64,000 nucleotides of DNA from a virus. Lineage: Duplodnaviria; Caudoviricetes. Made by a program: the position numbers and the translations under genes. The DNA is taken from IMG/VR virus record IMGVR_UViG_3300025715_000017, positions 25,718-89,717 of that record; one strand, 5' to 3'. The notes below the pieces were generated by a model. That model searched no databases. It was not told where the DNA came from and saw only the letters and a program-made list of their open reading frames with translations. Positions 1 to 64,000 of the stretch are shown piece after piece (position 1 is the stretch's first letter; each line of letters opens with the position of its first letter).

Positions 1-2
1 CA

Positions 3-3000
3 CATACGATACGGGCTATTACAGATATTGCTGGTACTGTTTTAAATGGCACATTAATAGGTGGACAGTTTGAAGAGGTCAATATTGGTGGTACAAAATA
101 TCCGCGAAACAACCTCGCATTAATGGATTTGAGTGCCGGTACACTTAGCACCACTACACTAAACGTTACAGGTACTGGTGCAATTGTACACTGTATCACA
201 GATCAGTATAGGTTAGGTGGTATATTCACATCTGTAAATGGTGAGACAAGAAACAATGCTGCACGAATTAACCCTAATAATGACACTCCTATACATGGTC
301 AATATCTATATGCGTATAATCCCGATGTCACAGGTACAGTCTACGCGATTGCTGAGATGGTAGAGGGTGGCAGTGTACCACGTGATGCGCGTGTACTGGT
401 AGGTGGCAACTTTACTGAAGTTGGTACATATACTCGTAACAACATTGCCATGACACATACAGGTAATCTCGTCTATAATGGTTTACGCTTCGAGCCAACT
501 ATTAATAGATATACCATAGAGTATACTAACACTGATAGTCATGCTAATTTTGTGGGTAATACTTTACAAACAGTAGATCATGGCGAAGATGGTGAAGTCA
601 TTACAGCCACACCAGATACAGGCTATCAATTATCTACATGGTCAGATTACGAGTATGTTGATCCTATTGAAACTACTCGACAAGATCTTAATGTTACTGG
701 AGATATATCTGTAGACCTTATTACAATGGTTCGGCAAATCGTACTTTGGTATGCACCAGGGTTAAATGCTTCTATTACAGGTGATAAGGTACAACTTGTC
801 AATTATGGTGGTAATGGTACTGCTATAACAGTAGTGCCCGCGCCACATTGTAATTTTGTGCGTTGGTCTGATAGCAATACGGATAATCCTAGACAAGATC
901 TTGCTGTAACGAGTAATGTACTTGTATCTGCTGTGTGTGAATTGGATACATTCACTCTGACATATGCTGCGGATGCTAATGGAGAGATTGATGGCAATAC
1001 ACCACAAATAGTATCTTATGGTAGCGATGGTACATATGTACAAGCTATTTCAATTTCTACGCTTTGGGTTTTTGATAGCTGGTCTGATGGTAACACAGAT
1101 AATCCACGTATAGATGTATCTGTCACGGATGACATTACTGTTACTGCGAATTTTGTAGCAGCAAAATATGCAATATCTGGCACTGTTGGAGTAGAAAATG
1201 TTAAAATTGATCTAAGTGATGGGCAATTCACGTATTCTGATAGCTCTGGTTACTTTTTATTCGATGCAGTTGAAGTTGGTGAAATTACAATTACACCAAC
1301 TAAACTTGGTTTTAATTTTACACCAACTAGTAAAACCATTAATCTTGTACAGGATTATACGGGTTTCGAGTTCCTTACGGACACATCCGTTGCTAAAGTA
1401 TTGGTACGGCCAATAAATAGTAAGATGCTAATTGGTGGAGATTTCACTGAAGTTAATGGCTACCCCCAAAGTCAGTTAGCAAGATTTATACCTACAGATC
1501 TATTTGAGTTTTCTTTTAGCCCAATATTGCCTAGCAGCTGCAAAGATTTTCTGATCCAGTCAGACGGTAAAATTATGGTACTTTGTGAGGACTCTGTGCT
1601 ACGGCTTAATACTGATGGTACTGCCGATGGTACTTTCACTACAGCTACTTTGAACGGATTAGGTGAGTGTCTTGGTATACAGACTGATGGCAAGATCATT
1701 ATTGGTGGTGCATTTACCACAGTGAATGGTGTTACACGTAACCATGTTGCACGGTTAAATACAGATGGTACTCTTGATATTGCATTCAATCCTGATATCA
1801 ATGGGGACTGTTATGCACTTGTAGTACGTCCAAATGATCGGATTATTATTGGTGGTGCTTTCACCACAGTAAGTGGATCCATTAGAAATTATATTGCTAG
1901 ACTTGATTCTAATGGTGTTTTAGATGGCACATTTAATCAAAGTCTAAATGGTGCCTGTAGAATCATTACTCTACAGAATACCATAGACCATGCAAACTGG
2001 ATGGTAATTGCTGGTGACTTCACTGAAATTGCTGGCGAGGCTAGACAGTATGTTGCTAGATTAGACGCAGATGGCGAACTTGATGCTAGCTTTGCCCCCG
2101 TACTTGATGCTCCTGTATTATCTATTTGTGTCAAGGTTGATGATACTATATTAATTGGTGGCGAATTTACAACTGTTGATACTGAACTGCATGGTCATAT
2201 TGCACAATTTCTTGCTGTTGGCACACTTGATGACTCTTTTGTTACTTATTGTAATGATAATGTTACAAGCATTGCTGTACGTGAAAGTGATGACAAGATC
2301 ATTATTTGCGGTGATTTTGATTATGTCAATAGTAAAAGCACAAATAATAATGTTCGTCTTAACAGTGATGGTACACTGGATCAAGGCGTTTACTTCGAGC
2401 CTGAATATATAACATTCACCTGTACATACACTGCTGAAGATGGTGGAATGATTGTTGGCGTGACACCACAAACAGTAGAAATTTATAATGATTGTTCTAC
2501 CGTTGAAGCATTACCCTATAACAATGCTACTTTTGATGGCTGGAGTGATGGAGTATTAACGGCACAGCGTACTGATGAAAATATAACTGAAAATATAACT
2601 GTTACTGCGCAGTTTACACTCTATTATACCATACAATATGCTACCTCTATAGGCGGTACCATTGATGGAACAACTTTACAGCTCATTGCAAGTGGTAATT
2701 CTGGTACAGAAGTTATAGCATTGGCTGATCCATTATATGTATTTAGTCACTGGTCTGATGGTAATACTTCAATTACACGTACTGATGGCAACGTACTTGC
2801 TGATGCTACATATACGGCTAATTTCGTATTGCTTGCAGATCAGTACACCATACAGGGTAATGTTGAAGTTACAGATGCTAGTATCACTGTAACAGGGGAT
2901 GACACACTCACATCTATTACTGATGGTAATTTTCAAGCAGCAGTAAGCTCAGGTACGAAAGTATTTACACCCACGCATACACAGTATGATTTTACACCAG

Positions 3001-6000
3001 TAAACGCCTCGCGTAATATACAAAATTCGTTATATGCTTGGAGGCATCAGTTTGCTGGCATAACTAATTACTATGCAATTTTTGCAGTTGGGCACATCGC
3101 TGATGTTACAGTTATTGGTGGTAACTTTCGATTTGTTAATGGTAATCTCAGAACAAGTTTAGCATTTTTCGATTCTACGGGTATGCTACTTGATATTCCC
3201 TTGGTCCTAACTTATGAAGATTCACCTGAAAAAGATGTTGTTATTACCTCATTATATTATTCACCAGCTATTAATAGTCTATTTATTGGCGGTGAATTTA
3301 CGCATGTTCAAGATGGCACTGCAAAATATGCTCGACGTAATCTAGTGCAAATTGATTTAGATTATAAGGTCACATCTTTCGATGCGGGTATTACCATAGT
3401 ACCACGATGTATACATGAATCTGGTCTAGCAGTTTTTCCGCTTGGTGATCTCACTGATGGTTTGCAGTATTATAACAAGATTACTGGTGCTTTGATGGGT
3501 TCAGTACCTGCTTGTAATGGTACAGTGTATACAATTACACGATCTACAATAAGTGGCAAGCATAATTTATTTTTTGGCGGCGATTTTACTGTGATAAATG
3601 GTCAAACACAGAATAAAATTTGTCGTGCTTATTTAGATAATACAACCTTGACTATAGCCACTAATTTTGCCCCAACAGCAGTTGATGGCACAGTACGCGC
3701 ATTATGCCTCGATGCTAATGGCTATCTTTGGGTCGGTCGGCAAACCTCTAATTATTTACGTGTACTTAATATTAGTACAGGGGGAAATGCACCATATACC
3801 TTAGAACAACCAACACATGCTGTTTTTAATTTGCATCTCAAGGATGATACTATCTTTGCGGGACAAACACCTTATACTTTAACAGGTGGTATTAAAGATG
3901 ATCCTTTATCTTTCAGCTCGGCAGCTATAATCTATGCAAGTGATGATCCTGATATTACTGGGTTAGGGTATGCAACAGATATTCTTGGAGGTAAATTTAC
4001 CTCAACGAATGGGCATACACGATATGGTGTTTGTCGTTTAGGCGCAACTTACAATACGCTATATGAGGGCTTGAAGTTTCTTGCAGCACCGAAACAATTT
4101 ACTCTAACTTATACTGTTGATGCTAATGGCACACTTGATACTGGAGTGCTTGAAGTAGAACAGCAAGTTGATTATGGCTCTACTGGTGTTGCTGTTACGC
4201 CTACTGGTAATACTGGTTATTCTTTTGCTTGCTGGAGTGATAATGCTTCTGTACTTGGAGAAGTTGCGATACTGGCAGCAGAAGGTGCTACTACTGTAGA
4301 GTTTACTGGCTCAGTTGAAAGTGGATTGGTTCGTTTTGGGATTAGTGAAGTCATCTATCTCATTGTGTCTGCTGATCCAATTAGCCATACCATTGAACTG
4401 TGTCAATACTATGACAGAGAAGCAGGTTTAGTTGAAGAGATTGCTGCTGGTATAGAAATTCATCAAGTCAACTCACAAAATCCACGCATAGACGAGAATG
4501 TTACTGATGACTTAGCAGTTACAGCCTTCTTTGGGCTTATAGAATATATAATGAAATATACCGCAGGTGCTAATGGTACTTTAACCTGTGCGGGCGAAAC
4601 TGGCTTAACCGAAGTTCAACAAAATGTGCTACATGATAGCACTGCTGATATGGTCACAGCAGTTCCTGATTTTGGATATGATTTTGTTGGTTGGGATGAT
4701 GGTGTATTCACGAATGCTCGTACTGATCTATCCGCCAATATTAATGTTACAGCATATTTTGCTACTGGTCAATGGCTAGTAAGTTATCTTGCTTCTGAAG
4801 GTGGCACTATTGAAGGTGATACTTCTCAGATAATTACGCATGGCTCTGATGGCTCAAAAGTCACAGCGGTTGCTAATACTGGATGGCATTTTGTAAACTG
4901 GAGTGATGCTTCCGAAGTTGCAGAACGTCAAGAAATAAACGTCACAGAGAGCATGGCATTTACTGCAACTTTTGAAAGAGACTCATATACTTTAACTTAC
5001 GCCACTGACAATTATGGCACACTTATTGGCGAAACCACACAGACAGTATTGTATGATGACAGTGGTACAGCAGTAACAGCAGTACCAATAGATCATTATA
5101 CTTTTTTGGAGTGGTCAGATGAACGTACTGATAATCCACGCATAGATGCCAATGTCACTGAAGATGTAGAAGTCACTGCAAGATATACCGAAGCTAAGTA
5201 CACCATTACTTATCGTGTAAGTGATTCTGATGCTGGCTTACTCTATTTGTATGAAGATGCTACTTGGGTTGCTTATCCTGATGGGATTACATTAACTGAT
5301 ATAGAATATGGCAGTAGCACTGAAATTTCAAAAGTTAAGGTGGAAGTACTTAATCCTGATTATACTTTTGTACAATGGGATGATGGCGTACTTACATCCG
5401 AGAGATATGAGTCTGATGTTGATGCTGATAAAGAGATCATTGCAGTTCTACAATACAAGATTTGTTCCATAAGTTACCTCACTGATGAAAATTGTACAGT
5501 GTCAGTGGATCAATCTACTTGGTTAGATTCCATTCAAGATACTTTGAATAGTGGTGAAGATGGTCCTGTAATCTATGTGCAGGCTAAACCTGGATTAAAT
5601 TTCATAGGTTGGAGTGATGGCAATGCTAATAATCCTCGGCAAGATCTAAATATCCACTTAGACCTATTAGTTACTGCCCTTGCTTCTGAATCTGGTTATC
5701 TCAAGATTCGTTGTGTTACTAATGATGATGCAGCAAATGAACAAGAAGTTGGCGTGGATGTAGAACCCCGCAAGTCAGGTCGCTGGAGAATTGCTGGCGA
5801 GACATCTTATTGGCGAGAATATGGCATTTTTTATGCCGTGCCTATAGGCGAAGTAACTGTCGAGTGTGATAATGTTAATGGGTTTATTACACCAGCTATA
5901 GAACATATAGATATTGTCACTACGGGTACTTATCAAACTTGTGATATTGAATACACTAGGTCAGTCTATACAATTAGTGGGAATATCCATGATTCTGAAG

Positions 6001-9000
6001 ATATTGGACAAGCAAATGTAGATATACTAGATGCTGATGATATTTTAATTGCAAGTACCGATGTTAATGGTGATTATACTGTATCTATAGATGCAGGCAC
6101 AACTATAATCTTACGCCCTACTTATGGTGGTTGGAGTTTCCATCCCGAAACACGTAGATTTGATGCTCTTGCTGAAAATATGACTGGACAAGATTATATC
6201 TGCGAAGAGAGTGGCGTTAGCATAACTTATACTGTGTCTTTGCAATCTGGTGGTGGTGGCTCTGTAGTTGGTGCAGGTACATATGCAGCAGGTACAGAAG
6301 TTGTTATTAATGCCCTACCTGATACTGGATATGACTTTGTGGAATGGCGATATGTTAGTACGGGTGTACAATATGGAACTGATGCTGAAAATACTTTTGC
6401 ATTGAACTACAATATTTCTTTACAAGCCATATTCACTACCGCAGTATACACTGTTACGGCCAGTGCAGGATCAGGCGGGACACTTACTTGTGCAACTTCA
6501 CAAGATATATCTTATAATACCATGTGCATAGTTTCATGCACATCAAATACTGGATATACATTTACAGGATGGTACGATGAGAATGAAGTTCGTAAATCTC
6601 TGCAAACCACTTATAGTTTTGCAGTTATGCAAGATGTGACACTAGAAGCACGGTTTGTACTTACAGAAAGCATACCCCCTGAAGATACACATGGCGATAT
6701 AGTTGGACTTATGACTGATGAGATGGGCATAGATGGTCTACTCACTATTGGTAATAATGTTGATGAGCCTACTGGTATAGCTTTAGGTATTTGGCGAGCC
6801 AATGATACAGATAGTTATCCATTAGATGAGTGGTATCTTGCTATTACTGATGAGCATATCGCTACTCAACGTGGTTTATTCAACGCGCCATCAGATCAGA
6901 CTATTCATATTGCTTTTGGTGAAACCACAGAAATTCCCACATTACAGGGCACTACTTTAGAGTATACTTCGGCAGAAATTGGGACACTTAATGCAGCAAC
7001 ACTAAATGCAAATATAGCTGAAGTTACTAATCTCACTGTGTCTGGTATCGCTTCTTTCTTACATGGTTCGGATATGTATACAGACTCATTATTTTCCACA
7101 GGCTATATTCATGTCGGACAAGATAATACTTATGATAAGCGTATTGGTGCAATTCGATATACAGGAGCATTACAAGCGGAAGTAATTGAAGTTAATGGCA
7201 CAAGTATCACGTTTGATCAGAATTTTGGTAATATTATTGGTGCGCCTTTAATTTATCGTGGTGCTGCAACTGAATTTACTATTCAAAGTGGATCAGATGA
7301 TACTTTCATACTCAATTCTGCCGGACAACTTGGTGAGTGTATTATACTTATTGCTGGTGATTGGGAAGGTTGGAATGGCACTGAATGGGTTTCATTTACA
7401 TCTTCTGGTGGAGAGGATGGTTCTGGTTTACCCCCAGTTTCTGGTGATAATAAATTTCTTGTATCTGGAAATGATGATTGGACCATCAAAACACTTGAAG
7501 ATGTACAAGCACTTATTGGCGAGGGTTTACCCATACCAGAGGCAGCAGGTAATTTACTTTTATCCACTGAGGACGCATGGGATCAAGTAGACGCTGAAAG
7601 TATACTTCCAGATATCATGGAAGATAATAGCTTTATGGTTTCTGATACAGGTAGTTGGGCCGCCAAAACTATTAGTGAAACTAGAATAATTCTAGGCATA
7701 ACTTATACACATACATTGATAACCATCGCAGATGTTCAAAAAATTGGAAACGATCTTGACTTTCCACTTGACGGTGACTATGTACTTGGTGGAGATATTA
7801 CAGCAAGTGAAACTCTAACATGGAATGGGGGGTTAGGTTTTGATCCAATAGGTGATAATGCAACGCCATTTACAGGCACATTTGATGGTGCTGGATATAC
7901 CATTTCTGGTTTGTTTATTAATAGACCCTTAGAAGATTATGTTGGGCTATTTGGTGCATCATCAGGAAGGATTTCTAATGTTAATATGTCTGGAGCAGTT
8001 ATTACTGGTAGAGATCATTGTGGTCTTCTCGCAGGCTTCAATAATGGCACTATTATAAATTGTTCTGTAGCTGGTATAATGACAGCTACTACTAATGTGG
8101 GTGGTCTAACTGGACGAAATGCAGTATTAGGTGGAATCATTTCAGACTGTTATACTAATGTGCTAGTTACAGGTGATACGAGATCTGGTGGTTTAATTGG
8201 ACAAAATGGTGGTACAGTTACAAAATGTCATGCTATTGGCAAGGTTATTGGATCAGTATCGACTGCTGGTGGATTAATTGGTTTAGTTACTCAAGGGTCA
8301 ATAACAAATTGTATTGCTGAAGGTGCAGTATCTTGCCCTGATTGGGCTGGTGGACTTATTGGTCGCAATCATACTGGAATAACAGAAAATTGTTATTCTA
8401 TTGGCCTAGTTACATCAGTTGGAATAGCAGGTGGTCTAATTGGCGAGAGTACTGGTATAACCACTTCATCTTATTATAATACAGAAACTAGTGGGCAGAT
8501 TGATAATAGTGGTAAGGGTGTGCCCAAAACAACTGCGCAAATGTATAAAACTGCAACTTATATTGATTGGGATTTCTTAACTATTTGGAGTATTACTGAA
8601 GGTGTTTCATACCCTTCTTTGACTCCTACAAATCCAATTATTTATATTTCCAGTATAGAAGAGTTGCAAAAGATAGGTACTGATCCTGAGTATCCTTTGA
8701 ACTCGCATTACGAGTTATTAAATGACATTGATGCAAGTGCTACTCATGAATGGGTAAATAATTTTACCCCTATAGGGTATCCAGAAAATATATTCAGTGG
8801 TAGCTTGAATGGCAATGGGCATGTTATTAGTAATCTCAAAGTTGGTCATATGCTGTCTAGTTATTTCGGAGATTATTTAATCTATTATAATACTGGGACT
8901 GTTAAGAATCTAAAATTGATAAGCACCATTGGTGGACTAGTTAATGAAAATCATGGATTGATCCAATCATGCTCTATTCAATGCACATTTGAGTCGAGTA

Positions 9001-9701
9001 TTCCCGCTTTGGGTGGTCTAGTTAGATATAACACAGGAACTATCTGGAATTGTTGTGCAAATATTCAAGTTGAAATGGACCTTCAAGACGTAGATATTGG
9101 CGGTCTTATTGGCATAAATTATGGCTCAATTGTAGATTCTTATGCTATTGGTAACATTGAAAGTAATCTTCCAGCAACAAGCATGGGTGGTTTAATTGGT
9201 CAGAATACTGGTAGTATTATAAATTGTTATAGTCTAGTCCACGTTAATAATTATGGTGGACTTGCCGAGGCGAGTGGTCTAGTTGGAGTAAATCAGGAAA
9301 ATGGTGCTATTACGAATTGTTATGCTGCGGGGCTTGTTGAAGGCAATTTCAAATATGGCATCACACAGGGTAGTGGAACTGTAACAGACTGTTTTTATGA
9401 TGGTGATACTACGACTTGTACAGATGGTGATCCACAAACTACTGATGAGATGTACACTGAAGCCACGTTTCTTAACTGGGATTTTGCAGATACATGGAAA
9501 ATTCTGGGAGGTATTGGTTATCCCAAGTTGACGTGGCAAGATGATGATATTGAATTGGATCTTAATGGCGCGGTCATATTTGGTGACCGTGATACAGATG
9601 GTTCTTGGTGTATTAAACGGGATCAAGGTGATCTTGTTTTTGCAAAACGCATTGGTGGTGTTTGGGTGGTTAGTGAAACCATATTAGCGCCAGGTGCATA
9701 A
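3..9701 (+). CDS. Giant multidomain adhesin-like virion protein (5' partial): delta-60/DUF5122-type beta-propellers, ~13 divergent InlB B-repeat-like domains, tail-fibre-like linkers, GLUG-repeat C-terminal region
   Basis: Frame is open from base 3 (HTIRAITDIAG...LIGGQFEEV...RNNLALMDLSAG), so the true start lies upstream of the window. Motifs: DGKIIIGGAFTTVNG..R..ARLN.DG.LD blades; YTLTY.A..NG...WSD...NPR.D repeats; VGGLIG.N.G.I.NCY repeats. It lies in the structural gene block. Confidence 0.85.
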   Translation, partial: HTIRAITDIAGTVLNGTLIGGQFEEVNIGGTKYPRNNLALMDLSAGTLSTTTLNVTGTGAIVHCITDQYRLGGIFTSVNGETRNNAARINPNNDTPIHGQYLYAYNPDVTGTVYAIAEMVEGGSVPRDARVLVGGNFTEVGTYTRNNIAMTHTGNLVYNGLRFEPTINRYTIEYTNTDSHANFVGNTLQTVDHGEDGEVITATPDTGYQLSTWSDYEYVDPIETTRQDLNVTGDISVDLITMVRQIVLWYAPGLNASITGDKVQLVNYGGNGTAITVVPAPHCNFVRWSDSNTDNPRQDLAVTSNVLVSAVCELDTFTLTYAADANGEIDGNTPQIVSYGSDGTYVQAISISTLWVFDSWSDGNTDNPRIDVSVTDDITVTANFVAAKYAISGTVGVENVKIDLSDGQFTYSDSSGYFLFDAVEVGEITITPTKLGFNFTPTSKTINLVQDYTGFEFLTDTSVAKVLVRPINSKMLIGGDFTEVNGYPQSQLARFIPTDLFEFSFSPILPSSCKDFLIQSDGKIMVLCEDSVLRLNTDGTADGTFTTATLNGLGECLGIQTDGKIIIGGAFTTVNGVTRNHVARLNTDGTLDIAFNPDINGDCYALVVRPNDRIIIGGAFTTVSGSIRNYIARLDSNGVLDGTFNQSLNGACRIITLQNTIDHANWMVIAGDFTEIAGEARQYVARLDADGELDASFAPVLDAPVLSICVKVDDTILIGGEFTTVDTELHGHIAQFLAVGTLDDSFVTYCNDNVTSIAVRESDDKIIICGDFDYVNSKSTNNNVRLNSDGTLDQGVYFEPEYITFTCTYTAEDGGMIVGVTPQTVEIYNDCSTVEALPYNNATFDGWSDGVLTAQRTDENITENITVTAQFTLYYTIQYATSIGGTIDGTTLQLIASGNSGTEVIALADPLYVFSHWSDGNTSITRTDGNVLADATYTANFVLLADQYTIQGNVEVTDASITVTGDDTLTSITDGNFQAAVSSGTKVFTPTHTQYDFTPVNASRNIQNSLYAWRHQFAGITNYYAIFAVGHIADVTVIGGNFRFVNGNLRTSLAFFDSTGMLLDIPLVLTYEDSPEKDVVITSLYYSPAINSLFIGGEFTHVQDGTAKYARRNLVQIDLDYKVTSFDAGITIVPRCIHESGLAVFPLGDLTDGLQYYNKITGALMGSVPACNGTVYTITRSTISGKHNLFFGGDFTVINGQTQNKICRAYLDNTTLTIATNFAPTAVDGTVRALCLDANGYLWVGRQTSNYLRVLNISTGGNAPYTLEQPTHAVFNLHLKDDTIFAGQTPYTLTGGIKDDPLSFSSAAIIYASDDPDITGLGYATDILGGKFTSTNGHTRYGVCRLGATYNTLYEGLKFLAAPKQFTLTYTVDANGTLDTGVLEVEQQVDYGSTGVAVTPTGNTGYSFACWSDNASVLGEVAILAAEGATTVEFTGSVESGLVRFGISEVIYLIVSADPISHTIELCQYYDREAGLVEEIAAGIEIHQVNSQNPRIDENVTDDLAVTAFFGLIEYIMKYTAGANGTLTCAGETGLTEVQQNVLHDSTADMVTAVPDFGYDFVGWDDGVFTNARTDLSANINVTAYFATGQWLVSYLASEGGTIEGDTSQIITHGSDGSKVTAVANTGWHFVNWSDASEVAERQEINVTESMAFTATFERDSYTLTYATDNYGTLIGETTQTVLYDDSGTAVTAVPIDHYTFLEWSDERTDNPRIDANVTEDVEVTARYTEAKYTITYRVSDSDAGLLYLYEDATWVAYPDGITLTDIEYGSSTEISKVKVEVLNPDYTFVQWDDGVLTSERYESDVDADKEIIAVLQYKICSISYLTDENCTVSVDQSTWLDSIQDTLNSGEDGPVIYVQAKPGLNFIGWSDGNANNPRQDLNIHLDLLVTALASESGYLKIRCVTNDDAANEQEVGVDVEPRKSGRWRIAGETSYWREYGIFYAVPIGEVTVECDNVNGFITPAIEHIDIVTTGTYQTCDIEYTRSVYTISGNIHDSEDIGQANVDILDADDILIASTDVNGDYTVSIDAGTTIILRPTYGGWSFHPETRRFDALAENMTGQDYICEESGVSITYTVSLQSGGGGSVVGAGTYAAGTEVVINALPDTGYDFVEWRYVSTGVQYGTDAENTFALNYNISLQAIFTTAVYTVTASAGSGGTLTCATSQDISYNTMCIVSCTSNTGYTFTGWYDENEVRKSLQTTYSFAVMQDVTLEARFVLTESIPPEDTHGDIVGLMTDEMGIDGLLTIGNNVDEPTGIALGIWRANDTDSYPLDEWYLAITDEHIATQRGLFNAPSDQTIHIAFGETTEIPTLQGTTLEYTSAEIGTLNAATLNANIAEVTNLTVSGIASFLHGSDMYTDSLFSTGYIHVGQDNTYDKRIGAIRYTGALQAEVIEVNGTSITFDQNFGNIIGAPLIYRGAATEFTIQSGSDDTFILNSAGQLGECIILIAGDWEGWNGTEWVSFTSSGGEDGSGLPPVSGDNKFLVSGNDDWTIKTLEDVQALIGEGLPIPEAAGNLLLSTEDAWDQVDAESILPDIMEDNSFMVSDTGSWAAKTISETRIILGITYTHTLITIADVQKIGNDLDFPLDGDYVLGGDITASETLTWNGGLGFDPIGDNATPFTGTFDGAGYTISGLFINRPLEDYVGLFGASSGRISNVNMSGAVITGRDHCGLLAGFNNGTIINCSVAGIMTATTNVGGLTGRNAVLGGIISDCYTNVLVTGDTRSGGLIGQNGGTVTKCHAIGKVIGSVSTAGGLIGLVTQGSITNCIAEGAVSCPDWAGGLIGRNHTGITENCYSIGLVTSVGIAGGLIGESTGITTSSYYNTETSGQIDNSGKGVPKTTAQMYKTATYIDWDFLTIWSITEGVSYPSLTPTNPIIYISSIEELQKIGTDPEYPLNSHYELLNDIDASATHEWVNNFTPIGYPENIFSGSLNGNGHVISNLKVGHMLSSYFGDYLIYYNTGTVKNLKLISTIGGLVNENHGLIQSCSIQCTFESSIPALGGLVRYNTGTIWNCCANIQVEMDLQDVDIGGLIGINYGSIVDSYAIGNIESNLPATSMGGLIGQNTGSIINCYSLVHVNNYGGLAEASGLVGVNQENGAITNCYAAGLVEGNFKYGITQGSGTVTDCFYDGDTTTCTDGDPQTTDEMYTEATFLNWDFADTWKILGGIGYPKLTWQDDDIELDLNGAVIFGDRDTDGSWCIKRDQGDLVFAKRIGGVWVVSETILAPGA

Positions 9702-9712
9702 GGAGATGAAAG

Positions 9713-9985
9713 ATGAATTGGATTGAAACTTTCGTAAGCACATTTACAGACGCAGAACGCCTCGAAGATCTCACTGAAATCAGTGATCTTCTACGTGCCT
9801 TGCGTAGACAGGTGGTTAAAGACACGAATACTATGAAAAGGGTTAATGCTAGTACCATTACTGATATTGCTGATAGCGCTTCAGCATTGCGTACTAGCAT
9901 GAATGAAGGTACTTCAGGGCAGACAGATGCAATAAGAACACTTGCAACTGCGTTGTATGAGCACTTCGTACCTTCAGGAGCATAA
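9713..9985 (+). CDS. Hypothetical helical protein, structural module
   Basis: RBS AAGGAG before ATG; tightly packed in the operon. Confidence 0.7.
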   Translation: MNWIETFVSTFTDAERLEDLTEISDLLRALRRQVVKDTNTMKRVNASTITDIADSASALRTSMNEGTSGQTDAIRTLATALYEHFVPSGA

Positions 9986-9987
9986 GC

Positions 9988-10857
9988 ATGTATCCAAGAT
10001 GGTATCCAGAATTTTATGATCTCAAGGTTGAACCGTATATACTATTCAGCCAAGAGTACAATCTGTACTATCTCGGATATGGGCCAAATAATACAATGGC
10101 TCGACGGTCATACCCTGCAACAACTGGAATAGATCCTTTACATGTCTATGATTTTGCTCAGCTCAAATTCACATTTGGAGACGCACTAGGCCAGGAGCCT
10201 GATGGTGTTTTTTCAGTTTGGGATTTAGCTGGAGATCATTATAGAGTTGAAGTCAAGGATGACATTTTAGTTGTAGCAGAAACACAAGAACCTTTGCAAG
10301 AACAAGGTTTAGTTGCTGAAGACTTTCTTGCTGGGACACAGGACGATATGGGGATACCCGATGGCAAAGTTAAAATAGGCGCGGTTATGTATACTTTCTA
10401 TAATGGCGCTCCACTTACGCCGCTGGAAGTGGATGTGCCGAAGGACACACCATACAAAGTATATGCCAAAGCCTATTGCTATCAGTATGTCAATATTGAT
10501 GATGCCTCCATTTCCTTTCCCGGCTCCGCGTGGTCGCTGCGCCCTTTATCCTATCATTCCCTTATACCGCTGGGCGCAGCGGCCTATGCTGATAGTCATT
10601 GGAATCCTTGGCTCTTCCCATTACCATTTCCGCAGCATACGCATAGCAATGATGAACGTGTTATTAAGGATAATGGTTGGGTATCTTTAATGATGGTGCC
10701 AAGTATGCAATATGATCGTGACAAGCATTATTGGGAAAATACTTTTCCAATGGCTCACGACATCAATACACCATTGCATAGGGGCTTCATCCGAAATGAT
10801 CCTTTGGTTGTGAAATTGCGTAAGTCTTATCGAGTGCATTGTGAGAATCACGTATGA
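9988..10857 (+). CDS. Hypothetical protein, probable virion/tail component
   Basis: 289 aa ORF; ATGA overlap with the next gene. Confidence 0.7.
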   Translation: MYPRWYPEFYDLKVEPYILFSQEYNLYYLGYGPNNTMARRSYPATTGIDPLHVYDFAQLKFTFGDALGQEPDGVFSVWDLAGDHYRVEVKDDILVVAETQEPLQEQGLVAEDFLAGTQDDMGIPDGKVKIGAVMYTFYNGAPLTPLEVDVPKDTPYKVYAKAYCYQYVNIDDASISFPGSAWSLRPLSYHSLIPLGAAAYADSHWNPWLFPLPFPQHTHSNDERVIKDNGWVSLMMVPSMQYDRDKHYWENTFPMAHDINTPLHRGFIRNDPLVVKLRKSYRVHCENHV

Positions 10858-13800
10858 ATATACTGCATTACGATACCGTTGAAAATGTAGAATATGATGC
10901 CCCTGCTATTGTGTTTGCAGGTAATTCTTATTATTTGCGTTTCAATGATCCCAAAGAATTTTTAGATGTACCTTATTATCCTGGTGCTTGGCAGAATCTC
11001 GATAATCTGGAGCGCGATAGGCGTATTCATATTGTACATACGCCAGCGGTGAATGGTTTTAATTTGGATTATGCCACTGATTGGTTTCCCGAAGAAAGCG
11101 AATTCAAAGCACTAGCCAAGACTGATGATGAGGGTAATAGCCTCATGGAATTCTATTTTGGTAAATCTGGAATAGCGGTAGTTATTGATCGCTATTCCTT
11201 AATATATGAAACTTTTCTAGGTGGTTATATTACGGGTATTGCATATCAATCAGTCAATGCACAAGACGATGCTTCTGAAGTAGAGGCACACCCATTACCG
11301 GATTACGAGTTTTATAAATGGTCGGATCTATGTACAATTAATCCACGGCAAGATAAATTTGTCATAATGGATGTTGATGTCTCTGCTGTTTTTGACGATG
11401 CCACTAAATTTTTTATTTATTTGCCTACACGTTATTGGGCGGGATCAGACTATGCTTATAGTACATTCAATGGTGAGCAGTTTCAAACAAAAGGTACGGC
11501 TATTGCAGCAGTTGTACCAGATAATCATAGATTTTTGGGATGGTCTGATGAATTACCCTTAAATCCACGGACAGACACAGATTCTGTAACTGTTTATCCT
11601 TTATTTGAATTGGATCTTTATACACTAACCTATTGGGGAGTAGGCTCACAGGTTGTTGAACACGGCATGGATGGATCAGCTGCTGCTATTATTGCACCAG
11701 AAGGTGAAACATTCATGGGTTGGTTATGCGACGGTTCGCTTGTAAGTACTGATAATCCACATACAACTTTGAACGTTACTGAATACAAAGAATATTTTCC
11801 ATTATTTGAAACTTCAGTATACACTGTTAATTACACCGCTGGGCCAGGAATCACATTAACTGGCGCATTATCTCAAGAATTAGAGCATGGCGAAACTGGG
11901 GAACCGGTATGCGCTGATGACATTGTAACTTGGTCTGATGGATTGCTTGCCGATTCACATTATGTAGTTAGAGCTACGGAAAATAAGGATATTGTTGCAT
12001 ATAATGCATACACACATGGTGTGGTAATTTATCATGGTACAAATGGCACTTTTTCCGGTGACACTGTGCAAATTGTAACATATAATACTAGCGGTGATGT
12101 GATTACTGCTGTACCAGATGAAGGGTATGAATTTGTAGTATGGTCAGATGGCATTGAAACTACTTCACGCCGAGATCATAATATAATAGGCGCCACTTAC
12201 ATTGAAGCCATTTTTCAACGTAAATCCTACACACTTGACTACTTATCAGCGGAGAATGGCAGTATATCTGGTCAGGCTAATCAGGTTATTGAGCATAATT
12301 TCAGTGGCACGTCTGTTAAAGCCATACCAGATGAGGGTTACATATTTAACGAGTGGTCTGACGGGTATAAACGAGACATTAGAAAAGATGTGAAAGTTAC
12401 TGAGAATTTACAATTCACGGCATCTTTCAAGGTTCGAGAATACAATGTCCAATATATTGGGACATTGGAGGGTATTGCTGAGCAAGTTGTTGCACATGGA
12501 GAAAATTCCACGGAAGTTACAGTAGTGGTACCTGCTGGGCATGAGTTTGTGAAATGGTCGGATGGCGAAACAACTAATCCAAGAAGAGATGTCAATGTAA
12601 CTTCAGATATTTATGTTATCGCTGAAATTCGTAAACAGCGTTTCATTTTGAATTATTTAAATACGGAAGTGCAATTGGTTGAGTATAATCAAAGTGGATC
12701 AGAAGTGGAATGTACATCTGAAACATTTTATGGTTGGTCAGATGGTGTGCTAACCGCTAAGCGTACAGATGATAAGATCACTGACAATTTGTTTGTATTA
12801 CCACGTATTCACCCTACGCAAGAAGAGATAGACGATGAGGCTGCGGATATACAAAGGCGTATAGCCACATTACAACAAGCCTTGCAAACTTACGATGTTG
12901 TAGAAATACAAGAAGAACTTGGTATAGAATTCACACCTGAAATACAAGCTCTCTTGGAAGAACGTTTGCAGGCATTACTTGATTCGGAGGCTATGCCAGC
13001 CTTTCATTTAGCCACTTACGAGGTTAATGGCAATGGCTATATTCTTGGTGAACGTATACAAGAAATACGGGAAGGTGGTAATTCAAGATTCGTAAGAGCC
13101 TTGCCAAATCCAGGATGGCGATTTGTTAGTTGGTCAGATGGTAGTACTGAAGACACGCGCTTCGAGAGTGGCATGACAAGTGATGTTACACTTACCGCGA
13201 ATTTCGAGGAAGCAGAGTATACAATAACATATGAAGTTATTGGCACAGGCACTTTGGAAGGTGAACTTGTGCAAACATTGAAATATGGCGAGGATAGTAC
13301 CCCCGTTATTGCCGATGCACCTGTAACTTGGTCAGATGGCACGGAAGGACTGGTACATCAGATAACTGATGTAACAAGAGATCATGTCATTCATTGTAGT
13401 TTTAATGAAGATACTTTCATTGTATATATTGCCGGAGATCATGGCTCATTTGAAGATGGGGCTAAGCAAATTGTTTTAATAGACAGTGAACCAATTACTG
13501 CCATACCTGATTCAGGTTTCATATTCTCAGAATGGTCAGACGGATCTAAAGCACCTACTAGAGAAGATGTCTCTGGAGAGTATACTGCATATTTCATTCC
13601 GCGTTATGCAATTGTTGATACGAAAATTGATTTAGTTCCCGGTGATCTCATATTGCGTGACGAACGTTTTTCAGGTACATTATCTGGTCATGCTGGTGAC
13701 TTCATTCTCAATGTCGATGGGCTAGAAGAAGAGATTTCCGATAAGCGTATAACAACAGAAGTACCTGAAGTAGTTGATACCGGCATAGTGTTGGAAGTTG

Positions 13801-14741
13801 CTGCTACACATATTGTCACTGATTTGTTTGAAGCAAGTAACTATGTATCCATTGGTGGTAGATTCTATACTGTTTTTTCTTATAGTCGTGGGAACTTATA
13901 TCTTGTCGGGGATATTTCGGAAATTGAAGTTGGGGAAACTATCGAGACTTTCGAGACTCAAGAACATTTGCCATTAAGCGATAACGATTGGTCTGCATGG
14001 GCTAGTGGTTCCGAATTACGTGTAGGCGATGAAACGCATTGGGTATTGGATCATTACCCTAACGCTCGTTCAGAAGTTACAGGATTAAATGACCAGCCGA
14101 TGTTTGATCTTACTGATTGGTCTTATCAAGATATGGATCAACATCCTGAGCCTATAGTTAGCCGTTTTCTGCCTGAAGTTTGGCAGCGTATAAACAAAGC
14201 CACTAGGAAAATTAGATTACAGACACCTTTGGAACAGGATTATGTTAATGCCCCATTTACTATAGTTAATAAGCAATGGTATGTTGCTTCTGTTGAATGC
14301 CTTAAAACATTGCCAAAAGGTCACGAGCCTAAATGTTTCCAGATCCTCCGAATAGGTGGTCAGGATTTACCTTATAGGTTACGCAGATTTGTGTTTCCGA
14401 ATTGGGATTCTGATCGCCTAGAGGGTGATATCATATATGCTTATGGCCCACAATTCAACCCGCCGTATATCGATTCACGTTGGGAAGAGGATGAAGAGGG
14501 ACACGATATATGCCAATATCCCAATTGGTACCAAGAGATGGAATATGGTGCTACATTTACTAGGGTATTAACTGTCAAACAATGGCAAGATTATGAAAGC
14601 ATGGGTGATTTCGGAGACATGTTTGTTTGTGAATTAAACAAAAGCCCTTATAGTTTATTGATGCCAAGTATAGACGAATCTGGTTTGACTTGGACGAAAT
14701 GGGACAAAAAACTTTATCAGGCAGGTATGCACTATGTATGA
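10854..14741 (+). CDS. Large virion-associated protein with ~11 divergent InlB B-repeat-like domains
   Basis: Repeated Q.V.HG....V.A.P..GY.F..WSDG....R.D motif, the same repeat as in the giant ORF. Confidence 0.75.
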   Translation: MNILHYDTVENVEYDAPAIVFAGNSYYLRFNDPKEFLDVPYYPGAWQNLDNLERDRRIHIVHTPAVNGFNLDYATDWFPEESEFKALAKTDDEGNSLMEFYFGKSGIAVVIDRYSLIYETFLGGYITGIAYQSVNAQDDASEVEAHPLPDYEFYKWSDLCTINPRQDKFVIMDVDVSAVFDDATKFFIYLPTRYWAGSDYAYSTFNGEQFQTKGTAIAAVVPDNHRFLGWSDELPLNPRTDTDSVTVYPLFELDLYTLTYWGVGSQVVEHGMDGSAAAIIAPEGETFMGWLCDGSLVSTDNPHTTLNVTEYKEYFPLFETSVYTVNYTAGPGITLTGALSQELEHGETGEPVCADDIVTWSDGLLADSHYVVRATENKDIVAYNAYTHGVVIYHGTNGTFSGDTVQIVTYNTSGDVITAVPDEGYEFVVWSDGIETTSRRDHNIIGATYIEAIFQRKSYTLDYLSAENGSISGQANQVIEHNFSGTSVKAIPDEGYIFNEWSDGYKRDIRKDVKVTENLQFTASFKVREYNVQYIGTLEGIAEQVVAHGENSTEVTVVVPAGHEFVKWSDGETTNPRRDVNVTSDIYVIAEIRKQRFILNYLNTEVQLVEYNQSGSEVECTSETFYGWSDGVLTAKRTDDKITDNLFVLPRIHPTQEEIDDEAADIQRRIATLQQALQTYDVVEIQEELGIEFTPEIQALLEERLQALLDSEAMPAFHLATYEVNGNGYILGERIQEIREGGNSRFVRALPNPGWRFVSWSDGSTEDTRFESGMTSDVTLTANFEEAEYTITYEVIGTGTLEGELVQTLKYGEDSTPVIADAPVTWSDGTEGLVHQITDVTRDHVIHCSFNEDTFIVYIAGDHGSFEDGAKQIVLIDSEPITAIPDSGFIFSEWSDGSKAPTREDVSGEYTAYFIPRYAIVDTKIDLVPGDLILRDERFSGTLSGHAGDFILNVDGLEEEISDKRITTEVPEVVDTGIVLEVAATHIVTDLFEASNYVSIGGRFYTVFSYSRGNLYLVGDISEIEVGETIETFETQEHLPLSDNDWSAWASGSELRVGDETHWVLDHYPNARSEVTGLNDQPMFDLTDWSYQDMDQHPEPIVSRFLPEVWQRINKATRKIRLQTPLEQDYVNAPFTIVNKQWYVASVECLKTLPKGHEPKCFQILRIGGQDLPYRLRRFVFPNWDSDRLEGDIIYAYGPQFNPPYIDSRWEEDEEGHDICQYPNWYQEMEYGATFTRVLTVKQWQDYESMGDFGDMFVCELNKSPYSLLMPSIDESGLTWTKWDKKLYQAGMHYV

Positions 14742-16740
14742 ATATGCCACAAAAGATGATCTACCTAATATAAGACCACCCGCAATGGCTTATGTACGCG
14801 ATGAAGCTGCGTATTATTGGCTATTTAATGAAGGCTGGCGTAGAACTGAGAATAGTTTCCTTGTGGCCGAGAGTACAACTATACCCGATGCTTGTCGTAC
14901 AGCTTTACTCGCATCTAAAGAAGCAACAATCCTTGAGTATGCTGATGGTACAATTACATTGGATAAAGACTATTTGGAGATAATTAATTGCAAATTTTGG
15001 ATCAATAGTCTTGAAGTCACTATAGTTAGTGGGCAAGGTGCTACTTATCAAGTCAATCGAGATTTAACAGATATTACTTTGCCTATTGACATAACTATTA
15101 AGCGCAATACTGATTTATCTTTTGAAAAAATAGTTGACTACCATTATGGTTGGCGAAACATGCCAATTATTGAAACGACGATGGAAGCAGGGAAGGTTAT
15201 CTTAGCCAACTCACAAATTTATTGTGTACAAGATCAAATTGAACCTGATGTAGAATTATTTGGCCACGCCGTTGAGAAGATAGCAGTACCTGCTATGGTA
15301 CAGGGTGAAACTGGTATACATATACAAGATCGACAGTATCGTAAAGATTTTTTCACATGGCATGATGAACCAATAGGCTTCGTAGTAGTCAAGAAAGATG
15401 CACATAAAGGTGATACATCTTTGAAAGTCTATACGACGCCGGAAAGTGTTGGCACGAAAGTTAATCAAAACTGCAAACAAGTCACTTATACTGAGCCAAG
15501 TGCTACTTTCAGTGCTTGTGTGAATGGGCCAGAGCGATCTAATAAGCCTTGGAAATATACTAATGAAATGTGGCTTACTGGCCCTTGGCCCTATGTCGAT
15601 ATTGAATTACACACTGCTGAAAAAACAGGATCAGGTGATTGGCCTGAAGGTCTAAATCATACATTGACTTTCGTTGACCCTATACCTATGCCATTGACAC
15701 ACGGTACTTGTGCTTATTACCGCACGAATGAATGGTGGCTACCACCAGTAGTGCCAAGTTTTGGATGGGTTGTTCTTGGTGACTATGCTGGTACAATTGG
15801 TAAGAAATCTATAGATGTACGCATATACACTCAAGCAGGTGCTGAACATACCATGTTTACGCATGAACGTGGTGCAACGAAAATTGATCTTTTCAAACCG
15901 TGGACTATGTTACCTTCATCGCAGCGTCGTCATTCCAATCTCAGGGGCATTGCACCGGGGGATCAAGTAATCTTTGAAAATGACAGTTTCAGGGCTAGTT
16001 CTTTACCCTATGGCAATGTACCCATTGAAGATTGGGATTTACGCCCATTCAGTAAACAAATATATACAGTGACGGAAGTTTCTGAAACGGAGACACAAAA
16101 TCCCAATTGGATCAAAATCAGCCCAGGTTTGCAACGTGCGTTATATGATGCAATGACAGATTTACAAAATCCAATGGCTTTAGGTAATTTATGCTACTGG
16201 ATACCTGCGGCGTCTACTTGGCGTAATTACCAAACTGAAAGTTGGAAACTACGATGCTTTGGCTGGACTGATGGGCATGGTAAGACTGGTGTACCTATTT
16301 ATGTGAAAAATGTAGTTGGTAAAACATTAAATCTATTAGCACCATTACCGGGTGATATTCCTGCTGGGACGAAAATGTATATGTGGTCAGCAGTAGATAA
16401 TGAGACAATGACTTATGCTTATCATGATCCATTTTCTTATGCTTACAATATTTTTCTTGATAAGCGCATAGATGATTTACAAGCAGATGCAGCAGAGTAT
16501 AATAGCCAATTAGATCGTGAATATAATCATTACACGAATCTTCTGGGAAAGGCTATGGAAGCTGGTAAACGTTTATGGTTTACTCCACCTTTTTATGAGA
16601 ATATGAATCTCAATGACTATGCTGGCATTGATTTTCAAAAAACTTTCGAGGATATCGCAGCACGGCGTATTAATATAGAACGCCCAAGAAGCAGTGACAT
16701 AGAGTATATATCGCTCTTAAACTACAGGAATGTATTATAA
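14734..16740 (+). CDS. Hypothetical protein, probable tail component
   Basis: 668 aa ORF overlapping its neighbours in the structural operon. Confidence 0.65.
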   Translation: MYEYATKDDLPNIRPPAMAYVRDEAAYYWLFNEGWRRTENSFLVAESTTIPDACRTALLASKEATILEYADGTITLDKDYLEIINCKFWINSLEVTIVSGQGATYQVNRDLTDITLPIDITIKRNTDLSFEKIVDYHYGWRNMPIIETTMEAGKVILANSQIYCVQDQIEPDVELFGHAVEKIAVPAMVQGETGIHIQDRQYRKDFFTWHDEPIGFVVVKKDAHKGDTSLKVYTTPESVGTKVNQNCKQVTYTEPSATFSACVNGPERSNKPWKYTNEMWLTGPWPYVDIELHTAEKTGSGDWPEGLNHTLTFVDPIPMPLTHGTCAYYRTNEWWLPPVVPSFGWVVLGDYAGTIGKKSIDVRIYTQAGAEHTMFTHERGATKIDLFKPWTMLPSSQRRHSNLRGIAPGDQVIFENDSFRASSLPYGNVPIEDWDLRPFSKQIYTVTEVSETETQNPNWIKISPGLQRALYDAMTDLQNPMALGNLCYWIPAASTWRNYQTESWKLRCFGWTDGHGKTGVPIYVKNVVGKTLNLLAPLPGDIPAGTKMYMWSAVDNETMTYAYHDPFSYAYNIFLDKRIDDLQADAAEYNSQLDREYNHYTNLLGKAMEAGKRLWFTPPFYENMNLNDYAGIDFQKTFEDIAARRINIERPRSSDIEYISLLNYRNVL

Positions 16741-17183
16741 TGGAACCTTGGAATTGGGAAACACCGAATTGCCATTTCGAGTTAAGTGCCAATAATGGCA
16801 ATGTGACAAGGATCTTGCAAATAACACGTGTAAGATATGATGCTAATACATCTAAGGCTTCCAATCGTCTAATAACTAACGGAAGTGCTTTTCACTTACC
16901 GCATAGGCACTCACAAACTTTCATGTTCGTTGAACGGATATTAGGAACCCCTAATTATTTGAAATTTCGTGATTATATGCATGACATGCGCTCGAAAGTT
17001 GTGCAATTGAATATGTTAAGAGAGACTTGGAAGCACAAAGATGGTAACATTGTAAAAAAATATAAGCAAGTTGGTGGAATTGCAAAAGTCACATACAGTG
17101 AAGCACATGATTATAGATGGGATGCAAGTGTTACTTATCAAATAACTAAGGATGCACGGGAAAAGGATGTGGCATCTACATAA
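16740..17183 (+). CDS. Hypothetical protein, possibly distal-tail-like
   Basis: TAATG overlap; size and position ahead of a large tail-like gene. Confidence 0.55.
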   Translation: MEPWNWETPNCHFELSANNGNVTRILQITRVRYDANTSKASNRLITNGSAFHLPHRHSQTFMFVERILGTPNYLKFRDYMHDMRSKVVQLNMLRETWKHKDGNIVKKYKQVGGIAKVTYSEAHDYRWDASVTYQITKDAREKDVAST

Positions 17184-17192
17184 GGATATGGT

Positions 17193-19955
17193 ATGCTGAA
17201 ATTTTGGTTAGTTGATGATATCGCAACATGGGAAGAGCCTGAAAATACCGATAGGTATGATTGGAATGAAGAATGCCTTCTCATGAAAATGCCGGATTAT
17301 ATCGGGCAAATAGTACCTTTGCGCGAAGCGCAGGTAAAAGAGTCAATAAACGGGTCACCATATATTTTTTGTAATGTGCAATCCATCTATACTGATTATT
17401 CTTTGGAATTTCTGCTGAATGAGAAAGAAAGATTGGCTCTTGATAAATTCATTTATGCGGTTGGTGAGCATACGAAAACACATGGCGGTGTAACTTACCC
17501 ATTTCCTTATTTCTATTATTCTGGTTTGGAGAATACTTTCGATTATGATCCCAGTCAATACACTAAAGATATAAGATCAGGGCCAGATAGCAATTTCTAT
17601 ATGACTATACTGTCACAAGATATTGAAGCGGTAGAATATGATTCTAATGTTGATGATTTTCAAACGGATGAAATAATCTCACATAAGTACCGTGTCAACC
17701 TTTTAGTACGGGTTATGCAGCGTCTAAAAAAGGGAACCAAAGATGATATTTACATAGTCAAACTTATTTGGGAAAATTATTCCATTCTATTGGGGTATGA
17801 CACCTTAACCAATGTAAACATATATGGGTGGCTTTCAAATCTCACTGGTTTTTCTTCTACAAGTGCCGTGAATGGTTTTGGCTCGGTTGCTAATCTCACT
17901 GTTACCTTGGCAGCTTATCAGCAATATAATGAATTACCTGCTGAGCATCCCATGAAAAAGATACATCAGCATATCGACAATTTACGAGATGCTACTGTAG
18001 AGATCATTTGGAATGGCACTGTCGTTTTCAAAGGCAGACCCTATACACCATTTACATGGGATAGTGCAACTTATGAATTAAGTTTCGATTGCATGATGAA
18101 TGTGAAAAATAAGCAAATGGGTTTTCAACCTGATTTTGATTCCAATGAGCCGTTGTTAAAATCAGATCAAAATTGGCCTCATACCTTTGGTAATGTGCTA
18201 TTTCCAGTAGAGCCACTGTGTGCTACACCAGAGACTGCACTTACGCGGACACTGTATATTACACAAAGTTTCGCGGATCATGATAATAATATTTATAAGA
18301 GTGGAGAGACATTTCAATTATCTATTGATCCCACTCGCAGATTACCTGAAGGTACACACACATTCTTATTGCAAATGGGTAATACAGATTATTTGAGATT
18401 TCAAGGTATGGCTGGGGAAATGTCTTTAGTTATTACAAATTTCAATGTCCCGTGGGCAGTTGACATTCCTCTTGTACCCTTAGAACAGTATGGTACTGGG
18501 TATATTGATGATGAGGAATATCAACCTAATACTTTCATAATCAATTCGGAGAATCCACCATATCTTGTTGGTAAACATATAATTGGCGAGGCAGAGCGCT
18601 TGAATTGGGAAATAGGGGATCAAGGTGCTTTTTCTGAGCGGCTTAGTAAAATTGAATTTTGGGCTACAGTTGTTGGGCAAGATGGGCCAGTGTTATATGT
18701 TAATAATATTCGTGAAGCAGAATACTCAAGAGAAATAAGGCTATCGGGTTGGAAAGCCAAGAGTATTTTATATGTCATGGAGAATCGTATATTCCAACCT
18801 AATTCTTGGGAAATAGTGCCGCTGCCTGCTGTTCGCCAAGCAAAAGAGGATAATGATGCCACGGACAGTCGTTTGACTTCGCTAGAGCGTGCAGTATATG
18901 GCATTAATACGGAAATGCTGCAATGGTCATATGTCAATCAAGATACATTGGCTTGGACTTTAGCTGAACAGTCAAGAGTTATTTGCGTATCTTGGATATA
19001 TGACAAAATATATCCAATCAGTTTGGATCTTGTTACTGTGGTTAATAATGCCTATCAGCGTATTGGTAATCGTATATATGCATTACCTGTTGATTCCATC
19101 TATGGGTTTGATGGTACTAATTTCATTCTTTTGGAACATTCTTTTGGGACTTATGATGCGCCTACATGGTCGGTGACTTTTGATCTTGAAGATATCCGCC
19201 CATATCTTCCTGAAGAATGTACTTTCATGCTGTTATACGATCACCTTGAGGGTGTAATGGCTGATACATCTAATACTCTGAATAATGATTGGGAAGTATT
19301 CAATTTCCTAGTTAAAAAATACACTGACATAGAAGTACGTGATTATGCCTATGCTGATGTGCATACATTGATGGCCTCGAATTTTTATACACGAGAAGTC
19401 ACAAACGTAAAAACATGGTTAAGTGAAGTCATGCAAGAACGTGGTTATAAGATCATAGTCAATACCAATCGTACTGCGGAAATTGTGCCACTATTCAGTG
19501 ACGCTTGGGCTGCTTTAGATTTGGCCCCTATTTACACTTTCAATGAAAATAATATTGAGGCTAATAGTATCTCTTTCAAAAGTACGGGGTTAGAAGATGT
19601 CATCAATGAATTCACCATAGAGATACCTTGGTGGCAGGCCAAATTCATAATCAAGGGAGATCAAACTTATAATGAGCAAAGTGATAGCCATACCATGAAA
19701 ACTTGGTGGCAATATGAAGTGTGGAAGTACTGGATTGATTGGCACTCTAAAGTATGGCGGGAAGTTACTTTCAGGACATTTCTAACTAAAGATTTATTAA
19801 AAGCGAGATCGAAAAAGCGTGAAGGTTTACCTTCGCCTTTGGAAACTATCGAAATAGACACATCTATTTTTGCTGGTAAAGGTATCATCAAATCCATTAA
19901 TGTGGATGGGTTTATTGCTACCATAACAATAATTTCAGAAACGGAGGTAATATGA
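17193..19955 (+). CDS. Probable tail/baseplate hub-like protein
   Basis: 920 aa, last large gene of the structural block; C-terminal segment with tail-protein-like pattern (TFNENNI...SISFKSTGLEDVINEFTI...GIIKSINV). Confidence 0.55.
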   Translation: MLKFWLVDDIATWEEPENTDRYDWNEECLLMKMPDYIGQIVPLREAQVKESINGSPYIFCNVQSIYTDYSLEFLLNEKERLALDKFIYAVGEHTKTHGGVTYPFPYFYYSGLENTFDYDPSQYTKDIRSGPDSNFYMTILSQDIEAVEYDSNVDDFQTDEIISHKYRVNLLVRVMQRLKKGTKDDIYIVKLIWENYSILLGYDTLTNVNIYGWLSNLTGFSSTSAVNGFGSVANLTVTLAAYQQYNELPAEHPMKKIHQHIDNLRDATVEIIWNGTVVFKGRPYTPFTWDSATYELSFDCMMNVKNKQMGFQPDFDSNEPLLKSDQNWPHTFGNVLFPVEPLCATPETALTRTLYITQSFADHDNNIYKSGETFQLSIDPTRRLPEGTHTFLLQMGNTDYLRFQGMAGEMSLVITNFNVPWAVDIPLVPLEQYGTGYIDDEEYQPNTFIINSENPPYLVGKHIIGEAERLNWEIGDQGAFSERLSKIEFWATVVGQDGPVLYVNNIREAEYSREIRLSGWKAKSILYVMENRIFQPNSWEIVPLPAVRQAKEDNDATDSRLTSLERAVYGINTEMLQWSYVNQDTLAWTLAEQSRVICVSWIYDKIYPISLDLVTVVNNAYQRIGNRIYALPVDSIYGFDGTNFILLEHSFGTYDAPTWSVTFDLEDIRPYLPEECTFMLLYDHLEGVMADTSNTLNNDWEVFNFLVKKYTDIEVRDYAYADVHTLMASNFYTREVTNVKTWLSEVMQERGYKIIVNTNRTAEIVPLFSDAWAALDLAPIYTFNENNIEANSISFKSTGLEDVINEFTIEIPWWQAKFIIKGDQTYNEQSDSHTMKTWWQYEVWKYWIDWHSKVWREVTFRTFLTKDLLKARSKKREGLPSPLETIEIDTSIFAGKGIIKSINVDGFIATITIISETEVI

Positions 19956-20278
19956 GTGATCTGATTTTCGTGGTACTACTCGGCGTGATTGCTGGGGTCG
20001 CACAAATGGATTGGTTAAAGAAATGGAAGTACGCTTGGGCATTAGATATTGTGCGTCTGGCCGTGGCATGGACTTACAATGAGGTTGTAAGACCGCAAAA
20101 GCAAGAAAATGGCGGTAAACTATCTAATGAGCAAGCAAAGAAAGCTCGTGAAGAAGCAATAACGAAAACCCTAGCCATTGCAAAAGAAAACGGCCTTGAT
20201 ATCAATAAGATTCTTGGTGCAGATCTTCTTGAGCTCTATGTTGAAATGGCCGTGTCTAAGGCAAAGAAAGGTCAGTGA
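19952..20278 (+). CDS. Putative holin (LL-H-like)
   Basis: One N-terminal hydrophobic helix, then AV..TYNEVV...GGKLSNEQAKKAREEAI; follows the tail genes. Confidence 0.5.
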   Translation: MSDLIFVVLLGVIAGVAQMDWLKKWKYAWALDIVRLAVAWTYNEVVRPQKQENGGKLSNEQAKKAREEAITKTLAIAKENGLDINKILGADLLELYVEMAVSKAKKGQ

Positions 20279-20982
20279 TGAGAATTAGCATATTGATATG
20301 TACACCTGATAGCACAAGTATGCGTTTTAGGCGGTGCTATAACTCTTTATTGACGACAACGAAAGGCCATTCTTATGATCTACGGATATTTGATAACCGT
20401 GGGGATAAAGATTTTTCGCATATTGCAGAGATCAATAAAGCATTAGACATCGCTGATGGGCCAATGGTTACTATTGATGATGATGTAGTGCTTGAAGGTA
20501 ATTGGTTAGATGCTTTGCTTAATCAGGTTACACCTACTGTTGGTATCGTTTCCTGTACATCCACAAATGAACGCGGACAGATAAGATCAAAGGGTGCTAC
20601 ATTCACGAAACATGGAGTTGCAAAACTGCTTAGACGTGAAATTAATGAGCCTATTTTTGTGCCTTGCACGGGATCATGTTGCTCATTGATTAATACCCCT
20701 GCTTTGGGTGGATTACGCTACAGCCATGAGTATAAGAAATATTGTTTTGACCCTGATTTGTCTTTCAGATTATGGGAAAGAAGTATTTCAACTATAGTTG
20801 TCCCTGAAAAAGTATGGCACGATTCTGGCGGCACGATGCGTGATCTTGGTATAGATCGTCGTCCTTTTGCACAGGCAGATGAGGCAACTTTCAAAAAGAA
20901 ATGGATAGACACAGGCCGTTTGCAAGAACTTTATGATAGGCATAGTCTCTTGTGGCCTGAAGAATTACGGAGTATTCTATGA
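20278..20982 (+). CDS. Glycosyltransferase, GT2-like (GT-A fold)
   Basis: ISILICT, IFDN, TIDDDV (DxD), GSCCSLIN, FDPDLSFRL motifs; TGATG overlap gives the start at 20278. Confidence 0.8.
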   Translation: MRISILICTPDSTSMRFRRCYNSLLTTTKGHSYDLRIFDNRGDKDFSHIAEINKALDIADGPMVTIDDDVVLEGNWLDALLNQVTPTVGIVSCTSTNERGQIRSKGATFTKHGVAKLLRREINEPIFVPCTGSCCSLINTPALGGLRYSHEYKKYCFDPDLSFRLWERSISTIVVPEKVWHDSGGTMRDLGIDRRPFAQADEATFKKKWIDTGRLQELYDRHSLLWPEELRSIL

Positions 20983-21629
20983 GAGCTAGCGTATTAATTT
21001 GTACACCAGATAGCAGCACCGAGAGATTTAAGCGATGTTATGATGCAGTTATTGCTACAACCAAAGGCATTTCTTTTGATCTTCGTATTGTAGATAATAG
21101 GTACACGAAAACTTTCAGTCAACAAGACGAGATCAACAAAATGAAAAAGATTGCCGATGGCCCCGTCATAAATATGGACGATGATGTAATAGTTCAAGGC
21201 AATTGGTTTAATGGCTTATTGGATCGTGTTACACCTGAAGTGGGTTTGATTTGTTGTAACATGACTAATAAATCTGATATACCAGTACCAGTAACAGCAC
21301 CTGCCACCGGACTTTGTTGCACCTTACTTAATATACCTGTATGGCCAAATCAAATTGTCGTGGATACGGGTTACAAGAAATATTTCTTTGACCCAGATTT
21401 ATGCTTACAATTATGGGCTGCGGGCTTGCAAGTCAAGGTAATTCCCGAAAAAATACACCATGAAAATGGTGGTGCTATGAAAGAATTAGGCTTAGACCGT
21501 GAAGGGCCACATGAGCATGACCGCTTGCGATTTAAGAAACGTTGGATTGATAGTGGAAAATACGCGGAACTTAGTGAAAGGTATAAGGGTATATGGGACT
21601 TTGAGTTACGAAAGGCTATATACAGTTAG
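20979..21629 (+). CDS. Glycosyltransferase, GT2-like; tandem paralog of the preceding gene
   Basis: Shared LICTPDS.. RF.RCY, TTKG, EINK, DDDV..GNW, FDPDL, FKK.WID.G. Confidence 0.8.
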   Translation: MRASVLICTPDSSTERFKRCYDAVIATTKGISFDLRIVDNRYTKTFSQQDEINKMKKIADGPVINMDDDVIVQGNWFNGLLDRVTPEVGLICCNMTNKSDIPVPVTAPATGLCCTLLNIPVWPNQIVVDTGYKKYFFDPDLCLQLWAAGLQVKVIPEKIHHENGGAMKELGLDREGPHEHDRLRFKKRWIDSGKYAELSERYKGIWDFELRKAIYS

Positions 21630-21638
21630 GAAGTAACT

Positions 21639-23213
21639 ATGGATAGAATGATTGTTATAGCAGCAACTGATGAAGTTAAGGAGATTCTTGATCTTACTTT
21701 ACCAAAAATTCAGGCGTTTGCGGATAATTGTGGTGCTTATTTGAAAATGCTTACAGGTTTACCTGCTAAGTATCAACATGGCAAGTATCGCATATTTGAA
21801 GTCGGAGAATTAGAAGCCAAACGTATACTTATCATGGATCTAGATCTGCTGCCAAGAGACGGTGCGCCAAATATCTTCGAGGTATACCCTACTGGTAATT
21901 GGATGTTCAATGAAGGACGTTATCGTGGGCATGGTTTTGTGAGCCACCGTAAAGAGATGGACAAGTATGTGCGAACTGCTGGTTTACCACAATGTGTCTG
22001 GCCTTCGCGGGATTGGTGGAACCCTGGAATCTCATTATTAGATCGAGAAGCAGCAAAAGCAATTTTTCAAATGCCACCTTGGGATGTCACAACTAAATTA
22101 CATAATGTATCTAATGGCATGGCAGTTAAGAACATGCCTTGGGTAAATTATCGCATAGCTCTTACAGGAACAAAAATCAATAGCATAGATGCACGCTGGA
22201 ATACTTTCCCTTCCATGCCTTTAGATGCTCAAAAGAAAGCATATATTTGGCATTGCTTTTGCAATGAAATTCAAGTAGACAGAACAAAAAGTAAAATTAG
22301 AGTTATCAAGCAGATGTGCAAGCGACATGGAGAATCTTTAATCCCTAAACCCAAAGTGAATATAAGCACAAGAAAATATAAATACCGTTTACACTGCGTT
22401 AGTGGCAAGCAAACAAGGAAATGGATACTTGGGCGTATGCAAGATGAGATCATTAAATATGCCCCAAGTGATGTTGAAGTTACTCAAAGTGGCAACCCTG
22501 TTGATGAACCAAGAACAATAAACTGGTACAACCCTTATCGTATTTATGGAAGCAAGAGTCAATACGCTTTGGATGTGGTTTTTTGCACACATCCCGAAGT
22601 ATTACCAACTTGGAATAAAGCAATTGCAGAAGCAGATCACATCATTTGCATGTGCAAACAATATACACCCGATAAATCAAATGTCTCTTTAATTTACCCA
22701 GGAATAGATCCAGAGTATTATAATACGAAATTACGTATTTTCAACCCGGTTATGATGAGCCATTCACGAAAAGGCTTAGCTGACTGGCAACTTCTTAGCA
22801 AATTAGACTGGTTGGATTGTCATTGTAGTAATGGACAATTAACCAAAGAACAATTGCTTGCTTATTATCTTGCAGCAGATGTAGTATTATCAACTGCCAC
22901 AATGGAAGGTGGGCCAATGTTAATACTTGAAGCGGCGGCTCTTGGCAAATTATGCTATGCAAGAAAGGGAGTAGGCTTTGTTGATGATTTCGTATTTCCT
23001 AATCTTCATACTTATTCAAATGTCATTGATCTCATAAACATTTTGCAACAGATATACTATAATAAAGAAAAAGTTGGAAATTGGGAATACACATGGAAGC
23101 AATGGGCAGAAAAACATTGGCAAATTTTCAATAATCTTGAAAAACAAATGAAGGACTTTCCGAATTTTAAAGAGAAAACCCGGATCATTCCGGTGAAAAG
23201 AAGGAAACGATGA
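21639..23213 (+). CDS. Two-domain glycosyltransferase: N-terminal GT8-like (GT-A) plus C-terminal GT4-like (GT-B)
   Basis: LIMDLDLL (DxD), WWNPGISLL, RWN, IWH in the N-domain; ADVVLSTATMEGGPMLILEAAALGK in the C-domain. Confidence 0.75.
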   Translation: MDRMIVIAATDEVKEILDLTLPKIQAFADNCGAYLKMLTGLPAKYQHGKYRIFEVGELEAKRILIMDLDLLPRDGAPNIFEVYPTGNWMFNEGRYRGHGFVSHRKEMDKYVRTAGLPQCVWPSRDWWNPGISLLDREAAKAIFQMPPWDVTTKLHNVSNGMAVKNMPWVNYRIALTGTKINSIDARWNTFPSMPLDAQKKAYIWHCFCNEIQVDRTKSKIRVIKQMCKRHGESLIPKPKVNISTRKYKYRLHCVSGKQTRKWILGRMQDEIIKYAPSDVEVTQSGNPVDEPRTINWYNPYRIYGSKSQYALDVVFCTHPEVLPTWNKAIAEADHIICMCKQYTPDKSNVSLIYPGIDPEYYNTKLRIFNPVMMSHSRKGLADWQLLSKLDWLDCHCSNGQLTKEQLLAYYLAADVVLSTATMEGGPMLILEAAALGKLCYARKGVGFVDDFVFPNLHTYSNVIDLINILQQIYYNKEKVGNWEYTWKQWAEKHWQIFNNLEKQMKDFPNFKEKTRIIPVKRRKR

Positions 23214-23518
23214 ATATGCGTTACATGATCTCACTGGTAGTTGTTGCATCATTGTTATCTGGATGTGCGCCGCTTCTCAATGGGCAAACAATGACTGGCA
23301 AATCAAAACTTGAAGTTGCCATTGAGAATGCTAAAACGGTGCTGGAAGCCTGTAGTTTGGCTCTTGAGCTTTATCAAGATTTAGGCAAACCAGAAGACGC
23401 TGAAAAGATTATATCTCTTCAGCGTCGGATTCTGATTGTTCAAAACTATCTTGATAGACTGCTGGACGAGGGTATTTCAGCGGCAGATCCACCCCCGTGG
23501 GAAGATGAAGACTGGTGA
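23210..23518 (+). CDS. Lipoprotein (possible spanin or exclusion protein)
   Basis: Signal peptide with lipobox LLSG-C. Confidence 0.65.
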   Translation: MNMRYMISLVVVASLLSGCAPLLNGQTMTGKSKLEVAIENAKTVLEACSLALELYQDLGKPEDAEKIISLQRRILIVQNYLDRLLDEGISAADPPPWEDEDW

Positions 23519-24083
23519 TTTTCTCATAGACTTCAGCAATATAGTAAGCTTTATCAAGGAGTGTCCTGCTTCTAGGAGCAGGCACTCCTAATTTAGTGCC
23601 TATGTGTCTAAGACTTACAGATGAAAATGGCCAATATTCATTATTTAACTCCGCTAAATCGTTCCAGTAAAGTCCAACGGGCATGAGATCTCTATACCAA
23701 TAGGAGAAGTAGTCATCATATAAGGGCACATGATCTGCGTAGCCCAGCCATTTGGCAACAAAGGGTCGATGAATTGCCCACTCATAAGATATTGGCATGA
23801 TTCTTTTATTAAAGGCCAATCCAAGTTTTCTGAACCAGTTGTCAAACAATTGGTATGACGCGGACATTCCAAACCCGTATTTTCGACAGTTGTCATATTG
23901 TTCAATGGTTAAATTACCTTTATTGATTGTACTAAATCTTATATTGAAAGGTAAAATTGAATTATCTACCACAAGATTAGTGATTGGCACAATAGCGATT
24001 TCAGCAATTTCATGAAACTCCAAATCAGGGCCATTTGTCCGTGTAAGCACTACACATGGCTTATGACGATTGAAATGTTTCAT
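23409..24083 (-). CDS. DEDD/DnaQ-like exonuclease fold with degenerate catalytic motifs
   Basis: VVLTRTNGPDLEFHEIAEIAIV resembles ExoI; SLRHIGTKLGV...RTLLDKAYYIAEVY resembles ExoIII. Confidence 0.55.
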   Translation of the reverse strand: MKHFNRHKPCVVLTRTNGPDLEFHEIAEIAIVPITNLVVDNSILPFNIRFSTINKGNLTIEQYDNCRKYGFGMSASYQLFDNWFRKLGLAFNKRIMPISYEWAIHRPFVAKWLGYADHVPLYDDYFSYWYRDLMPVGLYWNDLAELNNEYWPFSSVSLRHIGTKLGVPAPRSRTLLDKAYYIAEVYEKITSLHLPTGVDLPLKYPRPAVYQDSFEQSESDAEEI

Positions 24084-24333
24084 TTGCTTCCAACCAGTCA
24101 ATAATTATTTGGCCGTGGCAAGGCCGTGGAGCGCAAAAACATCCCAATGTCTTACCACGCAGCTTCAAAACTTCTTCACGAAAAAGGGGATCAATTTTCA
24201 CACGCATCAAAAAATACTTTTCATATCGTGCTATAAGATCGGTTCGTTTTCCTTTAGTGAAAGGATTACCGAATATACTAGGGCGACCAATATAAACATC
24301 ATATATTTCTTTCCTGCAATCCACGATTTTCAT
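24061..24333 (-). CDS. DUF4326-family protein
   Basis: YDVYIGRPSIFGNPF and LRGKTLGCFCAPRPCHG signature. Confidence 0.8.
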   Translation of the reverse strand: MKIVDCRKEIYDVYIGRPSIFGNPFTKGKRTDLIARYEKYFLMRVKIDPLFREEVLKLRGKTLGCFCAPRPCHGQIIIDWLEANETFQSS

Positions 24334-24977
24334 ATTCTCGGATCTCCTTTCAAGTAATAGCCACAAAGATCATAAAATGCTCTGCTTGTTTCCATACCTG
24401 CCCACCCATCAATCTTACCCTCATAGTAACCCAAATCTTTTAAAAGTTTCTGTACTTTGGTTGCTAGGATAACTTCTTCAGTAGTTGGACGTGTATCCTT
24501 GAAACGCAAAATAGTAGTTATGCCTAAATATGATCTAATGTTAGACATATTTACGAATACACCAGGGCAGGATTTATTAACTGGAGATACCTCTGTCAAC
24601 TTATCTCGGAGAATGATATCATTTACCTCGTTATGTCCAATTACATTCTCTGGTGGTATGTTATATTTTGACATGTCGTCTTGTGTGAGGCGTAAACCGG
24701 AATCTAGTTGACGTGGCGTGAGTGGCATGAAATCACCATGTCCTGAAAAACAATAGCCAATAGCCCTACTATTTAACCCTTGAACATGGGCACCCGCTTC
24801 ATCATATGATCTTCCATTCTCAATGGTGCCATCGAAACGGATGACACGTTGATACCCTATACCTTTCCACCCTCTTGCTTTATGCCACTGATCTATCTCA
24901 GCAGCGCTAGTGTCAAGAGCAACACCTTCTTTTGTTGCGTGTGCAGCAGTATGCCACACAATGTACTGGAATTTCAT
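24330..24977 (-). CDS. Endolysin: N-acetylmuramoyl-L-alanine amidase (T7-lysozyme-like) with C-terminal peptidoglycan-binding domain
   Basis: IVWHT, IDQWHKARGWKGIGY, GAHVQGLNS, GH.E, KSCPG; C-terminal QKLLKDLGYY.GKIDG.AG.ET. Confidence 0.85.
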   Translation of the reverse strand: MKFQYIVWHTAAHATKEGVALDTSAAEIDQWHKARGWKGIGYQRVIRFDGTIENGRSYDEAGAHVQGLNSRAIGYCFSGHGDFMPLTPRQLDSGLRLTQDDMSKYNIPPENVIGHNEVNDIILRDKLTEVSPVNKSCPGVFVNMSNIRSYLGITTILRFKDTRPTTEEVILATKVQKLLKDLGYYEGKIDGWAGMETSRAFYDLCGYYLKGDPRI

Positions 24978-25044
24978 TTGACCTCACTTTCTCGTGACAG
25001 TAGCCACTCTTCAATTATTCTAGACACTGCACTATCAAATTCAG

Positions 25045-25299
25045 TTATACTCCGTTTGCCATCAATAACGTCATGGAAAAAGATACACTTCGATGTATAT
25101 TCACGGTTATATCGACATCGCGCATAATATCAAATTCCTGACGCATATAACAATGATCCATACGCATGGTATTCATTTCTCCACGTAATTTTTCAATATC
25201 TTGTTTTTGTCTTGTGATTTCTCCTGCAAGACAGACAAAAGTTATTGAAACAACAACTATGAGAAGCATGAATAAAGCTATTGCAAATTCGACGCGCAT
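25045..25299 (-). CDS. Membrane-anchored coiled-coil protein (possible spanin-like)
   Basis: N-terminal hydrophobic helix then heptad-like segment; directly upstream of the endolysin. Confidence 0.5.
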   Translation of the reverse strand: MRVEFAIALFMLLIVVVSITFVCLAGEITRQKQDIEKLRGEMNTMRMDHCYMRQEFDIMRDVDITVNIHRSVSFSMTLLMANGV

Positions 25300-25535
25300 T
25301 GATTTTCCTCTGCGTATTCTAATAGACTGTTAAGATGGGTTTGAAACTCAAAATGAAATGTATTTAATTCTGCATATTTTTGTTGAAGATTTTTGTAAAT
25401 TTCAAGTGGATCACCCTGATGAAATCGCAATTGATTATTGAGCAAGACAATATCTTTTTCAACTTGCTCATAAGCATCGGCTTTTTCAGCGATCACTTTC
25501 GCCAAGATACTAAGTATTGTTATATCATTATTCAT
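25278..25535 (-). CDS. Hypothetical coiled-coil protein
   Basis: ORF in the minus-strand operon, overlapping its neighbour. Confidence 0.55.
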   Translation of the reverse strand: MNNDITILSILAKVIAEKADAYEQVEKDIVLLNNQLRFHQGDPLEIYKNLQQKYAELNTFHFEFQTHLNSLLEYAEENQCASNLQ

Positions 25536-25572
25536 GTTATCAATCTGGAATTATTTACCCATTCGTCTTCTC

Positions 25573-25710
25573 TTAAAAAGCCTCTATTGTAGTATATTTA
25601 ATAGGCTGTTCTAACTCCTCCTCAGCCTTTTTTATAGCCTCATTTGCCAATACATATACGGTTCTTGCCGGTACCAATGTATAAGGCACAGTGATCTTGA
25701 ATAGTGTCAT
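25573..25710 (-). CDS. Small hypothetical protein (45 aa; not in the ORF track)
   Basis: MTLFKITVPYTLVPARTVYVLANEAIKKAEEELE..., preceded by AAGGAG RBS. Confidence 0.5.
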   Translation of the reverse strand: MTLFKITVPYTLVPARTVYVLANEAIKKAEEELEQPIKYTTIEAF

Positions 25711-25841
25711 ATTTTATCTCCTTATAGTACAAGTAGGTCCTGGCCATATGATTTCACCTTGCACCTTTTTAAGAGCCGAAGTAGGATCTTTTGCAACTAC
25801 ATAAAAATAAGATTTAACTGATCCTCAAACTTGATAAAGAT

Positions 25842-26615
25842 TTAATTTTTTATCCATAATACCTCCGCGGCTTGTCCACCTTTGATCCCGCCTGGTCTTT
25901 CCCATTCATATCTTGCATCCCAAGGTGAATTTTCGTATAGCGGGGTGGGATAGCCAGATAATGCTACAAAACCTTTCATTTTGAAAATGATTTCGAGCAT
26001 GTGCTTATGATCCACTGTATGTTTATAGTGATTATTATCTTGATCTAAGTAGGGTGGATCCAAATAAAATACTGTATCTGGAGAATCATAATCAAACATG
26101 ACTGCATACCAGTCGAGATTCTCTACTTGCACATTTTTGAAACGTTCATGTATTGTTGGAAATAATAGAATCTTGCCACGATATTGCGCAGCAACTTCAT
26201 TACGCTTTTTAATAGAGCGCATCCAGCAACGATCAATCCCAGCATAGGATGTCTGCACTAAATAATACCAACGTGCAGCTCGTTCTACTAGACCTTCCGT
26301 AGTACCTGGGTCAGGTTCATTCCAATGCTCTTTGCAATACTCCCATTCCTCACGACTATGCAAAACTAACTCAAGGCGCTCCACAAGAGCATCGCAATGA
26401 TCCCGTATACAACGATAGAAATCAACAAGACCTGTGAAACGATCATTATAAACTTCCAAACCATGAGGACGTCTCCCTAATAATACTGCACCTGAGCCAC
26501 CGAAAACATCAACGAAAGTACTGCGATATGGTAAATGATCCAATATGTGCACTAACGAGGAATATTTATTGCCAGGATACCGCATTGGTGGTTTCATGGC
26601 TTTTCTGAAATTCAT
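25842..26615 (-). CDS. dam: DNA adenine methyltransferase (Dam/D12 class)
   Basis: RYPGNK, VDVFGGSGAV, EVYND, FYLDPPY. Confidence 0.9.
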   Translation of the reverse strand: MNFRKAMKPPMRYPGNKYSSLVHILDHLPYRSTFVDVFGGSGAVLLGRRPHGLEVYNDRFTGLVDFYRCIRDHCDALVERLELVLHSREEWEYCKEHWNEPDPGTTEGLVERAARWYYLVQTSYAGIDRCWMRSIKKRNEVAAQYRGKILLFPTIHERFKNVQVENLDWYAVMFDYDSPDTVFYLDPPYLDQDNNHYKHTVDHKHMLEIIFKMKGFVALSGYPTPLYENSPWDARYEWERPGGIKGGQAAEVLWIKN

Positions 26616-27334
26616 TTTTCAGCCTCCAATCTGTTGAAAAAACGTGTGGCGAGTCTATTCACTGTTGTATCTTTAAATGGTCTACTTGAGTATTTAGACA
26701 TTTCTTCTAATTGCCACCATAAATCAGGATATTCTTTGTAAAGTGTATATAATTCCGATAAGGGCTGTAGGGGACAACAATAACAACTTACACGCTTAAA
26801 TTTTGTGTATAGGCCATTCCAAGTGAAACCCTTATCATAACAATATTCCAATGCTTCTTCTTCGGTTACACCCCATTCAACTAATGGGTATCTTAAATGT
26901 GCATGTTCATTTATTCGCTTATACTCATCAGAAGCAATACCTACATATTGTGTTACATAAGAAGGCAATGTGAAACGGCTTTGCTGATGTGGATCATATC
27001 TACTTGTCATAATCATAGATTGAATCGCTCTGATTTTGATTTTCGTACACCATCTGCTATTAACACCGGGAAAACCATAACCAGTTGTGATTGGTCTTTT
27101 TGTTTTTGTTTTACGTCTTCGCCTAAACCAATAATCATAATCCATTGTTGCCGTTTTAATTTTAAGTGGCTTTATATATTCTTTTACCTCTTCAATATGC
27201 TTATACATATCGGGAAATTCTTTTGTGGTATCCACGAAAATGATCTGATGAATGGGCATTTTCTTCTCAATCATCATTAATAGCATACAAGTGCTATCTT
27301 TTCCACCACTGAAACTTACAACATGAATAGTCAA
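26612..27334 (-). CDS. PAPS-reductase-family (PP-loop) protein
   Basis: VVSFSGGKDST, FVDT..EF, RWCT..K, YPL.EWG, RVSCYCCP. Confidence 0.8.
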   Translation of the reverse strand: MTIHVVSFSGGKDSTCMLLMMIEKKMPIHQIIFVDTTKEFPDMYKHIEEVKEYIKPLKIKTATMDYDYWFRRRRKTKTKRPITTGYGFPGVNSRWCTKIKIRAIQSMIMTSRYDPHQQSRFTLPSYVTQYVGIASDEYKRINEHAHLRYPLVEWGVTEEEALEYCYDKGFTWNGLYTKFKRVSCYCCPLQPLSELYTLYKEYPDLWWQLEEMSKYSSRPFKDTTVNRLATRFFNRLEAEK

Positions 27335-27534
27335 ATGTAGTCACCTTCTTTGAAATCTTTTAATAACATACGTTCTTTATTACAGTATAGTAAAAGATGA
27401 TAACTCTCAAGAGTCTTGATGTTTGTGACATCTTTACCTTCAAGCATTTTCTTAATAGCCTCTTTCTTATTCATGACTTTTGACAATGGGCTGCCAATCT
27501 TGAGATGACAAGGTAGATAGTAAAAGGGCATCAT
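27331..27534 (-). CDS. Small hypothetical protein
   Basis: ORF overlapping the next gene; MNKKEAIKKMLEGKDV phage-like segment. Confidence 0.4.
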   Translation of the reverse strand: MMPFYYLPCHLKIGSPLSKVMNKKEAIKKMLEGKDVTNIKTLESYHLLLYCNKERMLLKDFKEGDYI

Positions 27535-27585
27535 TACTTATTTTCTGCTTGTGTGACAATGATTATGCCCAATATGACTTTATTA

Positions 27586-27930
27586 CTATTTTTCAATGCT
27601 TCCATGGGTGTCACAATCTACCCTTTTCAAATTATGCAGTAGCCATTCCAAACAATTCACAGCCATCGCATTACCTAAAACCTTTTGTCTTAGCGTGTGT
27701 GGAAATTTATTATTAAACATAACTGCTGTATATTCATCAGGAAAACCTTGTAAACGCTCAAGCTCTACTATTGTTTGATGACGTATATTTATTTTGTGTC
27801 TAGGTGCTTTATCTGTAACTATTAGATCTGAATATCTTCCATGTGAATTATCCACTATCGTAGAGGCGCGATTACTTAGAACATATTCATCAAAAGATAT
27901 TTTTCTATAGTATTTTAAGTTTTTCAACAT
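27586..27930 (-). CDS. C-terminal part (motifs IX-X) of a split C5-cytosine methyltransferase
   Basis: ELERLQGFPDEY and KVLGNAMAV. Confidence 0.75.
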   Translation of the reverse strand: MLKNLKYYRKISFDEYVLSNRASTIVDNSHGRYSDLIVTDKAPRHKINIRHQTIVELERLQGFPDEYTAVMFNNKFPHTLRQKVLGNAMAVNCLEWLLHNLKRVDCDTHGSIEK

Positions 27931-27935
27931 ACTTC

Positions 27936-28565
27936 TTACCCTGCCTCTCTGTTAGGAAATAAGATGGAAGCACATGCCCAGTTTCTAATATTTGATGAAT
28001 ATCTATTTGCGCATAACCATACTCTGCGCCTTCCCTGTGCCAATCCAAAATATCGTGCATCAAGAATGCGCCAAGCAATTTGTCTTTTTGATCCAGACAC
28101 AAAACCCGCGTTTGCCCATCTTGTTCCAATGGGATTAAGCGCATTCTGCGATCCAGACAAGTACCCAATGAATTGTCCAAAAGCGTTATCCTTAGTACTT
28201 AAACATCCGGGAACATTTTCCCAAATAATATATTTAGGATCTATTGCATCCACGTATTTTATAAATTCCAAAGTTAATTCACCACGAGGATCATTTAATG
28301 ATCGACGTGAACCAGCAACACTGAAAGATTGACAAGGTGTACCACTAACAACAAGATCAAGTTCACATTCAGGCCAATTTCGCCACCCTAAAAAATTGCC
28401 ATAATTAGGCGTTTTAGGATAGTGATATCGTAAAATTGCCGAAGCAAAAGGATCAATTTCTGCCATATACATATGCTCAAAGTCACCGACCCTTTTTGCA
28501 GCTAATTCTGCTGCTCCAATACCAGAACAAACTGTGGCAAATTTAATATTTTTCAAATTTTCCAT
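27936..28565 (-). CDS. N-terminal catalytic part (motifs I-VIII) of a split C5-cytosine methyltransferase
   Basis: FATVCSGIGA, EID, SGTPCQSFS.AG, WENVPG, AQGRRRVW. Confidence 0.85.
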   Translation of the reverse strand: MENLKNIKFATVCSGIGAAELAAKRVGDFEHMYMAEIDPFASAILRYHYPKTPNYGNFLGWRNWPECELDLVVSGTPCQSFSVAGSRRSLNDPRGELTLEFIKYVDAIDPKYIIWENVPGCLSTKDNAFGQFIGYLSGSQNALNPIGTRWANAGFVSGSKRQIAWRILDARYFGLAQGRRRVWLCANRYSSNIRNWACASILFPNREAG

Positions 28566-28776
28566 CTGAACCAATCTGACGGCAATTCACGATACGCGGC
28601 CGTGTTCCATGATAAATATAAGGTACAATATCAGAAACTTCTACGAAATGGCCTATAGGATCCTTATGATCTTCATCCATCCAAGCAGTTAGATTGACTT
28701 TATAAGCAGTGCCCTTGTCGTCAAAGCACAAATAAGTATTGTCAGTCTTATTATAGCTCGTTACTCGAAGAATCAT
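28543..28776 (-). CDS. Small hypothetical protein, probable paralog of 47924-48142
   Basis: GGAGG RBS; M.LRV...Y.V...G..+EV..+.PYI..G..PRI pattern. Confidence 0.55.
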   Translation of the reverse strand: MILRVTSYNKTDNTYLCFDDKGTAYKVNLTAWMDEDHKDPIGHFVEVSDIVPYIYHGTRPRIVNCRQIGSDGKFEKY

Positions 28777-31429
28777 TGCAAACCTCCATGAGAATCCCAC
28801 CAGATGTAAGAGTCAGCGCTGGTGATTTCGATTCCTTTTTGACAAAAGACATGTTACCATACACCATAATACTTGTATTTTGCATACGTCCGCGGGGATA
28901 CTTTGTTGGCATTTGACGACTCACTTGAATCTTCGACCAATAAGTACGGTCGAGAGGATCAAGATATTCCTGAAAGGCTGCAAAAAAGTCTTTCACAGTC
29001 ACATACTCCCCAGGAACGAAATGGACATTGTTCTCTAGGAAGCGATCAAGTAGATTCACATTACTTTCCATAATGATTGTCTTCTGCTCCGAAGTTATGA
29101 CCGGCAAATTCAACCGATCTGGTGAAGTAGGTATATCTAATGATAACACCTCTGCTAAAAAATCAGGAGCCTCTCTCCTGAGATTCTGAAGTAATACTTC
29201 TTTTGGTATGACTGTTGATAAACCTGGTACTTCCGAAACGATTATGCGTGTATCTCCTGGAAATACTGGACAAGCTTGACGATCATTTGCACATTGTACC
29301 CAATGCGTGACGTTTGGTATCTGATAAGGTGTTTGAAATTTCGTATGCACCATGAGTTGTAAGCTTGTGACCCAATCTTTGATCCTGTTGTATGCTGTTT
29401 TATTGCTTCGCAGATCAGTTTCTTCAATAACACACAATACCGCATTCACTAACTCACCAGTGAAACCACCTACGCTAACAATGGCATTATCTGCTCTAAC
29501 ATATCCTGGGTGAAATAATAGAGAAAGAGCCTCATGAAATATGGATTTACCGGAATTCTGAGGCCCATAGAAAAATAAATATGGCAATGGCTTTTCGGGA
29601 TATTGAAACATGCTTGCGATCCAGCATTTCAAATAATCAGAGCCGTGATGTATTCCATACTTTCTACACCAATCATCTTTCATTATTGCAACATCTAAGC
29701 TCTGTCCACAATGTTTCAGGATTTTCATCCAATGTGGATATGATCTTTCTTCATCAATAGAAGGTTCCATAGTAAATTGTGGACTATTGCGATTCCATTC
29801 CCTATTTCCTGGGTATTCTGGTTGAAATGGCTTGTTTACTTCCGTCCAGCATTCCGTGACACTTGTACCAATGAAATTATCTATTTCTTTAGGCCCATAA
29901 CCTTGGCTTTTCAGCGCCGCCTTGACATGAATAAGAGGTTCTTCATGCCAACTTCCACCTGCTGATATTACCCAACCTGCATCATGTCCTGCTTGGTCTA
30001 CGACATGCCTAATTGTGTCGTTGACCATAGAGGCTCTTGGTATGGTGTCTACAGGTGTCTTATATATCAAAGAGAATATGCGCGTCCACATTTTATCTTT
30101 TGCTAATTCCCAACCTGTTAATGGTAAATCGCGATCATCTCTTTGTATTTTGACTATAAGTCGCCCATCTTTATGCTCTTGAACGATAGTCTGGCGTGTT
30201 AAAAGTGCTTCAGGAAGATCAAAAGTAACACCTAAAGGTTCCAGAACCATAATGGCTGTTTTGGCATCATCAAAAATGAAACCCCCTTTTTCTCGCTCTA
30301 CGCCGTGATACTTTTTCGCTAGTATTCTGAGAGTGGGTTCACGATTCAAATATGTATAACATACGCCTCTGGAATCGCGGAACCATGTTTCATGTTCTTC
30401 AACATTTTGGAACCTATAAACAACAAATGCCCCATTTGATAATGGGACACAAAAACAATTATGATCGACACCGGGTTCTGTTTCTGAAACGGTGTTGAAA
30501 ATACCTTTCAATCCTAATTCTTCATGAATCTGCTTCAACGTCGCAGTATGTGTAACTAATAAATTACGATCAGCATCCCACCAAGACATTGTATTGTCTA
30601 GGGCTTTGATAATTTTCTTGTGTGTTTCATCTAGTGGGATATGCCTACGCTCGGAAAGAAAATAATCATCTTCATTATTTAAAATGACACGTGTTGTTTT
30701 CTTTTGGATCACAGGCACTTGTTTTTGCCAATTGGCGGGAATCTCAGATAATTTCTCCCCTTGTTTTATGATCGTGAGGCCATCTGTGCCTTCCATCTTT
30801 CTAGCCCAAGACCACATAACCCCACCACATACATCTACTTTGGCGGAAAAATTGAAACCTGCTTCTGAAGACATTTTGTTGAGAATTGCTCTTGCTAAAG
30901 CAGCATGTTCAGTATGATTGACAACAGGTTCATGGAAATCCAAAAATACATACAGATGTATGCCAGAACCACTTGTGCTCTTTCTTACTGTCACCCAAGG
31001 GATCATTGAAGCACGTTCTTTTATTTCTTCTAACTCATTTAAAGATAATCCTTGAGAATGCCCAACAATTGAATCAAAATCGAAGGCAACGAATATGCTT
31101 CGTTTTTCTGCCCAATTCCATCCGGTCATGCCAATAGCCTCGGCATGTGCCGCAAGATCATAATTCATTGGCGTATCGGAATATTCTGGGAAGGTCGCGG
31201 CATTTTTGGGTATACGAAATGAATACCAAGTCTCTTTGTCGTTTGTATACATCAGCCCTGATGGCCCTTTGTACTCTTTCGATAGTATATATCCATCATC
31301 TTGAGAAACAAGAATCATGCATTCCATATCCACGTTGTAAAGATCATAAAGATCAGAAGCATTACTTTTTTGCAACATTTTCTTGATTGCTGCGCTTTTT
31401 GATCCATCTTTCGTGAAAGCGTCCATCAA
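28751..31429 (-). CDS. Primase-polymerase (AEP/PrimPol) fused to SF3-like helicase (NrS-1/DUF5906-like)
   Basis: FVAFDFD, KSTSGSGIHLY in the N-terminal half; Walker A FFYGPQNSGKS and Walker B VLCVIEE in the C-terminal half. Confidence 0.85.
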   Translation of the reverse strand: MMDAFTKDGSKSAAIKKMLQKSNASDLYDLYNVDMECMILVSQDDGYILSKEYKGPSGLMYTNDKETWYSFRIPKNAATFPEYSDTPMNYDLAAHAEAIGMTGWNWAEKRSIFVAFDFDSIVGHSQGLSLNELEEIKERASMIPWVTVRKSTSGSGIHLYVFLDFHEPVVNHTEHAALARAILNKMSSEAGFNFSAKVDVCGGVMWSWARKMEGTDGLTIIKQGEKLSEIPANWQKQVPVIQKKTTRVILNNEDDYFLSERRHIPLDETHKKIIKALDNTMSWWDADRNLLVTHTATLKQIHEELGLKGIFNTVSETEPGVDHNCFCVPLSNGAFVVYRFQNVEEHETWFRDSRGVCYTYLNREPTLRILAKKYHGVEREKGGFIFDDAKTAIMVLEPLGVTFDLPEALLTRQTIVQEHKDGRLIVKIQRDDRDLPLTGWELAKDKMWTRIFSLIYKTPVDTIPRASMVNDTIRHVVDQAGHDAGWVISAGGSWHEEPLIHVKAALKSQGYGPKEIDNFIGTSVTECWTEVNKPFQPEYPGNREWNRNSPQFTMEPSIDEERSYPHWMKILKHCGQSLDVAIMKDDWCRKYGIHHGSDYLKCWIASMFQYPEKPLPYLFFYGPQNSGKSIFHEALSLLFHPGYVRADNAIVSVGGFTGELVNAVLCVIEETDLRSNKTAYNRIKDWVTSLQLMVHTKFQTPYQIPNVTHWVQCANDRQACPVFPGDTRIIVSEVPGLSTVIPKEVLLQNLRREAPDFLAEVLSLDIPTSPDRLNLPVITSEQKTIIMESNVNLLDRFLENNVHFVPGEYVTVKDFFAAFQEYLDPLDRTYWSKIQVSRQMPTKYPRGRMQNTSIMVYGNMSFVKKESKSPALTLTSGGILMEVCNDSSSNEL

Positions 31430-31581
31430 TACTCCAATTTCACATTATTAGCATTTCTGCAAAGTAGCACTATTCACACTTTGCCCCATTTCCATTACAT
31501 CTATTAAACGTATATGTGATGAATAAAAACACCCAAAGTTATGTAAGCAAAATCCATGCCTTCTGGGAAGGTAGAACACGT

Positions 31582-31834
31582 GTCTTAGAATGACGCTGAA
31601 TGCCCCTAGAATGCCCTGTAAGGCGTTTTCAAGTCTTACCCTTTATAATATGACTTTTGAAAATGAAAACGCCTTACAAGGCATTCTAGGAACACAGGTC
31701 TTAGAACACAGGTCTTAGAAACACAGGTCTTAGAATGACGCTGAATGCCCCTAGAATGCCCTGTAAGGCGTTTTCAAGTCCTACCCTTTATAATATGACT
31801 CTTGGGAATGAAAATGCCTTACAGGGCATTTTAG
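31582..31834. repeat. Two 108-bp direct repeats, each containing a 26-bp inverted repeat, separated by three copies of AACACAGGTCTTAG
   Basis: Copies at 31582-31689 and 31727-31834; arms CTAGAATGCCCTGTAAGGCGTTTTCA / TGAAAACGCCTTACAAGGCATTCTAG. Confidence 0.9.
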
Positions 31835-31844
31835 AAAACCCATA

Positions 31845-32355
31845 CTAAAAATGAAGTGAGTCATAACTTTCGGTCATATATTTTTATGAATAATATGAAT
31901 AGAATATAAAAACACTTATTTTTCATAACTTTCAGCGGAATATTAATGCTAAAAAAATCAATAGGGCCGAAAGTTGCGTAATTTAAAATCAACAAAATCA
32001 ATAACTTACAAGAGAATTTCGCAACATTCGGTCTTACTTTTACAAAGTTATGGCAAAATACTCTCTCTTTATTATTTTTCATTTCATTTCATTTTATATA
32101 TTAAAGGTTTTTTACTACAACTTATGTGTAAGTAAGACCGAATGTTGCGAAATTGCGAGTTAAGTTATTGAAAATGCCATATTTAAGTTACGCAACTTTC
32201 GACGTGATTGATTTTTTTAGCATTAATATATGACCGAATCCTATGAATTTCATTGATATTAATAGTATACATACCGTTTTTACTACAACTTTCGGTCCTA
32301 TAGGTAATTAACGCATAAATATATGACCGAATCTTATGACTCACTTCATTTTTAG
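31845..32355. repeat. ~510-bp AT-rich nested imperfect palindrome; candidate replication origin
   Basis: Inverted arm pairs: 31845-31883/32317-32355 (37 of 39), 31940-31962/32207-32229 (23 of 23), 32016-32039/32131-32154 (24 of 24). Confidence 0.8.
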
Positions 32356-32426
32356 CATTTTCAAATTTACGCAACTTCAGGTGTCTTTTATAGTGTGTTT
32401 TTTCGTTTATTATATGGAAGTCGAAA

Positions 32427-32678
32427 ATGCGGTTAAAACGAATCTTACAAGGTGTTGATATGAGCATAATGCTAAAAGTGCTAAATCTACGAATTGACAG
32501 AGAGCCTGAGAATGATCTTGCTTTCTTACAGCAGAGCATTCAAGAGCATGGTCTTCTCTTTCCGATTCTAGTAGATCATACTGACACTGTTGTTGATGGC
32601 GTTCGCCGTGTTGAAGCTTGTAAGCGGCTAGGGATTGAAGATATCCCTGCCATACGTGTAAATGGAATGATCCAATGA
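32427..32678 (+). CDS. Stand-alone ParB N-terminal (ParBc/sulfiredoxin-like) domain protein
   Basis: LQQSIQEHGLLFPILV...VVDGVRRVEACKRLGIEDIPAI. Confidence 0.8.
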   Translation: MRLKRILQGVDMSIMLKVLNLRIDREPENDLAFLQQSIQEHGLLFPILVDHTDTVVDGVRRVEACKRLGIEDIPAIRVNGMIQ

Positions 32679-32736
32679 CAGTCCTACTGTACGGTGGGTG
32701 GCATTCAAAGGATCGCAAACACAGGAGAGTTAAGCA

Positions 32737-33675
32737 ATGAGTCAAAATCGAGTAATGATCCCGCTCAACAAAATTGAAACGAGCAAGGTGGCATTACGCA
32801 AAGCGCAAACCGAGTCTGATGAGTTTAAGAATCTTCAGGCGTCAATCGAAGAATACGGTATTCTTCACAATCTCGTGGTTCGGGAAAGCACCACTGCGGA
32901 AGGTATGTATACGTTGATCGATGGTCTTCAGCGCTTCACCATCGCCAATCTGACCGGTCTTGAAGAGGTGCCGTGTGTTGTGTTGGATGCGGATGAACAG
33001 GGTGCCTTGCTGTTGCAGGTACAGGGCAATATCCAGAATGTGGCTACGAAACCTGCTGAATATGCGAAGCAGCTTGTTCGTATTCTTGAGCTGGATACCA
33101 CTGGCAAAATGACGCAGAATGATCTTGCAGAGCTGGTTTGCCAGTCTCCTGATTGGGTATCTGCGCGTTTGGCGCTGTTGCGCTTGCATCCTGAAATTCA
33201 GAAGATGGTTGATGAGGGTGTTATCTGCTTGCAGAATGCCCGTATGCTGTCGCAGTTGGATCAGGAAGAGCAGAAGCAGTGGGTGAAACGTGCCGCGAGT
33301 GTGCCTTCGGAGCAGTTTGTTCCTCAGTGTAAGGCCCGGATCATGGAACTCAAGAAGGCGGCTCGCGAAGGCAAGGACACTACGCCGGAAGTATTCACGC
33401 CTGTGGCGAAGCGGCGTTCAAACAATGATCTCTTGACCGAGATCGAAAAGCCTGTTGCCCGCAATGCCCTTCTTACGCAGGATACCACTCCCGTTCAGGC
33501 GTGGAAGCTTGCTTTGGAATGGTCGATGAGTCTTGATCCTAAGACGATTGCAGAAGCAAAAGCAAAATGGGAATCTGATAAGGCTGCGCGTGAAGCACGA
33601 AAAGCTGAAAAAGCTGCCGCAAAGAAAGCTGCTGAAGAAGCAAAAGCCGCAGAGCTCGAAGAAGCAGTATTATAG
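32737..33675 (+). CDS. ParB/RepB/Spo0J-family protein with HTH
   Basis: LQASIEEYGILHNLVV, LIDGLQRF, ENI/GNI-like QGNIQN, HTH TQNDLAELVCQSPDWVSARLALL. Confidence 0.85.
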   Translation: MSQNRVMIPLNKIETSKVALRKAQTESDEFKNLQASIEEYGILHNLVVRESTTAEGMYTLIDGLQRFTIANLTGLEEVPCVVLDADEQGALLLQVQGNIQNVATKPAEYAKQLVRILELDTTGKMTQNDLAELVCQSPDWVSARLALLRLHPEIQKMVDEGVICLQNARMLSQLDQEEQKQWVKRAASVPSEQFVPQCKARIMELKKAAREGKDTTPEVFTPVAKRRSNNDLLTEIEKPVARNALLTQDTTPVQAWKLALEWSMSLDPKTIAEAKAKWESDKAAREARKAEKAAAKKAAEEAKAAELEEAVL

Positions 33676-33789
33676 GGCAACAGTAGCCGCGTGACTTAGC
33701 CCATCACTTGAATGGCTACTGTGTTGTGGTGCAGCACTTAATACTGCAAGTAACTGCACATTACTTGCAGAACTACAAGGAATAAGCAT

Positions 33790-34431
33790 ATGACAAAAGA
33801 AACAAATTTGGCGATTTTCGATAATCTACCTCCAGTTACAGCACCACAGATCAAAGATGAAGTACAGACTTCGTTGTTGCCTTATATTACGTTGGTGCAG
33901 GGTTTGAGCCAGTTAGCTGGCCCTCCGCATCAGATTCAAGCTGGCAAGTTTGTATTGCATACTGGAAAGAGCGAGTTTGAAGAGCTTGGCAAGGAATTTG
34001 ATGCTTTCTTGCTGGATATGCGATACAAAGCTACGAGATGGCAAGATGAAAAGATGACTGTGATTACTGATCCTGATTCTCCGCTTTTCAGGGAGTTTCA
34101 ATCTCTCGCAGAAGCCAATACAGATGGTTTCCGTTGGGGATATGAATTCTTGTTATACATTGGATCAATCGGTTCTTACGCCACTTTCTATTGCAACAAT
34201 ATCTCCATGCGTATTGCGGCTACGCAACATCTTGCACCACGTATGCGGACAGTTTGCACAGTTAAGCAAGATTTCATCGAAGGCAAAACCCATAAATGGT
34301 GGAGCGTCAAAGCATCTGATTGTAATGAGCCTCTTGCTATCCCGCCGAATCAAGAAGAAGCAATTGAAAAGATCAAAAGCTTTCAAGTACACACAGCACC
34401 TACAGCAATAGAAGAGGACGAATTGCGATGA
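33790..34431 (+). CDS. Putative phage single-stranded DNA-binding protein
   Basis: LPYITLVQGLS..AGKFVL pattern, acidic C-terminus, position upstream of helicase and polymerase. Confidence 0.45.
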   Translation: MTKETNLAIFDNLPPVTAPQIKDEVQTSLLPYITLVQGLSQLAGPPHQIQAGKFVLHTGKSEFEELGKEFDAFLLDMRYKATRWQDEKMTVITDPDSPLFREFQSLAEANTDGFRWGYEFLLYIGSIGSYATFYCNNISMRIAATQHLAPRMRTVCTVKQDFIEGKTHKWWSVKASDCNEPLAIPPNQEEAIEKIKSFQVHTAPTAIEEDELR

Positions 34432-34766
34432 TTCCATTTTGTGTGAGTGCCCTGAATACTTCTTGGTGGAAACAGTGGGCGCGTGAATCAAATAAAAATG
34501 TGCCGGTATCCCATAAAGGTTTTTTGGGGAGTTTGAAAACGCTCGAACCTTATGTGGGTAAGAGACATTCAGCGGCACTCACACAAATGGGTTTTATTTT
34601 TGATGAACATTACGAAATTCCCGGTGTAGGGCTGGTATTATTAGACCAGAACCCCGCTCAGACACTATATTTTGGTCAGGCATCGGCCCTACACTGGCTT
34701 TCTTTAGATGATCCTAAAATCAATAATAGTTTAAGGAGTTTAGGTGTGTTGCAATGGTGGACTTAA
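34428..34766 (+). CDS. Hypothetical protein
   Basis: ATGA overlap with the upstream gene. Confidence 0.55.
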   Translation: MIPFCVSALNTSWWKQWARESNKNVPVSHKGFLGSLKTLEPYVGKRHSAALTQMGFIFDEHYEIPGVGLVLLDQNPAQTLYFGQASALHWLSLDDPKINNSLRSLGVLQWWT

Positions 34767-36643
34767 TAAGCCTTTTCAATGTCAAGGTAACTACGAATGA
34801 AAAAGAATATATATTTGAATTTCCATATAGGCGTGGCGAGGCATGGGAAACCTTAAAAAATGAGATCAAAGGGATGGAAGGCGCAAAGTTTCAGCCTTCG
34901 CCAAGGCCACATTGGCGAGCTAAGCGTACATTGCGTAATGAATGGGTATTAGAGTATCTGAAAGGCAATGATCCTTATGCGCCTTTTCGACAAGAATACC
35001 CTCAAGTAGAGCCTAATCGTGATGTTTTATTTCCACATCAAAAAGAGGCTTTGAGCTTTGTTTTAGCTAGACGGCAATGCATCTTAGCTGCTGAAATGGG
35101 GACGGGCAAAACTCTAGTAATTATCGAAGCGCTTGAGAAGATCAAGCCCACTTGTACGTGGTATGTGGCACCAAAGTTTTCTATAGGGCAGATTCGTTTA
35201 CTCTTCAAACAGTGGAATGCTAAAGTTATACCTACTTTTCTTTCGTATGGCGATGTCAAAAAGATTGTGCGAGAGTGGCCTACAGGACATAAAGCGCCTC
35301 AAGCACTGATCTTTGATGAATCTGCATATTTGAAGACACCATCGTCTCAAAGAAGTGAGTTTGCTTTACATCTCGCTAACGGTGTACGATTAGATCATGG
35401 GGATGATGCACTTATAATATTAGCATCAGGCGCACCCGCACCTAAAAGCCCAAAGGACTGGTGGCATCAGTGTGAAGTTGCTTGTCCAGGGTATATCAAA
35501 GAGCGTAATATTTATGATTTCGAGCGCCGATTAGCCTTAATTCAAAAAGAGACATCTTTTGCTGGTGGTTCTTATCCGAAGATCATAACTTGGTGGGATG
35601 ATGAAAATAAATGCAAGGTTTGTGGCCAATATAAAAATCATTCAAATCACACCCGCACACTTGACGAGAAAATTGCAGAAGTTAAAAGTGGCCTTGATTC
35701 ATTATTAGAGATCAATACATCTTTAACGGAAATGCCACACGCTTTCGAGCCAAGTATTAACGAAGTTGATCGCTTGTCGAAAAGGCTATCTGGCTTAGTT
35801 TTAGTGCAGTTTAAAAAGGATTGCTTGCAACTTCCCGAAAAAGTTTATAGAATCATTAAACTTGAACCGAGTGCTAAGATCAAAAGAGCCGCTTCCATGA
35901 TTAGTAAGACATCAACAACTACCATCGAAGCACTTACACGCTTACGGGAGTTAAGTGATGGCTTTCAATATGCCCATGAACCTTCAGGAGAATTTGAAAC
36001 TTGTCCACGCTGTCATGGCACTTGCAAGATTTTTGAGGGAGAAGAATTAGTTTGCCCTTCTTGCAAAGACGGCAAGGTGGAAAAGATGCGTCGTATCGCT
36101 AATCGTGTTTCATGCCCAAAAGATGCAGCTTTGCTGGAATTAATGGAAGAATGTGATGATCGCATAGTCATTTTCGGGGGATTCACCGAAACAATTGATC
36201 GTGTTTGCGAATTATGCCGTAGAGCAGGGTGGGATTTCATTAGGGCAGATGGCACAACTGGACATTTACCACATGGCATGTATTGCACTATGCAATGTGG
36301 TGATAAATACCCATTAGAGATTTTCCAAGACAAGAAAGCATGTGACAAAGTTGCTTTCATAGCACATCCCGCTACAGCAAAGACATCCTTGACATTAACG
36401 GCTTCTAATATGATTGTCTATTTCAGTAATACTTTTAATGCCGATGATCGTATTCAATCTGAAGATCGTATTCATCGTATTGGCATGGACGTTAATCGCG
36501 GAGCGGTTATTGTTGATCTTGTGCATTTGGAATCAGATATGTATGTACGCGATAATCTGAAAAAGAAACGAGTTTTACAAAGCATCACATTAGGTGAGCT
36601 ACAACAATATATGGAGGAAACTCATGAAAACGTGTGCAGTTGA
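34754..36643 (+). CDS. SNF2-like SF2 helicase with Zn-finger insertions
   Basis: AEMGTGKT, IFDESA, ASGAP, QSEDRIHRIG; CKVC..H and CPRC...CPSC inserts. Confidence 0.85.
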   Translation: MVDLISLFNVKVTTNEKEYIFEFPYRRGEAWETLKNEIKGMEGAKFQPSPRPHWRAKRTLRNEWVLEYLKGNDPYAPFRQEYPQVEPNRDVLFPHQKEALSFVLARRQCILAAEMGTGKTLVIIEALEKIKPTCTWYVAPKFSIGQIRLLFKQWNAKVIPTFLSYGDVKKIVREWPTGHKAPQALIFDESAYLKTPSSQRSEFALHLANGVRLDHGDDALIILASGAPAPKSPKDWWHQCEVACPGYIKERNIYDFERRLALIQKETSFAGGSYPKIITWWDDENKCKVCGQYKNHSNHTRTLDEKIAEVKSGLDSLLEINTSLTEMPHAFEPSINEVDRLSKRLSGLVLVQFKKDCLQLPEKVYRIIKLEPSAKIKRAASMISKTSTTTIEALTRLRELSDGFQYAHEPSGEFETCPRCHGTCKIFEGEELVCPSCKDGKVEKMRRIANRVSCPKDAALLELMEECDDRIVIFGGFTETIDRVCELCRRAGWDFIRADGTTGHLPHGMYCTMQCGDKYPLEIFQDKKACDKVAFIAHPATAKTSLTLTASNMIVYFSNTFNADDRIQSEDRIHRIGMDVNRGAVIVDLVHLESDMYVRDNLKKKRVLQSITLGELQQYMEETHENVCS

Positions 36644-37193
36644 TTTTGAAACTGGTGGCTTAACAGCGGGATTTCATCCAGCACTTAGTGTGGCTATCGT
36701 GCCGCTACGTGATGATTTCATGCCCGATGACACTATTGAGCCATTCATTAGTGACATTGGCGTGGATAATTTGGATCGAATTGATCCAGGTGCTTTGAAA
36801 GTCAATGGTAAAGTTATTGAAGACATCAAAGCAGCGGGCGACCGTAAAGATAGTGTTCGTGCTTTCTTTGAATGGTCAAGAGAAATGGGGAAATTTGCAC
36901 CATTGGCTCAAAATTGGGCTTTTGATCGCGAGTTTTTTCAATATTGGATTGATCCTGAATTCAAAGCCCCGGCTATTCTTAACAAGTATCTTGATTACCG
37001 CGCTCGTGATCTTGCGCGTGTTGTTTGCTATGCTATTGATCGATCCAAAGCAAAGAATGTTCCTTGCCAATTCAAAGGCATGAGCCTTGGCAAAATCTGT
37101 GAAGCCCTTGGAGTTGTGAATCGTGCACCACATACTGCCTACGGAGATGCATGTGCAACAGCCGAGTGTTACTCAAAACTGGTCAACATGTGA
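36624..37193 (+). CDS. DEDDh 3'-5' exonuclease
   Basis: AVDFETGG, AQNWAFDREF, HTAYGDA; GGAGG RBS. Confidence 0.9.
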   Translation: MKTCAVDFETGGLTAGFHPALSVAIVPLRDDFMPDDTIEPFISDIGVDNLDRIDPGALKVNGKVIEDIKAAGDRKDSVRAFFEWSREMGKFAPLAQNWAFDREFFQYWIDPEFKAPAILNKYLDYRARDLARVVCYAIDRSKAKNVPCQFKGMSLGKICEALGVVNRAPHTAYGDACATAECYSKLVNM

Positions 37194-37203
37194 AACGGGT
37201 AAG

Positions 37204-37344
37204 ATGATGTTAGAAAGAGATGAAGAAATAACCATGTGCGAATGCTGTGAAGATGAACTTGCAACATCTGAATGCCCTGAATGTGGCATGATGTTATGTG
37301 ATCTTTGCATGGAGGAGCACGAGTGTGATGCAGAAGATTGGTGA
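37204..37344 (+). CDS. Small Cys-rich zinc-finger protein (B-box-like spacing)
   Basis: CECC-x6-CPEC-x4-CDLC-x3-HEC. Confidence 0.55.
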   Translation: MMLERDEEITMCECCEDELATSECPECGMMLCDLCMEEHECDAEDW

Positions 37345-37348
37345 TTAA

Positions 37349-38068
37349 ATGAAAGTTGCAGTATCTGACATATATGTTGATTGGAAATCTAATACTCGTG
37401 GAGCAGTTTCAGAAGAGGCTGCTGAGGATTTGGCTAGAAGTATAGCCAATTTGGGATTAATAAACCCAGTCACTTTAGCACCTTCTGATCCCAATATAAC
37501 TTCCAAGCCATATACACTTATTGCAGGGTATACTAGATTTCTTGCTTGCCGTAAGTATCTTAATTGGGATGAGATTGAAGCTACGCTTAATAATGCCGAT
37601 GCTTTTCTAATCAGCATTGAGGAAAATCTCAAGCGTACTAATCTCACCATGTATCAAGAAGCAGTTTACTTGAAGCGCTGGATTGAAGAGATGGGTGTAC
37701 CTATGAGAGACGTGGCAAATAAGATCAATAGACCTGCCACTTGGATCAATGCCAGATTACAGTTATTGCAACTTGATGAAGAAACTCAGCGCCTAGCAGA
37801 TAGCCCCAATAAAGTAATTACACAAAAAGAAATTGGTGAGAAGTTTCGAGAACAAAAACCCGTTAAGAAACAGGAACCAAGAAAACCTTATTTGACAGGC
37901 AAGAAAAAGGATCCGCGTCCGCGATTAAACAATGAAATACAGGATGTGGTTCGTCAACTTGTGGATAAAGGACAAGCAGGTTCACCTGTAGTAATTGCAT
38001 TGAATTGGGCTTCTGGTTTAATTGCCAATCAAGAAATGATTGATCTCTTGGGAGTGGATGTTGAATGA
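37349..38068 (+). CDS. ParB-family protein with HTH
   Basis: LARSIANLGLINPV, LIAGYTRFLA, EENLKRTNL, HTH MRDVANKINRPATWINARLQLL. Confidence 0.85.
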   Translation: MKVAVSDIYVDWKSNTRGAVSEEAAEDLARSIANLGLINPVTLAPSDPNITSKPYTLIAGYTRFLACRKYLNWDEIEATLNNADAFLISIEENLKRTNLTMYQEAVYLKRWIEEMGVPMRDVANKINRPATWINARLQLLQLDEETQRLADSPNKVITQKEIGEKFREQKPVKKQEPRKPYLTGKKKDPRPRLNNEIQDVVRQLVDKGQAGSPVVIALNWASGLIANQEMIDLLGVDVE

Positions 38069-40410
38069 GTATCACGCTTGACACAGAAACTTGTGGCTTT
38101 CATGGCCCTATTGTCTTACTTCAATGGGCAATAGACGATGAAGAAGTGCAAGTATTAGATGTTTGGCGTGTACCTGCTAAGCAAGTATTGGAAACTATAG
38201 ATTTCATCGCATCTCAAGAGATTATTGGCTTTAATCTTGCGTTTGACTGGTTTCATCTTTGCCAGTTGTACACCACTCTTAAAGTGTATCTGGATCGTTG
38301 GCCCACGTTAAAAGATCATTTAATCGATCCTGAAATGTATGCTGAATGCGAACCTTTAGGCAGAGATGCAGGTTGTTTGAAACCTAAAAATGCTTGTGAT
38401 GTCATGCTATCAGCTCGTAAAACCAAATATCAGAGTCTCATGGATAGAAAAAACATTTACATTAGAGATATTCCTGATGATCTCGTGGAATTGGTTTGCG
38501 AAGAATTAAATAATCGCTTGCCTTTCAAACCCATTTATTTTGAGAGATCGGTGAGACGTGAATCTGTTTGGCAGATACAGCCTTCCAAGAAGAGAGGTTT
38601 CAGCAATCTTTATGTGAAATTTGCCCCTTCATCACGATTAAAAGCCTTGGCAAAAGATGCCCTTGGTTTAGAAGATCCTCCATTGCTCGCGTCCTTGGCC
38701 CCTCCTATGGCACCGCTTGAATTGGGTTATGCTCCTTTCGCTCTTGCGATCAAGTCATTGCCGAAATGGAAGGGCCAAGGCGCTAAATTCTTCAGGGGAG
38801 AATGGAAAGGCTCATGGGTTGATCGTATTGAGGATTTCATTGATTATTGGGGTTTCTTTGAGCCAGCTAGAAAGTACGCTAAGGATGATGTCATTTATAC
38901 CCGCGAATTAGCCAAAAGTTTTGGTTTATGGGATGAGGATTCTGAATTGGCATGTATGGTTGGAGCAGTACGTTGGAAAGGTTTCAAAATTGATGTCGAG
39001 CAGATCAAAATACTACGTCAACGAGCTTATGATATTCAACATGATATTCCCACCAGTTTCACAGGCGTAAAACAATGGTTATCGAAAGCCATGAGTCCTG
39101 AAGAACGCTTAGGCTTGCCAGAATCCACTGGCAAAGAAGCATTGAAAGAAATAATGCAATGGGATGAAGATGCCTATGAACAGGTACAAAAGATCAATAA
39201 CAGTAACGTACCAATTAAAGAGCGTTTGGAAGCACTAGACAAAGTGGTATGGGAAGAAGAGGTTAGTAAACGCGCTTTTCTAGTTTATGAAGCAAGACAT
39301 GCACAAAAAGAAATCGAACTGTATGACAAGCTTTTAATAGCTGGGCGCTTCCATGCCTCATTTAAGATCATTGGCACATTATCTAGTCGGATGGCAGGTG
39401 CCGATAAGCTCAATGCACAAGGGATCAAGAAAGCCAAGTATGTACGAAAGGCTTTCCCATTAGCTTTCGAGGATTTCCAGTTATCAGGTGGAGACTTTTC
39501 TGCCTTTGAAGTGGCTATTGCTGATGCGGTATATGATGAACCGAAGTTACGTGAAGCTTTAACTTCAGAAACAGATTGTCCTTGGGGGCCGTGTGAACGT
39601 TGCAATTTCACAGGTAAAGAGAAAACCAAAATACATGCCGTCTTCGGGACTTTCGTATTTCCCGGCAAATCTTATGCTGATATACGAAAGTCTGAAGGAC
39701 AAGTGCCAGATTATTATACTTTAAGCAAAAGTGGCCTATTCACTTGGCTATTTGCAGGTACAGAATATGCTTTCAAGAAGAATCTAGGGATAGCGGAAGA
39801 GCAAGCTAGAAATGGTTTGCATAACTTTGAAAGGGCATTTCCAAAGATCAAAGAGGAACGAACGAAAGCAATGGAAGAATATGCAGCGATGCTACAGGAA
39901 GGAGGGGTAGGTTCAAAAATAGAATTAAGAAAGCACAAAGATCATGTAGCCACATTATTGGGATTCAAACGGTTCTTTGATCTCGAATATGCGGTTATTG
40001 AAACACTTTTCGCGATTGTTGAAAATCCGCCTAACCATTGGGATATCGAAGGATATGTGGATAGGCGGAACAGAAAACAAACAGTATTGGGCGCAGCAAG
40101 ATCAGCAATTGCAGGTTCAGCATTCTCCCTGCAAAGTAAAATTCAGCGTGTAGCCATTAACCATCCGATTCAAGGCACAGGCGCACAAATTACGAAATTA
40201 GTGCAAAGAGATATTTGGAATTTGCAACCACATGGGTATAAACCCTGGCGTGTGATACCAATGAATATCCATGATGAGATTATGTGCCCTAACACTTGTC
40301 CAGATGAAGTTGCTGATGTAGTTTCAGTAGCTATTGAGAAATATAAACAGGTTGTGCCTCTTCTAAAGATGGATTGGCAGAAGCAAATGTCCAGTTGGGC
40401 AGACAAATGA
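38065..40410 (+). CDS. polA: Family A DNA polymerase with 3'-5' exonuclease domain
   Basis: LDTET, GFNLAFD, YAKDD; TLSSRM, motif A GDFSAFE, motif B K...F...FAG, NHPIQGTGA, motif C IHDEI. Confidence 0.9.
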   Translation: MSITLDTETCGFHGPIVLLQWAIDDEEVQVLDVWRVPAKQVLETIDFIASQEIIGFNLAFDWFHLCQLYTTLKVYLDRWPTLKDHLIDPEMYAECEPLGRDAGCLKPKNACDVMLSARKTKYQSLMDRKNIYIRDIPDDLVELVCEELNNRLPFKPIYFERSVRRESVWQIQPSKKRGFSNLYVKFAPSSRLKALAKDALGLEDPPLLASLAPPMAPLELGYAPFALAIKSLPKWKGQGAKFFRGEWKGSWVDRIEDFIDYWGFFEPARKYAKDDVIYTRELAKSFGLWDEDSELACMVGAVRWKGFKIDVEQIKILRQRAYDIQHDIPTSFTGVKQWLSKAMSPEERLGLPESTGKEALKEIMQWDEDAYEQVQKINNSNVPIKERLEALDKVVWEEEVSKRAFLVYEARHAQKEIELYDKLLIAGRFHASFKIIGTLSSRMAGADKLNAQGIKKAKYVRKAFPLAFEDFQLSGGDFSAFEVAIADAVYDEPKLREALTSETDCPWGPCERCNFTGKEKTKIHAVFGTFVFPGKSYADIRKSEGQVPDYYTLSKSGLFTWLFAGTEYAFKKNLGIAEEQARNGLHNFERAFPKIKEERTKAMEEYAAMLQEGGVGSKIELRKHKDHVATLLGFKRFFDLEYAVIETLFAIVENPPNHWDIEGYVDRRNRKQTVLGAARSAIAGSAFSLQSKIQRVAINHPIQGTGAQITKLVQRDIWNLQPHGYKPWRVIPMNIHDEIMCPNTCPDEVADVVSVAIEKYKQVVPLLKMDWQKQMSSWADK

Positions 40411-40422
40411 AAGGATCATTTC

Positions 40423-40743
40423 ATGTATCGTACTGTATTTGGATGGATCAAAAAGGGCGGAAAGCCGGATGAAGCGGGATTGAAAGCACTGTATGCTTTG
40501 ATGGAGCCGACTCTGCGGACGTTGAAAATGAAACGGCTGACTACAAAGAATCTCGATGATCGTCTAGTGTCGGCATTTCCAGTGTTCTACGAGTATTTTG
40601 CACTTGTGTCAAGTCAACCCGCACAGTATTGGCAGCGCCTTGACAACAGCTTCCCTGAAAAGAAAGCTGAACGAGATATGCGAAAGAGCTTCAAGGCACT
40701 CTGGAAAGAATTGTATCCGCCCGCGCCCAAGAAAGAAAAATAA
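40423..40743 (+). CDS. Hypothetical basic protein
   Basis: AAAGGA RBS; followed by a hairpin. Confidence 0.6.
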   Translation: MYRTVFGWIKKGGKPDEAGLKALYALMEPTLRTLKMKRLTTKNLDDRLVSAFPVFYEYFALVSSQPAQYWQRLDNSFPEKKAERDMRKSFKALWKELYPPAPKKEK

Positions 40744-40753
40744 GAGCATTAAT

Positions 40754-40778
40754 GGGTAGGGGCATTATGCCCCTACCC
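40754..40778 (+). terminator. GC-rich hairpin, putative terminator
   Basis: GGGTAGGGGCA-TTA-TGCCCCTACCC, 11-bp stem; weak T tail. Confidence 0.5.
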
Positions 40779-40798
40779 TACTTAAAAAGGATGAGATC

Positions 40799-41200
40799 AT
40801 GAATTTTCTTGAAGCGCCACTTTTTGCGCATATACGTAGGCCCAGCTGGCCCGCTGGCTTTTATCTTAAATATGACCATGACGGGTATCTAGGCATGGGT
40901 GCAAAAGGGGCTTATGCTGAAGCACCAGTAAGCCTAGATGATTTAAGAGCAGATGATTGGGAAGTGCTTGTATCTAGTAAAGCATACATGCAAGAAGATG
41001 CAATAGACTGTCTAAAAAGAGGTATGCGGCTTGCATCTCCTGATCTTCCAATAGGGCACTTCATTATGAGAGTTGAAGCTACAATTCAATTTGCTGATTA
41101 TCATAGTGAGCCTAAAACAATGTATGCCATATACGATCAACAAGGTAACATTTTAGAAATACTTTTCCAATTACCGGAGCATAGGTGGGTACTGGCATGA
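40799..41200 (+). CDS. DUF2829/Tad2-like protein (tandem domains)
   Basis: MNFLEA...IRRPSW....SLDDLRADDWEVL, followed by a second degenerate copy. Confidence 0.55.
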   Translation: MNFLEAPLFAHIRRPSWPAGFYLKYDHDGYLGMGAKGAYAEAPVSLDDLRADDWEVLVSSKAYMQEDAIDCLKRGMRLASPDLPIGHFIMRVEATIQFADYHSEPKTMYAIYDQQGNILEILFQLPEHRWVLA

Positions 41201-41511
41201 AAGTCGCATATATCGCCGGATCATATAGAGCTAATACTATCATGGGCATATTGGATAATATTCACACAGCCAGCAAAGTGGCTTTGGAATACTGGAAAAA
41301 GGGGTATGCTGTCATTTGTCCACATCGTAATACCGCATTATTTGATGGTGAATGTGCCGATGTTATTTGGTTACAAGGTGATTTGGAACTTCTCAGGAGA
41401 TCAGACGTTGTAGTAATGCTACCGTTTTGGACACATTCAAAAGGGGCTATCGCAGAACACGCAGAGGCCACTAGGCACGGCAAGGAGATTATTTATCATG
41501 AAGATCATTGA
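41197..41511 (+). CDS. Nucleoside 2-deoxyribosyltransferase-like (DUF4406/DUF1937-like) protein
   Basis: YIAGSY, VICPH, DLELLRRSDVVVMLP.W..SKGA.AE. Confidence 0.75.
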   Translation: MKVAYIAGSYRANTIMGILDNIHTASKVALEYWKKGYAVICPHRNTALFDGECADVIWLQGDLELLRRSDVVVMLPFWTHSKGAIAEHAEATRHGKEIIYHEDH

Positions 41512-41887
41512 GGCGCTAAAACGATACCCGTATGTTACCAGAAAAGCTTGGACTGACGGCATGTATGTGTGTGCTGATAAAAACTTGGCAATTGTTTGTA
41601 AGCTTGACGACACTACTATGCCTTTGTTCTATCAAGATTGTCTTGCAGAAGATTGGGAAGAGGCATTTCCGTTTTTAAGAAACCCAAAGCAAGCAGTACA
41701 AAATGGTTGTAGGATCACTCGTGAAGATTTAGATGGCTATATAACCGCTGAAAAAACATCTATACAAGTTCAAACACAAGATGGTTTTCATCTTACACGC
41801 AATTGGGTTTACTTTAGTTGGTGTGGCGATCAACTGATTGATATTGCTTTCACTCTTGAGGATGATGGGAAGTGGAAACTATGCTAA
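41498..41887 (+). CDS. DUF2829/Tad2-like protein (tandem domains)
   Basis: EALK...VTRKAW..GMYV....[11 protein letters not shown], followed by a second degenerate copy. Confidence 0.55.
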
Positions 41888-42681
41888 TACAGGGCGACAC
41901 ATTAGTAGAGTTGAAAAAACTATCCAGCAAAATCATACAATGCTGTGTTACTTCCCCACCATATTGGCAACAACGCGATTATGGGCATATCGGGCAGTTA
42001 GGACAAGAAGAATTACCTGAACAGTACATTAATGCAATTGTCAAAATTGGAATGCAAATATACCGTGTGCTTAGAGATGATGGTATATTCTGGTTGAATA
42101 TTGGGGATTCACATTTACAACGAGATTTTGGTGTTTTCAAGAAAGGTAATCTTGCAGGTATACCTTGGCTTGTAGCTTTTCGTTTGCAGCAATTAGGTTG
42201 GCATTTGATCCAAGATGTGATTTGGCATAAAACAAATGCCATGCCTATGGCTCTCACGAAAAGATGTGTACCAGCGCATGAATATATTTTTATGTTTACG
42301 AAAACTCGAAATTACTATTTCGATCATAATGCTATTCAAACGAAATCTACTGGATCAGGTAATTATGCGCTATATGGTGGTAATAAGTATCGTGATGGTG
42401 GTACATATACCGGTAAAATGTATGTGGACTCAGGTAAAGCCAATAAGCGAGATGTATGGTCCATGGCCTCTGCGGGGTATAGAGGGTCGCATTGCGCTCC
42501 GTTTCCAGAAGAATTACCTAGAACATGCATACTGGCAAGCACCAAAGAAGGTGATACTGTGCTTGATCCTTTCGTTGGATCAGGTACAACTGCTGTCGTG
42601 GCACAATCTCTTGGCAGGAAGTGGATCGGCATTGACTTGGATACTACAGAAGCAGAAAGTCGTATTCATGGACTCTTATAA
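41881..42681 (+). CDS. DNA amino-methyltransferase, beta class (N4-C/N6-A)
   Basis: VTSPPY, IWHK, HEYIFMF, APFP, VLDPF.GSGTT. Confidence 0.9.
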
Positions 42682-43006
42682 AAAACGTGATAACCCCGAA
42701 CACAGAATACAAAAGGCTATAATTGCCTATCTCAAGGCCCGTGATTGGGATGTCATGGTTACACATGGTAATATGTATCAACAAGGATTTCCTGATCTTT
42801 ATGCTATCCATTATATACATGGGACGAAATGGATTGAAGTCAAAAACCCCTTGAAATTTTCATTCACACCCGCGCAGCGTAGATTCTTTCCATTAATAAC
42901 TGGTGCGGGTACAGGGATTTGGATTCTCACAGGCGCAACTGATGAAGAATATGATAAACTATTTAAATATGAATTGGGTAATTGGCATGTTTATATGTTA
43001 CGTTGA
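42668..43006 (+). CDS. VRR-NUC domain nuclease (Holliday-junction-resolvase-like)
   Basis: EHRIQKAI...GFPDL...WIEVK...TPAQ. Confidence 0.85.
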
Positions 43007-43093
43007 TCCTCGCATCAAGAGGTGTGGACACTTCCATCCCTACCCTCCAAAAAGCCCTACCATGCCTCTTGATGCACTTTCAAAGGAGTCCAC

Positions 43094-43408
43094 ATGAGAG
43101 CGAAAGAATTTATCCGTTACGTGAAAGAGGCACCAACAGATGCCGAAAAGATGAATCGACTAGCGACATTAAATGAATCTCTAGTGAAGCATGTTGAGAC
43201 GGCCGCCGAAAAAAGAAAATGTACCTCTCATGCCGCTTTCGCTGCCCTTTTGAAAGAGGCAGATGAGATCAAAGAAAGAGTATTTAAAGAATTTCATTTA
43301 CCAGTAACTAGTAAATTTTCTCACGAGTATACGGATGCTCTTCGTGATTCTGTGGACTTTCCCGATCTTGTGAAAATACTAGATCACTTACAGAAAGGTT
43401 CTTCATGA
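43094..43408 (+). CDS. Hypothetical protein
   Basis: AAGGAG RBS; overlaps the next gene. Confidence 0.6.
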   Translation: MRAKEFIRYVKEAPTDAEKMNRLATLNESLVKHVETAAEKRKCTSHAAFAALLKEADEIKERVFKEFHLPVTSKFSHEYTDALRDSVDFPDLVKILDHLQKGSS

Positions 43409-43896
43409 TTATTGGTATCAGTGGTAATAATGGATCAGGTAAAGATACATTTGGTATGCTTTTGCAAGCGGAATGTGAACGTGCTGGCAAGGATGTGAAA
43501 CGGGTTGCTTTTGCAGATGCTTTATATTTCATTGCTTCCTATTTATATGGCACGAAAACTAAAAAGTATTATGATGCTAATCCTGAACATAAAAATGACA
43601 TTGTTTTCGATGAGATTACTGTTCGTGACCTTTTAATTAAAATAGGCGCATGTATGCGTGACATACGCGCAAGCACGTGGGTTGACTTAGTTAAAGAACT
43701 AGATCACGAAGTAATTATAGTTACAGATGTACGATTTGACAATGAGTCTGCTATTTGTGATGCCATATTTCAAGTGACACGCGAAGGGCAGGATGAGAAT
43801 GTAGGTCAATGTTTTGGTGAAGTCATTGAAAATAATGGGACAATAGATGAACTTGCTGAGAAAGCCAAAGAGGTATACAATGGATTGTTTAGCTAG
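43405..43896 (+). CDS. Deoxynucleoside monophosphate kinase
   Basis: IIGISG..GSGKDT, FADAL, R.LL..IG..R, VTDVRF.NE. Confidence 0.85.
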   Translation: MIIGISGNNGSGKDTFGMLLQAECERAGKDVKRVAFADALYFIASYLYGTKTKKYYDANPEHKNDIVFDEITVRDLLIKIGACMRDIRASTWVDLVKELDHEVIIVTDVRFDNESAICDAIFQVTREGQDENVGQCFGEVIENNGTIDELAEKAKEVYNGLFS

Positions 43897-44293
43897 AGCC
43901 TTTGCACATGCAACGCATACCAGTTATGATAAATTGGTGCGAGCAATAGATCACCCTGCGCCTTATCATATTCAGGAGATTATTGAAGTATTAAGTCGCA
44001 CTTTTAGCATTACAGAAGTTTCTTGTAATGATATTGACCCTACTTGTCCATATACTTCAGATAGATTAGGGGCATGGCTATCAGAATATTCTGGGGTAGT
44101 AGCCTACTGGACAAGAAAAGATTTTCAAGAGTGTCCTACTTGCGGTGCGGTATCATTTGAAAATGCTGCAATGCACGCAGTAGCGTATAATCATAAGAAT
44201 AAAACGATTCAAGAATCTGACGGTTCTTATAGTATACCGCGAAATGATTACACTATTTTTTGGATTATTCAACCTCGTCCTTTCGTGACTTGA
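43877..44293 (+). CDS. Hypothetical protein
   Basis: MDCLARAFAHAT...; stop codon lies in the -35 box of the downstream promoter. Confidence 0.5.
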   Translation, partial: TMDCLARAFAHATHTSYDKLVRAIDHPAPYHIQEIIEVLSRTFSITEVSCNDIDPTCPYTSDRLGAWLSEYSGVVAYWTRKDFQECPTCGAVSFENAAMHAVAYNHKNKTIQESDGSYSIPRNDYTIFWIIQPRPFVT

Positions 44294-44318
44294 CTTTTCA
44301 AATTTTTTATGCTATAAT
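44290..44318 (+). promoter_or_regulatory. Consensus sigma70-type promoter upstream of the sigma-like gene
   Basis: TTGACT-N17-TATAAT with extended TG. Confidence 0.85.
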
Positions 44319-44343
44319 AACAGCATAATTTGATTTTCCAAGT

Positions 44344-44392
44344 TTCTGATGGCAGACTTTTCTGATGGCAGAATTTTCTGATGGCAGACTTT
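44344..44392. promoter_or_regulatory. Three tandem 16-bp repeats (TCTGATGGCAGACTTT) carrying the CAGAAWWTTCTG palindrome
   Basis: CAGACTTTTCTG at 44353, CAGAATTTTCTG at 44369, half site at 44385. Confidence 0.75.
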
Positions 44393-44409
44393 AACAATGG
44401 AGGTTTGAA

Positions 44410-44997
44410 ATGGACGAAACTGTTAATAATGCGATTTTGGAGTATCGTTTGCTGGCAATTAATTATGCCAAGCGGTTCTCACGCAGTCTACTACACATGC
44501 GTGGGGATATGATCTCAGAGGCTCTACTAACTTTAACTATTGCAGCACATGAGCATCTGGATCACCCTAATTTTGAAGCATATTTACGTGTACGTTTACG
44601 CGGTGCTTTATTAGACATGTTGCGACGTCGTGAGAACAATGTTCCTTATGATGACATATCTTCATGCAATGATAATTACATGGACATGTATATGCGTGAA
44701 ATTGCAGCTTTGCAGTTTTTCAATCTCGAAGAATTACAGATAATCAAGATGCGTATAGATGGCTATACGGATCAAGAAATAGCTGAATCATTTGGTGTAT
44801 GGCCTTCGGCAATTAGGAAACGCCGTGTGGCAATATGCCAGAAAATTCTAACACAAGGAGAACAGTATGGATTTAACAGATGCAAAGAAAGCCTTCTTTC
44901 GAGAAAGCGCAGCAGTCGTCAATCAAGCGGACGGAATCCGTTTGGGCATACAAGTGATACAAGCACAGGATCAATTAATAAGGAAATTGCAAGATGA
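44410..44997 (+). CDS. Sigma70-family RNA polymerase sigma-like factor
   Basis: Region 2-like DMISEALLTL...FEAYLRVRLRGALLDMLRR; region 4 HTH YTDQEIAESFGV; GGAGG RBS. Confidence 0.75.
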   Translation: MDETVNNAILEYRLLAINYAKRFSRSLLHMRGDMISEALLTLTIAAHEHLDHPNFEAYLRVRLRGALLDMLRRRENNVPYDDISSCNDNYMDMYMREIAALQFFNLEELQIIKMRIDGYTDQEIAESFGVWPSAIRKRRVAICQKILTQGEQYGFNRCKESLLSRKRSSRQSSGRNPFGHTSDTSTGSINKEIAR

Positions 44998-45338
44998 ATT
45001 GGAAGGATACAAACGAAATAGCCAAGGCGATGCAAGTAACTCCAAGTCGGGTAAAGAAATGGAAAAGCCAACAATCAACCCCATCCTTGGCTGAAAGATT
45101 AATGCTTGGTGCGTTTCATGACTGTGATCCCGATGAGTTTATTAAACCAAAACTCATTAAGATGCGGAAAGTAGGCGATTTATGGAAAGCTAGCGTGTAT
45201 GGCTACAAAATATCTTTTACAAAAGGCATGGGCGCAATAGACGGTAAAGTTTTTGAAGGTAAGAAGTACCACCAAGAAATGGAAGAATATTTGAGGATCG
45301 CGTGTGGGCAAAAAATATTTATAGGTGTCGGCCTATGA
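44994..45338 (+). CDS. XRE/Cro-like HTH protein
   Basis: TNEIAKAMQVTPSRVKKWKS..STPS. Confidence 0.65.
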   Translation: MNWKDTNEIAKAMQVTPSRVKKWKSQQSTPSLAERLMLGAFHDCDPDEFIKPKLIKMRKVGDLWKASVYGYKISFTKGMGAIDGKVFEGKKYHQEMEEYLRIACGQKIFIGVGL

Positions 45339-45832
45339 ATGTGCTTATTGAATTTAACCTCATTTATCAGGTACGTGAACAATTTTTGAGATTTTGTGAA
45401 CTTGATGATCTCGAATGGCCTAAAGGTGAACCTGATTATTTCAAAGTCACGGGGTATGATCTTACGGAAGTACCTATTGATTTTTGGTATACGTTAAAAG
45501 CAACACCAGAAGCTGGCTCATTGATAAAAGCATTGGGCATGTTTGGAGGCTGCGTAAGCTCCACGATATGCACAATGACAGAGGCTATTAGTAAGTTTGA
45601 GATTTTCCACTCCATTGTTAGTTTCTGTGTACCTTTCATCCCTATACAGGGTATATTGAAAGCTGAGATGTTTCCGTCTAGTTTGACATTAATAGATGAT
45701 TCAGATGAAGAAATCGAAGCATGGAAAGGCCCAAAGCTTTTGATTCCCAAACCGTGGAATAGTGGAGTTGGTGATCCACAGGAGATGTTACATGAATTTC
45801 TTTCTCATGAAGGCCCAGCGCTTAAATCCTAA
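45335..45832 (+). CDS. HAD-superfamily 5'(3')-deoxyribonucleotidase-like protein, first motif degenerate
   Basis: FW..L..TPEA, LIDDS, IL.P.PWN-like LLIPKPWN; motif I reads IEFNLI. Confidence 0.55.
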   Translation: MNVLIEFNLIYQVREQFLRFCELDDLEWPKGEPDYFKVTGYDLTEVPIDFWYTLKATPEAGSLIKALGMFGGCVSSTICTMTEAISKFEIFHSIVSFCVPFIPIQGILKAEMFPSSLTLIDDSDEEIEAWKGPKLLIPKPWNSGVGDPQEMLHEFLSHEGPALKS

Positions 45833-46712
45833 AAGACTCATACCAGGAGTTACGAAATGGTCAATTAAGCTAGATGGCATGAGGGCTTTTTGGGACGGCG
45901 GGATCACTCGCGGTCGTACAGATGTACCTTTTGCAATGCATCAGAAGGCCACTGGCTTGTGGTCTATTAATGCCAAGGTCATCCACGCACCTGATTGGTG
46001 GCTAGATACTTTGCCTCAAGATATTTTCTTGGATGGTGAATTGTGGGCAGGTATTGGGCAATTCCAAAATGTCATGTCAATCTGTAAAAGGCATACACCA
46101 GATGAACGGTGGCTAAATATTCAGTTTCGAGTATTTGAATCACTTGTACCGAGAATTGTATATACTCCAAGAGTAATAGATCAACCCACGTGTTCTTTGA
46201 CAATAGATCATACTGTGCGTGATTACATGAAGAATCTTTGTCCCAATTGGGAAGTTGCTCCTGAAGTGAAAACAATAGAACAAAATGTCTTCACTTCTCT
46301 TGAAGATATACCTTTAGATGCATTATTGCTTGAGGGGCATGAAGGAATCATGTTCAGAAACCCCTCGAAATGGGAACCCACGAGATCATGGGGTATCATG
46401 AAACTGAAACCCTTTCTTGATGATGAAGCCAAAGTCATTGGGTATACTGGCGGTGATAAGGGTTTCACCGGAAAAATAGGTGCATTGATTGTCAACTGGA
46501 ATAACAAGTGGTTCAAAATATCATCGGGTTTGGATTACACAGATCGTGAAACTAATGACCCAGAAGAATGTGCAAAATATAGTGGAAAGGTATTGCCTAT
46601 GCATATTGAATCTTTAACTATTCCAAGAGATGCCATCATTACGTTCAAATATCGTGAACTAACTGATGAGGGTACACCAAAAGAAGCAAGATATTGGAGA
46701 AAAAGAATATGA
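45792..46712 (+). CDS. ATP-dependent DNA ligase (phage type)
   Basis: KLDGMRA, LDGELW, EGIMFR, MKLKP, GALIV; AGGAG RBS before 45792. Confidence 0.9.
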   Translation: MNFFLMKAQRLNPKRLIPGVTKWSIKLDGMRAFWDGGITRGRTDVPFAMHQKATGLWSINAKVIHAPDWWLDTLPQDIFLDGELWAGIGQFQNVMSICKRHTPDERWLNIQFRVFESLVPRIVYTPRVIDQPTCSLTIDHTVRDYMKNLCPNWEVAPEVKTIEQNVFTSLEDIPLDALLLEGHEGIMFRNPSKWEPTRSWGIMKLKPFLDDEAKVIGYTGGDKGFTGKIGALIVNWNNKWFKISSGLDYTDRETNDPEECAKYSGKVLPMHIESLTIPRDAIITFKYRELTDEGTPKEARYWRKRI

Positions 46713-46852
46713 CAGTTTTACAAGAAGACCTCATCACCGGGATAAGCTATATATTTTGTATTTGTGCAACGGAGGCCCTTGCCGAGACTTTTCAAAATAA
46801 CAATGATCCCTATCATGCTTACGTGATAGAAGAATGGGATGTTGAAACATGA
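46709..46852 (+). CDS. Small hypothetical protein (47 aa; not in the ORF track)
   Basis: ATGA overlaps at both ends; MTVLQEDLITGISYIFCICATEALAE. Confidence 0.6.
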   Translation: MTVLQEDLITGISYIFCICATEALAETFQNNNDPYHAYVIEEWDVET

Positions 46853-47184
46853 CTAAAAATGACCTAACGAACGGTATGGTGGTTGTAACATTGAATCGCA
46901 TCAAGTATTTAGTCTGTAAGACAGATAAAATATTCAGATTCATAGGCTTAGAGCGTGCTATTGATAGTAGTTGCTTTAGTGATGATTTACTACACCATGC
47001 AACTGGCGATTACGATATTATGGAAGTATATGAGCTTTCAAATAAATATACTCATCCACTTTCAATTATACTTAATTATGTTGAAGATTCTTGTTTATGC
47101 ATTTGGGAAAGGAAAGAAGTTAAAGAGATGACAGTGGCGGAAATTTCTGAAGCATTGGGCTATGAAGTGAAAGTGGTGAGATGA
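46849..47184 (+). CDS. Phage-type hypothetical protein
   Basis: MTKNDL.NGMVV...DIMEVY...WER.EVKEMTVAEI..ALGY.VK pattern. Confidence 0.65.
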   Translation: MTKNDLTNGMVVVTLNRIKYLVCKTDKIFRFIGLERAIDSSCFSDDLLHHATGDYDIMEVYELSNKYTHPLSIILNYVEDSCLCIWERKEVKEMTVAEISEALGYEVKVVR

Positions 47185-47600
47185 TTTATGCATGGAAAAG
47201 TTTACCCTATTTCATGCATTTTGGATACGGTGACAACCGACCCATTGAAATAGGCACAATTTATGAAGTTAGTTACCCCGCAATAGTTTGCGATTGGGGA
47301 TTTCATGCTTCTATTAAAGCCATTGATATGCTGACATGGGCACAAAGTGACATTGTTGCACGAGTTAAATGCTCAGGGCATATTGATTTCGGTGCTGATA
47401 AGCTTGCTTGCACAAAAATACAATGTACACACATATTTAATGCTAGGGCAGCATTTTCAAAATATGCAAATTTTGAAACTTACTTGCCTTTCGCTTTCAG
47501 AGAAGCTAAAGCGTATGCTTACAGGAACCGTTTACGGGATGAAGATCGCTTAGTACGATTATTAAGAAAGGATATGCGATGCTCACAAAAGAACAAATGA
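47181..47600 (+). CDS. Phage-type hypothetical protein
   Basis: YEV..P..C.WGFHAS....D.L...RV..SG pattern. Confidence 0.6.
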   Translation: MIYAWKSLPYFMHFGYGDNRPIEIGTIYEVSYPAIVCDWGFHASIKAIDMLTWAQSDIVARVKCSGHIDFGADKLACTKIQCTHIFNARAAFSKYANFETYLPFAFREAKAYAYRNRLRDEDRLVRLLRKDMRCSQKNK

Positions 47601-47752
47601 TCTTGGCGGAGATGCTGTATGAGGCTTGGCCAGAATCAAATGAAGGGACTTTTGATGAAGGCTTCGATTTCGCCGTGGAAGTAATCATTGATTTCTTGCA
47701 AAGAGATGAGATCATGGATACACAGCAATTCCGAAAGGTAGTAAATTGCTAA
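47579..47752 (+). CDS. Small hypothetical protein (57 aa; not in the ORF track)
   Basis: AAGGA RBS; fills the gap in the operon. Confidence 0.5.
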   Translation: MLTKEQMILAEMLYEAWPESNEGTFDEGFDFAVEVIIDFLQRDEIMDTQQFRKVVNC

Positions 47753-47943
47753 GAGAACTTAGAAAACGAAAAAATGAATTAAAGAAACTTATCGTAAAGA
47801 TGGAATATCAAGTAGCTTGCGATATTGGTAGACTTACTCATAATAAAGAAAGGGAGATACAATTTCGTGAAGAGCTAATAAGCATCGAAGGCAAGATCAA
47901 ATATCGTGAAAGGAAATTGAAAGATGCGTCTAAGAGTCATTGA
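47746..47943 (+). CDS. Small basic coiled-coil protein
   Basis: ORF overlapping its neighbours. Confidence 0.5.
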   Translation: MLRELRKRKNELKKLIVKMEYQVACDIGRLTHNKEREIQFREELISIEGKIKYRERKLKDASKSH

Positions 47944-48142
47944 AGTAGCCCCAGAATACATTGGGCATGATATCGTTCTAACTGAAGATGAGAATCGAAG
48001 AACTTATTTTGTTGACCCGCGAATAGACTTCGCTAATGGAGATGCACCACCTATTGAAGATTTTGTTGGCAAAACCATAGAAGTAGATGCTTTGCAAGGC
48101 TATATTTGGTTAGGCAATAACGTAAGGATCATTGAATCATGA
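47924..48142 (+). CDS. Small hypothetical protein, probable paralog of 28543-28776
   Basis: Shared M.LRV...GK.IEV..L..YI..G...RI pattern. Confidence 0.55.
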   Translation: MRLRVIEVAPEYIGHDIVLTEDENRRTYFVDPRIDFANGDAPPIEDFVGKTIEVDALQGYIWLGNNVRIIES

Positions 48143-48588
48143 AAGTCACAATACAAGATGTTTTAAATCTTAAACCTTGTTATACATCACAATATTTACA
48201 AGCACTTTGGCAAGGTAAAGAAAGTTTAGCTCTACAGGAAATTGCTGGTCTTGATATTAGCGATGTTGATCGCATTTGGGTATTGATACGTCTCATGCCT
48301 AATCCTGAGAATGTTGTGGAAAAAGCAATGTCACGTTATTTGAAAGCTGCTTTAGAATACTACACTGACCCAGCGGCATTAGAAGCCATCAAAAATTGGC
48401 CACGAGAAGTGAAATTTACGAAAAATGAACAGATAAACGAAATTGCATGTATATGGTATGACTGGTCACGGTCTAAAACAGACCCTTGTTATTGTTGGCA
48501 TACACTGATATGGGTACGACCTATATGTGGATATGACGAGACAGAGCGTCAACTAAATGACATCCTTGAGGAGATCAAAAATGATTAA
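48139..48588 (+). CDS. Hypothetical protein
   Basis: ATGA overlap; T+.D+L.L.PC...D+.WVL phage-like pattern. Confidence 0.6.
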   Translation: MKVTIQDVLNLKPCYTSQYLQALWQGKESLALQEIAGLDISDVDRIWVLIRLMPNPENVVEKAMSRYLKAALEYYTDPAALEAIKNWPREVKFTKNEQINEIACIWYDWSRSKTDPCYCWHTLIWVRPICGYDETERQLNDILEEIKND

Positions 48589-49129
48589 AGGGCAAATCAC
48601 CACTAATGAAGTGGAACGCTTGAGCTATTTGGCGAGTACGCTGGATAAAAACAGCTTAATTGTTGAAATCGGTGCATATCGAGGTAAAAGCACGGTGGCG
48701 CTTGCAAAAGGGATGCCAGAGACTTGCCATATCGTGAGTATTGACCCAGGGGTTCTTGGGCCACAGTCACGACCAGATCAGGGTTACGAAACTACGGAAA
48801 CACTTCTTGCTTTCCGCGAAAACATTAAGCCTTATCAGCAGAATATCACACAAATCATTGGCTGGCCTAATAAAGTGGCGCAATGGTGGGGTGGCGACAT
48901 TGATCTATTATTTGTTGATGCCACGAAACGGTATGAGTCCATTGTCAAGATATGGAAAGCTTTCATACCATTTTGTGTATATCGCGTGGCTTCGCATGAC
49001 TATGTTACTGATGAAACATCGGATCAATATTATCCTGGGGTACATAGAGCACTTCAAGAAGTTGTGTTTCCAAAAGTAACAGATGAGCAACATCATGTAG
49101 ATTATACATGGGATGGAGTAATGAAATGA
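48581..49129 (+). CDS. Class I SAM-dependent methyltransferase (Methyltransf_24-like)
   Basis: IVEIGAYRGKST, SID, IDLLFVDA, HDY, YPGV..A. Confidence 0.8.
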   Translation: MIKGQITTNEVERLSYLASTLDKNSLIVEIGAYRGKSTVALAKGMPETCHIVSIDPGVLGPQSRPDQGYETTETLLAFRENIKPYQQNITQIIGWPNKVAQWWGGDIDLLFVDATKRYESIVKIWKAFIPFCVYRVASHDYVTDETSDQYYPGVHRALQEVVFPKVTDEQHHVDYTWDGVMK

Positions 49130-49226
49130 TAGAATGGACATGGAACGGCTTACGCTGTGAAAATGCATTACCAAAAAGATGGTTTGATCTTCGTGGAGCG
49201 GACTTTAGTAATGAAAGGTACTGGCA

Positions 49227-49996
49227 ATGAAACAAGAAATAATGAATGAGATCAAGCAGGCGATGGAACAAGCCCAGAAATGGGTGCATGATCCAAAGAC
49301 CAATCTATTGTATGTTGAAGTTGAACCCCTATATTGGAGAGCTATATATCCCCCCGAAGAAATGTCAACAAGCATACCGGCAGCATGTGTATTGCTACAG
49401 CACGCACCCGCGCTGCTTGACGAAATCGAGCGGCTGCAAGCGGAACTAAAACGGTGGACCGGGGTATTCACGGGAGTCACCCCAGAAGATATGCGTCGGC
49501 GCATGATGGATATGTCCGTCGCTCATGCGTGGTTGTCTGAAGAAAACTTCCGCCTCACCGCATACGTGGCGGAACTGGAAGAAAAACTTGAAACAACTAG
49601 AATGCAACTAGCAGCATGTGATGTAGTTGCAAATTCAAACACACCAGAAAGCGCTCAAGAACATCGCCAGATGTCCTCCCGATACAAGAGTGCCGCATTA
49701 CTATCGGTTGAATCCGCTGTTGATCGTGAAATGGAATTGCGGCAGCGCGTCGCCGAACTGGAGCCAGCATCCGCAACCACGCAACCCATCACCCCGCCCA
49801 CCCCTGGCCCGAGCGCACCTGCGGCGAGTGCGCGTGGAGGCAGGACGAATACACCGGCGCATATCACACCGCGTGTGGGCACATGTGGCAATTCACCGAG
49901 GGCGACATTGCAGACAACGACACGCGCTATTGTCCGTACTGCGGCGGGCAAATTGTGGAACAGCCCACGGAGGGCGAGGAGGAGGCCGACGAATGA
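49227..49996 (+). CDS. Mosaic coiled-coil protein whose likely C-terminal Zn-ribbon lies in the -1 frame
   Basis: HAPALLDEIERLQ module; from ~49802 the alternative frame reads WPERTCGECAWRQDEYTG...CGHMW...CPYCGG and stops at 49994-49996. Confidence 0.55.
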
Positions 49997-50071
49997 ACCG
50001 CAACCCCGCCGCGAACTGTGGCAACTGCCCATACTGAAAATACGATATGCATGACATGGAAAGGAGATCAA

Positions 50072-50554
50072 ATGAATCAGGAAACGATTAACAAAATCAG
50101 ACAGGCGCTGGAGCAGGCAACGCCGGGACCGTGGCGCAAGGGTACGTTTAATGTCTGGTGTGATGATGAAGATTCATGTATATGTGATCTTGGTCAGGGG
50201 GTGCGTTACTGGTATGACGGTGGCCTCCGAAATTATATGCGACAAGATACAGAAGAACGTGCATTTGCTGATTCGTGTCTTATCCCCCTGCTCCGCAACC
50301 ACGCGCCCGCGCTGCTGGACGAAATCGAGCGGCTGCAAGAAGAATTAAATAGGTGGACTGGTGTATTTGCAGGAATTACTCCTGAAAATATGCGTCAAAG
50401 GATGTCGGATCTGTCAATCGCTAATGCCCAACTCACGGCCCGCGTCGCGGAACTGACGGCCGAACTGGATGACTATTGCCGTGCAGACGCAAACATAAAC
50501 TATGCCCTGAACGAGGGCGACAGGAATATAAATCATGAAACAGCGCAACCCTAA
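50072..50554 (+). CDS. Ead/Ea22-like protein (ATPGPW motif) with HAPALLDEIERLQ module
   Basis: LEQATPGPW...ALLDEIERL; AAGGAG RBS. Confidence 0.6.
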   Translation: MNQETINKIRQALEQATPGPWRKGTFNVWCDDEDSCICDLGQGVRYWYDGGLRNYMRQDTEERAFADSCLIPLLRNHAPALLDEIERLQEELNRWTGVFAGITPENMRQRMSDLSIANAQLTARVAELTAELDDYCRADANINYALNEGDRNINHETAQP

Positions 50555-50918
50555 TGCGAAGTGCGGGAACTGCCCGTACTGGAAAAAAATAATGCACGGT
50601 ATAGGCCAATGTCGCTCTAAAGCTGCAAGTGAATTGTGTGATTGGCAAGAAACAGAAGAAATAAACTGGTGCGGCCAGCACCCGGACTTCTGGACACATA
50701 CACCAAAGAAGATCGTGATCGGCCCTGAAATTGTGAATTGCGACTATGTACCGACCAAATGCGAAAGTTGCAATCGCCAACTGAGTGTAACGACTGACAA
50801 GGATTCTCCTTGCTATACATGCGGGCATGATTTCAAAAACTACAAGCCTTTTGACGACCCCGGCGTGCTCGCCATGCAAGCGCTGGCAGAGATGGACAGG
50901 AAGGAGGCCGACACATGA
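50535..50918 (+). CDS. Cys-rich small protein (RNP..CGNCP / WCGQHPDFW module plus Zn ribbon)
   Basis: CGNC, CESC, CYTC motifs. Confidence 0.6.
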   Translation: MKQRNPNAKCGNCPYWKKIMHGIGQCRSKAASELCDWQETEEINWCGQHPDFWTHTPKKIVIGPEIVNCDYVPTKCESCNRQLSVTTDKDSPCYTCGHDFKNYKPFDDPGVLAMQALAEMDRKEADT

Positions 50919-51250
50919 AACGCAACCCCGCCGCGAACTGCGGCAACTGCCCGTTTTGGGCATCGTGGACAGGAACAGGCAGTCCCGATCATATAGGGGA
51001 ATGCCGACAAACAAGCGTCAAGCCAAACAATACAAATCAACGGTGGGAGACGACGGGGGCTAACGAGTGGTGCGGCCAGCACCCGGACTTCTGGGAGATG
51101 GCCGAGATCACCAACACCTGCCCATCCTGCTGGCCCACCGACGACGCGGTGCGCACGCCGGAGTGGACACATGTTGGCGTACAGTCCACTACGTATTGTC
51201 CGCACTGCGGCAAAGCAACGACTAGCACGTTTGAGCAGGACAAGTCCTGA
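50915..51250 (+). CDS. Cys-rich small protein, paralog of the preceding gene with a different C-terminal Zn ribbon
   Basis: RNPAANCGNCP, WCGQHPDFW, CPSC, CPHC. Confidence 0.6.
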   Translation: MKRNPAANCGNCPFWASWTGTGSPDHIGECRQTSVKPNNTNQRWETTGANEWCGQHPDFWEMAEITNTCPSCWPTDDAVRTPEWTHVGVQSTTYCPHCGKATTSTFEQDKS

Positions 51251-51252
51251 CC

Positions 51253-51402
51253 ATGACGACCGCGAATAAAGAAACACTATATGGAGTTTATGGTTCGGAA
51301 TGTTTGCATAATGATCCCGACGAAGCCATAGAAGAGTATCTCGACGATTGCGATACCTCTGATTTTGCGGCAATAACACTAGATGTATGGGAATACAAAT
51401 GA
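51253..51402 (+). CDS. Small acidic protein (49 aa; not in the ORF track)
   Basis: ATGA overlap with the glycosyltransferase. Confidence 0.45.
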   Translation: MTTANKETLYGVYGSECLHNDPDEAIEEYLDDCDTSDFAAITLDVWEYK

Positions 51403-52706
51403 ATTTAACTTATACCATAGCCACTGAAGAAATGGCGCCTTTGGCAGAAAGAACATTGGCGACATTTCCAAAGGATACGCTGGTTTTTCGTAGATTGATC
51501 TCGAAATACCAGCACTCCAAGTATATGTTTTTTCTGCTTTCAGAACTGGCAGAACAGTATCCACAAGCGGAAGTGTTTCAATATGCAGACAGTGATATCT
51601 TCATGCGTGGTGGTGACATTTTCGACCGTGATCTTAATTGCATTTGGATGCTCGACGAAGCAGAGTACCGACGTAACGGCAACTGGGCAGATCAATTCAA
51701 AGAAAAAATAGAAGAGCATACAGGCGAAGCCGTGAATTGGACTAGGCATTGGTGGAATCCAGGTGTGTCAATAATCCCAAGACAATTCGCTAAGTATTTC
51801 GTAATGCCGCCTTGGGATGTCAATACACATTTATGGAATACACGAAGTGGCAAAGACATTGTAAAGAATATGCCATATATTAATTGGCTTATTGCTAAGC
51901 ATGGCTTGCCTATTCGTGATCTCACACCTTATTGGAATTGCATGGATCCTTTACGCTCGCCATTCGCAAAGGAGGCAAATTACTGGCATTTAACGCAGAA
52001 CGAGCATTTCAACGCTTATGCGAAATTGAACATATTGAAACGTTTGGAGATGCCTTGGCAGCCCAAAGCTTGTTTAGTTACTGTAGTTATTGGTGAAGCT
52101 TTTGAAGAACTTGCAAAATACACCTTGCTTTTAATGGAAGAAGCAGCGAGGCGTTGGAATATGGATTTCAAAGTCGTAAGGAGAAATAAAAGATACCCTT
52201 CACCATCATTTTGTAAACTCGAATATCCAAAGGATTATGATGTTTATGTATTTGCAGATTGCGACATGATGATCTTACCAGAATGCCCTAATCCTATAGA
52301 TTATGTGCCACAAGGTAAATTTGGGGCATTCAATAGCCTAACCCTTGATTACATGCGAGCAGAGACAGCAAGTTGGAGAACTTCATTCAAAGAGTGGTCA
52401 GATCGTGCCGGGTATGCCATTCCTGAAAGTATGCCTTACTATATCAACGGTGGCTTTTTCGTTTGCTGGAAAGAGTGCAAGCACATTCTGAATGTGCCTC
52501 CAATTGATCTCGACGGGTACTTCGAGCAGCACGGTTTGAATCATAATCTTTGGCGTGACGATGTTTATTTCGAAATGGATCGCAAATGGAACTGGGGTCA
52601 CTTGCATATCAATGACAACACTGAAGGTGCTTATATAGTACATCTCAATGGTGTACCTTTGGATCAACGTATAGACTATTTTAGAAAGGTAATGAAAAAT
52701 GACTGA
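51399..52706 (+). CDS. Glycosyltransferase with two tandem GT8-like (GT-A) domains
   Basis: YADSDIF and FADCDMM (DxD), WWNPGVS, YINGG, KWN, IVHLNG; N-domain paralogous to 21639. Confidence 0.8.
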   Translation: MNLTYTIATEEMAPLAERTLATFPKDTLVFRRLISKYQHSKYMFFLLSELAEQYPQAEVFQYADSDIFMRGGDIFDRDLNCIWMLDEAEYRRNGNWADQFKEKIEEHTGEAVNWTRHWWNPGVSIIPRQFAKYFVMPPWDVNTHLWNTRSGKDIVKNMPYINWLIAKHGLPIRDLTPYWNCMDPLRSPFAKEANYWHLTQNEHFNAYAKLNILKRLEMPWQPKACLVTVVIGEAFEELAKYTLLLMEEAARRWNMDFKVVRRNKRYPSPSFCKLEYPKDYDVYVFADCDMMILPECPNPIDYVPQGKFGAFNSLTLDYMRAETASWRTSFKEWSDRAGYAIPESMPYYINGGFFVCWKECKHILNVPPIDLDGYFEQHGLNHNLWRDDVYFEMDRKWNWGHLHINDNTEGAYIVHLNGVPLDQRIDYFRKVMKND

Positions 52707-53103
52707 AGCACGTGCGTACTTGGCGAAGATGATGGCTAATTGCACTGTACCGGAAGTATCAATTGCCATCAATTGCAGAGCAGATCAACTTTACAGTTGG
52801 TTACGAGGCAAGCATAAAATCTACACAAAACATGCCAGAAGTCTTGCCAGATATTTCAATGTCGGCCCTGAGAATTTCCTCGATGAGTGGTATGAACTTG
52901 ACCCGGCAGACACTTCTTTTGGCACTGAACTACGGCGTGAACGTTTGAGAATGGGGATGTCCCTTAGAGAGATGTCTTATCGTATTGGTTATGCTGACAA
53001 AACAATATGCAATTGGGAACACAATCAGATCAAAGAGAAAAAGCAAGAATATGTGTGGACACTTGTGCAACTGGTTAAAAAAGATCTGCCAGAGGTATTT
53101 TAA
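52699..53103 (+). CDS. Tandem XRE-family HTH regulator
   Basis: QLYSWLRG..; LRRERLRMGMSLREMSYRIGYADKTICNWE. Confidence 0.75.
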   Translation: MTEARAYLAKMMANCTVPEVSIAINCRADQLYSWLRGKHKIYTKHARSLARYFNVGPENFLDEWYELDPADTSFGTELRRERLRMGMSLREMSYRIGYADKTICNWEHNQIKEKKQEYVWTLVQLVKKDLPEVF

Positions 53104-54012
53104 ATGATCCAATTTGAAAGTAGATTGAAAGCATTAAGTCCAACTTCATTGAAGTGCTTTGAAACAAGTGTTGATACTTTCGTTTGCCGCTATGTCTTGG
53201 AGATACCAAGGCCACCGCAAACGAAACCTATGAGCATAGGATCAGCCTTCGATGCCAGAATCAAAGCATATATTGCTCAGAAAATTCTGGGGGTAGAAGA
53301 CTGGTTTGAGAATTTGTTTGAAGCACAGGTCGAGCCAGCTTTTCGTGATTGGGCATTTGCAGAATCTGAAAATGTATTCAATGATTATGTGAATGCTGGT
53401 TGTGCTGATGATCTCATTAGAGAAATAGGTGACTCCATAGCCTTGAGAATGGAATTCGAGCAATTCAAATCCTTGAAATATGAAGATGGTTTTGAAGTCC
53501 CATTATATGGAAAACCAGATGCTTATTTCATGCGCCGCGATGGTTTACAAATAGTTATTGACTGGAAAGTTAATGGCTATTGTTCACAAGCTTCTCCTGC
53601 TGCTGGGTATGTACGCCTCATTGACAAAGAGGGTTATGATCTCGGTTCACACCGTTATGCTTTTCCTATCCTCTACAAAGGTATATCTTGTGCCACTGGT
53701 GAAATACCTTTGCAATGGCGAGATCAGATTAGAATGTATTCTTGGATGCTTGGTGAAGATAATAATGATTGGGTGGCAGGAATAGATCAATTAGCTTATC
53801 GTAATGGCATTCCACGATATGCCATTCACAGGATACGCTTAACAAATGATGATTTGGAATTACGTAAACGTATACGGTTGGCTTGGGAAGCAATTTCCAC
53901 AGGTCATTATTATTATGATCGCTCACTTGAAGAATCAAATATGCGTATTGAGTTACTAAAAGATAACAGAGTCATGAGAGAATGTTTACTTGACTTTAGA
54001 GGATTTCGTTGA
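53104..54012 (+). CDS. PD-(D/E)xK nuclease (RecB/Cas4-like exonuclease)
   Basis: LSPTSL, GSAFD, GKPD, VIDWK, QIRMY. Confidence 0.8.
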   Translation: MIQFESRLKALSPTSLKCFETSVDTFVCRYVLEIPRPPQTKPMSIGSAFDARIKAYIAQKILGVEDWFENLFEAQVEPAFRDWAFAESENVFNDYVNAGCADDLIREIGDSIALRMEFEQFKSLKYEDGFEVPLYGKPDAYFMRRDGLQIVIDWKVNGYCSQASPAAGYVRLIDKEGYDLGSHRYAFPILYKGISCATGEIPLQWRDQIRMYSWMLGEDNNDWVAGIDQLAYRNGIPRYAIHRIRLTNDDLELRKRIRLAWEAISTGHYYYDRSLEESNMRIELLKDNRVMRECLLDFRGFR

Positions 54013-54031
54013 AAACCATAAGGAGAATGAC

Positions 54032-54283
54032 ATGACTACGTGGCGTGAATTAATATATGAAGAGATGAAAAATCAGAACGAGTCTTGGGCTGATGTTGTA
54101 AGCCATACGGAATTTGATCTTGATCGTAAGTTCAATGATGACTATGGAACTCCCGAAGGAGAACCTTTTACACTGTGGACGAAAAAGCGTGTGTACTTCC
54201 CTGTAGAATATGATGGCAGTGAACGGGTAAGTAGTGTGCCTCGATCACCTCGCTCCAAAGAAGTTACACGTCATGTAGGTTGA
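54032..54283 (+). CDS. Phage-type hypothetical protein
   Basis: AAGGAG RBS; F...YG..EG.PFT.WT..RVYFPV.YDG.E.V.SVPR.P pattern. Confidence 0.65.
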   Translation: MTTWRELIYEEMKNQNESWADVVSHTEFDLDRKFNDDYGTPEGEPFTLWTKKRVYFPVEYDGSERVSSVPRSPRSKEVTRHVG

Positions 54284-54290
54284 GAATGAT

Positions 54291-54827
54291 ATGACTTATG
54301 CCGAATTACAAACAATTCTTGCCAAGCATCCATTCTTGCAGATATTGATTAAAAATATGCCCTTAGAGACATTGCAAATCAAATTTGATGATTTCAAGAA
54401 TTTCCAAGTCAAAGGGGTTACGAAAATCTACTTTGCAAGTGATCTCATTCAATCGTTTACAATTGATGTAGCATATATTTCTGATCTTTTCAAACGACAT
54501 GGCCGCCCACGGTATATTGTACACAAGGAGAAAGGAACCATTACAATTTACCGTTATCGTTCACGCAAATATACGACTTTGCCAAAATTACATGTCTACA
54601 CCGACCCTGTAACAAAAAAGGAGAGAATATATGAAAATGTGAAACTATTAGGAACAGCAAAAATCACCAAGAAAAACCCAGAAGGAGTTTATTTAAGAGG
54701 CTTATGTGAAACTAAAGATGGTCCTAAAATGTGTTTATTTTTCGTGCGCTTCATTAATTTCAAAAACCCACAAGATCACCATTTGAAAGCAGCTCGATTT
54801 AACAGAGGACATTGGCACTTCACATGA
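54291..54827 (+). CDS. Hypothetical protein
   Basis: 178 aa ORF in the operon. Confidence 0.55.
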   Translation: MTYAELQTILAKHPFLQILIKNMPLETLQIKFDDFKNFQVKGVTKIYFASDLIQSFTIDVAYISDLFKRHGRPRYIVHKEKGTITIYRYRSRKYTTLPKLHVYTDPVTKKERIYENVKLLGTAKITKKNPEGVYLRGLCETKDGPKMCLFFVRFINFKNPQDHHLKAARFNRGHWHFT

Positions 54828-55000
54828 ATATTCAAAGAATACTTGCAGAGTCAACAGGAAGCATTTGTTTAATCGGCCCAGGATATCGTTTGTATCTTGA
54901 TTCATCTTGTCACGGTGAGATTAGTGACATTGATGAAATAGCAAAATTCACTGAACCAAATACGCATGAATTCAACACGGCTACAGAGGAAAAATTGTGA
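54812..55000 (+). CDS. Small hypothetical protein
   Basis: Overlaps the upstream gene. Confidence 0.4.
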   Translation: MALHMNIQRILAESTGSICLIGPGYRLYLDSSCHGEISDIDEIAKFTEPNTHEFNTATEEKL

Positions 55001-55024
55001 TTTAAAAACCTTTTGAAACTTTTT

Positions 55025-55065
55025 ATATTCTGAGCCTTGCCGATAGGCGGCAAGGCTCAGAATAT
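55025..55065. repeat. Perfect 18-bp inverted repeat with 5-nt loop
   Basis: ATATTCTGAGCCTTGCCG-ATAGG-CGGCAAGGCTCAGAATAT. Confidence 0.85.
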
Positions 55066-55079
55066 TCTGGAGAGCAACC

Positions 55080-55365
55080 ATGAAAGCAAAAAGAATCATG
55101 AAAATACCTTTAAGCTGGATTATCAACCCACCGTCTCCTTATGCTGTTGATCCTCACCGAAATGTTAAAGTCATCCGAATATGCACCTATACCCGTTATA
55201 AAGATCAGTAGTGAAGGGTATGCATTGTTAGGTGGCTTTACAAAACATGCCATTGCACATAAAATAGGCTTAACTGAAATTAATGTGTCTGTAGAAAAAG
55301 AATCAATGTCAATTTACAATAAAGCAGTTTGTATCTTTAAGAGACTTGCATATCTTGACTTTTGA
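55080..55365 (+). pseudogene. Frameshifted duplicate of 55462-55785 (degenerate ParB-like domain)
   Basis: Lacks the 17 nt ACCACTTCACTTAATAT of the intact copy at junction 55151/55152; premature TAG at 55209-55211. Confidence 0.8.
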
Positions 55366-55383
55366 AATTTTTTGTGCTATAAT
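55355..55383 (+). promoter_or_regulatory. Sigma70-type cassette promoter
   Basis: TTGACT-N17-TATAAT, extended TG. Confidence 0.85.
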
Positions 55384-55461
55384 AGTACTAGAAAATTGAG
55401 AAAGCAAGCCTTGCCGATAGGCGGCAAGGTGAAGCATCTCAGAAAATTCTGGAGAGCAACT

Positions 55462-55785
55462 ATGAAAGCAAAAAGAACCATGAAAATACCTTTAAGCTGG
55501 ATTATCAACCCACCGTCTCCTTATAATGTTGATACCACTTCACTTAATATCCTCACCGAAATGTTAAAGTCATCCGAATATGCACCTATACCTGTTGTGC
55601 AGATTAGTAGTGAAGGGTATGCACTATTAGGTGACTTCATAAAATATGCTATCGCCCACAAAATAGGCTTAACTGAAATTAATGTGTCTGTAAAAAAAGA
55701 ATTAATAGACATTGTATCAGTTTATAATGATGCAGTTTGTAATCTAACTGAAGCTTTAAGAGACTTACACGACCTTGACTTTTGA
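55462..55785 (+). CDS. Degenerate ParB-N-like domain protein
   Basis: IPLSWI...L.EML...P.PV....YALLGDF.K.AIA.K.GL.EI.V; lacks the GxxR motif. Confidence 0.55.
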   Translation: MKAKRTMKIPLSWIINPPSPYNVDTTSLNILTEMLKSSEYAPIPVVQISSEGYALLGDFIKYAIAHKIGLTEINVSVKKELIDIVSVYNDAVCNLTEALRDLHDLDF

Positions 55786-55803
55786 AATTTTTTGTGCTAT
55801 ACT
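55775..55803 (+). promoter_or_regulatory. Sigma70-type cassette promoter
   Basis: TTGACT-N17-TATACT, extended TG. Confidence 0.8.
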
Positions 55804-55865
55804 ATTAGTAAGAAAGCAAAGTTTGCCGATAGGCGGCAAACCTCAGAAAATTCTGGAGAGTAACC

Positions 55866-56120
55866 ATGTTAATTGAATTAAACACTATCGTAAATCCAGC
55901 CACACAGATTAATATTAAAGAACATGAATATTTAGCAACAATATTAAAAAATGGAACTTACATGCCTTTTGAGGTAGTCCAGCTAAATAGTGGATACTAT
56001 GCTTTACTTTGTGACTTTGAAATACATGCTGTGGCCCATAGTTTAAGATTAAAATACGTTGAAGCTAATATTCATCTTATTGATTATAAGGCAAGCAATT
56101 TCAATTATAGAAGATCTTGA
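55866..56120 (+). CDS. Third degenerate ParB-N-like paralog
   Basis: PFEVVQLNSGYYALLCDF..HAVA..L.L..VEA aligns with 55462. Confidence 0.55.
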   Translation: MLIELNTIVNPATQINIKEHEYLATILKNGTYMPFEVVQLNSGYYALLCDFEIHAVAHSLRLKYVEANIHLIDYKASNFNYRRS

Positions 56121-56145
56121 CTTTCGAAACCTTTTGTGCTATAAT
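56117..56145 (+). promoter_or_regulatory. Sigma70-type cassette promoter
   Basis: TTGACT-N17-TATAAT, extended TG. Confidence 0.85.
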
Positions 56146-56197
56146 AGTATTAGAAAATTGATTGGCAGCAAGTCTCAGAAAATTCTGGAGCAAAAGA

Positions 56198-56683
56198 ATG
56201 AATCAAGCATTATTCACAAGCAAAAAAGATGAATGGGAAACACCGCAAGAACTTTTCGAGCAACTGCATCAGAAATTTCTGTTCACATTAGACCCGTGTT
56301 GTGATGAGAGCAACGCTAAATGTGAACAGTATTTCACGAAAGAAGATGATGGCCTGATCCAGTCATGGGCAGGCCATTGCGTGTTCATGAACCCACCTTA
56401 TGGGCGAAGCATTGGGAAGTGGATGCAAAAAGCCTATGAAGAATTCTTGAACGGGACAACAGTGGTATGTCTCGTACCCGCACGAACAGACACTATTTGG
56501 TGGCACGAGTATGCCACAAAAGGGCAGGTTATATTTCTGCGTGGACGTCTCAAATTCGGGGGAAGTAAAAACAGTGCGCCTTTCCCAAGTGCCGTAGTGG
56601 TATTTCAACCTCAGAATATTCTGATACGTTGGGCCATTCGTTACCGTCTCATTAACAACTTTCACAGGAGAATTGTATTATGA
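56198..56683 (+). CDS. Phage N6-adenine DNA methyltransferase
   Basis: DEWETPQ, FTLDPC, VFMNPPYG, LVPARTDT.WW, F.RGRLKFG. Confidence 0.9.
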   Translation: MNQALFTSKKDEWETPQELFEQLHQKFLFTLDPCCDESNAKCEQYFTKEDDGLIQSWAGHCVFMNPPYGRSIGKWMQKAYEEFLNGTTVVCLVPARTDTIWWHEYATKGQVIFLRGRLKFGGSKNSAPFPSAVVVFQPQNILIRWAIRYRLINNFHRRIVL

Positions 56684-56949
56684 TAAGAGTTTACGAAGTC
56701 ACACGTGAATATGGCGGCCCTGAAGAGGGCGGATGGTGGTACGATCATTACACATTATTAGAAGAAACGAGATGGGATTTCCTTTTCGAGAGACTATGCA
56801 AAAAGTATAAGGATCGCGGTGACGAGTGGGTCATATTTAGTGACCGTGCTTATAGTCGTGGCGGGGGCATTCTTGCTAAGTACCCTTATATTTTCATAAA
56901 TATTGGGGATGAAAACTGGGAAACTAAGGAGAAACCGCATTATGAATAA
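56680..56949 (+). CDS. Phage-type hypothetical protein
   Basis: YEVTREYGGPEEGGWWY motif. Confidence 0.7.
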   Translation: MIRVYEVTREYGGPEEGGWWYDHYTLLEETRWDFLFERLCKKYKDRGDEWVIFSDRAYSRGGGILAKYPYIFINIGDENWETKEKPHYE

Positions 56950-56975
56950 GTATATTCAAGAGTTGAAAGAAGAGC

Positions 56976-57004
56976 TTAACAAAAAGAAGATTTTGTGATA
57001 TAAT
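56976..57004 (+). promoter_or_regulatory. Sigma70-type cassette promoter
   Basis: TTAACA-N17-TATAAT, extended TG. Confidence 0.7.
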
Positions 57005-57081
57005 AGTATTAGAAAATTGAGAGAGCAAAGTTTGCTGAAGGCAGCAGGCAAAGCCTCTCAGAATATTCTGGAGGTAGCAGC

Positions 57082-57285
57082 ATGACAAGAAAAGATTACA
57101 AGGCATTCGCAGAACATTTGGGCATGGAAAGGAGGTTTATAAGCAGCCCAACAAGGAAAGAAGGCTTCGACCTAGCCGTGAAGGTCATGTGCGGTGTTTT
57201 CCAATCGGATAACGGGCGGTTTGACCGTGACCGTTTCCTACGGGAGTATGATAAATGCTCGAAAACTGGACTGGACGATCATTGA
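57082..57285 (+). CDS. Phage-type hypothetical protein
   Basis: MTRKDY...F..DN.RFDR.RF pattern; GGAGG RBS. Confidence 0.7.
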   Translation: MTRKDYKAFAEHLGMERRFISSPTRKEGFDLAVKVMCGVFQSDNGRFDRDRFLREYDKCSKTGLDDH

Positions 57286-57557
57286 TCTTCCATGACGGTT
57301 ACATATGGCTACCTGACGGGAATGTTGAAGTGCATGTAGAAAGAACGGATGTACTTGAGGGTTTTCGTGGTTTAAGTATCTTTGACGGCTTTCCCATAGC
57401 ATTATTGCCTATTGAAAGGAGAGGTGTGATGCTAGTTGTCAATGAGAATATTCCGTATGCACGAGATGATCTCGTATATCCGTGTTACAGTGATGGCAAG
57501 GTAGTAGGTTTCCAAAAGTATGAAAGTAAATATGTAGGAGTGCAACAGTATGGATAA
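57255..57557 (+). CDS. Hypothetical protein (start uncertain)
   Basis: ORF bridging two neighbours. Confidence 0.5.
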   Translation: MLENWTGRSLIFHDGYIWLPDGNVEVHVERTDVLEGFRGLSIFDGFPIALLPIERRGVMLVVNENIPYARDDLVYPCYSDGKVVGFQKYESKYVGVQQYG

Positions 57558-57783
57558 GGCACAAACGTTGGATAAGGCACAAACGTTGGATAAGGCAACT
57601 GCACAAAGAATGGCGTTAAACTTGTACGCTGAGTTGAAAACAAGCAAGCCTCGTGACCGTTATAAGAAGCATCTGCGCGAATTGTGCGCAAAGTACAAAC
57701 AAGTGTATATTGATGCCATGATACAAGAGCATGGTATTGATAAAGTCAGGGCAAAGTGCCCATCATTAGTCAGAAAATTCTGA
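57550..57783 (+). CDS. Small protein with an 18-bp tandem repeat at its N-terminus
   Basis: GGATAAGGCACAAACGTT x2.5 encoding DKAQTL repeats; AGGAG RBS. Confidence 0.55.
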   Translation: MDKAQTLDKAQTLDKATAQRMALNLYAELKTSKPRDRYKKHLRELCAKYKQVYIDAMIQEHGIDKVRAKCPSLVRKF

Positions 57784-57803
57784 GCAACCAAGGAGAATGA
57801 GAA

Positions 57804-58805
57804 ATGAACGTTAATGAAGTAATGAATGAAGATGTAGAAGTAGTAGAAGCAGGGATCGATGTGGATGTTGAGGAAAACCTGTCATACTATGAACTCGATG
57901 AGGTGGACTTTTCGGATCAATGGAACATCCGGCGTCCCGACAAGTATGAAGAGCGGGTCGATCGCAAAATGCAAGAATTGTTGACGGATTTGTATATCCG
58001 TACACCACTGGAAGTGGCGCAAGTATTGGATGCTGATGAAGTTTTGCGTGGTGTCAAAGGTTTCATCCGCCATCGGGCATTGTGCCGTATCCGAGATGAA
58101 AAGCCCGAAATTTATAGTGAGTATTTTGAGGGCAAAGTGCCGTACACATTGGTGCTTTGCACGGAAGAGCAGCGTGAACGGCTCATGTTGGATCATGGTT
58201 CGGAAGAACTTTTGGATGAGTACGAGCTACTCCTTGCCGTTCAGAAATTTCTGAAGCGTGGCTACACCCAAAAGAAGATCGCCGTGATCTTGTCGCCACT
58301 ATTTTACCAGTTGGCAGACATCAAAAGCAAACGGGAATACAATACCCGTATTCGCACGTTTCATGAGACGGGGCACTTCGAGAAAGCTTACGAGCTGGGT
58401 GAAATTCAGCTGGCGTACTGGCGTCGCCGGATTCAATATTACAAGCGAATCATCGAAGGTGGCCCGCTGTGTATTCAGGCATTCAAGGATTCCGTGGATG
58501 GCAAACGCCCACGTATCACGCAGAAACAGGCGGAGCAGATTCAGGAAGCAGTTGGCGATACCCTGAAAATGCAAGAGCTCATCGAAACCAAAGAATCGGA
58601 AAAGAACCCCGCCAGTCGTGGCATGGGCCGTGCAAAGCTGGTGCAATACCGGAAGATTTGCCATAGCACTTACATTCAGAAGATTCTGGATGTGATCCTC
58701 GGTGAGTTGGCGCAAGAAGCGCTGGAGCCGATTGAAGAGGAATTGATGAAGATTGAAGCGGCTCAGAAGGATGGAAACTTCTGGGAGAAATTGAACAATG
58801 TATAA
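57804..58805 (+). CDS. Divergent ParB-family protein
   Basis: WNIR...PLEV...VKGFIRHRAL, LLMLDH-like helix, HTH-like YTQKKIA; AAGGAG RBS. Confidence 0.6.
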   Translation: MNVNEVMNEDVEVVEAGIDVDVEENLSYYELDEVDFSDQWNIRRPDKYEERVDRKMQELLTDLYIRTPLEVAQVLDADEVLRGVKGFIRHRALCRIRDEKPEIYSEYFEGKVPYTLVLCTEEQRERLMLDHGSEELLDEYELLLAVQKFLKRGYTQKKIAVILSPLFYQLADIKSKREYNTRIRTFHETGHFEKAYELGEIQLAYWRRRIQYYKRIIEGGPLCIQAFKDSVDGKRPRITQKQAEQIQEAVGDTLKMQELIETKESEKNPASRGMGRAKLVQYRKICHSTYIQKILDVILGELAQEALEPIEEELMKIEAAQKDGNFWEKLNNV

Positions 58806-59043
58806 CTCCCTACTATTGTGCCCTCATGATCTATTGTTGGGTACGCGGGAGATTAATGGCAATCTTTGCGAAATATCGAAAGGTAAAATCACATGCGCTT
58901 CTGTTCGCATACAGAAAGCATGGGCGCGAAGACTATCTGTTCAATATGGCGTATGCCAATACGAATGGTCAAACGACAAAGCCAGCGGTTCCGTGATCTA
59001 TGAAAACGGGAAAAAGACCGCAGAGATGTTCAAAGCTGCCTGA
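58798..59043 (+). CDS. Hypothetical protein
   Basis: Overlaps the upstream stop; followed by a hairpin. Confidence 0.5.
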   Translation: MYNSLLLCPHDLLLGTREINGNLCEISKGKITCASVRIQKAWARRLSVQYGVCQYEWSNDKASGSVIYENGKKTAEMFKAA

Positions 59044-59048
59044 ACCAA

Positions 59049-59078
59049 GTAGCGGGGTGATTCATGTCACCCCGCTAC
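59049..59078 (+). terminator. GC-rich hairpin
   Basis: GTAGCGGGGTGA-TTCATG-TCACCCCGCTAC, 12-bp stem; no clear T tract. Confidence 0.5.
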
Positions 59079-59136
59079 CACCCTTCTGAAATTAGAGTAC
59101 CATACACCTCAGAAAATTCTGATAGGAGAATGAATC

Positions 59137-59634
59137 ATGAATTGGAATGAAGCTCGCGAATTGGATGTATTACCAGAAGAATGGCTAAACTTGAGCGAGG
59201 CGGACCTCTGCGGGGCCGATCTGAGCGGAGCGGACTTGCGCGAGGCCAACTTGAGCGGGGCCAACTTGTACGAGGCCGACTTGCGCGAGGCCGACCTGAA
59301 CGGGGCCGACTTGCGTGGGGCCGACTTGTACGGGGCCAACTTGCATGGGGCCGACTTGTACGGGGCCAACTTGCGTGGGGCCAACTTGAGTAAGGCCAAC
59401 TTGCATGGGGCCGACTTGCGAGGGGCCGACTTGCGCGGGGCGAATCTCGACTTTTCAAATTGGTCACTCTGGTGCGGCTCGCTGAACGTAAAGGTAGACA
59501 AAAAACTAACGGCACAGCTGGCGTATCATTTTTGTACGCTGGACTGTGATGATCCTGAATATCTAGCCGCACGGAATGCTGTCATAGGTTTTGCAAACCA
59601 AATGCACCGAAACGACGTGCCGCGTTTACAATAA
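59137..59634 (+). CDS. Pentapeptide-repeat protein
   Basis: A(D/N)LxG repeats, then the common phage tail LDFS.W.LWCGS....D..L.AQL.YH. Confidence 0.9.
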   Translation: MNWNEARELDVLPEEWLNLSEADLCGADLSGADLREANLSGANLYEADLREADLNGADLRGADLYGANLHGADLYGANLRGANLSKANLHGADLRGADLRGANLDFSNWSLWCGSLNVKVDKKLTAQLAYHFCTLDCDDPEYLAARNAVIGFANQMHRNDVPRLQ

Positions 59635-59685
59635 GAGTGGAACGTCTCAGAAAATTCTGATAGGCTAAAACAAGGAGAATGAATC

Positions 59686-59799
59686 ATGAAAAAATATTAT
59701 TATGAAAAATATATAAAGATTAATTGGCCAGAATATTCTGAAAGTAAAATGCAGAAACTTCACACTTGGGCATATGGGGTTTATTGCATTGGCTCTTGA
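59686..59799 (+). CDS. Small hypothetical protein (37 aa; not in the ORF track)
   Basis: AAGGAGAATGAATC-ATG context identical to its neighbours; stop lies in TTGACT. Confidence 0.5.
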   Translation: MKKYYYEKYIKINWPEYSESKMQKLHTWAYGVYCIGS

Positions 59800-59817
59800 C
59801 TTTTGACGTCTTATAAT
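59789..59817 (+). promoter_or_regulatory. Cassette promoter, short-spacer variant
   Basis: TATAAT at 59812; TTGACT only 10 nt upstream, TTGGCT at 17 nt. Confidence 0.6.
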
Positions 59818-59899
59818 AGTATTAGAAAATTGAGAGAGAGAGCAAAGCAACGGGCAGAGCCTCTCAGAATATTCTGGCCCAAAACAAGGAGAATGAATC

Positions 59900-60217
59900 A
59901 TGTACAATCTTGCGAAAAAATTAATGCTCATGGATGAGGGATGGAAAGCCCTTGAAGACCATTTACGACGGGATTATTATTTCCGTTATGAAAAGCATGT
60001 ATATGCACTCACAATACGTGTCACACCCATGTATAAGGAACTAATTCTTACGAGAACATATTGTTATATTAGTGGTGACACACTCACAGAAGAAATGTGT
60101 AACGCCATTTTGGGTGATGATGATGGGTGGCTATTATGCTATGGGCAGGGCCTGTCTTTTGATCCTGCGAAAATTGAGCCTATATCCGAAAGAGAGTATT
60201 GGAGTTTTGTGATATAG
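59900..60217 (+). CDS. Hypothetical protein
   Basis: Cassette RBS AAGGAG. Confidence 0.65.
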   Translation: MYNLAKKLMLMDEGWKALEDHLRRDYYFRYEKHVYALTIRVTPMYKELILTRTYCYISGDTLTEEMCNAILGDDDGWLLCYGQGLSFDPAKIEPISEREYWSFVI

Positions 60218-60308
60218 TATTAGTATAGAAAGTGAGACGAAATCATCGGTAAAGACTGATGGGAAACGTCTCAGAATATTCTGGCCCGATGGGCCGAAAG
60301 GAGAATGT

Positions 60309-60818
60309 ATGAGCCATTTCGCAGTGTTGGTTTTCGTAAGACCGGAGAATCAGAGATTTCTAGGGTCTACCGTTGAAAATGTACTAGGACGGTATGACGA
60401 GAATTTAGAAACGGAACAAGTTTGTGACTGTGTTGCTCTGTGTGAGCTAGATCATTGTGTTAAACCTGATCCAGAATGTCTATACTGCCAAGGTACAGGA
60501 GTTAGCCATTTCAATCCCGATGGCAAATGGGACTGGTGGCGTATAGGTGGTAGGTATGATGGCTGGATCACCGATACAGAAGTTTCTGGAGATGGATTCA
60601 ACTTCTCACATGAACATGAGTCTTTGAAGTTAAACTCCCGCCCTGTGGCGGAATTACTCGATAAAATACCATGTGCCATCGTCACACCTGATGGTGAGTG
60701 GTATGAGAATCCTGATCCTTGGGGCGATGATTCAACTGGTGAATGGGATGATGAAGTACATGCTCTTTATAAACAATATCAGGATTGCATTGCAGTTTGT
60801 GTGGACTGCCATGTCTAG
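60309..60818 (+). CDS. Phage-type hypothetical protein with Zn-finger insert
   Basis: MSHF.VLV...YDEN...NP.GKWDWW.IGGR..AIVTPDGEW. Confidence 0.7.
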   Translation: MSHFAVLVFVRPENQRFLGSTVENVLGRYDENLETEQVCDCVALCELDHCVKPDPECLYCQGTGVSHFNPDGKWDWWRIGGRYDGWITDTEVSGDGFNFSHEHESLKLNSRPVAELLDKIPCAIVTPDGEWYENPDPWGDDSTGEWDDEVHALYKQYQDCIAVCVDCHV

Positions 60819-60926
60819 AAAATTCTGAACCAGTTGGCTTGATGAGTGGGTCGCCAATGGGTGACTCACTTCAGAAAATTCTGATTCAAAGGCATAAAGG
60901 TGCAATGCACCAAGGAAAACTGAAAC

Positions 60927-61682
60927 ATGAGAACGAAAGTGCAGACACGAAAAAATGGTGAACGGTATTGTGCATACATCGGACTTCCGCCCGAACATCC
61001 GTTGCACGGAAAATATCCCGATAGGGATGCTTTCCCTGACATAGTGGATTGGACGTATGCTGGATTAGGCTTAGCAGGGAATCAGCCCACAGGCTATTGG
61101 TGGATAGGTTGGGATTCACCTGATCCTATTGATCCTGAACCAGTTGAGTTGGTGATTGATAATCTCTTGTATACCGAATTGGTTACATTACGACGGTGGA
61201 TTGCGGAGCAACGCGATTTCGCGTATGACTACGCCATGTATGAACCGTACTTGGACTGGTTTCTCGTGACGGGGCGTCATCGAGATTCGGAAATACTGGA
61301 TCGGGCAAATTGGGACGCCATCTTGAATCAGTTAGGCGGAGAAGGCGAGCATTGTGCTATCTTTCGACATGGGCATTGGGCAGTGGGCTGGTCGGAGGTC
61401 ATGGTTTCTGACTTAGGCGGAGAGGTTCAGAAAATTCTGGACTCACTTGCTGATTATCCCGTGTTGGATGATGAACTGTATTCCGAGATGGAAAGTGATG
61501 AAGCCTATTCGGGATGGCTGGACTATGGCGCAGATGACTGGCTGCGCGATACCGATTTTGATTCGGAAGGACTGCGGGATGACTGGAAAGATGTCGTGTG
61601 GGGATATGCGCGATATGAGTGTACGGGATCAGGTTTCAACTATGACGTGGATGACTTTGATCCCGCATTACTTTACACTTGA
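60927..61682 (+). CDS. Hypothetical protein, apparent fusion of two phage modules
   Basis: CAYIGLP.EHPLHG module plus HRDS.IL.R.NW...HWAVGW...L.DYPVLDD module. Confidence 0.65.
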   Translation: MRTKVQTRKNGERYCAYIGLPPEHPLHGKYPDRDAFPDIVDWTYAGLGLAGNQPTGYWWIGWDSPDPIDPEPVELVIDNLLYTELVTLRRWIAEQRDFAYDYAMYEPYLDWFLVTGRHRDSEILDRANWDAILNQLGGEGEHCAIFRHGHWAVGWSEVMVSDLGGEVQKILDSLADYPVLDDELYSEMESDEAYSGWLDYGADDWLRDTDFDSEGLRDDWKDVVWGYARYECTGSGFNYDVDDFDPALLYT

Positions 61683-61700
61683 CTTTTGACGTCTTATAAT
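61672..61700 (+). promoter_or_regulatory. Cassette promoter, short-spacer variant
   Basis: TTTACA-N17-TATAAT, with the TTGACT box only 10 nt from the -10. Confidence 0.7.
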
Positions 61701-61791
61701 ATTAGTATAGAAAGTGAGACGAACACTGTGATACAGCGTCATGGGAAACGTCTCAGAATATTCTGGCCCGATGGGCCGAAAAGGAGAATGT

Positions 61792-61995
61792 ATGAAGATT
61801 CATGAAAGTATTACAATGGAACGTCTGGAAGATGCCATTCGGCGTGAAGCTGAATGGTGCGAAAATCCAGGATTTTGTATTGCTTGTGGCGCGGACGCAG
61901 ATGGCTGTGAACCTGATGCAGAACGCTATGAGTGTGAGGAATGCGGTAAACATGCGGTCTATGGGCTCATGTACATTGCCATGATGATGATGTAG
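61792..61995 (+). CDS. Small Zn-binding phage-type protein
   Basis: GFCIACG...GCEPDA.RYECEECG..AVYG. Confidence 0.75.
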   Translation: MKIHESITMERLEDAIRREAEWCENPGFCIACGADADGCEPDAERYECEECGKHAVYGLMYIAMMMM

Positions 61996-62000
61996 TTTCC

Positions 62001-62030
62001 AAGCCCGCTGTCCTTCGGGATGGCGGGCTT
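62001..62030 (+). terminator. UUCG-tetraloop intrinsic terminator overlapping the next -35 box
   Basis: AAGCCCGCTGTCC-TTCG-GGATGGCGGGCTT with two G.U pairs. Confidence 0.75.
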
Positions 62031-62057
62031 GACTTTTGACGTGTTTTATGATATAAT
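62029..62057 (+). promoter_or_regulatory. Sigma70-type cassette promoter
   Basis: TTGACT-N17-TATAAT, extended TG. Confidence 0.85.
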
Positions 62058-62150
62058 ATAAGTATAATTGAGAGAGCAAAACTTGCTGATAGGCAGCAGG
62101 CGGAGCCTCAGAATATTCTGGCCCATCGGGCCAAACAAGGAGAATGTAGA

Positions 62151-62492
62151 ATGACGAAAATGTGTTTGGCAAGCTCTAGCCTTACTGAGCAGAAACCGGT
62201 GCATGTGACGGTATATACATGCGGTCACGCGACAGTCAATCACTTTGTATATGATTGTCGAGTGATTGAATCCGACAATCGGTGCGTGCAGTGTGATGCC
62301 GCACCGTGGTTGGATCTGGCGAAATGGCTTGCTCCCCATGCATTAGGCATGGAAGGCGAGTGGGAACTCGCACCTGGTGTGCGCTTGGTGGCCTTTGTAA
62401 ATTACCATGATGGCCAAGTCTTTGAAGTTAGCCATGACGTTTTGCTGGACGTGCCAGCGGGGCGTATGCGACTTGATTATCGTCGTTTTTGA
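62151..62492 (+). CDS. Hypothetical protein
   Basis: Cassette RBS AAGGAG. Confidence 0.65.
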   Translation: MTKMCLASSSLTEQKPVHVTVYTCGHATVNHFVYDCRVIESDNRCVQCDAAPWLDLAKWLAPHALGMEGEWELAPGVRLVAFVNYHDGQVFEVSHDVLLDVPAGRMRLDYRRF

Positions 62493-62502
62493 TTCTTTTT
62501 TC

Positions 62503-62532
62503 AAGCCCGCTGTCCTTCGGGATGGCGGGCTT
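62503..62532 (+). terminator. UUCG-tetraloop hairpin, identical to 62001-62030
   Basis: Exact repeat. Confidence 0.7.
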
Positions 62533-62628
62533 GACGTCTTATAATAGTATTAGAAAATTGAGAGAGCAAAGCAGCAGGCAAAGCCCCTCAGAATATTCTG
62601 GCCCGATGGGCCAAAAGGAGAATGAATC

Positions 62629-63204
62629 ATGATTAGAATACGTATTGAAGCTTACCTTACATCTTATAAGTGGGTGATGTGGGTAAGTGCGACCCACCCA
62701 CTGTATGGTCTTCAGGCTATGGACTTGGTGCTTAATGATTGGCTGCGGACAGTCATTGGACATACAGGTATGCTTAAAGACCTGTCTCCATTATATGGTG
62801 GAGAAATGGATCAGGGGTGGTGGCGATTTGAAACCGCCAATACTACGCCGGAGGAGGCACGGAAAATAGGGAATTGGTTACAGGGCATGGAAAATAATCC
62901 CGTGATTGATATGCACGTATACGAGAAGATGTGCGTGTTCTTGGATGCTCTTTGGAATGATCCCAAAGGATACCCATTTGTTGATGGGATTATCACTGCT
63001 GAATTCTGCGGGGATGATCCTAACATATACAAGATTGTTCTGGATACAAGGGAAGTTGCTCCCCTGTGTCAGATTTTTCTGAGATTACTTGACCCTGATG
63101 ATTCAGATTTCGTGAAGATCTGGGAAGCAGATCGAATTGATGGTGTGTGGACGCCTTGGTGGGGCAATCTCACGCCGTACCCCGATATCCTTCGGGGCAT
63201 CTAA
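62629..63204 (+). CDS. Hypothetical protein
   Basis: Cassette RBS AAGGAG. Confidence 0.65.
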   Translation: MIRIRIEAYLTSYKWVMWVSATHPLYGLQAMDLVLNDWLRTVIGHTGMLKDLSPLYGGEMDQGWWRFETANTTPEEARKIGNWLQGMENNPVIDMHVYEKMCVFLDALWNDPKGYPFVDGIITAEFCGDDPNIYKIVLDTREVAPLCQIFLRLLDPDDSDFVKIWEADRIDGVWTPWWGNLTPYPDILRGI

Positions 63205-63210
63205 TATTCT

Positions 63211-63266
63211 AGCCCGCTATCCTTCGGGATGGTGGACTTGACTTTTGACGTGTTTTATGATATAAT
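63211..63266 (+). promoter_or_regulatory. Variant UUCG hairpin (63211-63238) fused to a sigma70 promoter (63238-63266)
   Basis: AGCCCGCTATCC-TTCG-GGATGGTGGACT then TTGACT-N17-TATAAT. Confidence 0.8.
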
Positions 63267-63346
63267 ATTAGTATAGAAAGTGAGACGAACACTGTGATAC
63301 AGCGTCATGGTGAACGTCTCAGAAAATTCCAATAGGAGAGTGTAGA

Positions 63347-63685
63347 ATGAACAAGTTCGAAAGGTTGGTTGGAGAGATGATAGAAGAAGATATGAATACT
63401 GATTCTCTTCTTGAAGAATTGCGCGTACGTGGTTACGATGCGCGTTTAGTCGGGCGTAGGGTCGTTGGATCTACCGAGAATCGCTTTTCGGCGGTTCCAC
63501 ATGGCATGGATGATCCAGGCATATTTGACATGCCTGTATACGAGGTGGTAATCGCATTTTATTGCGGCCCCATATTAGTAGAATCTGTACGCCTTCGTGA
63601 AGAAACGTACTGGTTCGGGGGATACCACAGCGGATGGGAACGCTGTAATTTGTCATTGTGGCGGCCAAAACCGATATTAAGTTGA
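63347..63685 (+). CDS. Hypothetical protein
   Basis: AGGAG RBS; last cassette ORF. Confidence 0.6.
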   Translation: MNKFERLVGEMIEEDMNTDSLLEELRVRGYDARLVGRRVVGSTENRFSAVPHGMDDPGIFDMPVYEVVIAFYCGPILVESVRLREETYWFGGYHSGWERCNLSLWRPKPILS

Positions 63686-63690
63686 CTTTT

Positions 63691-63725
63691 GCCCGCTGTC
63701 CTTCGGGATGGCGGGCTATTTTTTT
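63691..63725 (+). terminator. UUCG-tetraloop intrinsic terminator
   Basis: GCCCGCTGTCC-TTCG-GGATGGCGGGC followed by TATTTTTTT. Confidence 0.85.
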
Positions 63726-63856
63726 GCCAACCAGATATGAAAGTGATTCATGTGAACGACTTGTCATGATTTGTGAATTTGGGGTAGGATCCTGCCAACC
63801 AGATATGAAAGTGATTCATGTGAACGACTTGTCATGATTTGTGAATTTGGGGTAGG
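63725..63856. repeat. Exact 64-bp direct repeat x2 separated by 4 nt
   Basis: 63725-63788 = 63793-63856. Confidence 0.9.
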
Positions 63857-63888
63857 GGGCCGGGTCAGAATATTCTGACGCCTGGCGT

Positions 63889-64000
63889 TAGTGCCCTACT
63901 TGCCTATGCAGGTATGCCGGCCGGTAGTGCCCTACTTGCCTATGCAGGTATGCCGGCCGGTAGTGCCCTACTTGCCTATGCAGGTATGCCGGCCGGTAGT
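63889..64000. repeat. Perfect 36-bp tandem repeat x3+, running off the window
   Basis: TAGTGCCCTACTTGCCTATGCAGGTATGCCGGCCGG at 63889, 63925 and 63961. Confidence 0.95.

Follow-up and report, generated by a model that had tools for sequence, protein, structure and literature searches.

A 12-base palindrome, CAGAAWWTTCTG, occurs in 23 exact copies in the early-gene region of this phage; it is real and under selection, and it is probably a dsDNA operator at which a single dimeric regulator, encoded by the phage, governs the whole early-gene block. The window, i.e. the entire stretch of 64,000 nucleotides analysed here, corresponds to positions 25718-89717 of a record consisting of one 89,717-bp contig. 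A scan of the window recovered all 23 exact matches at the coordinates listed in a first-pass annotation. They are confined to the last 20 kb of the 89.7-kb record, and since a scan of the full record gave no further exact copy, its first 69.8 kb are empty of the palindrome, in agreement with the annotation, whose manual scan had noticed no exact copy left of 44 kb. Its rough estimate of a chance expectation well below one copy was likewise borne out, dinucleotide-preserving shuffles giving 0.03 copies with a maximum of 1. Nine sites deviate by one mismatch (7/9 within the same 21 kb), and two-mismatch sites occur at background level genome-wide, without excess. Among the near-matches proposed earlier, those at 44353 and 60816 are as given, one placed at 58676 really starts at 58677 (CAGAAGATTCTG), and that at 63320 has two mismatches (CAGAAAATTCCA); additional near-matches lie at 44839, 60577, and 63070. 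The central dinucleotide of the 23 copies is TA (11), AA (9), AT (2), or TT (1), and the copies are preceded by T at -1 and followed by R at +1 (A 8, G 13).

About 12 small expression cassettes, arranged in an array, make up the early block. In each, a strong promoter of the host sigma-A type is followed by a structured leader, a strong Shine-Dalgarno (SD) sequence, and a small ORF, often with a terminator. The phage sigma-factor operon, which stands apart, is built like these cassettes. The features are as follows, in window coordinates and with the strand where one is assigned.

44082-44093: site within ORF 43847-44293; the sigma promoter follows about 200 bp downstream
44290-44318, plus strand: sigma-factor operon promoter of the sigma-A type, TTGACT-N17-TATAAT with TG
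44337-44396: sigma-gene leader with 16-bp-period array CAGACTTTTCTGATGG / CAGAATTTTCTGATGG / CAGAC..; exact site 44369, near-site 44353
44410-44997, plus strand: phage sigma factor gene, 195 aa (Pfam Sigma70_r2, E 2.9e-6; homologues in L044, L046, L048)
44994-45338, plus strand: 114-aa protein with weak HTH, its translation coupled to that of the sigma gene; ranks second among candidate readers
52699-53103, plus strand: 134-aa protein bearing a tandem pair of XRE-type HTH domains; ranks third among candidate readers
53278-53289: site inside PD-(D/E)XK nuclease gene 53104-54012; conserved in L039
55058-55069: leader site, 10 nt ahead of ATG 55080, where a truncated duplicate of gene 55462 begins; last G of the site starts SD GGAG
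55355-55451, plus strand: cassette with promoter 55355-55383, leader hairpin, site 55440-55451, then SD and ATG 55462
55775-55855, plus strand: cassette with promoter 55775-55803, leader hairpin, site 55844-55855, then ATG 55866
56117-56187, plus strand: cassette with promoter 56117-56145, site 56176-56187, then ATG 56198 (Dam-like methyltransferase)
56270-56281: site within the Dam-like gene
56612-56623: site at the 3' end of the Dam-like gene (codons CAG AAT ATT CTG = QNIL), 56 nt before ATG 56680
56976-57070, plus strand: cassette with promoter 56976-57004, leader hairpin, site 57059-57070, then ATG 57082; operon includes the ParB-like gene
57771-57782: site 21 nt before the ParB/KorB-like ATG, without promoter; overlaps the last codons of ORF 57550-57783
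57804-58805, plus strand: 333-aa protein of predicted ParB/KorB/Noc fold, best candidate reader (AF2, Foldseek, family alignments)
58242-58253: copy within the ParB-like gene, coding QKFL
59110-59121: leader site 15 nt before ATG 59137 (pentapeptide-repeat protein), downstream of a terminator-like hairpin
59648-59659: intercistronic site past gene 59137-59634
59729-59740: site preceding the -35 box of promoter 59789-59817 by 48 nt
59789-59876, plus strand: cassette with promoter 59789-59817, leader, site 59865-59876, then ATG 59900
60272-60283: leader site, followed by hairpin GGCCCGATGGGCC and SD; 25 nt before ATG 60309
60816-60883: near-site TAGAAAATTCTG (60816) and exact site 60872-60883, upstream of ATG 60927
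61428-61439: site within gene 60927-61682
61672-61765, plus strand: cassette with promoter 61672-61700, leader hairpin, site 61754-61765, then ATG 61792
62029-62120, plus strand: cassette with terminator, promoter 62029-62057, leader hairpin, site 62109-62120, then ATG 62151
62589-62600: leader site 28 nt before ATG 62629; promoter spacer shortened
63238-63331, plus strand: cassette with degenerate site; promoter 63238-63266, CAGAAAATTCCA at 63320
63864-63879: terminal perfect 16-bp palindrome GTCAGAATATTCTGAC (confirmed as annotated), past the last gene's intrinsic terminator and adjoining 36-bp tandem repeats; conserved in L039

About 16 of the 23 copies (15 by a count limited to <=60 nt) precede a start codon by 10-56 nt, in a 5' leader or a gap between cistrons. 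Eight begin 30-56 nt past the -10 box of strong TTGACT-N17-(TG)TATAAT promoters, that of the sigma-factor gene included; this variable distance between site and promoter speaks against an operator. Leader copies just before the SD sequence also occur without any promoter. As claimed in the first-pass annotation, at least seven copies fall inside ORFs (44082, 53278, 56270, 56612, 57771, 58242, and 61428). The argument it built on them, that intragenic copies favour a DNA site over a UTR element, carries less weight: such copies do exist, but most copies are located in 5' UTRs, and the one at 58242 was probably kept by coding descent, the identical 12-mer being present in the 4-nt-spacer phage L034-L037.

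Better evidence for a site acting at the DNA level comes from relatives, with promoter-abutting sites, odd centres in both orientations, and spacing types re-created in coding sequence. Related metagenomic phages carry the same palindrome arms at the same places with a different spacer length, and a count across genomes revealed exclusively one spacing type per genome, as predicted for a co-evolving trans factor. The present phage has 23 sites with a 2-nt spacer, L033 has 11 sites CAGAAA-W-TTTCTG (3-nt spacer), L034/L035 have 8 sites CAGAAAATTTTCTG (4-nt spacer), and L050 has 15 sites CAGAAT-S-ATTCTG (3-nt spacer). Farther relatives show other palindromes, namely TCCCAATTGGGA, ATCG-NN-CGAT, and TTGTAA-NN-TTACAA. 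In comparison with L039, a metagenomic relative of about 95% identity, mismatches amount to 1/180 at the ten arm positions and 74/2052 in the flanks. The Dam C-terminus reads PQNIL here, ARNFL in L033, and SENFL in L034, which yields a 2-, 3-, and 4-nt spacer, respectively, without any indel. Likewise, in the gene upstream of sigma (SEYSG versus QKFSG), the 3-nt-spacer phage L048 gains CAGAAATTTTCTG through the replacement of SEY by QKF at the position homologous to 44082. Since two intragenic copies have been re-created in the lineage's own spacing through amino-acid replacement, selection acts on the nucleotides.

These lineage-specific forms also bear on the possibility that the palindrome is the binding site of a host global regulator such as CodY, exploited by the phage. 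The strong SD sequences and TG-extended -10 promoters suggest a Firmicutes-like host, and the AA-centred form of CAGAAWWTTCTG equals C-W-GAAAATT-C-W-G, which we take to be the core common to two overlapping CodY boxes of Firmicutes. However, each close relative keeps exclusively to a 2-, 3-, or 4-nt spacer, and the arms of other lineages are wholly different; an orthologous factor of the host would not follow such changes. The 15-bp CodY consensus is not matched by the flanks, either, and the commonest centre is TA, so that we regard a host regulator as extremely improbable.

An action at the RNA level deserves closer attention. Here, the palindrome would act in early mRNAs, immediately ahead of the ribosome-binding site, as a small hairpin or a sequence tag through which a phage or host RNA-binding protein or endoribonuclease would control translation repression, polycistronic processing, or mRNA stability gene by gene. 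The prevalence of copies in 5' UTRs and intercistronic gaps, also at promoterless genes (57771, 59110, 59648, 60872, 56612), agrees with it, as do the location of the motif between two hairpins covarying among cassettes, the five cassettes in which its last G begins the SD sequence, and the ability of its right arm to pair with AGAAUG at the SD sequence in some cassettes. In L050, a copy precedes the SD sequence by 4-10 nt in almost every gene. In the more distant lineages, the palindrome of L053 overlaps and includes the SD sequence and that of L054 the start codon, a placement which fits translation-level control and a restriction to the only non-coding space available equally well. RNA hairpins of -3 to -8 kcal/mol are thermodynamically possible, and the T...R flank pattern, asymmetric for DNA, is compatible with U-A or U.G pairs. 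On the other hand, spacers of 0-2 nt make poor loops, and the symmetry extends through the centre (AATT, TA), which a loop does not need. Beyond pairing, the sequence itself is invariant within a given genome; compensatory stems within a genome were seen only in the small mixed contig L042, and the one-mismatch variants show no excess of sense-strand wobble-compatible changes (4-7 versus 4). A search of Rfam gave no match. Central bases of odd-length sites occur in both orientations in a single phage (9 A and 2 T in L033, though mostly T in L048 from the same MAG). Finally, sites in L048 abut or precede -35 boxes or overlap the transcription start: one is located 2 nt upstream of a -35 box, and another begins 5 nt past a -10 box, so its left arm may escape transcription from that promoter. 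Taken together, we consider an RNA-level element rather unlikely.

The same positions favour the operator reading: sites in relatives abut the -35 box, overlap the transcription start, or bracket promoters, the latter in L033, L046, and L050, where a first site precedes the -35 box by 8-35 nt and a second lies in the leader. The copy at 63866, past a terminator and conserved in L039, supports an operator over an RNA element as well.

The cassette array itself resembles the PeSL cassettes of T4-type phages, in which repeated early-promoter and stem-loop frames flank small variable ORFs (PMC2839356, PMC4122927) and cassette content likewise differs between near-identical phages (this genome versus L039). 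What defines a PeSL cassette is its promoter and terminator rather than an invariant short palindrome whose spacing depends on the lineage, and the comparison covers the context of the motif rather than the motif itself. From this precedent (PMC2839356, PMC4122927), it could be supposed that the palindromes, along with the recurring promoter-leader frames, delimit the cassettes and help early ORFs to be gained, lost, and swapped, either by passive homology as in PeSL elements or by nicking through a ParB/Srx-fold nuclease. The differing cassette content, the truncated duplicate cassette at 55058-55211, and ORFs flanked by sites on both sides in L033 and L050, with stop codons sometimes overlapped, are in line with such a role. 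Nevertheless, it appears very improbable: the 12-bp core is too short for homologous recombination, for which the longer promoter-leader repeats suffice, no recombinase was found, and intragenic type-adapted and promoter-overlapping copies are left unexplained. Shuffling may be a side effect of the repeats.

For the putative operators, the likeliest reader is the 57804-58805 protein, a candidate by predicted fold and gene context. It has no Pfam, PHROG, or PDB-sequence match. The top of the structure-match list for its AF2 model (pLDDT 80.7) contains ParB/Spo0J/Noc/KorB structures only (Foldseek: 6sdk, 7bnk, 1vz0, 7ng0, 8qa9), so the ParB-like label proposed in the first-pass annotation is right for this protein. 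Sites flank the ParB-like gene in every lineage; it is preceded by the lineage's own site type in L033, L034, L050, L053, L054, and L055. Distant homologues are found in phages with other dispersed palindromes and differ in the putative recognition helix. According to the family alignment, Box II reads GFIRHRA and is degenerate with respect to GERRxRA, which makes KorB-like CTP clamping doubtful. Further DNA-binding candidates are encoded at 44994, 52699, 37349, and 32737; since many genes are common to all relatives, co-occurrence does not single out the reader.

A close parallel in layout is KorB of the IncP-1 plasmid RK2 with its OB operator TTTAGC-S-GCTAAA. In both systems, a single mobile element carries a short palindrome many times over, the odd-length variants of the relatives (6+1+6, central W or S) share the OB build, and both elements encode a protein, here a candidate, with a ParB N-domain and HTH fold, its gene being preceded by a site. 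ParB-family proteins read palindromes of 13-16 bp, and KorB represses promoters from OB sites adjoining the -35 box or at a distance; here as there, a site may immediately precede a -35 box, follow a promoter, or be remote from any promoter (PMC11790492). In contrast to the plasmid backbone, the sites here belong to a phage early-gene array and mostly to transcribed leaders, half-site spacing varies between close relatives, a ParA/IncC partner was not found and a KorA-like partner not identified, and the candidate combines its degenerate CTP Box II with a lack of sequence-level similarity to KorB. In Cluster A mycobacteriophages (L5, Bxb1), more than 20 stoperators for one phage protein are similarly located in promoters and short intergenic spaces, and the site consensus varies among related phages along with the repressor of each (PMC6550527, PMC9283540); an elongation roadblock as at stoperators is plausible for the promoterless copies. 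Stoperators are asymmetric, monomer-read, orientation-dependent 13-mers which are distributed genome-wide and serve lysogenic immunity, whereas the palindromes here lie within 20 kb of early genes, and neither an integrase nor a resolvase was found.

The interpretation offered by the first-pass annotation is supported in part, with dispersed sites limited to the early block, a tie to one lineage-specific factor, and a layout resembling KorB operators and stoperators; that a phage protein coats the early region is purely conjectural. We infer repression by the reader protein. Early in infection, host RNA polymerase would fire the early-block promoters, and the reader, itself a product of the cassette array, would accumulate and occupy the sites in leaders, between cistrons, and near promoters, thereby turning early transcription off. 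Promoter-proximal sites would hinder initiation or promoter escape, and at the remaining sites the reader would act as a roadblock, while the sigma factor would steer polymerase to later genes.

All 23 exact copies of the 12-bp palindrome CAGAAWWTTCTG that the first-pass annotation had read in the window were recovered at the same coordinates, and its rough estimate of less than one copy expected by chance is borne out by dinucleotide-preserving shuffles (0.03 copies per window). It had reported no copy to the left of 44 kb and called for a scan of the whole genome; every copy indeed lies in the last 20 kb of the window and the remaining 25.7 kb of the record, outside the window, holds no exact copy, so that the 23 sites are confined to the last 20 kb of the record. 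In the whole-record scan, seven of nine one-mismatch sites fall in the palindrome-rich region as well, and two-mismatch sites occur at background. The dinucleotide at the centre of the 23 copies is TA in 11, AA in nine, AT in two and TT in one. Together with its flanks the palindrome widens to a 14-bp core, T-CAGAAWWTTCTG-R, and relatives carry 13- and 14-bp forms; the last copy extends, as had been described, to a perfect 16-bp palindrome, GTCAGAATATTCTGAC.

The source record, of which the window is the right 64 kb, is a single 89,717-bp IMG/VR contig that CheckV classes as 'linear' and 83% complete, and the few PHROG matches of the phage comprise primase, helicase, DNA polymerase and ParB. 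Judged by database comparison, the phage is novel. Megablast against deposited phages gave no match and blastn only short ones, to Dam and pentapeptide-repeat genes, while tblastn yielded only distant Thermus phage matches with the DNA polymerase and none with the sigma factor of the phage. Single-protein scans of IMG/VR found no relative, and a scan of the same resource for the motif plus a Shine-Dalgarno (SD) sequence returned 32 matches, each with a single copy and taken as chance. Relatives were obtained from a protein collection through homologues of the sigma factor and of a 333-aa protein encoded in the array (57804-58805), which led to metagenomic contigs (here L033 to L055).

The right end of the record is an array of small cassettes. 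These combine a host-type promoter close to consensus (TTGACT-N17-TATAAT, frequently TG-extended), a leader some 45-90 nt long with a hairpin whose stem sequence differs among cassettes while the pairing is kept, the palindrome 3' of this hairpin, a strong SD, a small ORF and, in some cases, an intrinsic terminator; several add a second small hairpin, GGCCCGATGGGCC. In eight cassettes, one of which is the operon of the phage sigma factor (Pfam Sigma70_r2), the site begins 30-56 nt past the -10 box. The sigma-factor leader harbors an array with a 16-bp period, consisting of one exact site and one to two near-sites. About 16 of the 23 copies lie 10-56 nt ahead of a start codon (15 end within 60 nt of one), and those at 56612, 57771, 59110, 59648 and 60872 stand ahead of genes without a promoter of their own.

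Particular positions of the palindrome (start coordinates in the window)
57771: precedes the gene of the 333-aa protein, 21 nt before its ATG
56612: within the final codons of the Dam-like gene
44082, 53278, 56270, 58242 and 61428: intragenic
59729: upstream of a promoter
63866: terminal non-coding region, past the last terminator

Leader hairpins of variable sequence and kept pairing are found upstream of the site at 55390-55440, 57010-57059, 61705-61754 and 62065-62109. GAGAG or GAGACG in the 5' part of the leader can pair with CUCUC or CGUCUC directly ahead of the site, and some cassettes also allow pairing between AGAAUGU at the SD and AUAUUCU within the site. The ORF at 55080-55211 (43 aa) is a shortened duplicate of the gene at 55462-55785 and has a leader and a site of its own (55058-55211 versus 55440-55785), and cassette content differs from that of the approximately 95%-identical relative L039, for example by additional pentapeptide-repeat copies. 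Among the products of the early cassettes are a Dam-like N6-adenine methyltransferase (56198-56683) and a pentapeptide-repeat protein (59137-59634; Pfam E 6e-40) that may mimic DNA. Pentapeptide-repeat and Dam-like proteins are typical host-takeover or anti-defence cargo. The contig ends (window 63880-64000) in at least three tandem copies of the 36-bp unit GTAGTGCCCTACTTGCCTATGCAGGTATGCCGGCCG, preceded by two direct repeats of approximately 75 bp (about 63745-63860). The independent metagenomic contig L039 breaks within the same repeats. Possible explanations of this end are an assembly break, a pac or iteron region, and a physical terminus.

The contigs of the relatives show the same cassette architecture with CAGAA...TTCTG arms at matching places, and each genome uses a single spacer length. 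The odd-length forms are 6+1+6 palindromes.

Forms of the site in this phage and its relatives
2-nt spacer: this phage and L039-L041 (95-99% relatives)
CAGAAA-W-TTTCTG: L033 and L048 (contigs from a single MAG)
CAGAAAATTTTCTG: L034-L037 and L046
CAGAAT-S-ATTCTG: L038 and L050

More distant members of the 333-aa protein family are encoded by phages with the same leader layout and different dispersed palindromes.

Dispersed palindromes in distant lineages
L053: 12 copies of (T)CCCAATTGGG(A), most overlapping the SD
L054: 19 copies of ATCG-NN-CGAT, with the start codon inside five
L055: 5-6 copies of TTGTAA-NN-TTACAA, in leaders

An SD-overlapping palindrome of L053 reads TCCCAATTGGGA. In L050 (1737, 2877, 3746) three upstream genes use the central TGA of CAGAAT-G-ATTCTG as their stop codon, and in L033 (3842, 4331) TGA formed by the site end and an A terminates two genes. 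The contig L044, with a sigma factor 74% identical, has a sigma leader (7700-7880) with two tandem promoters and no palindrome, and retains a coding-embedded 12-mer upstream of sigma, the homologue of the copy at 44082. The near-site at 58677 was dismissed as a homologue of the relatives' FW-site, since the FW position here has a 9-nt spacer.

In comparison with L039, the ten arm positions of the sites show one mismatch in 180 and the flanks 74 in 2052. More tellingly, two intragenic positions have been remade in each lineage's own spacing by amino-acid replacement and without any indel. The C-terminus of the Dam-like protein is encoded here by CCT CAG AAT ATT CTG (PQNIL, 2-nt spacer), in L033 by GCC AGA AAT TTT CTG (ARNFL, 3-nt spacer) and in L034 by TCA GAA AAT TTT CTG (SENFL, 4-nt spacer), and the gene upstream of sigma encodes SEYSG here (2-nt spacer) versus QKFSG in L048 (3-nt spacer). 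Such remaking of the site by amino-acid change gives direct evidence that selection acts on a regulatory DNA word within genes. The copy at 58242 (QKFL) has an identical 12-mer in a phage of the 4-nt-spacer type and was probably retained through coding descent.

The palindrome is probably an operator, which we infer to be bound as double-stranded DNA. In L048, one site ends 2 nt short of a -35 box and a second begins 5 nt after a -10 box, so that it overlaps the transcription start. In L033, L046 and L050, promoters have a site on either side, one 8-35 nt ahead of the -35 box and one in the leader, and the terminal copy at 63866 is conserved in L039 although it lies behind a terminator. The central base of the odd-length sites is found either way round in a single phage (9 A versus 2 T in L033, mainly T in L048), the symmetry of the palindrome runs through its centre (AATT, TA), and within one genome the site sequence itself is invariant, beyond mere pairing. 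All of these features, together with the lack of a wobble surplus described below, favour recognition of double-stranded DNA.

An RNA-level element of the RegA or boxB kind, acting in the leaders of early mRNAs, could likewise account for copies that cluster beside the SD in transcribed leaders, with a structured element on either side, also where a promoter is absent, and for the overlap with the SD in L053 and with AUG in L054. The sites could fold into hairpins of -3 to -8 kcal/mol, and the -1 and +1 flanks of the palindrome are T and R. Such an element is nevertheless unlikely, as the strand-specific constraint that it implies, wobble-tolerant pairing or a fixed loop orientation, is not seen: one-mismatch variants show no surplus of sense-strand wobble changes (4-7 versus 4) and the centre occurs both ways. 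Furthermore, no Rfam match with E <= 1 was obtained over 43-64 kb. An orientation bias (AA 9 versus TT 1, AAT 9 versus 2, TGA 13 versus 2) initially looked like strong evidence for RNA and was abandoned because the centres in L048, a contig of the same phage as L033, are mostly of the opposite orientation; pairing of the flanks as U.G fails in L050, where they are non-complementary. Compact phage genomes have scant non-coding space besides short leaders. The stoperators of Cluster A phages are also located in short intergenic spaces (PMC9283540). A dual role of the palindrome in DNA and RNA is possible.

The best candidate for a reader of the operator is the 333-aa protein. It has no Pfam, PHROG or PDB-sequence match, and its assignment to ParB, which failed at the sequence level, comes from fold comparison alone: the top Foldseek matches of its AF2 model (pLDDT 80.7) are ParB, Spo0J, Noc and KorB, with E values of 5e-4 to 6e-3 over approximately 240 columns spanning N-domain and HTH. 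The protein is the conserved array core in all lineages, and in each of them a site of the lineage's type precedes its gene, frequently with another following. The putative HTH TQKKIAVILSPLFYQLAD is nearly invariant in CAGAA-arm phages and differs in lineages with other arms, a co-variation of site and reader that is only suggestive. A simple match of recognition helix and arms was rejected: L054 combines a similar helix (APLYYQ) with different arms (GATCG), so that a naive helix assignment fails to predict specificity. The CTP-binding box II (GERRxRA) is not intact in the family, which has G-F-[IL]-R-x-x-A and lacks E and the first R (GFIRHRA in the present protein); a box III-like segment, EEQRERL, is present. 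No PF13614 match to a ParA-type partner ATPase was found in the record (83% complete by CheckV). Other candidate readers are a 114-aa weak-HTH protein co-transcribed with sigma (44994), a tandem-XRE protein (52699) and the products of the canonical ParB_N genes at 32737 and 37349, which have no palindrome nearby.

Two further identities of the site were discarded. A promoter for a phage RNA polymerase was rejected, as the phage has a sigma factor instead and the giant ORF of the virion block (123-9701, past the window's left edge) encodes an adhesin-like repeat protein. This ORF is made up of InlB B-repeat, Listeria-Bacteroides repeat, beta-propeller and GLUG domains and is not a virion RNA polymerase, and the DxDGD two-barrel motif is absent from every large ORF. 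A host CodY-type site was rejected because the spacing is lineage-specific.

Of the known systems, KorB and its OB operators come closest (PMC11790492). As in ParB and KorB systems, the element carries multiple palindromes of the 13-16-bp class (23 copies), a protein with, by fold, ParB N-domain and HTH is encoded beside a site (57804), and sites lie at or near promoters, here and in relatives; unlike in those systems, an intact box II and a ParA-type ATPase are lacking. Among phages, lineage-specific dispersed sites find their closest analogue in the operators and stoperators of Cluster A (PMC6550527). Those sites are asymmetric, orientation-bound and spread over the genomes of temperate phages, whereas the site described here is palindromic, with odd centres both ways, and restricted to the last 20 kb of a record in which no integrase or resolvase was found. 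In Cluster A the consensus tracks its own reader; here, lineage-specific spacing and arms are observed and the reader is only a candidate. PeSL cassettes (PMC2839356), in which promoter and stem-loop frame variable small ORFs with indels between relatives, describe the shuffling context of the cassettes, not the 12-bp motif. The present case is new in how densely the sites are packed, in their link to consensus host promoters and to the gene of a sigma factor, and in a half-site spacing that changes from one close relative to the next.

Repression, its timing and the identity of the reader are what we infer from this arrangement. Early in infection, host polymerase would fire the cassette promoters; the array-encoded reader would accumulate, then occupy the sites and shut off the cassettes and the sigma operon, its own operon included. 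At promoter-proximal sites it would interfere with initiation or escape, and at intercistronic sites it would act as a roadblock. Tentatively, it is possible that a lytic phage times the end of a host-promoter-driven early array, and of its own sigma factor, by means of a partner-less ParB-fold protein, which is then probably CTP-independent. The short palindrome would be placed gene by gene, at promoter and ribosome-binding site, and may also be active as the same sequence in mRNA. Specificity would reside in the arms in distant lineages and otherwise in the half-site spacing (2, 3 or 4 nt), and this code would shift so quickly among close relatives that amino-acid replacement could write it into coding sequence.

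ParB-like proteins that have no ParA partner are very common in phages, and most of them still lack an explanation. With 23 sites, about 12 consensus promoters and a sigma factor under the same motif, the locus pairs site and candidate reader in an unusually clean, dense and testable form. Natural specificity variants, with the same arms at 2-, 3- or 4-nt spacing in relatives and different arms elsewhere, could reveal how a DNA-binding dimer alters half-site spacing over short evolutionary distances, and the locus could show how a lytic phage turns off its host-takeover genes. If the tentative reading above is true, the specificity code would work as an immunity-like barrier to cross-regulation during co-infection.
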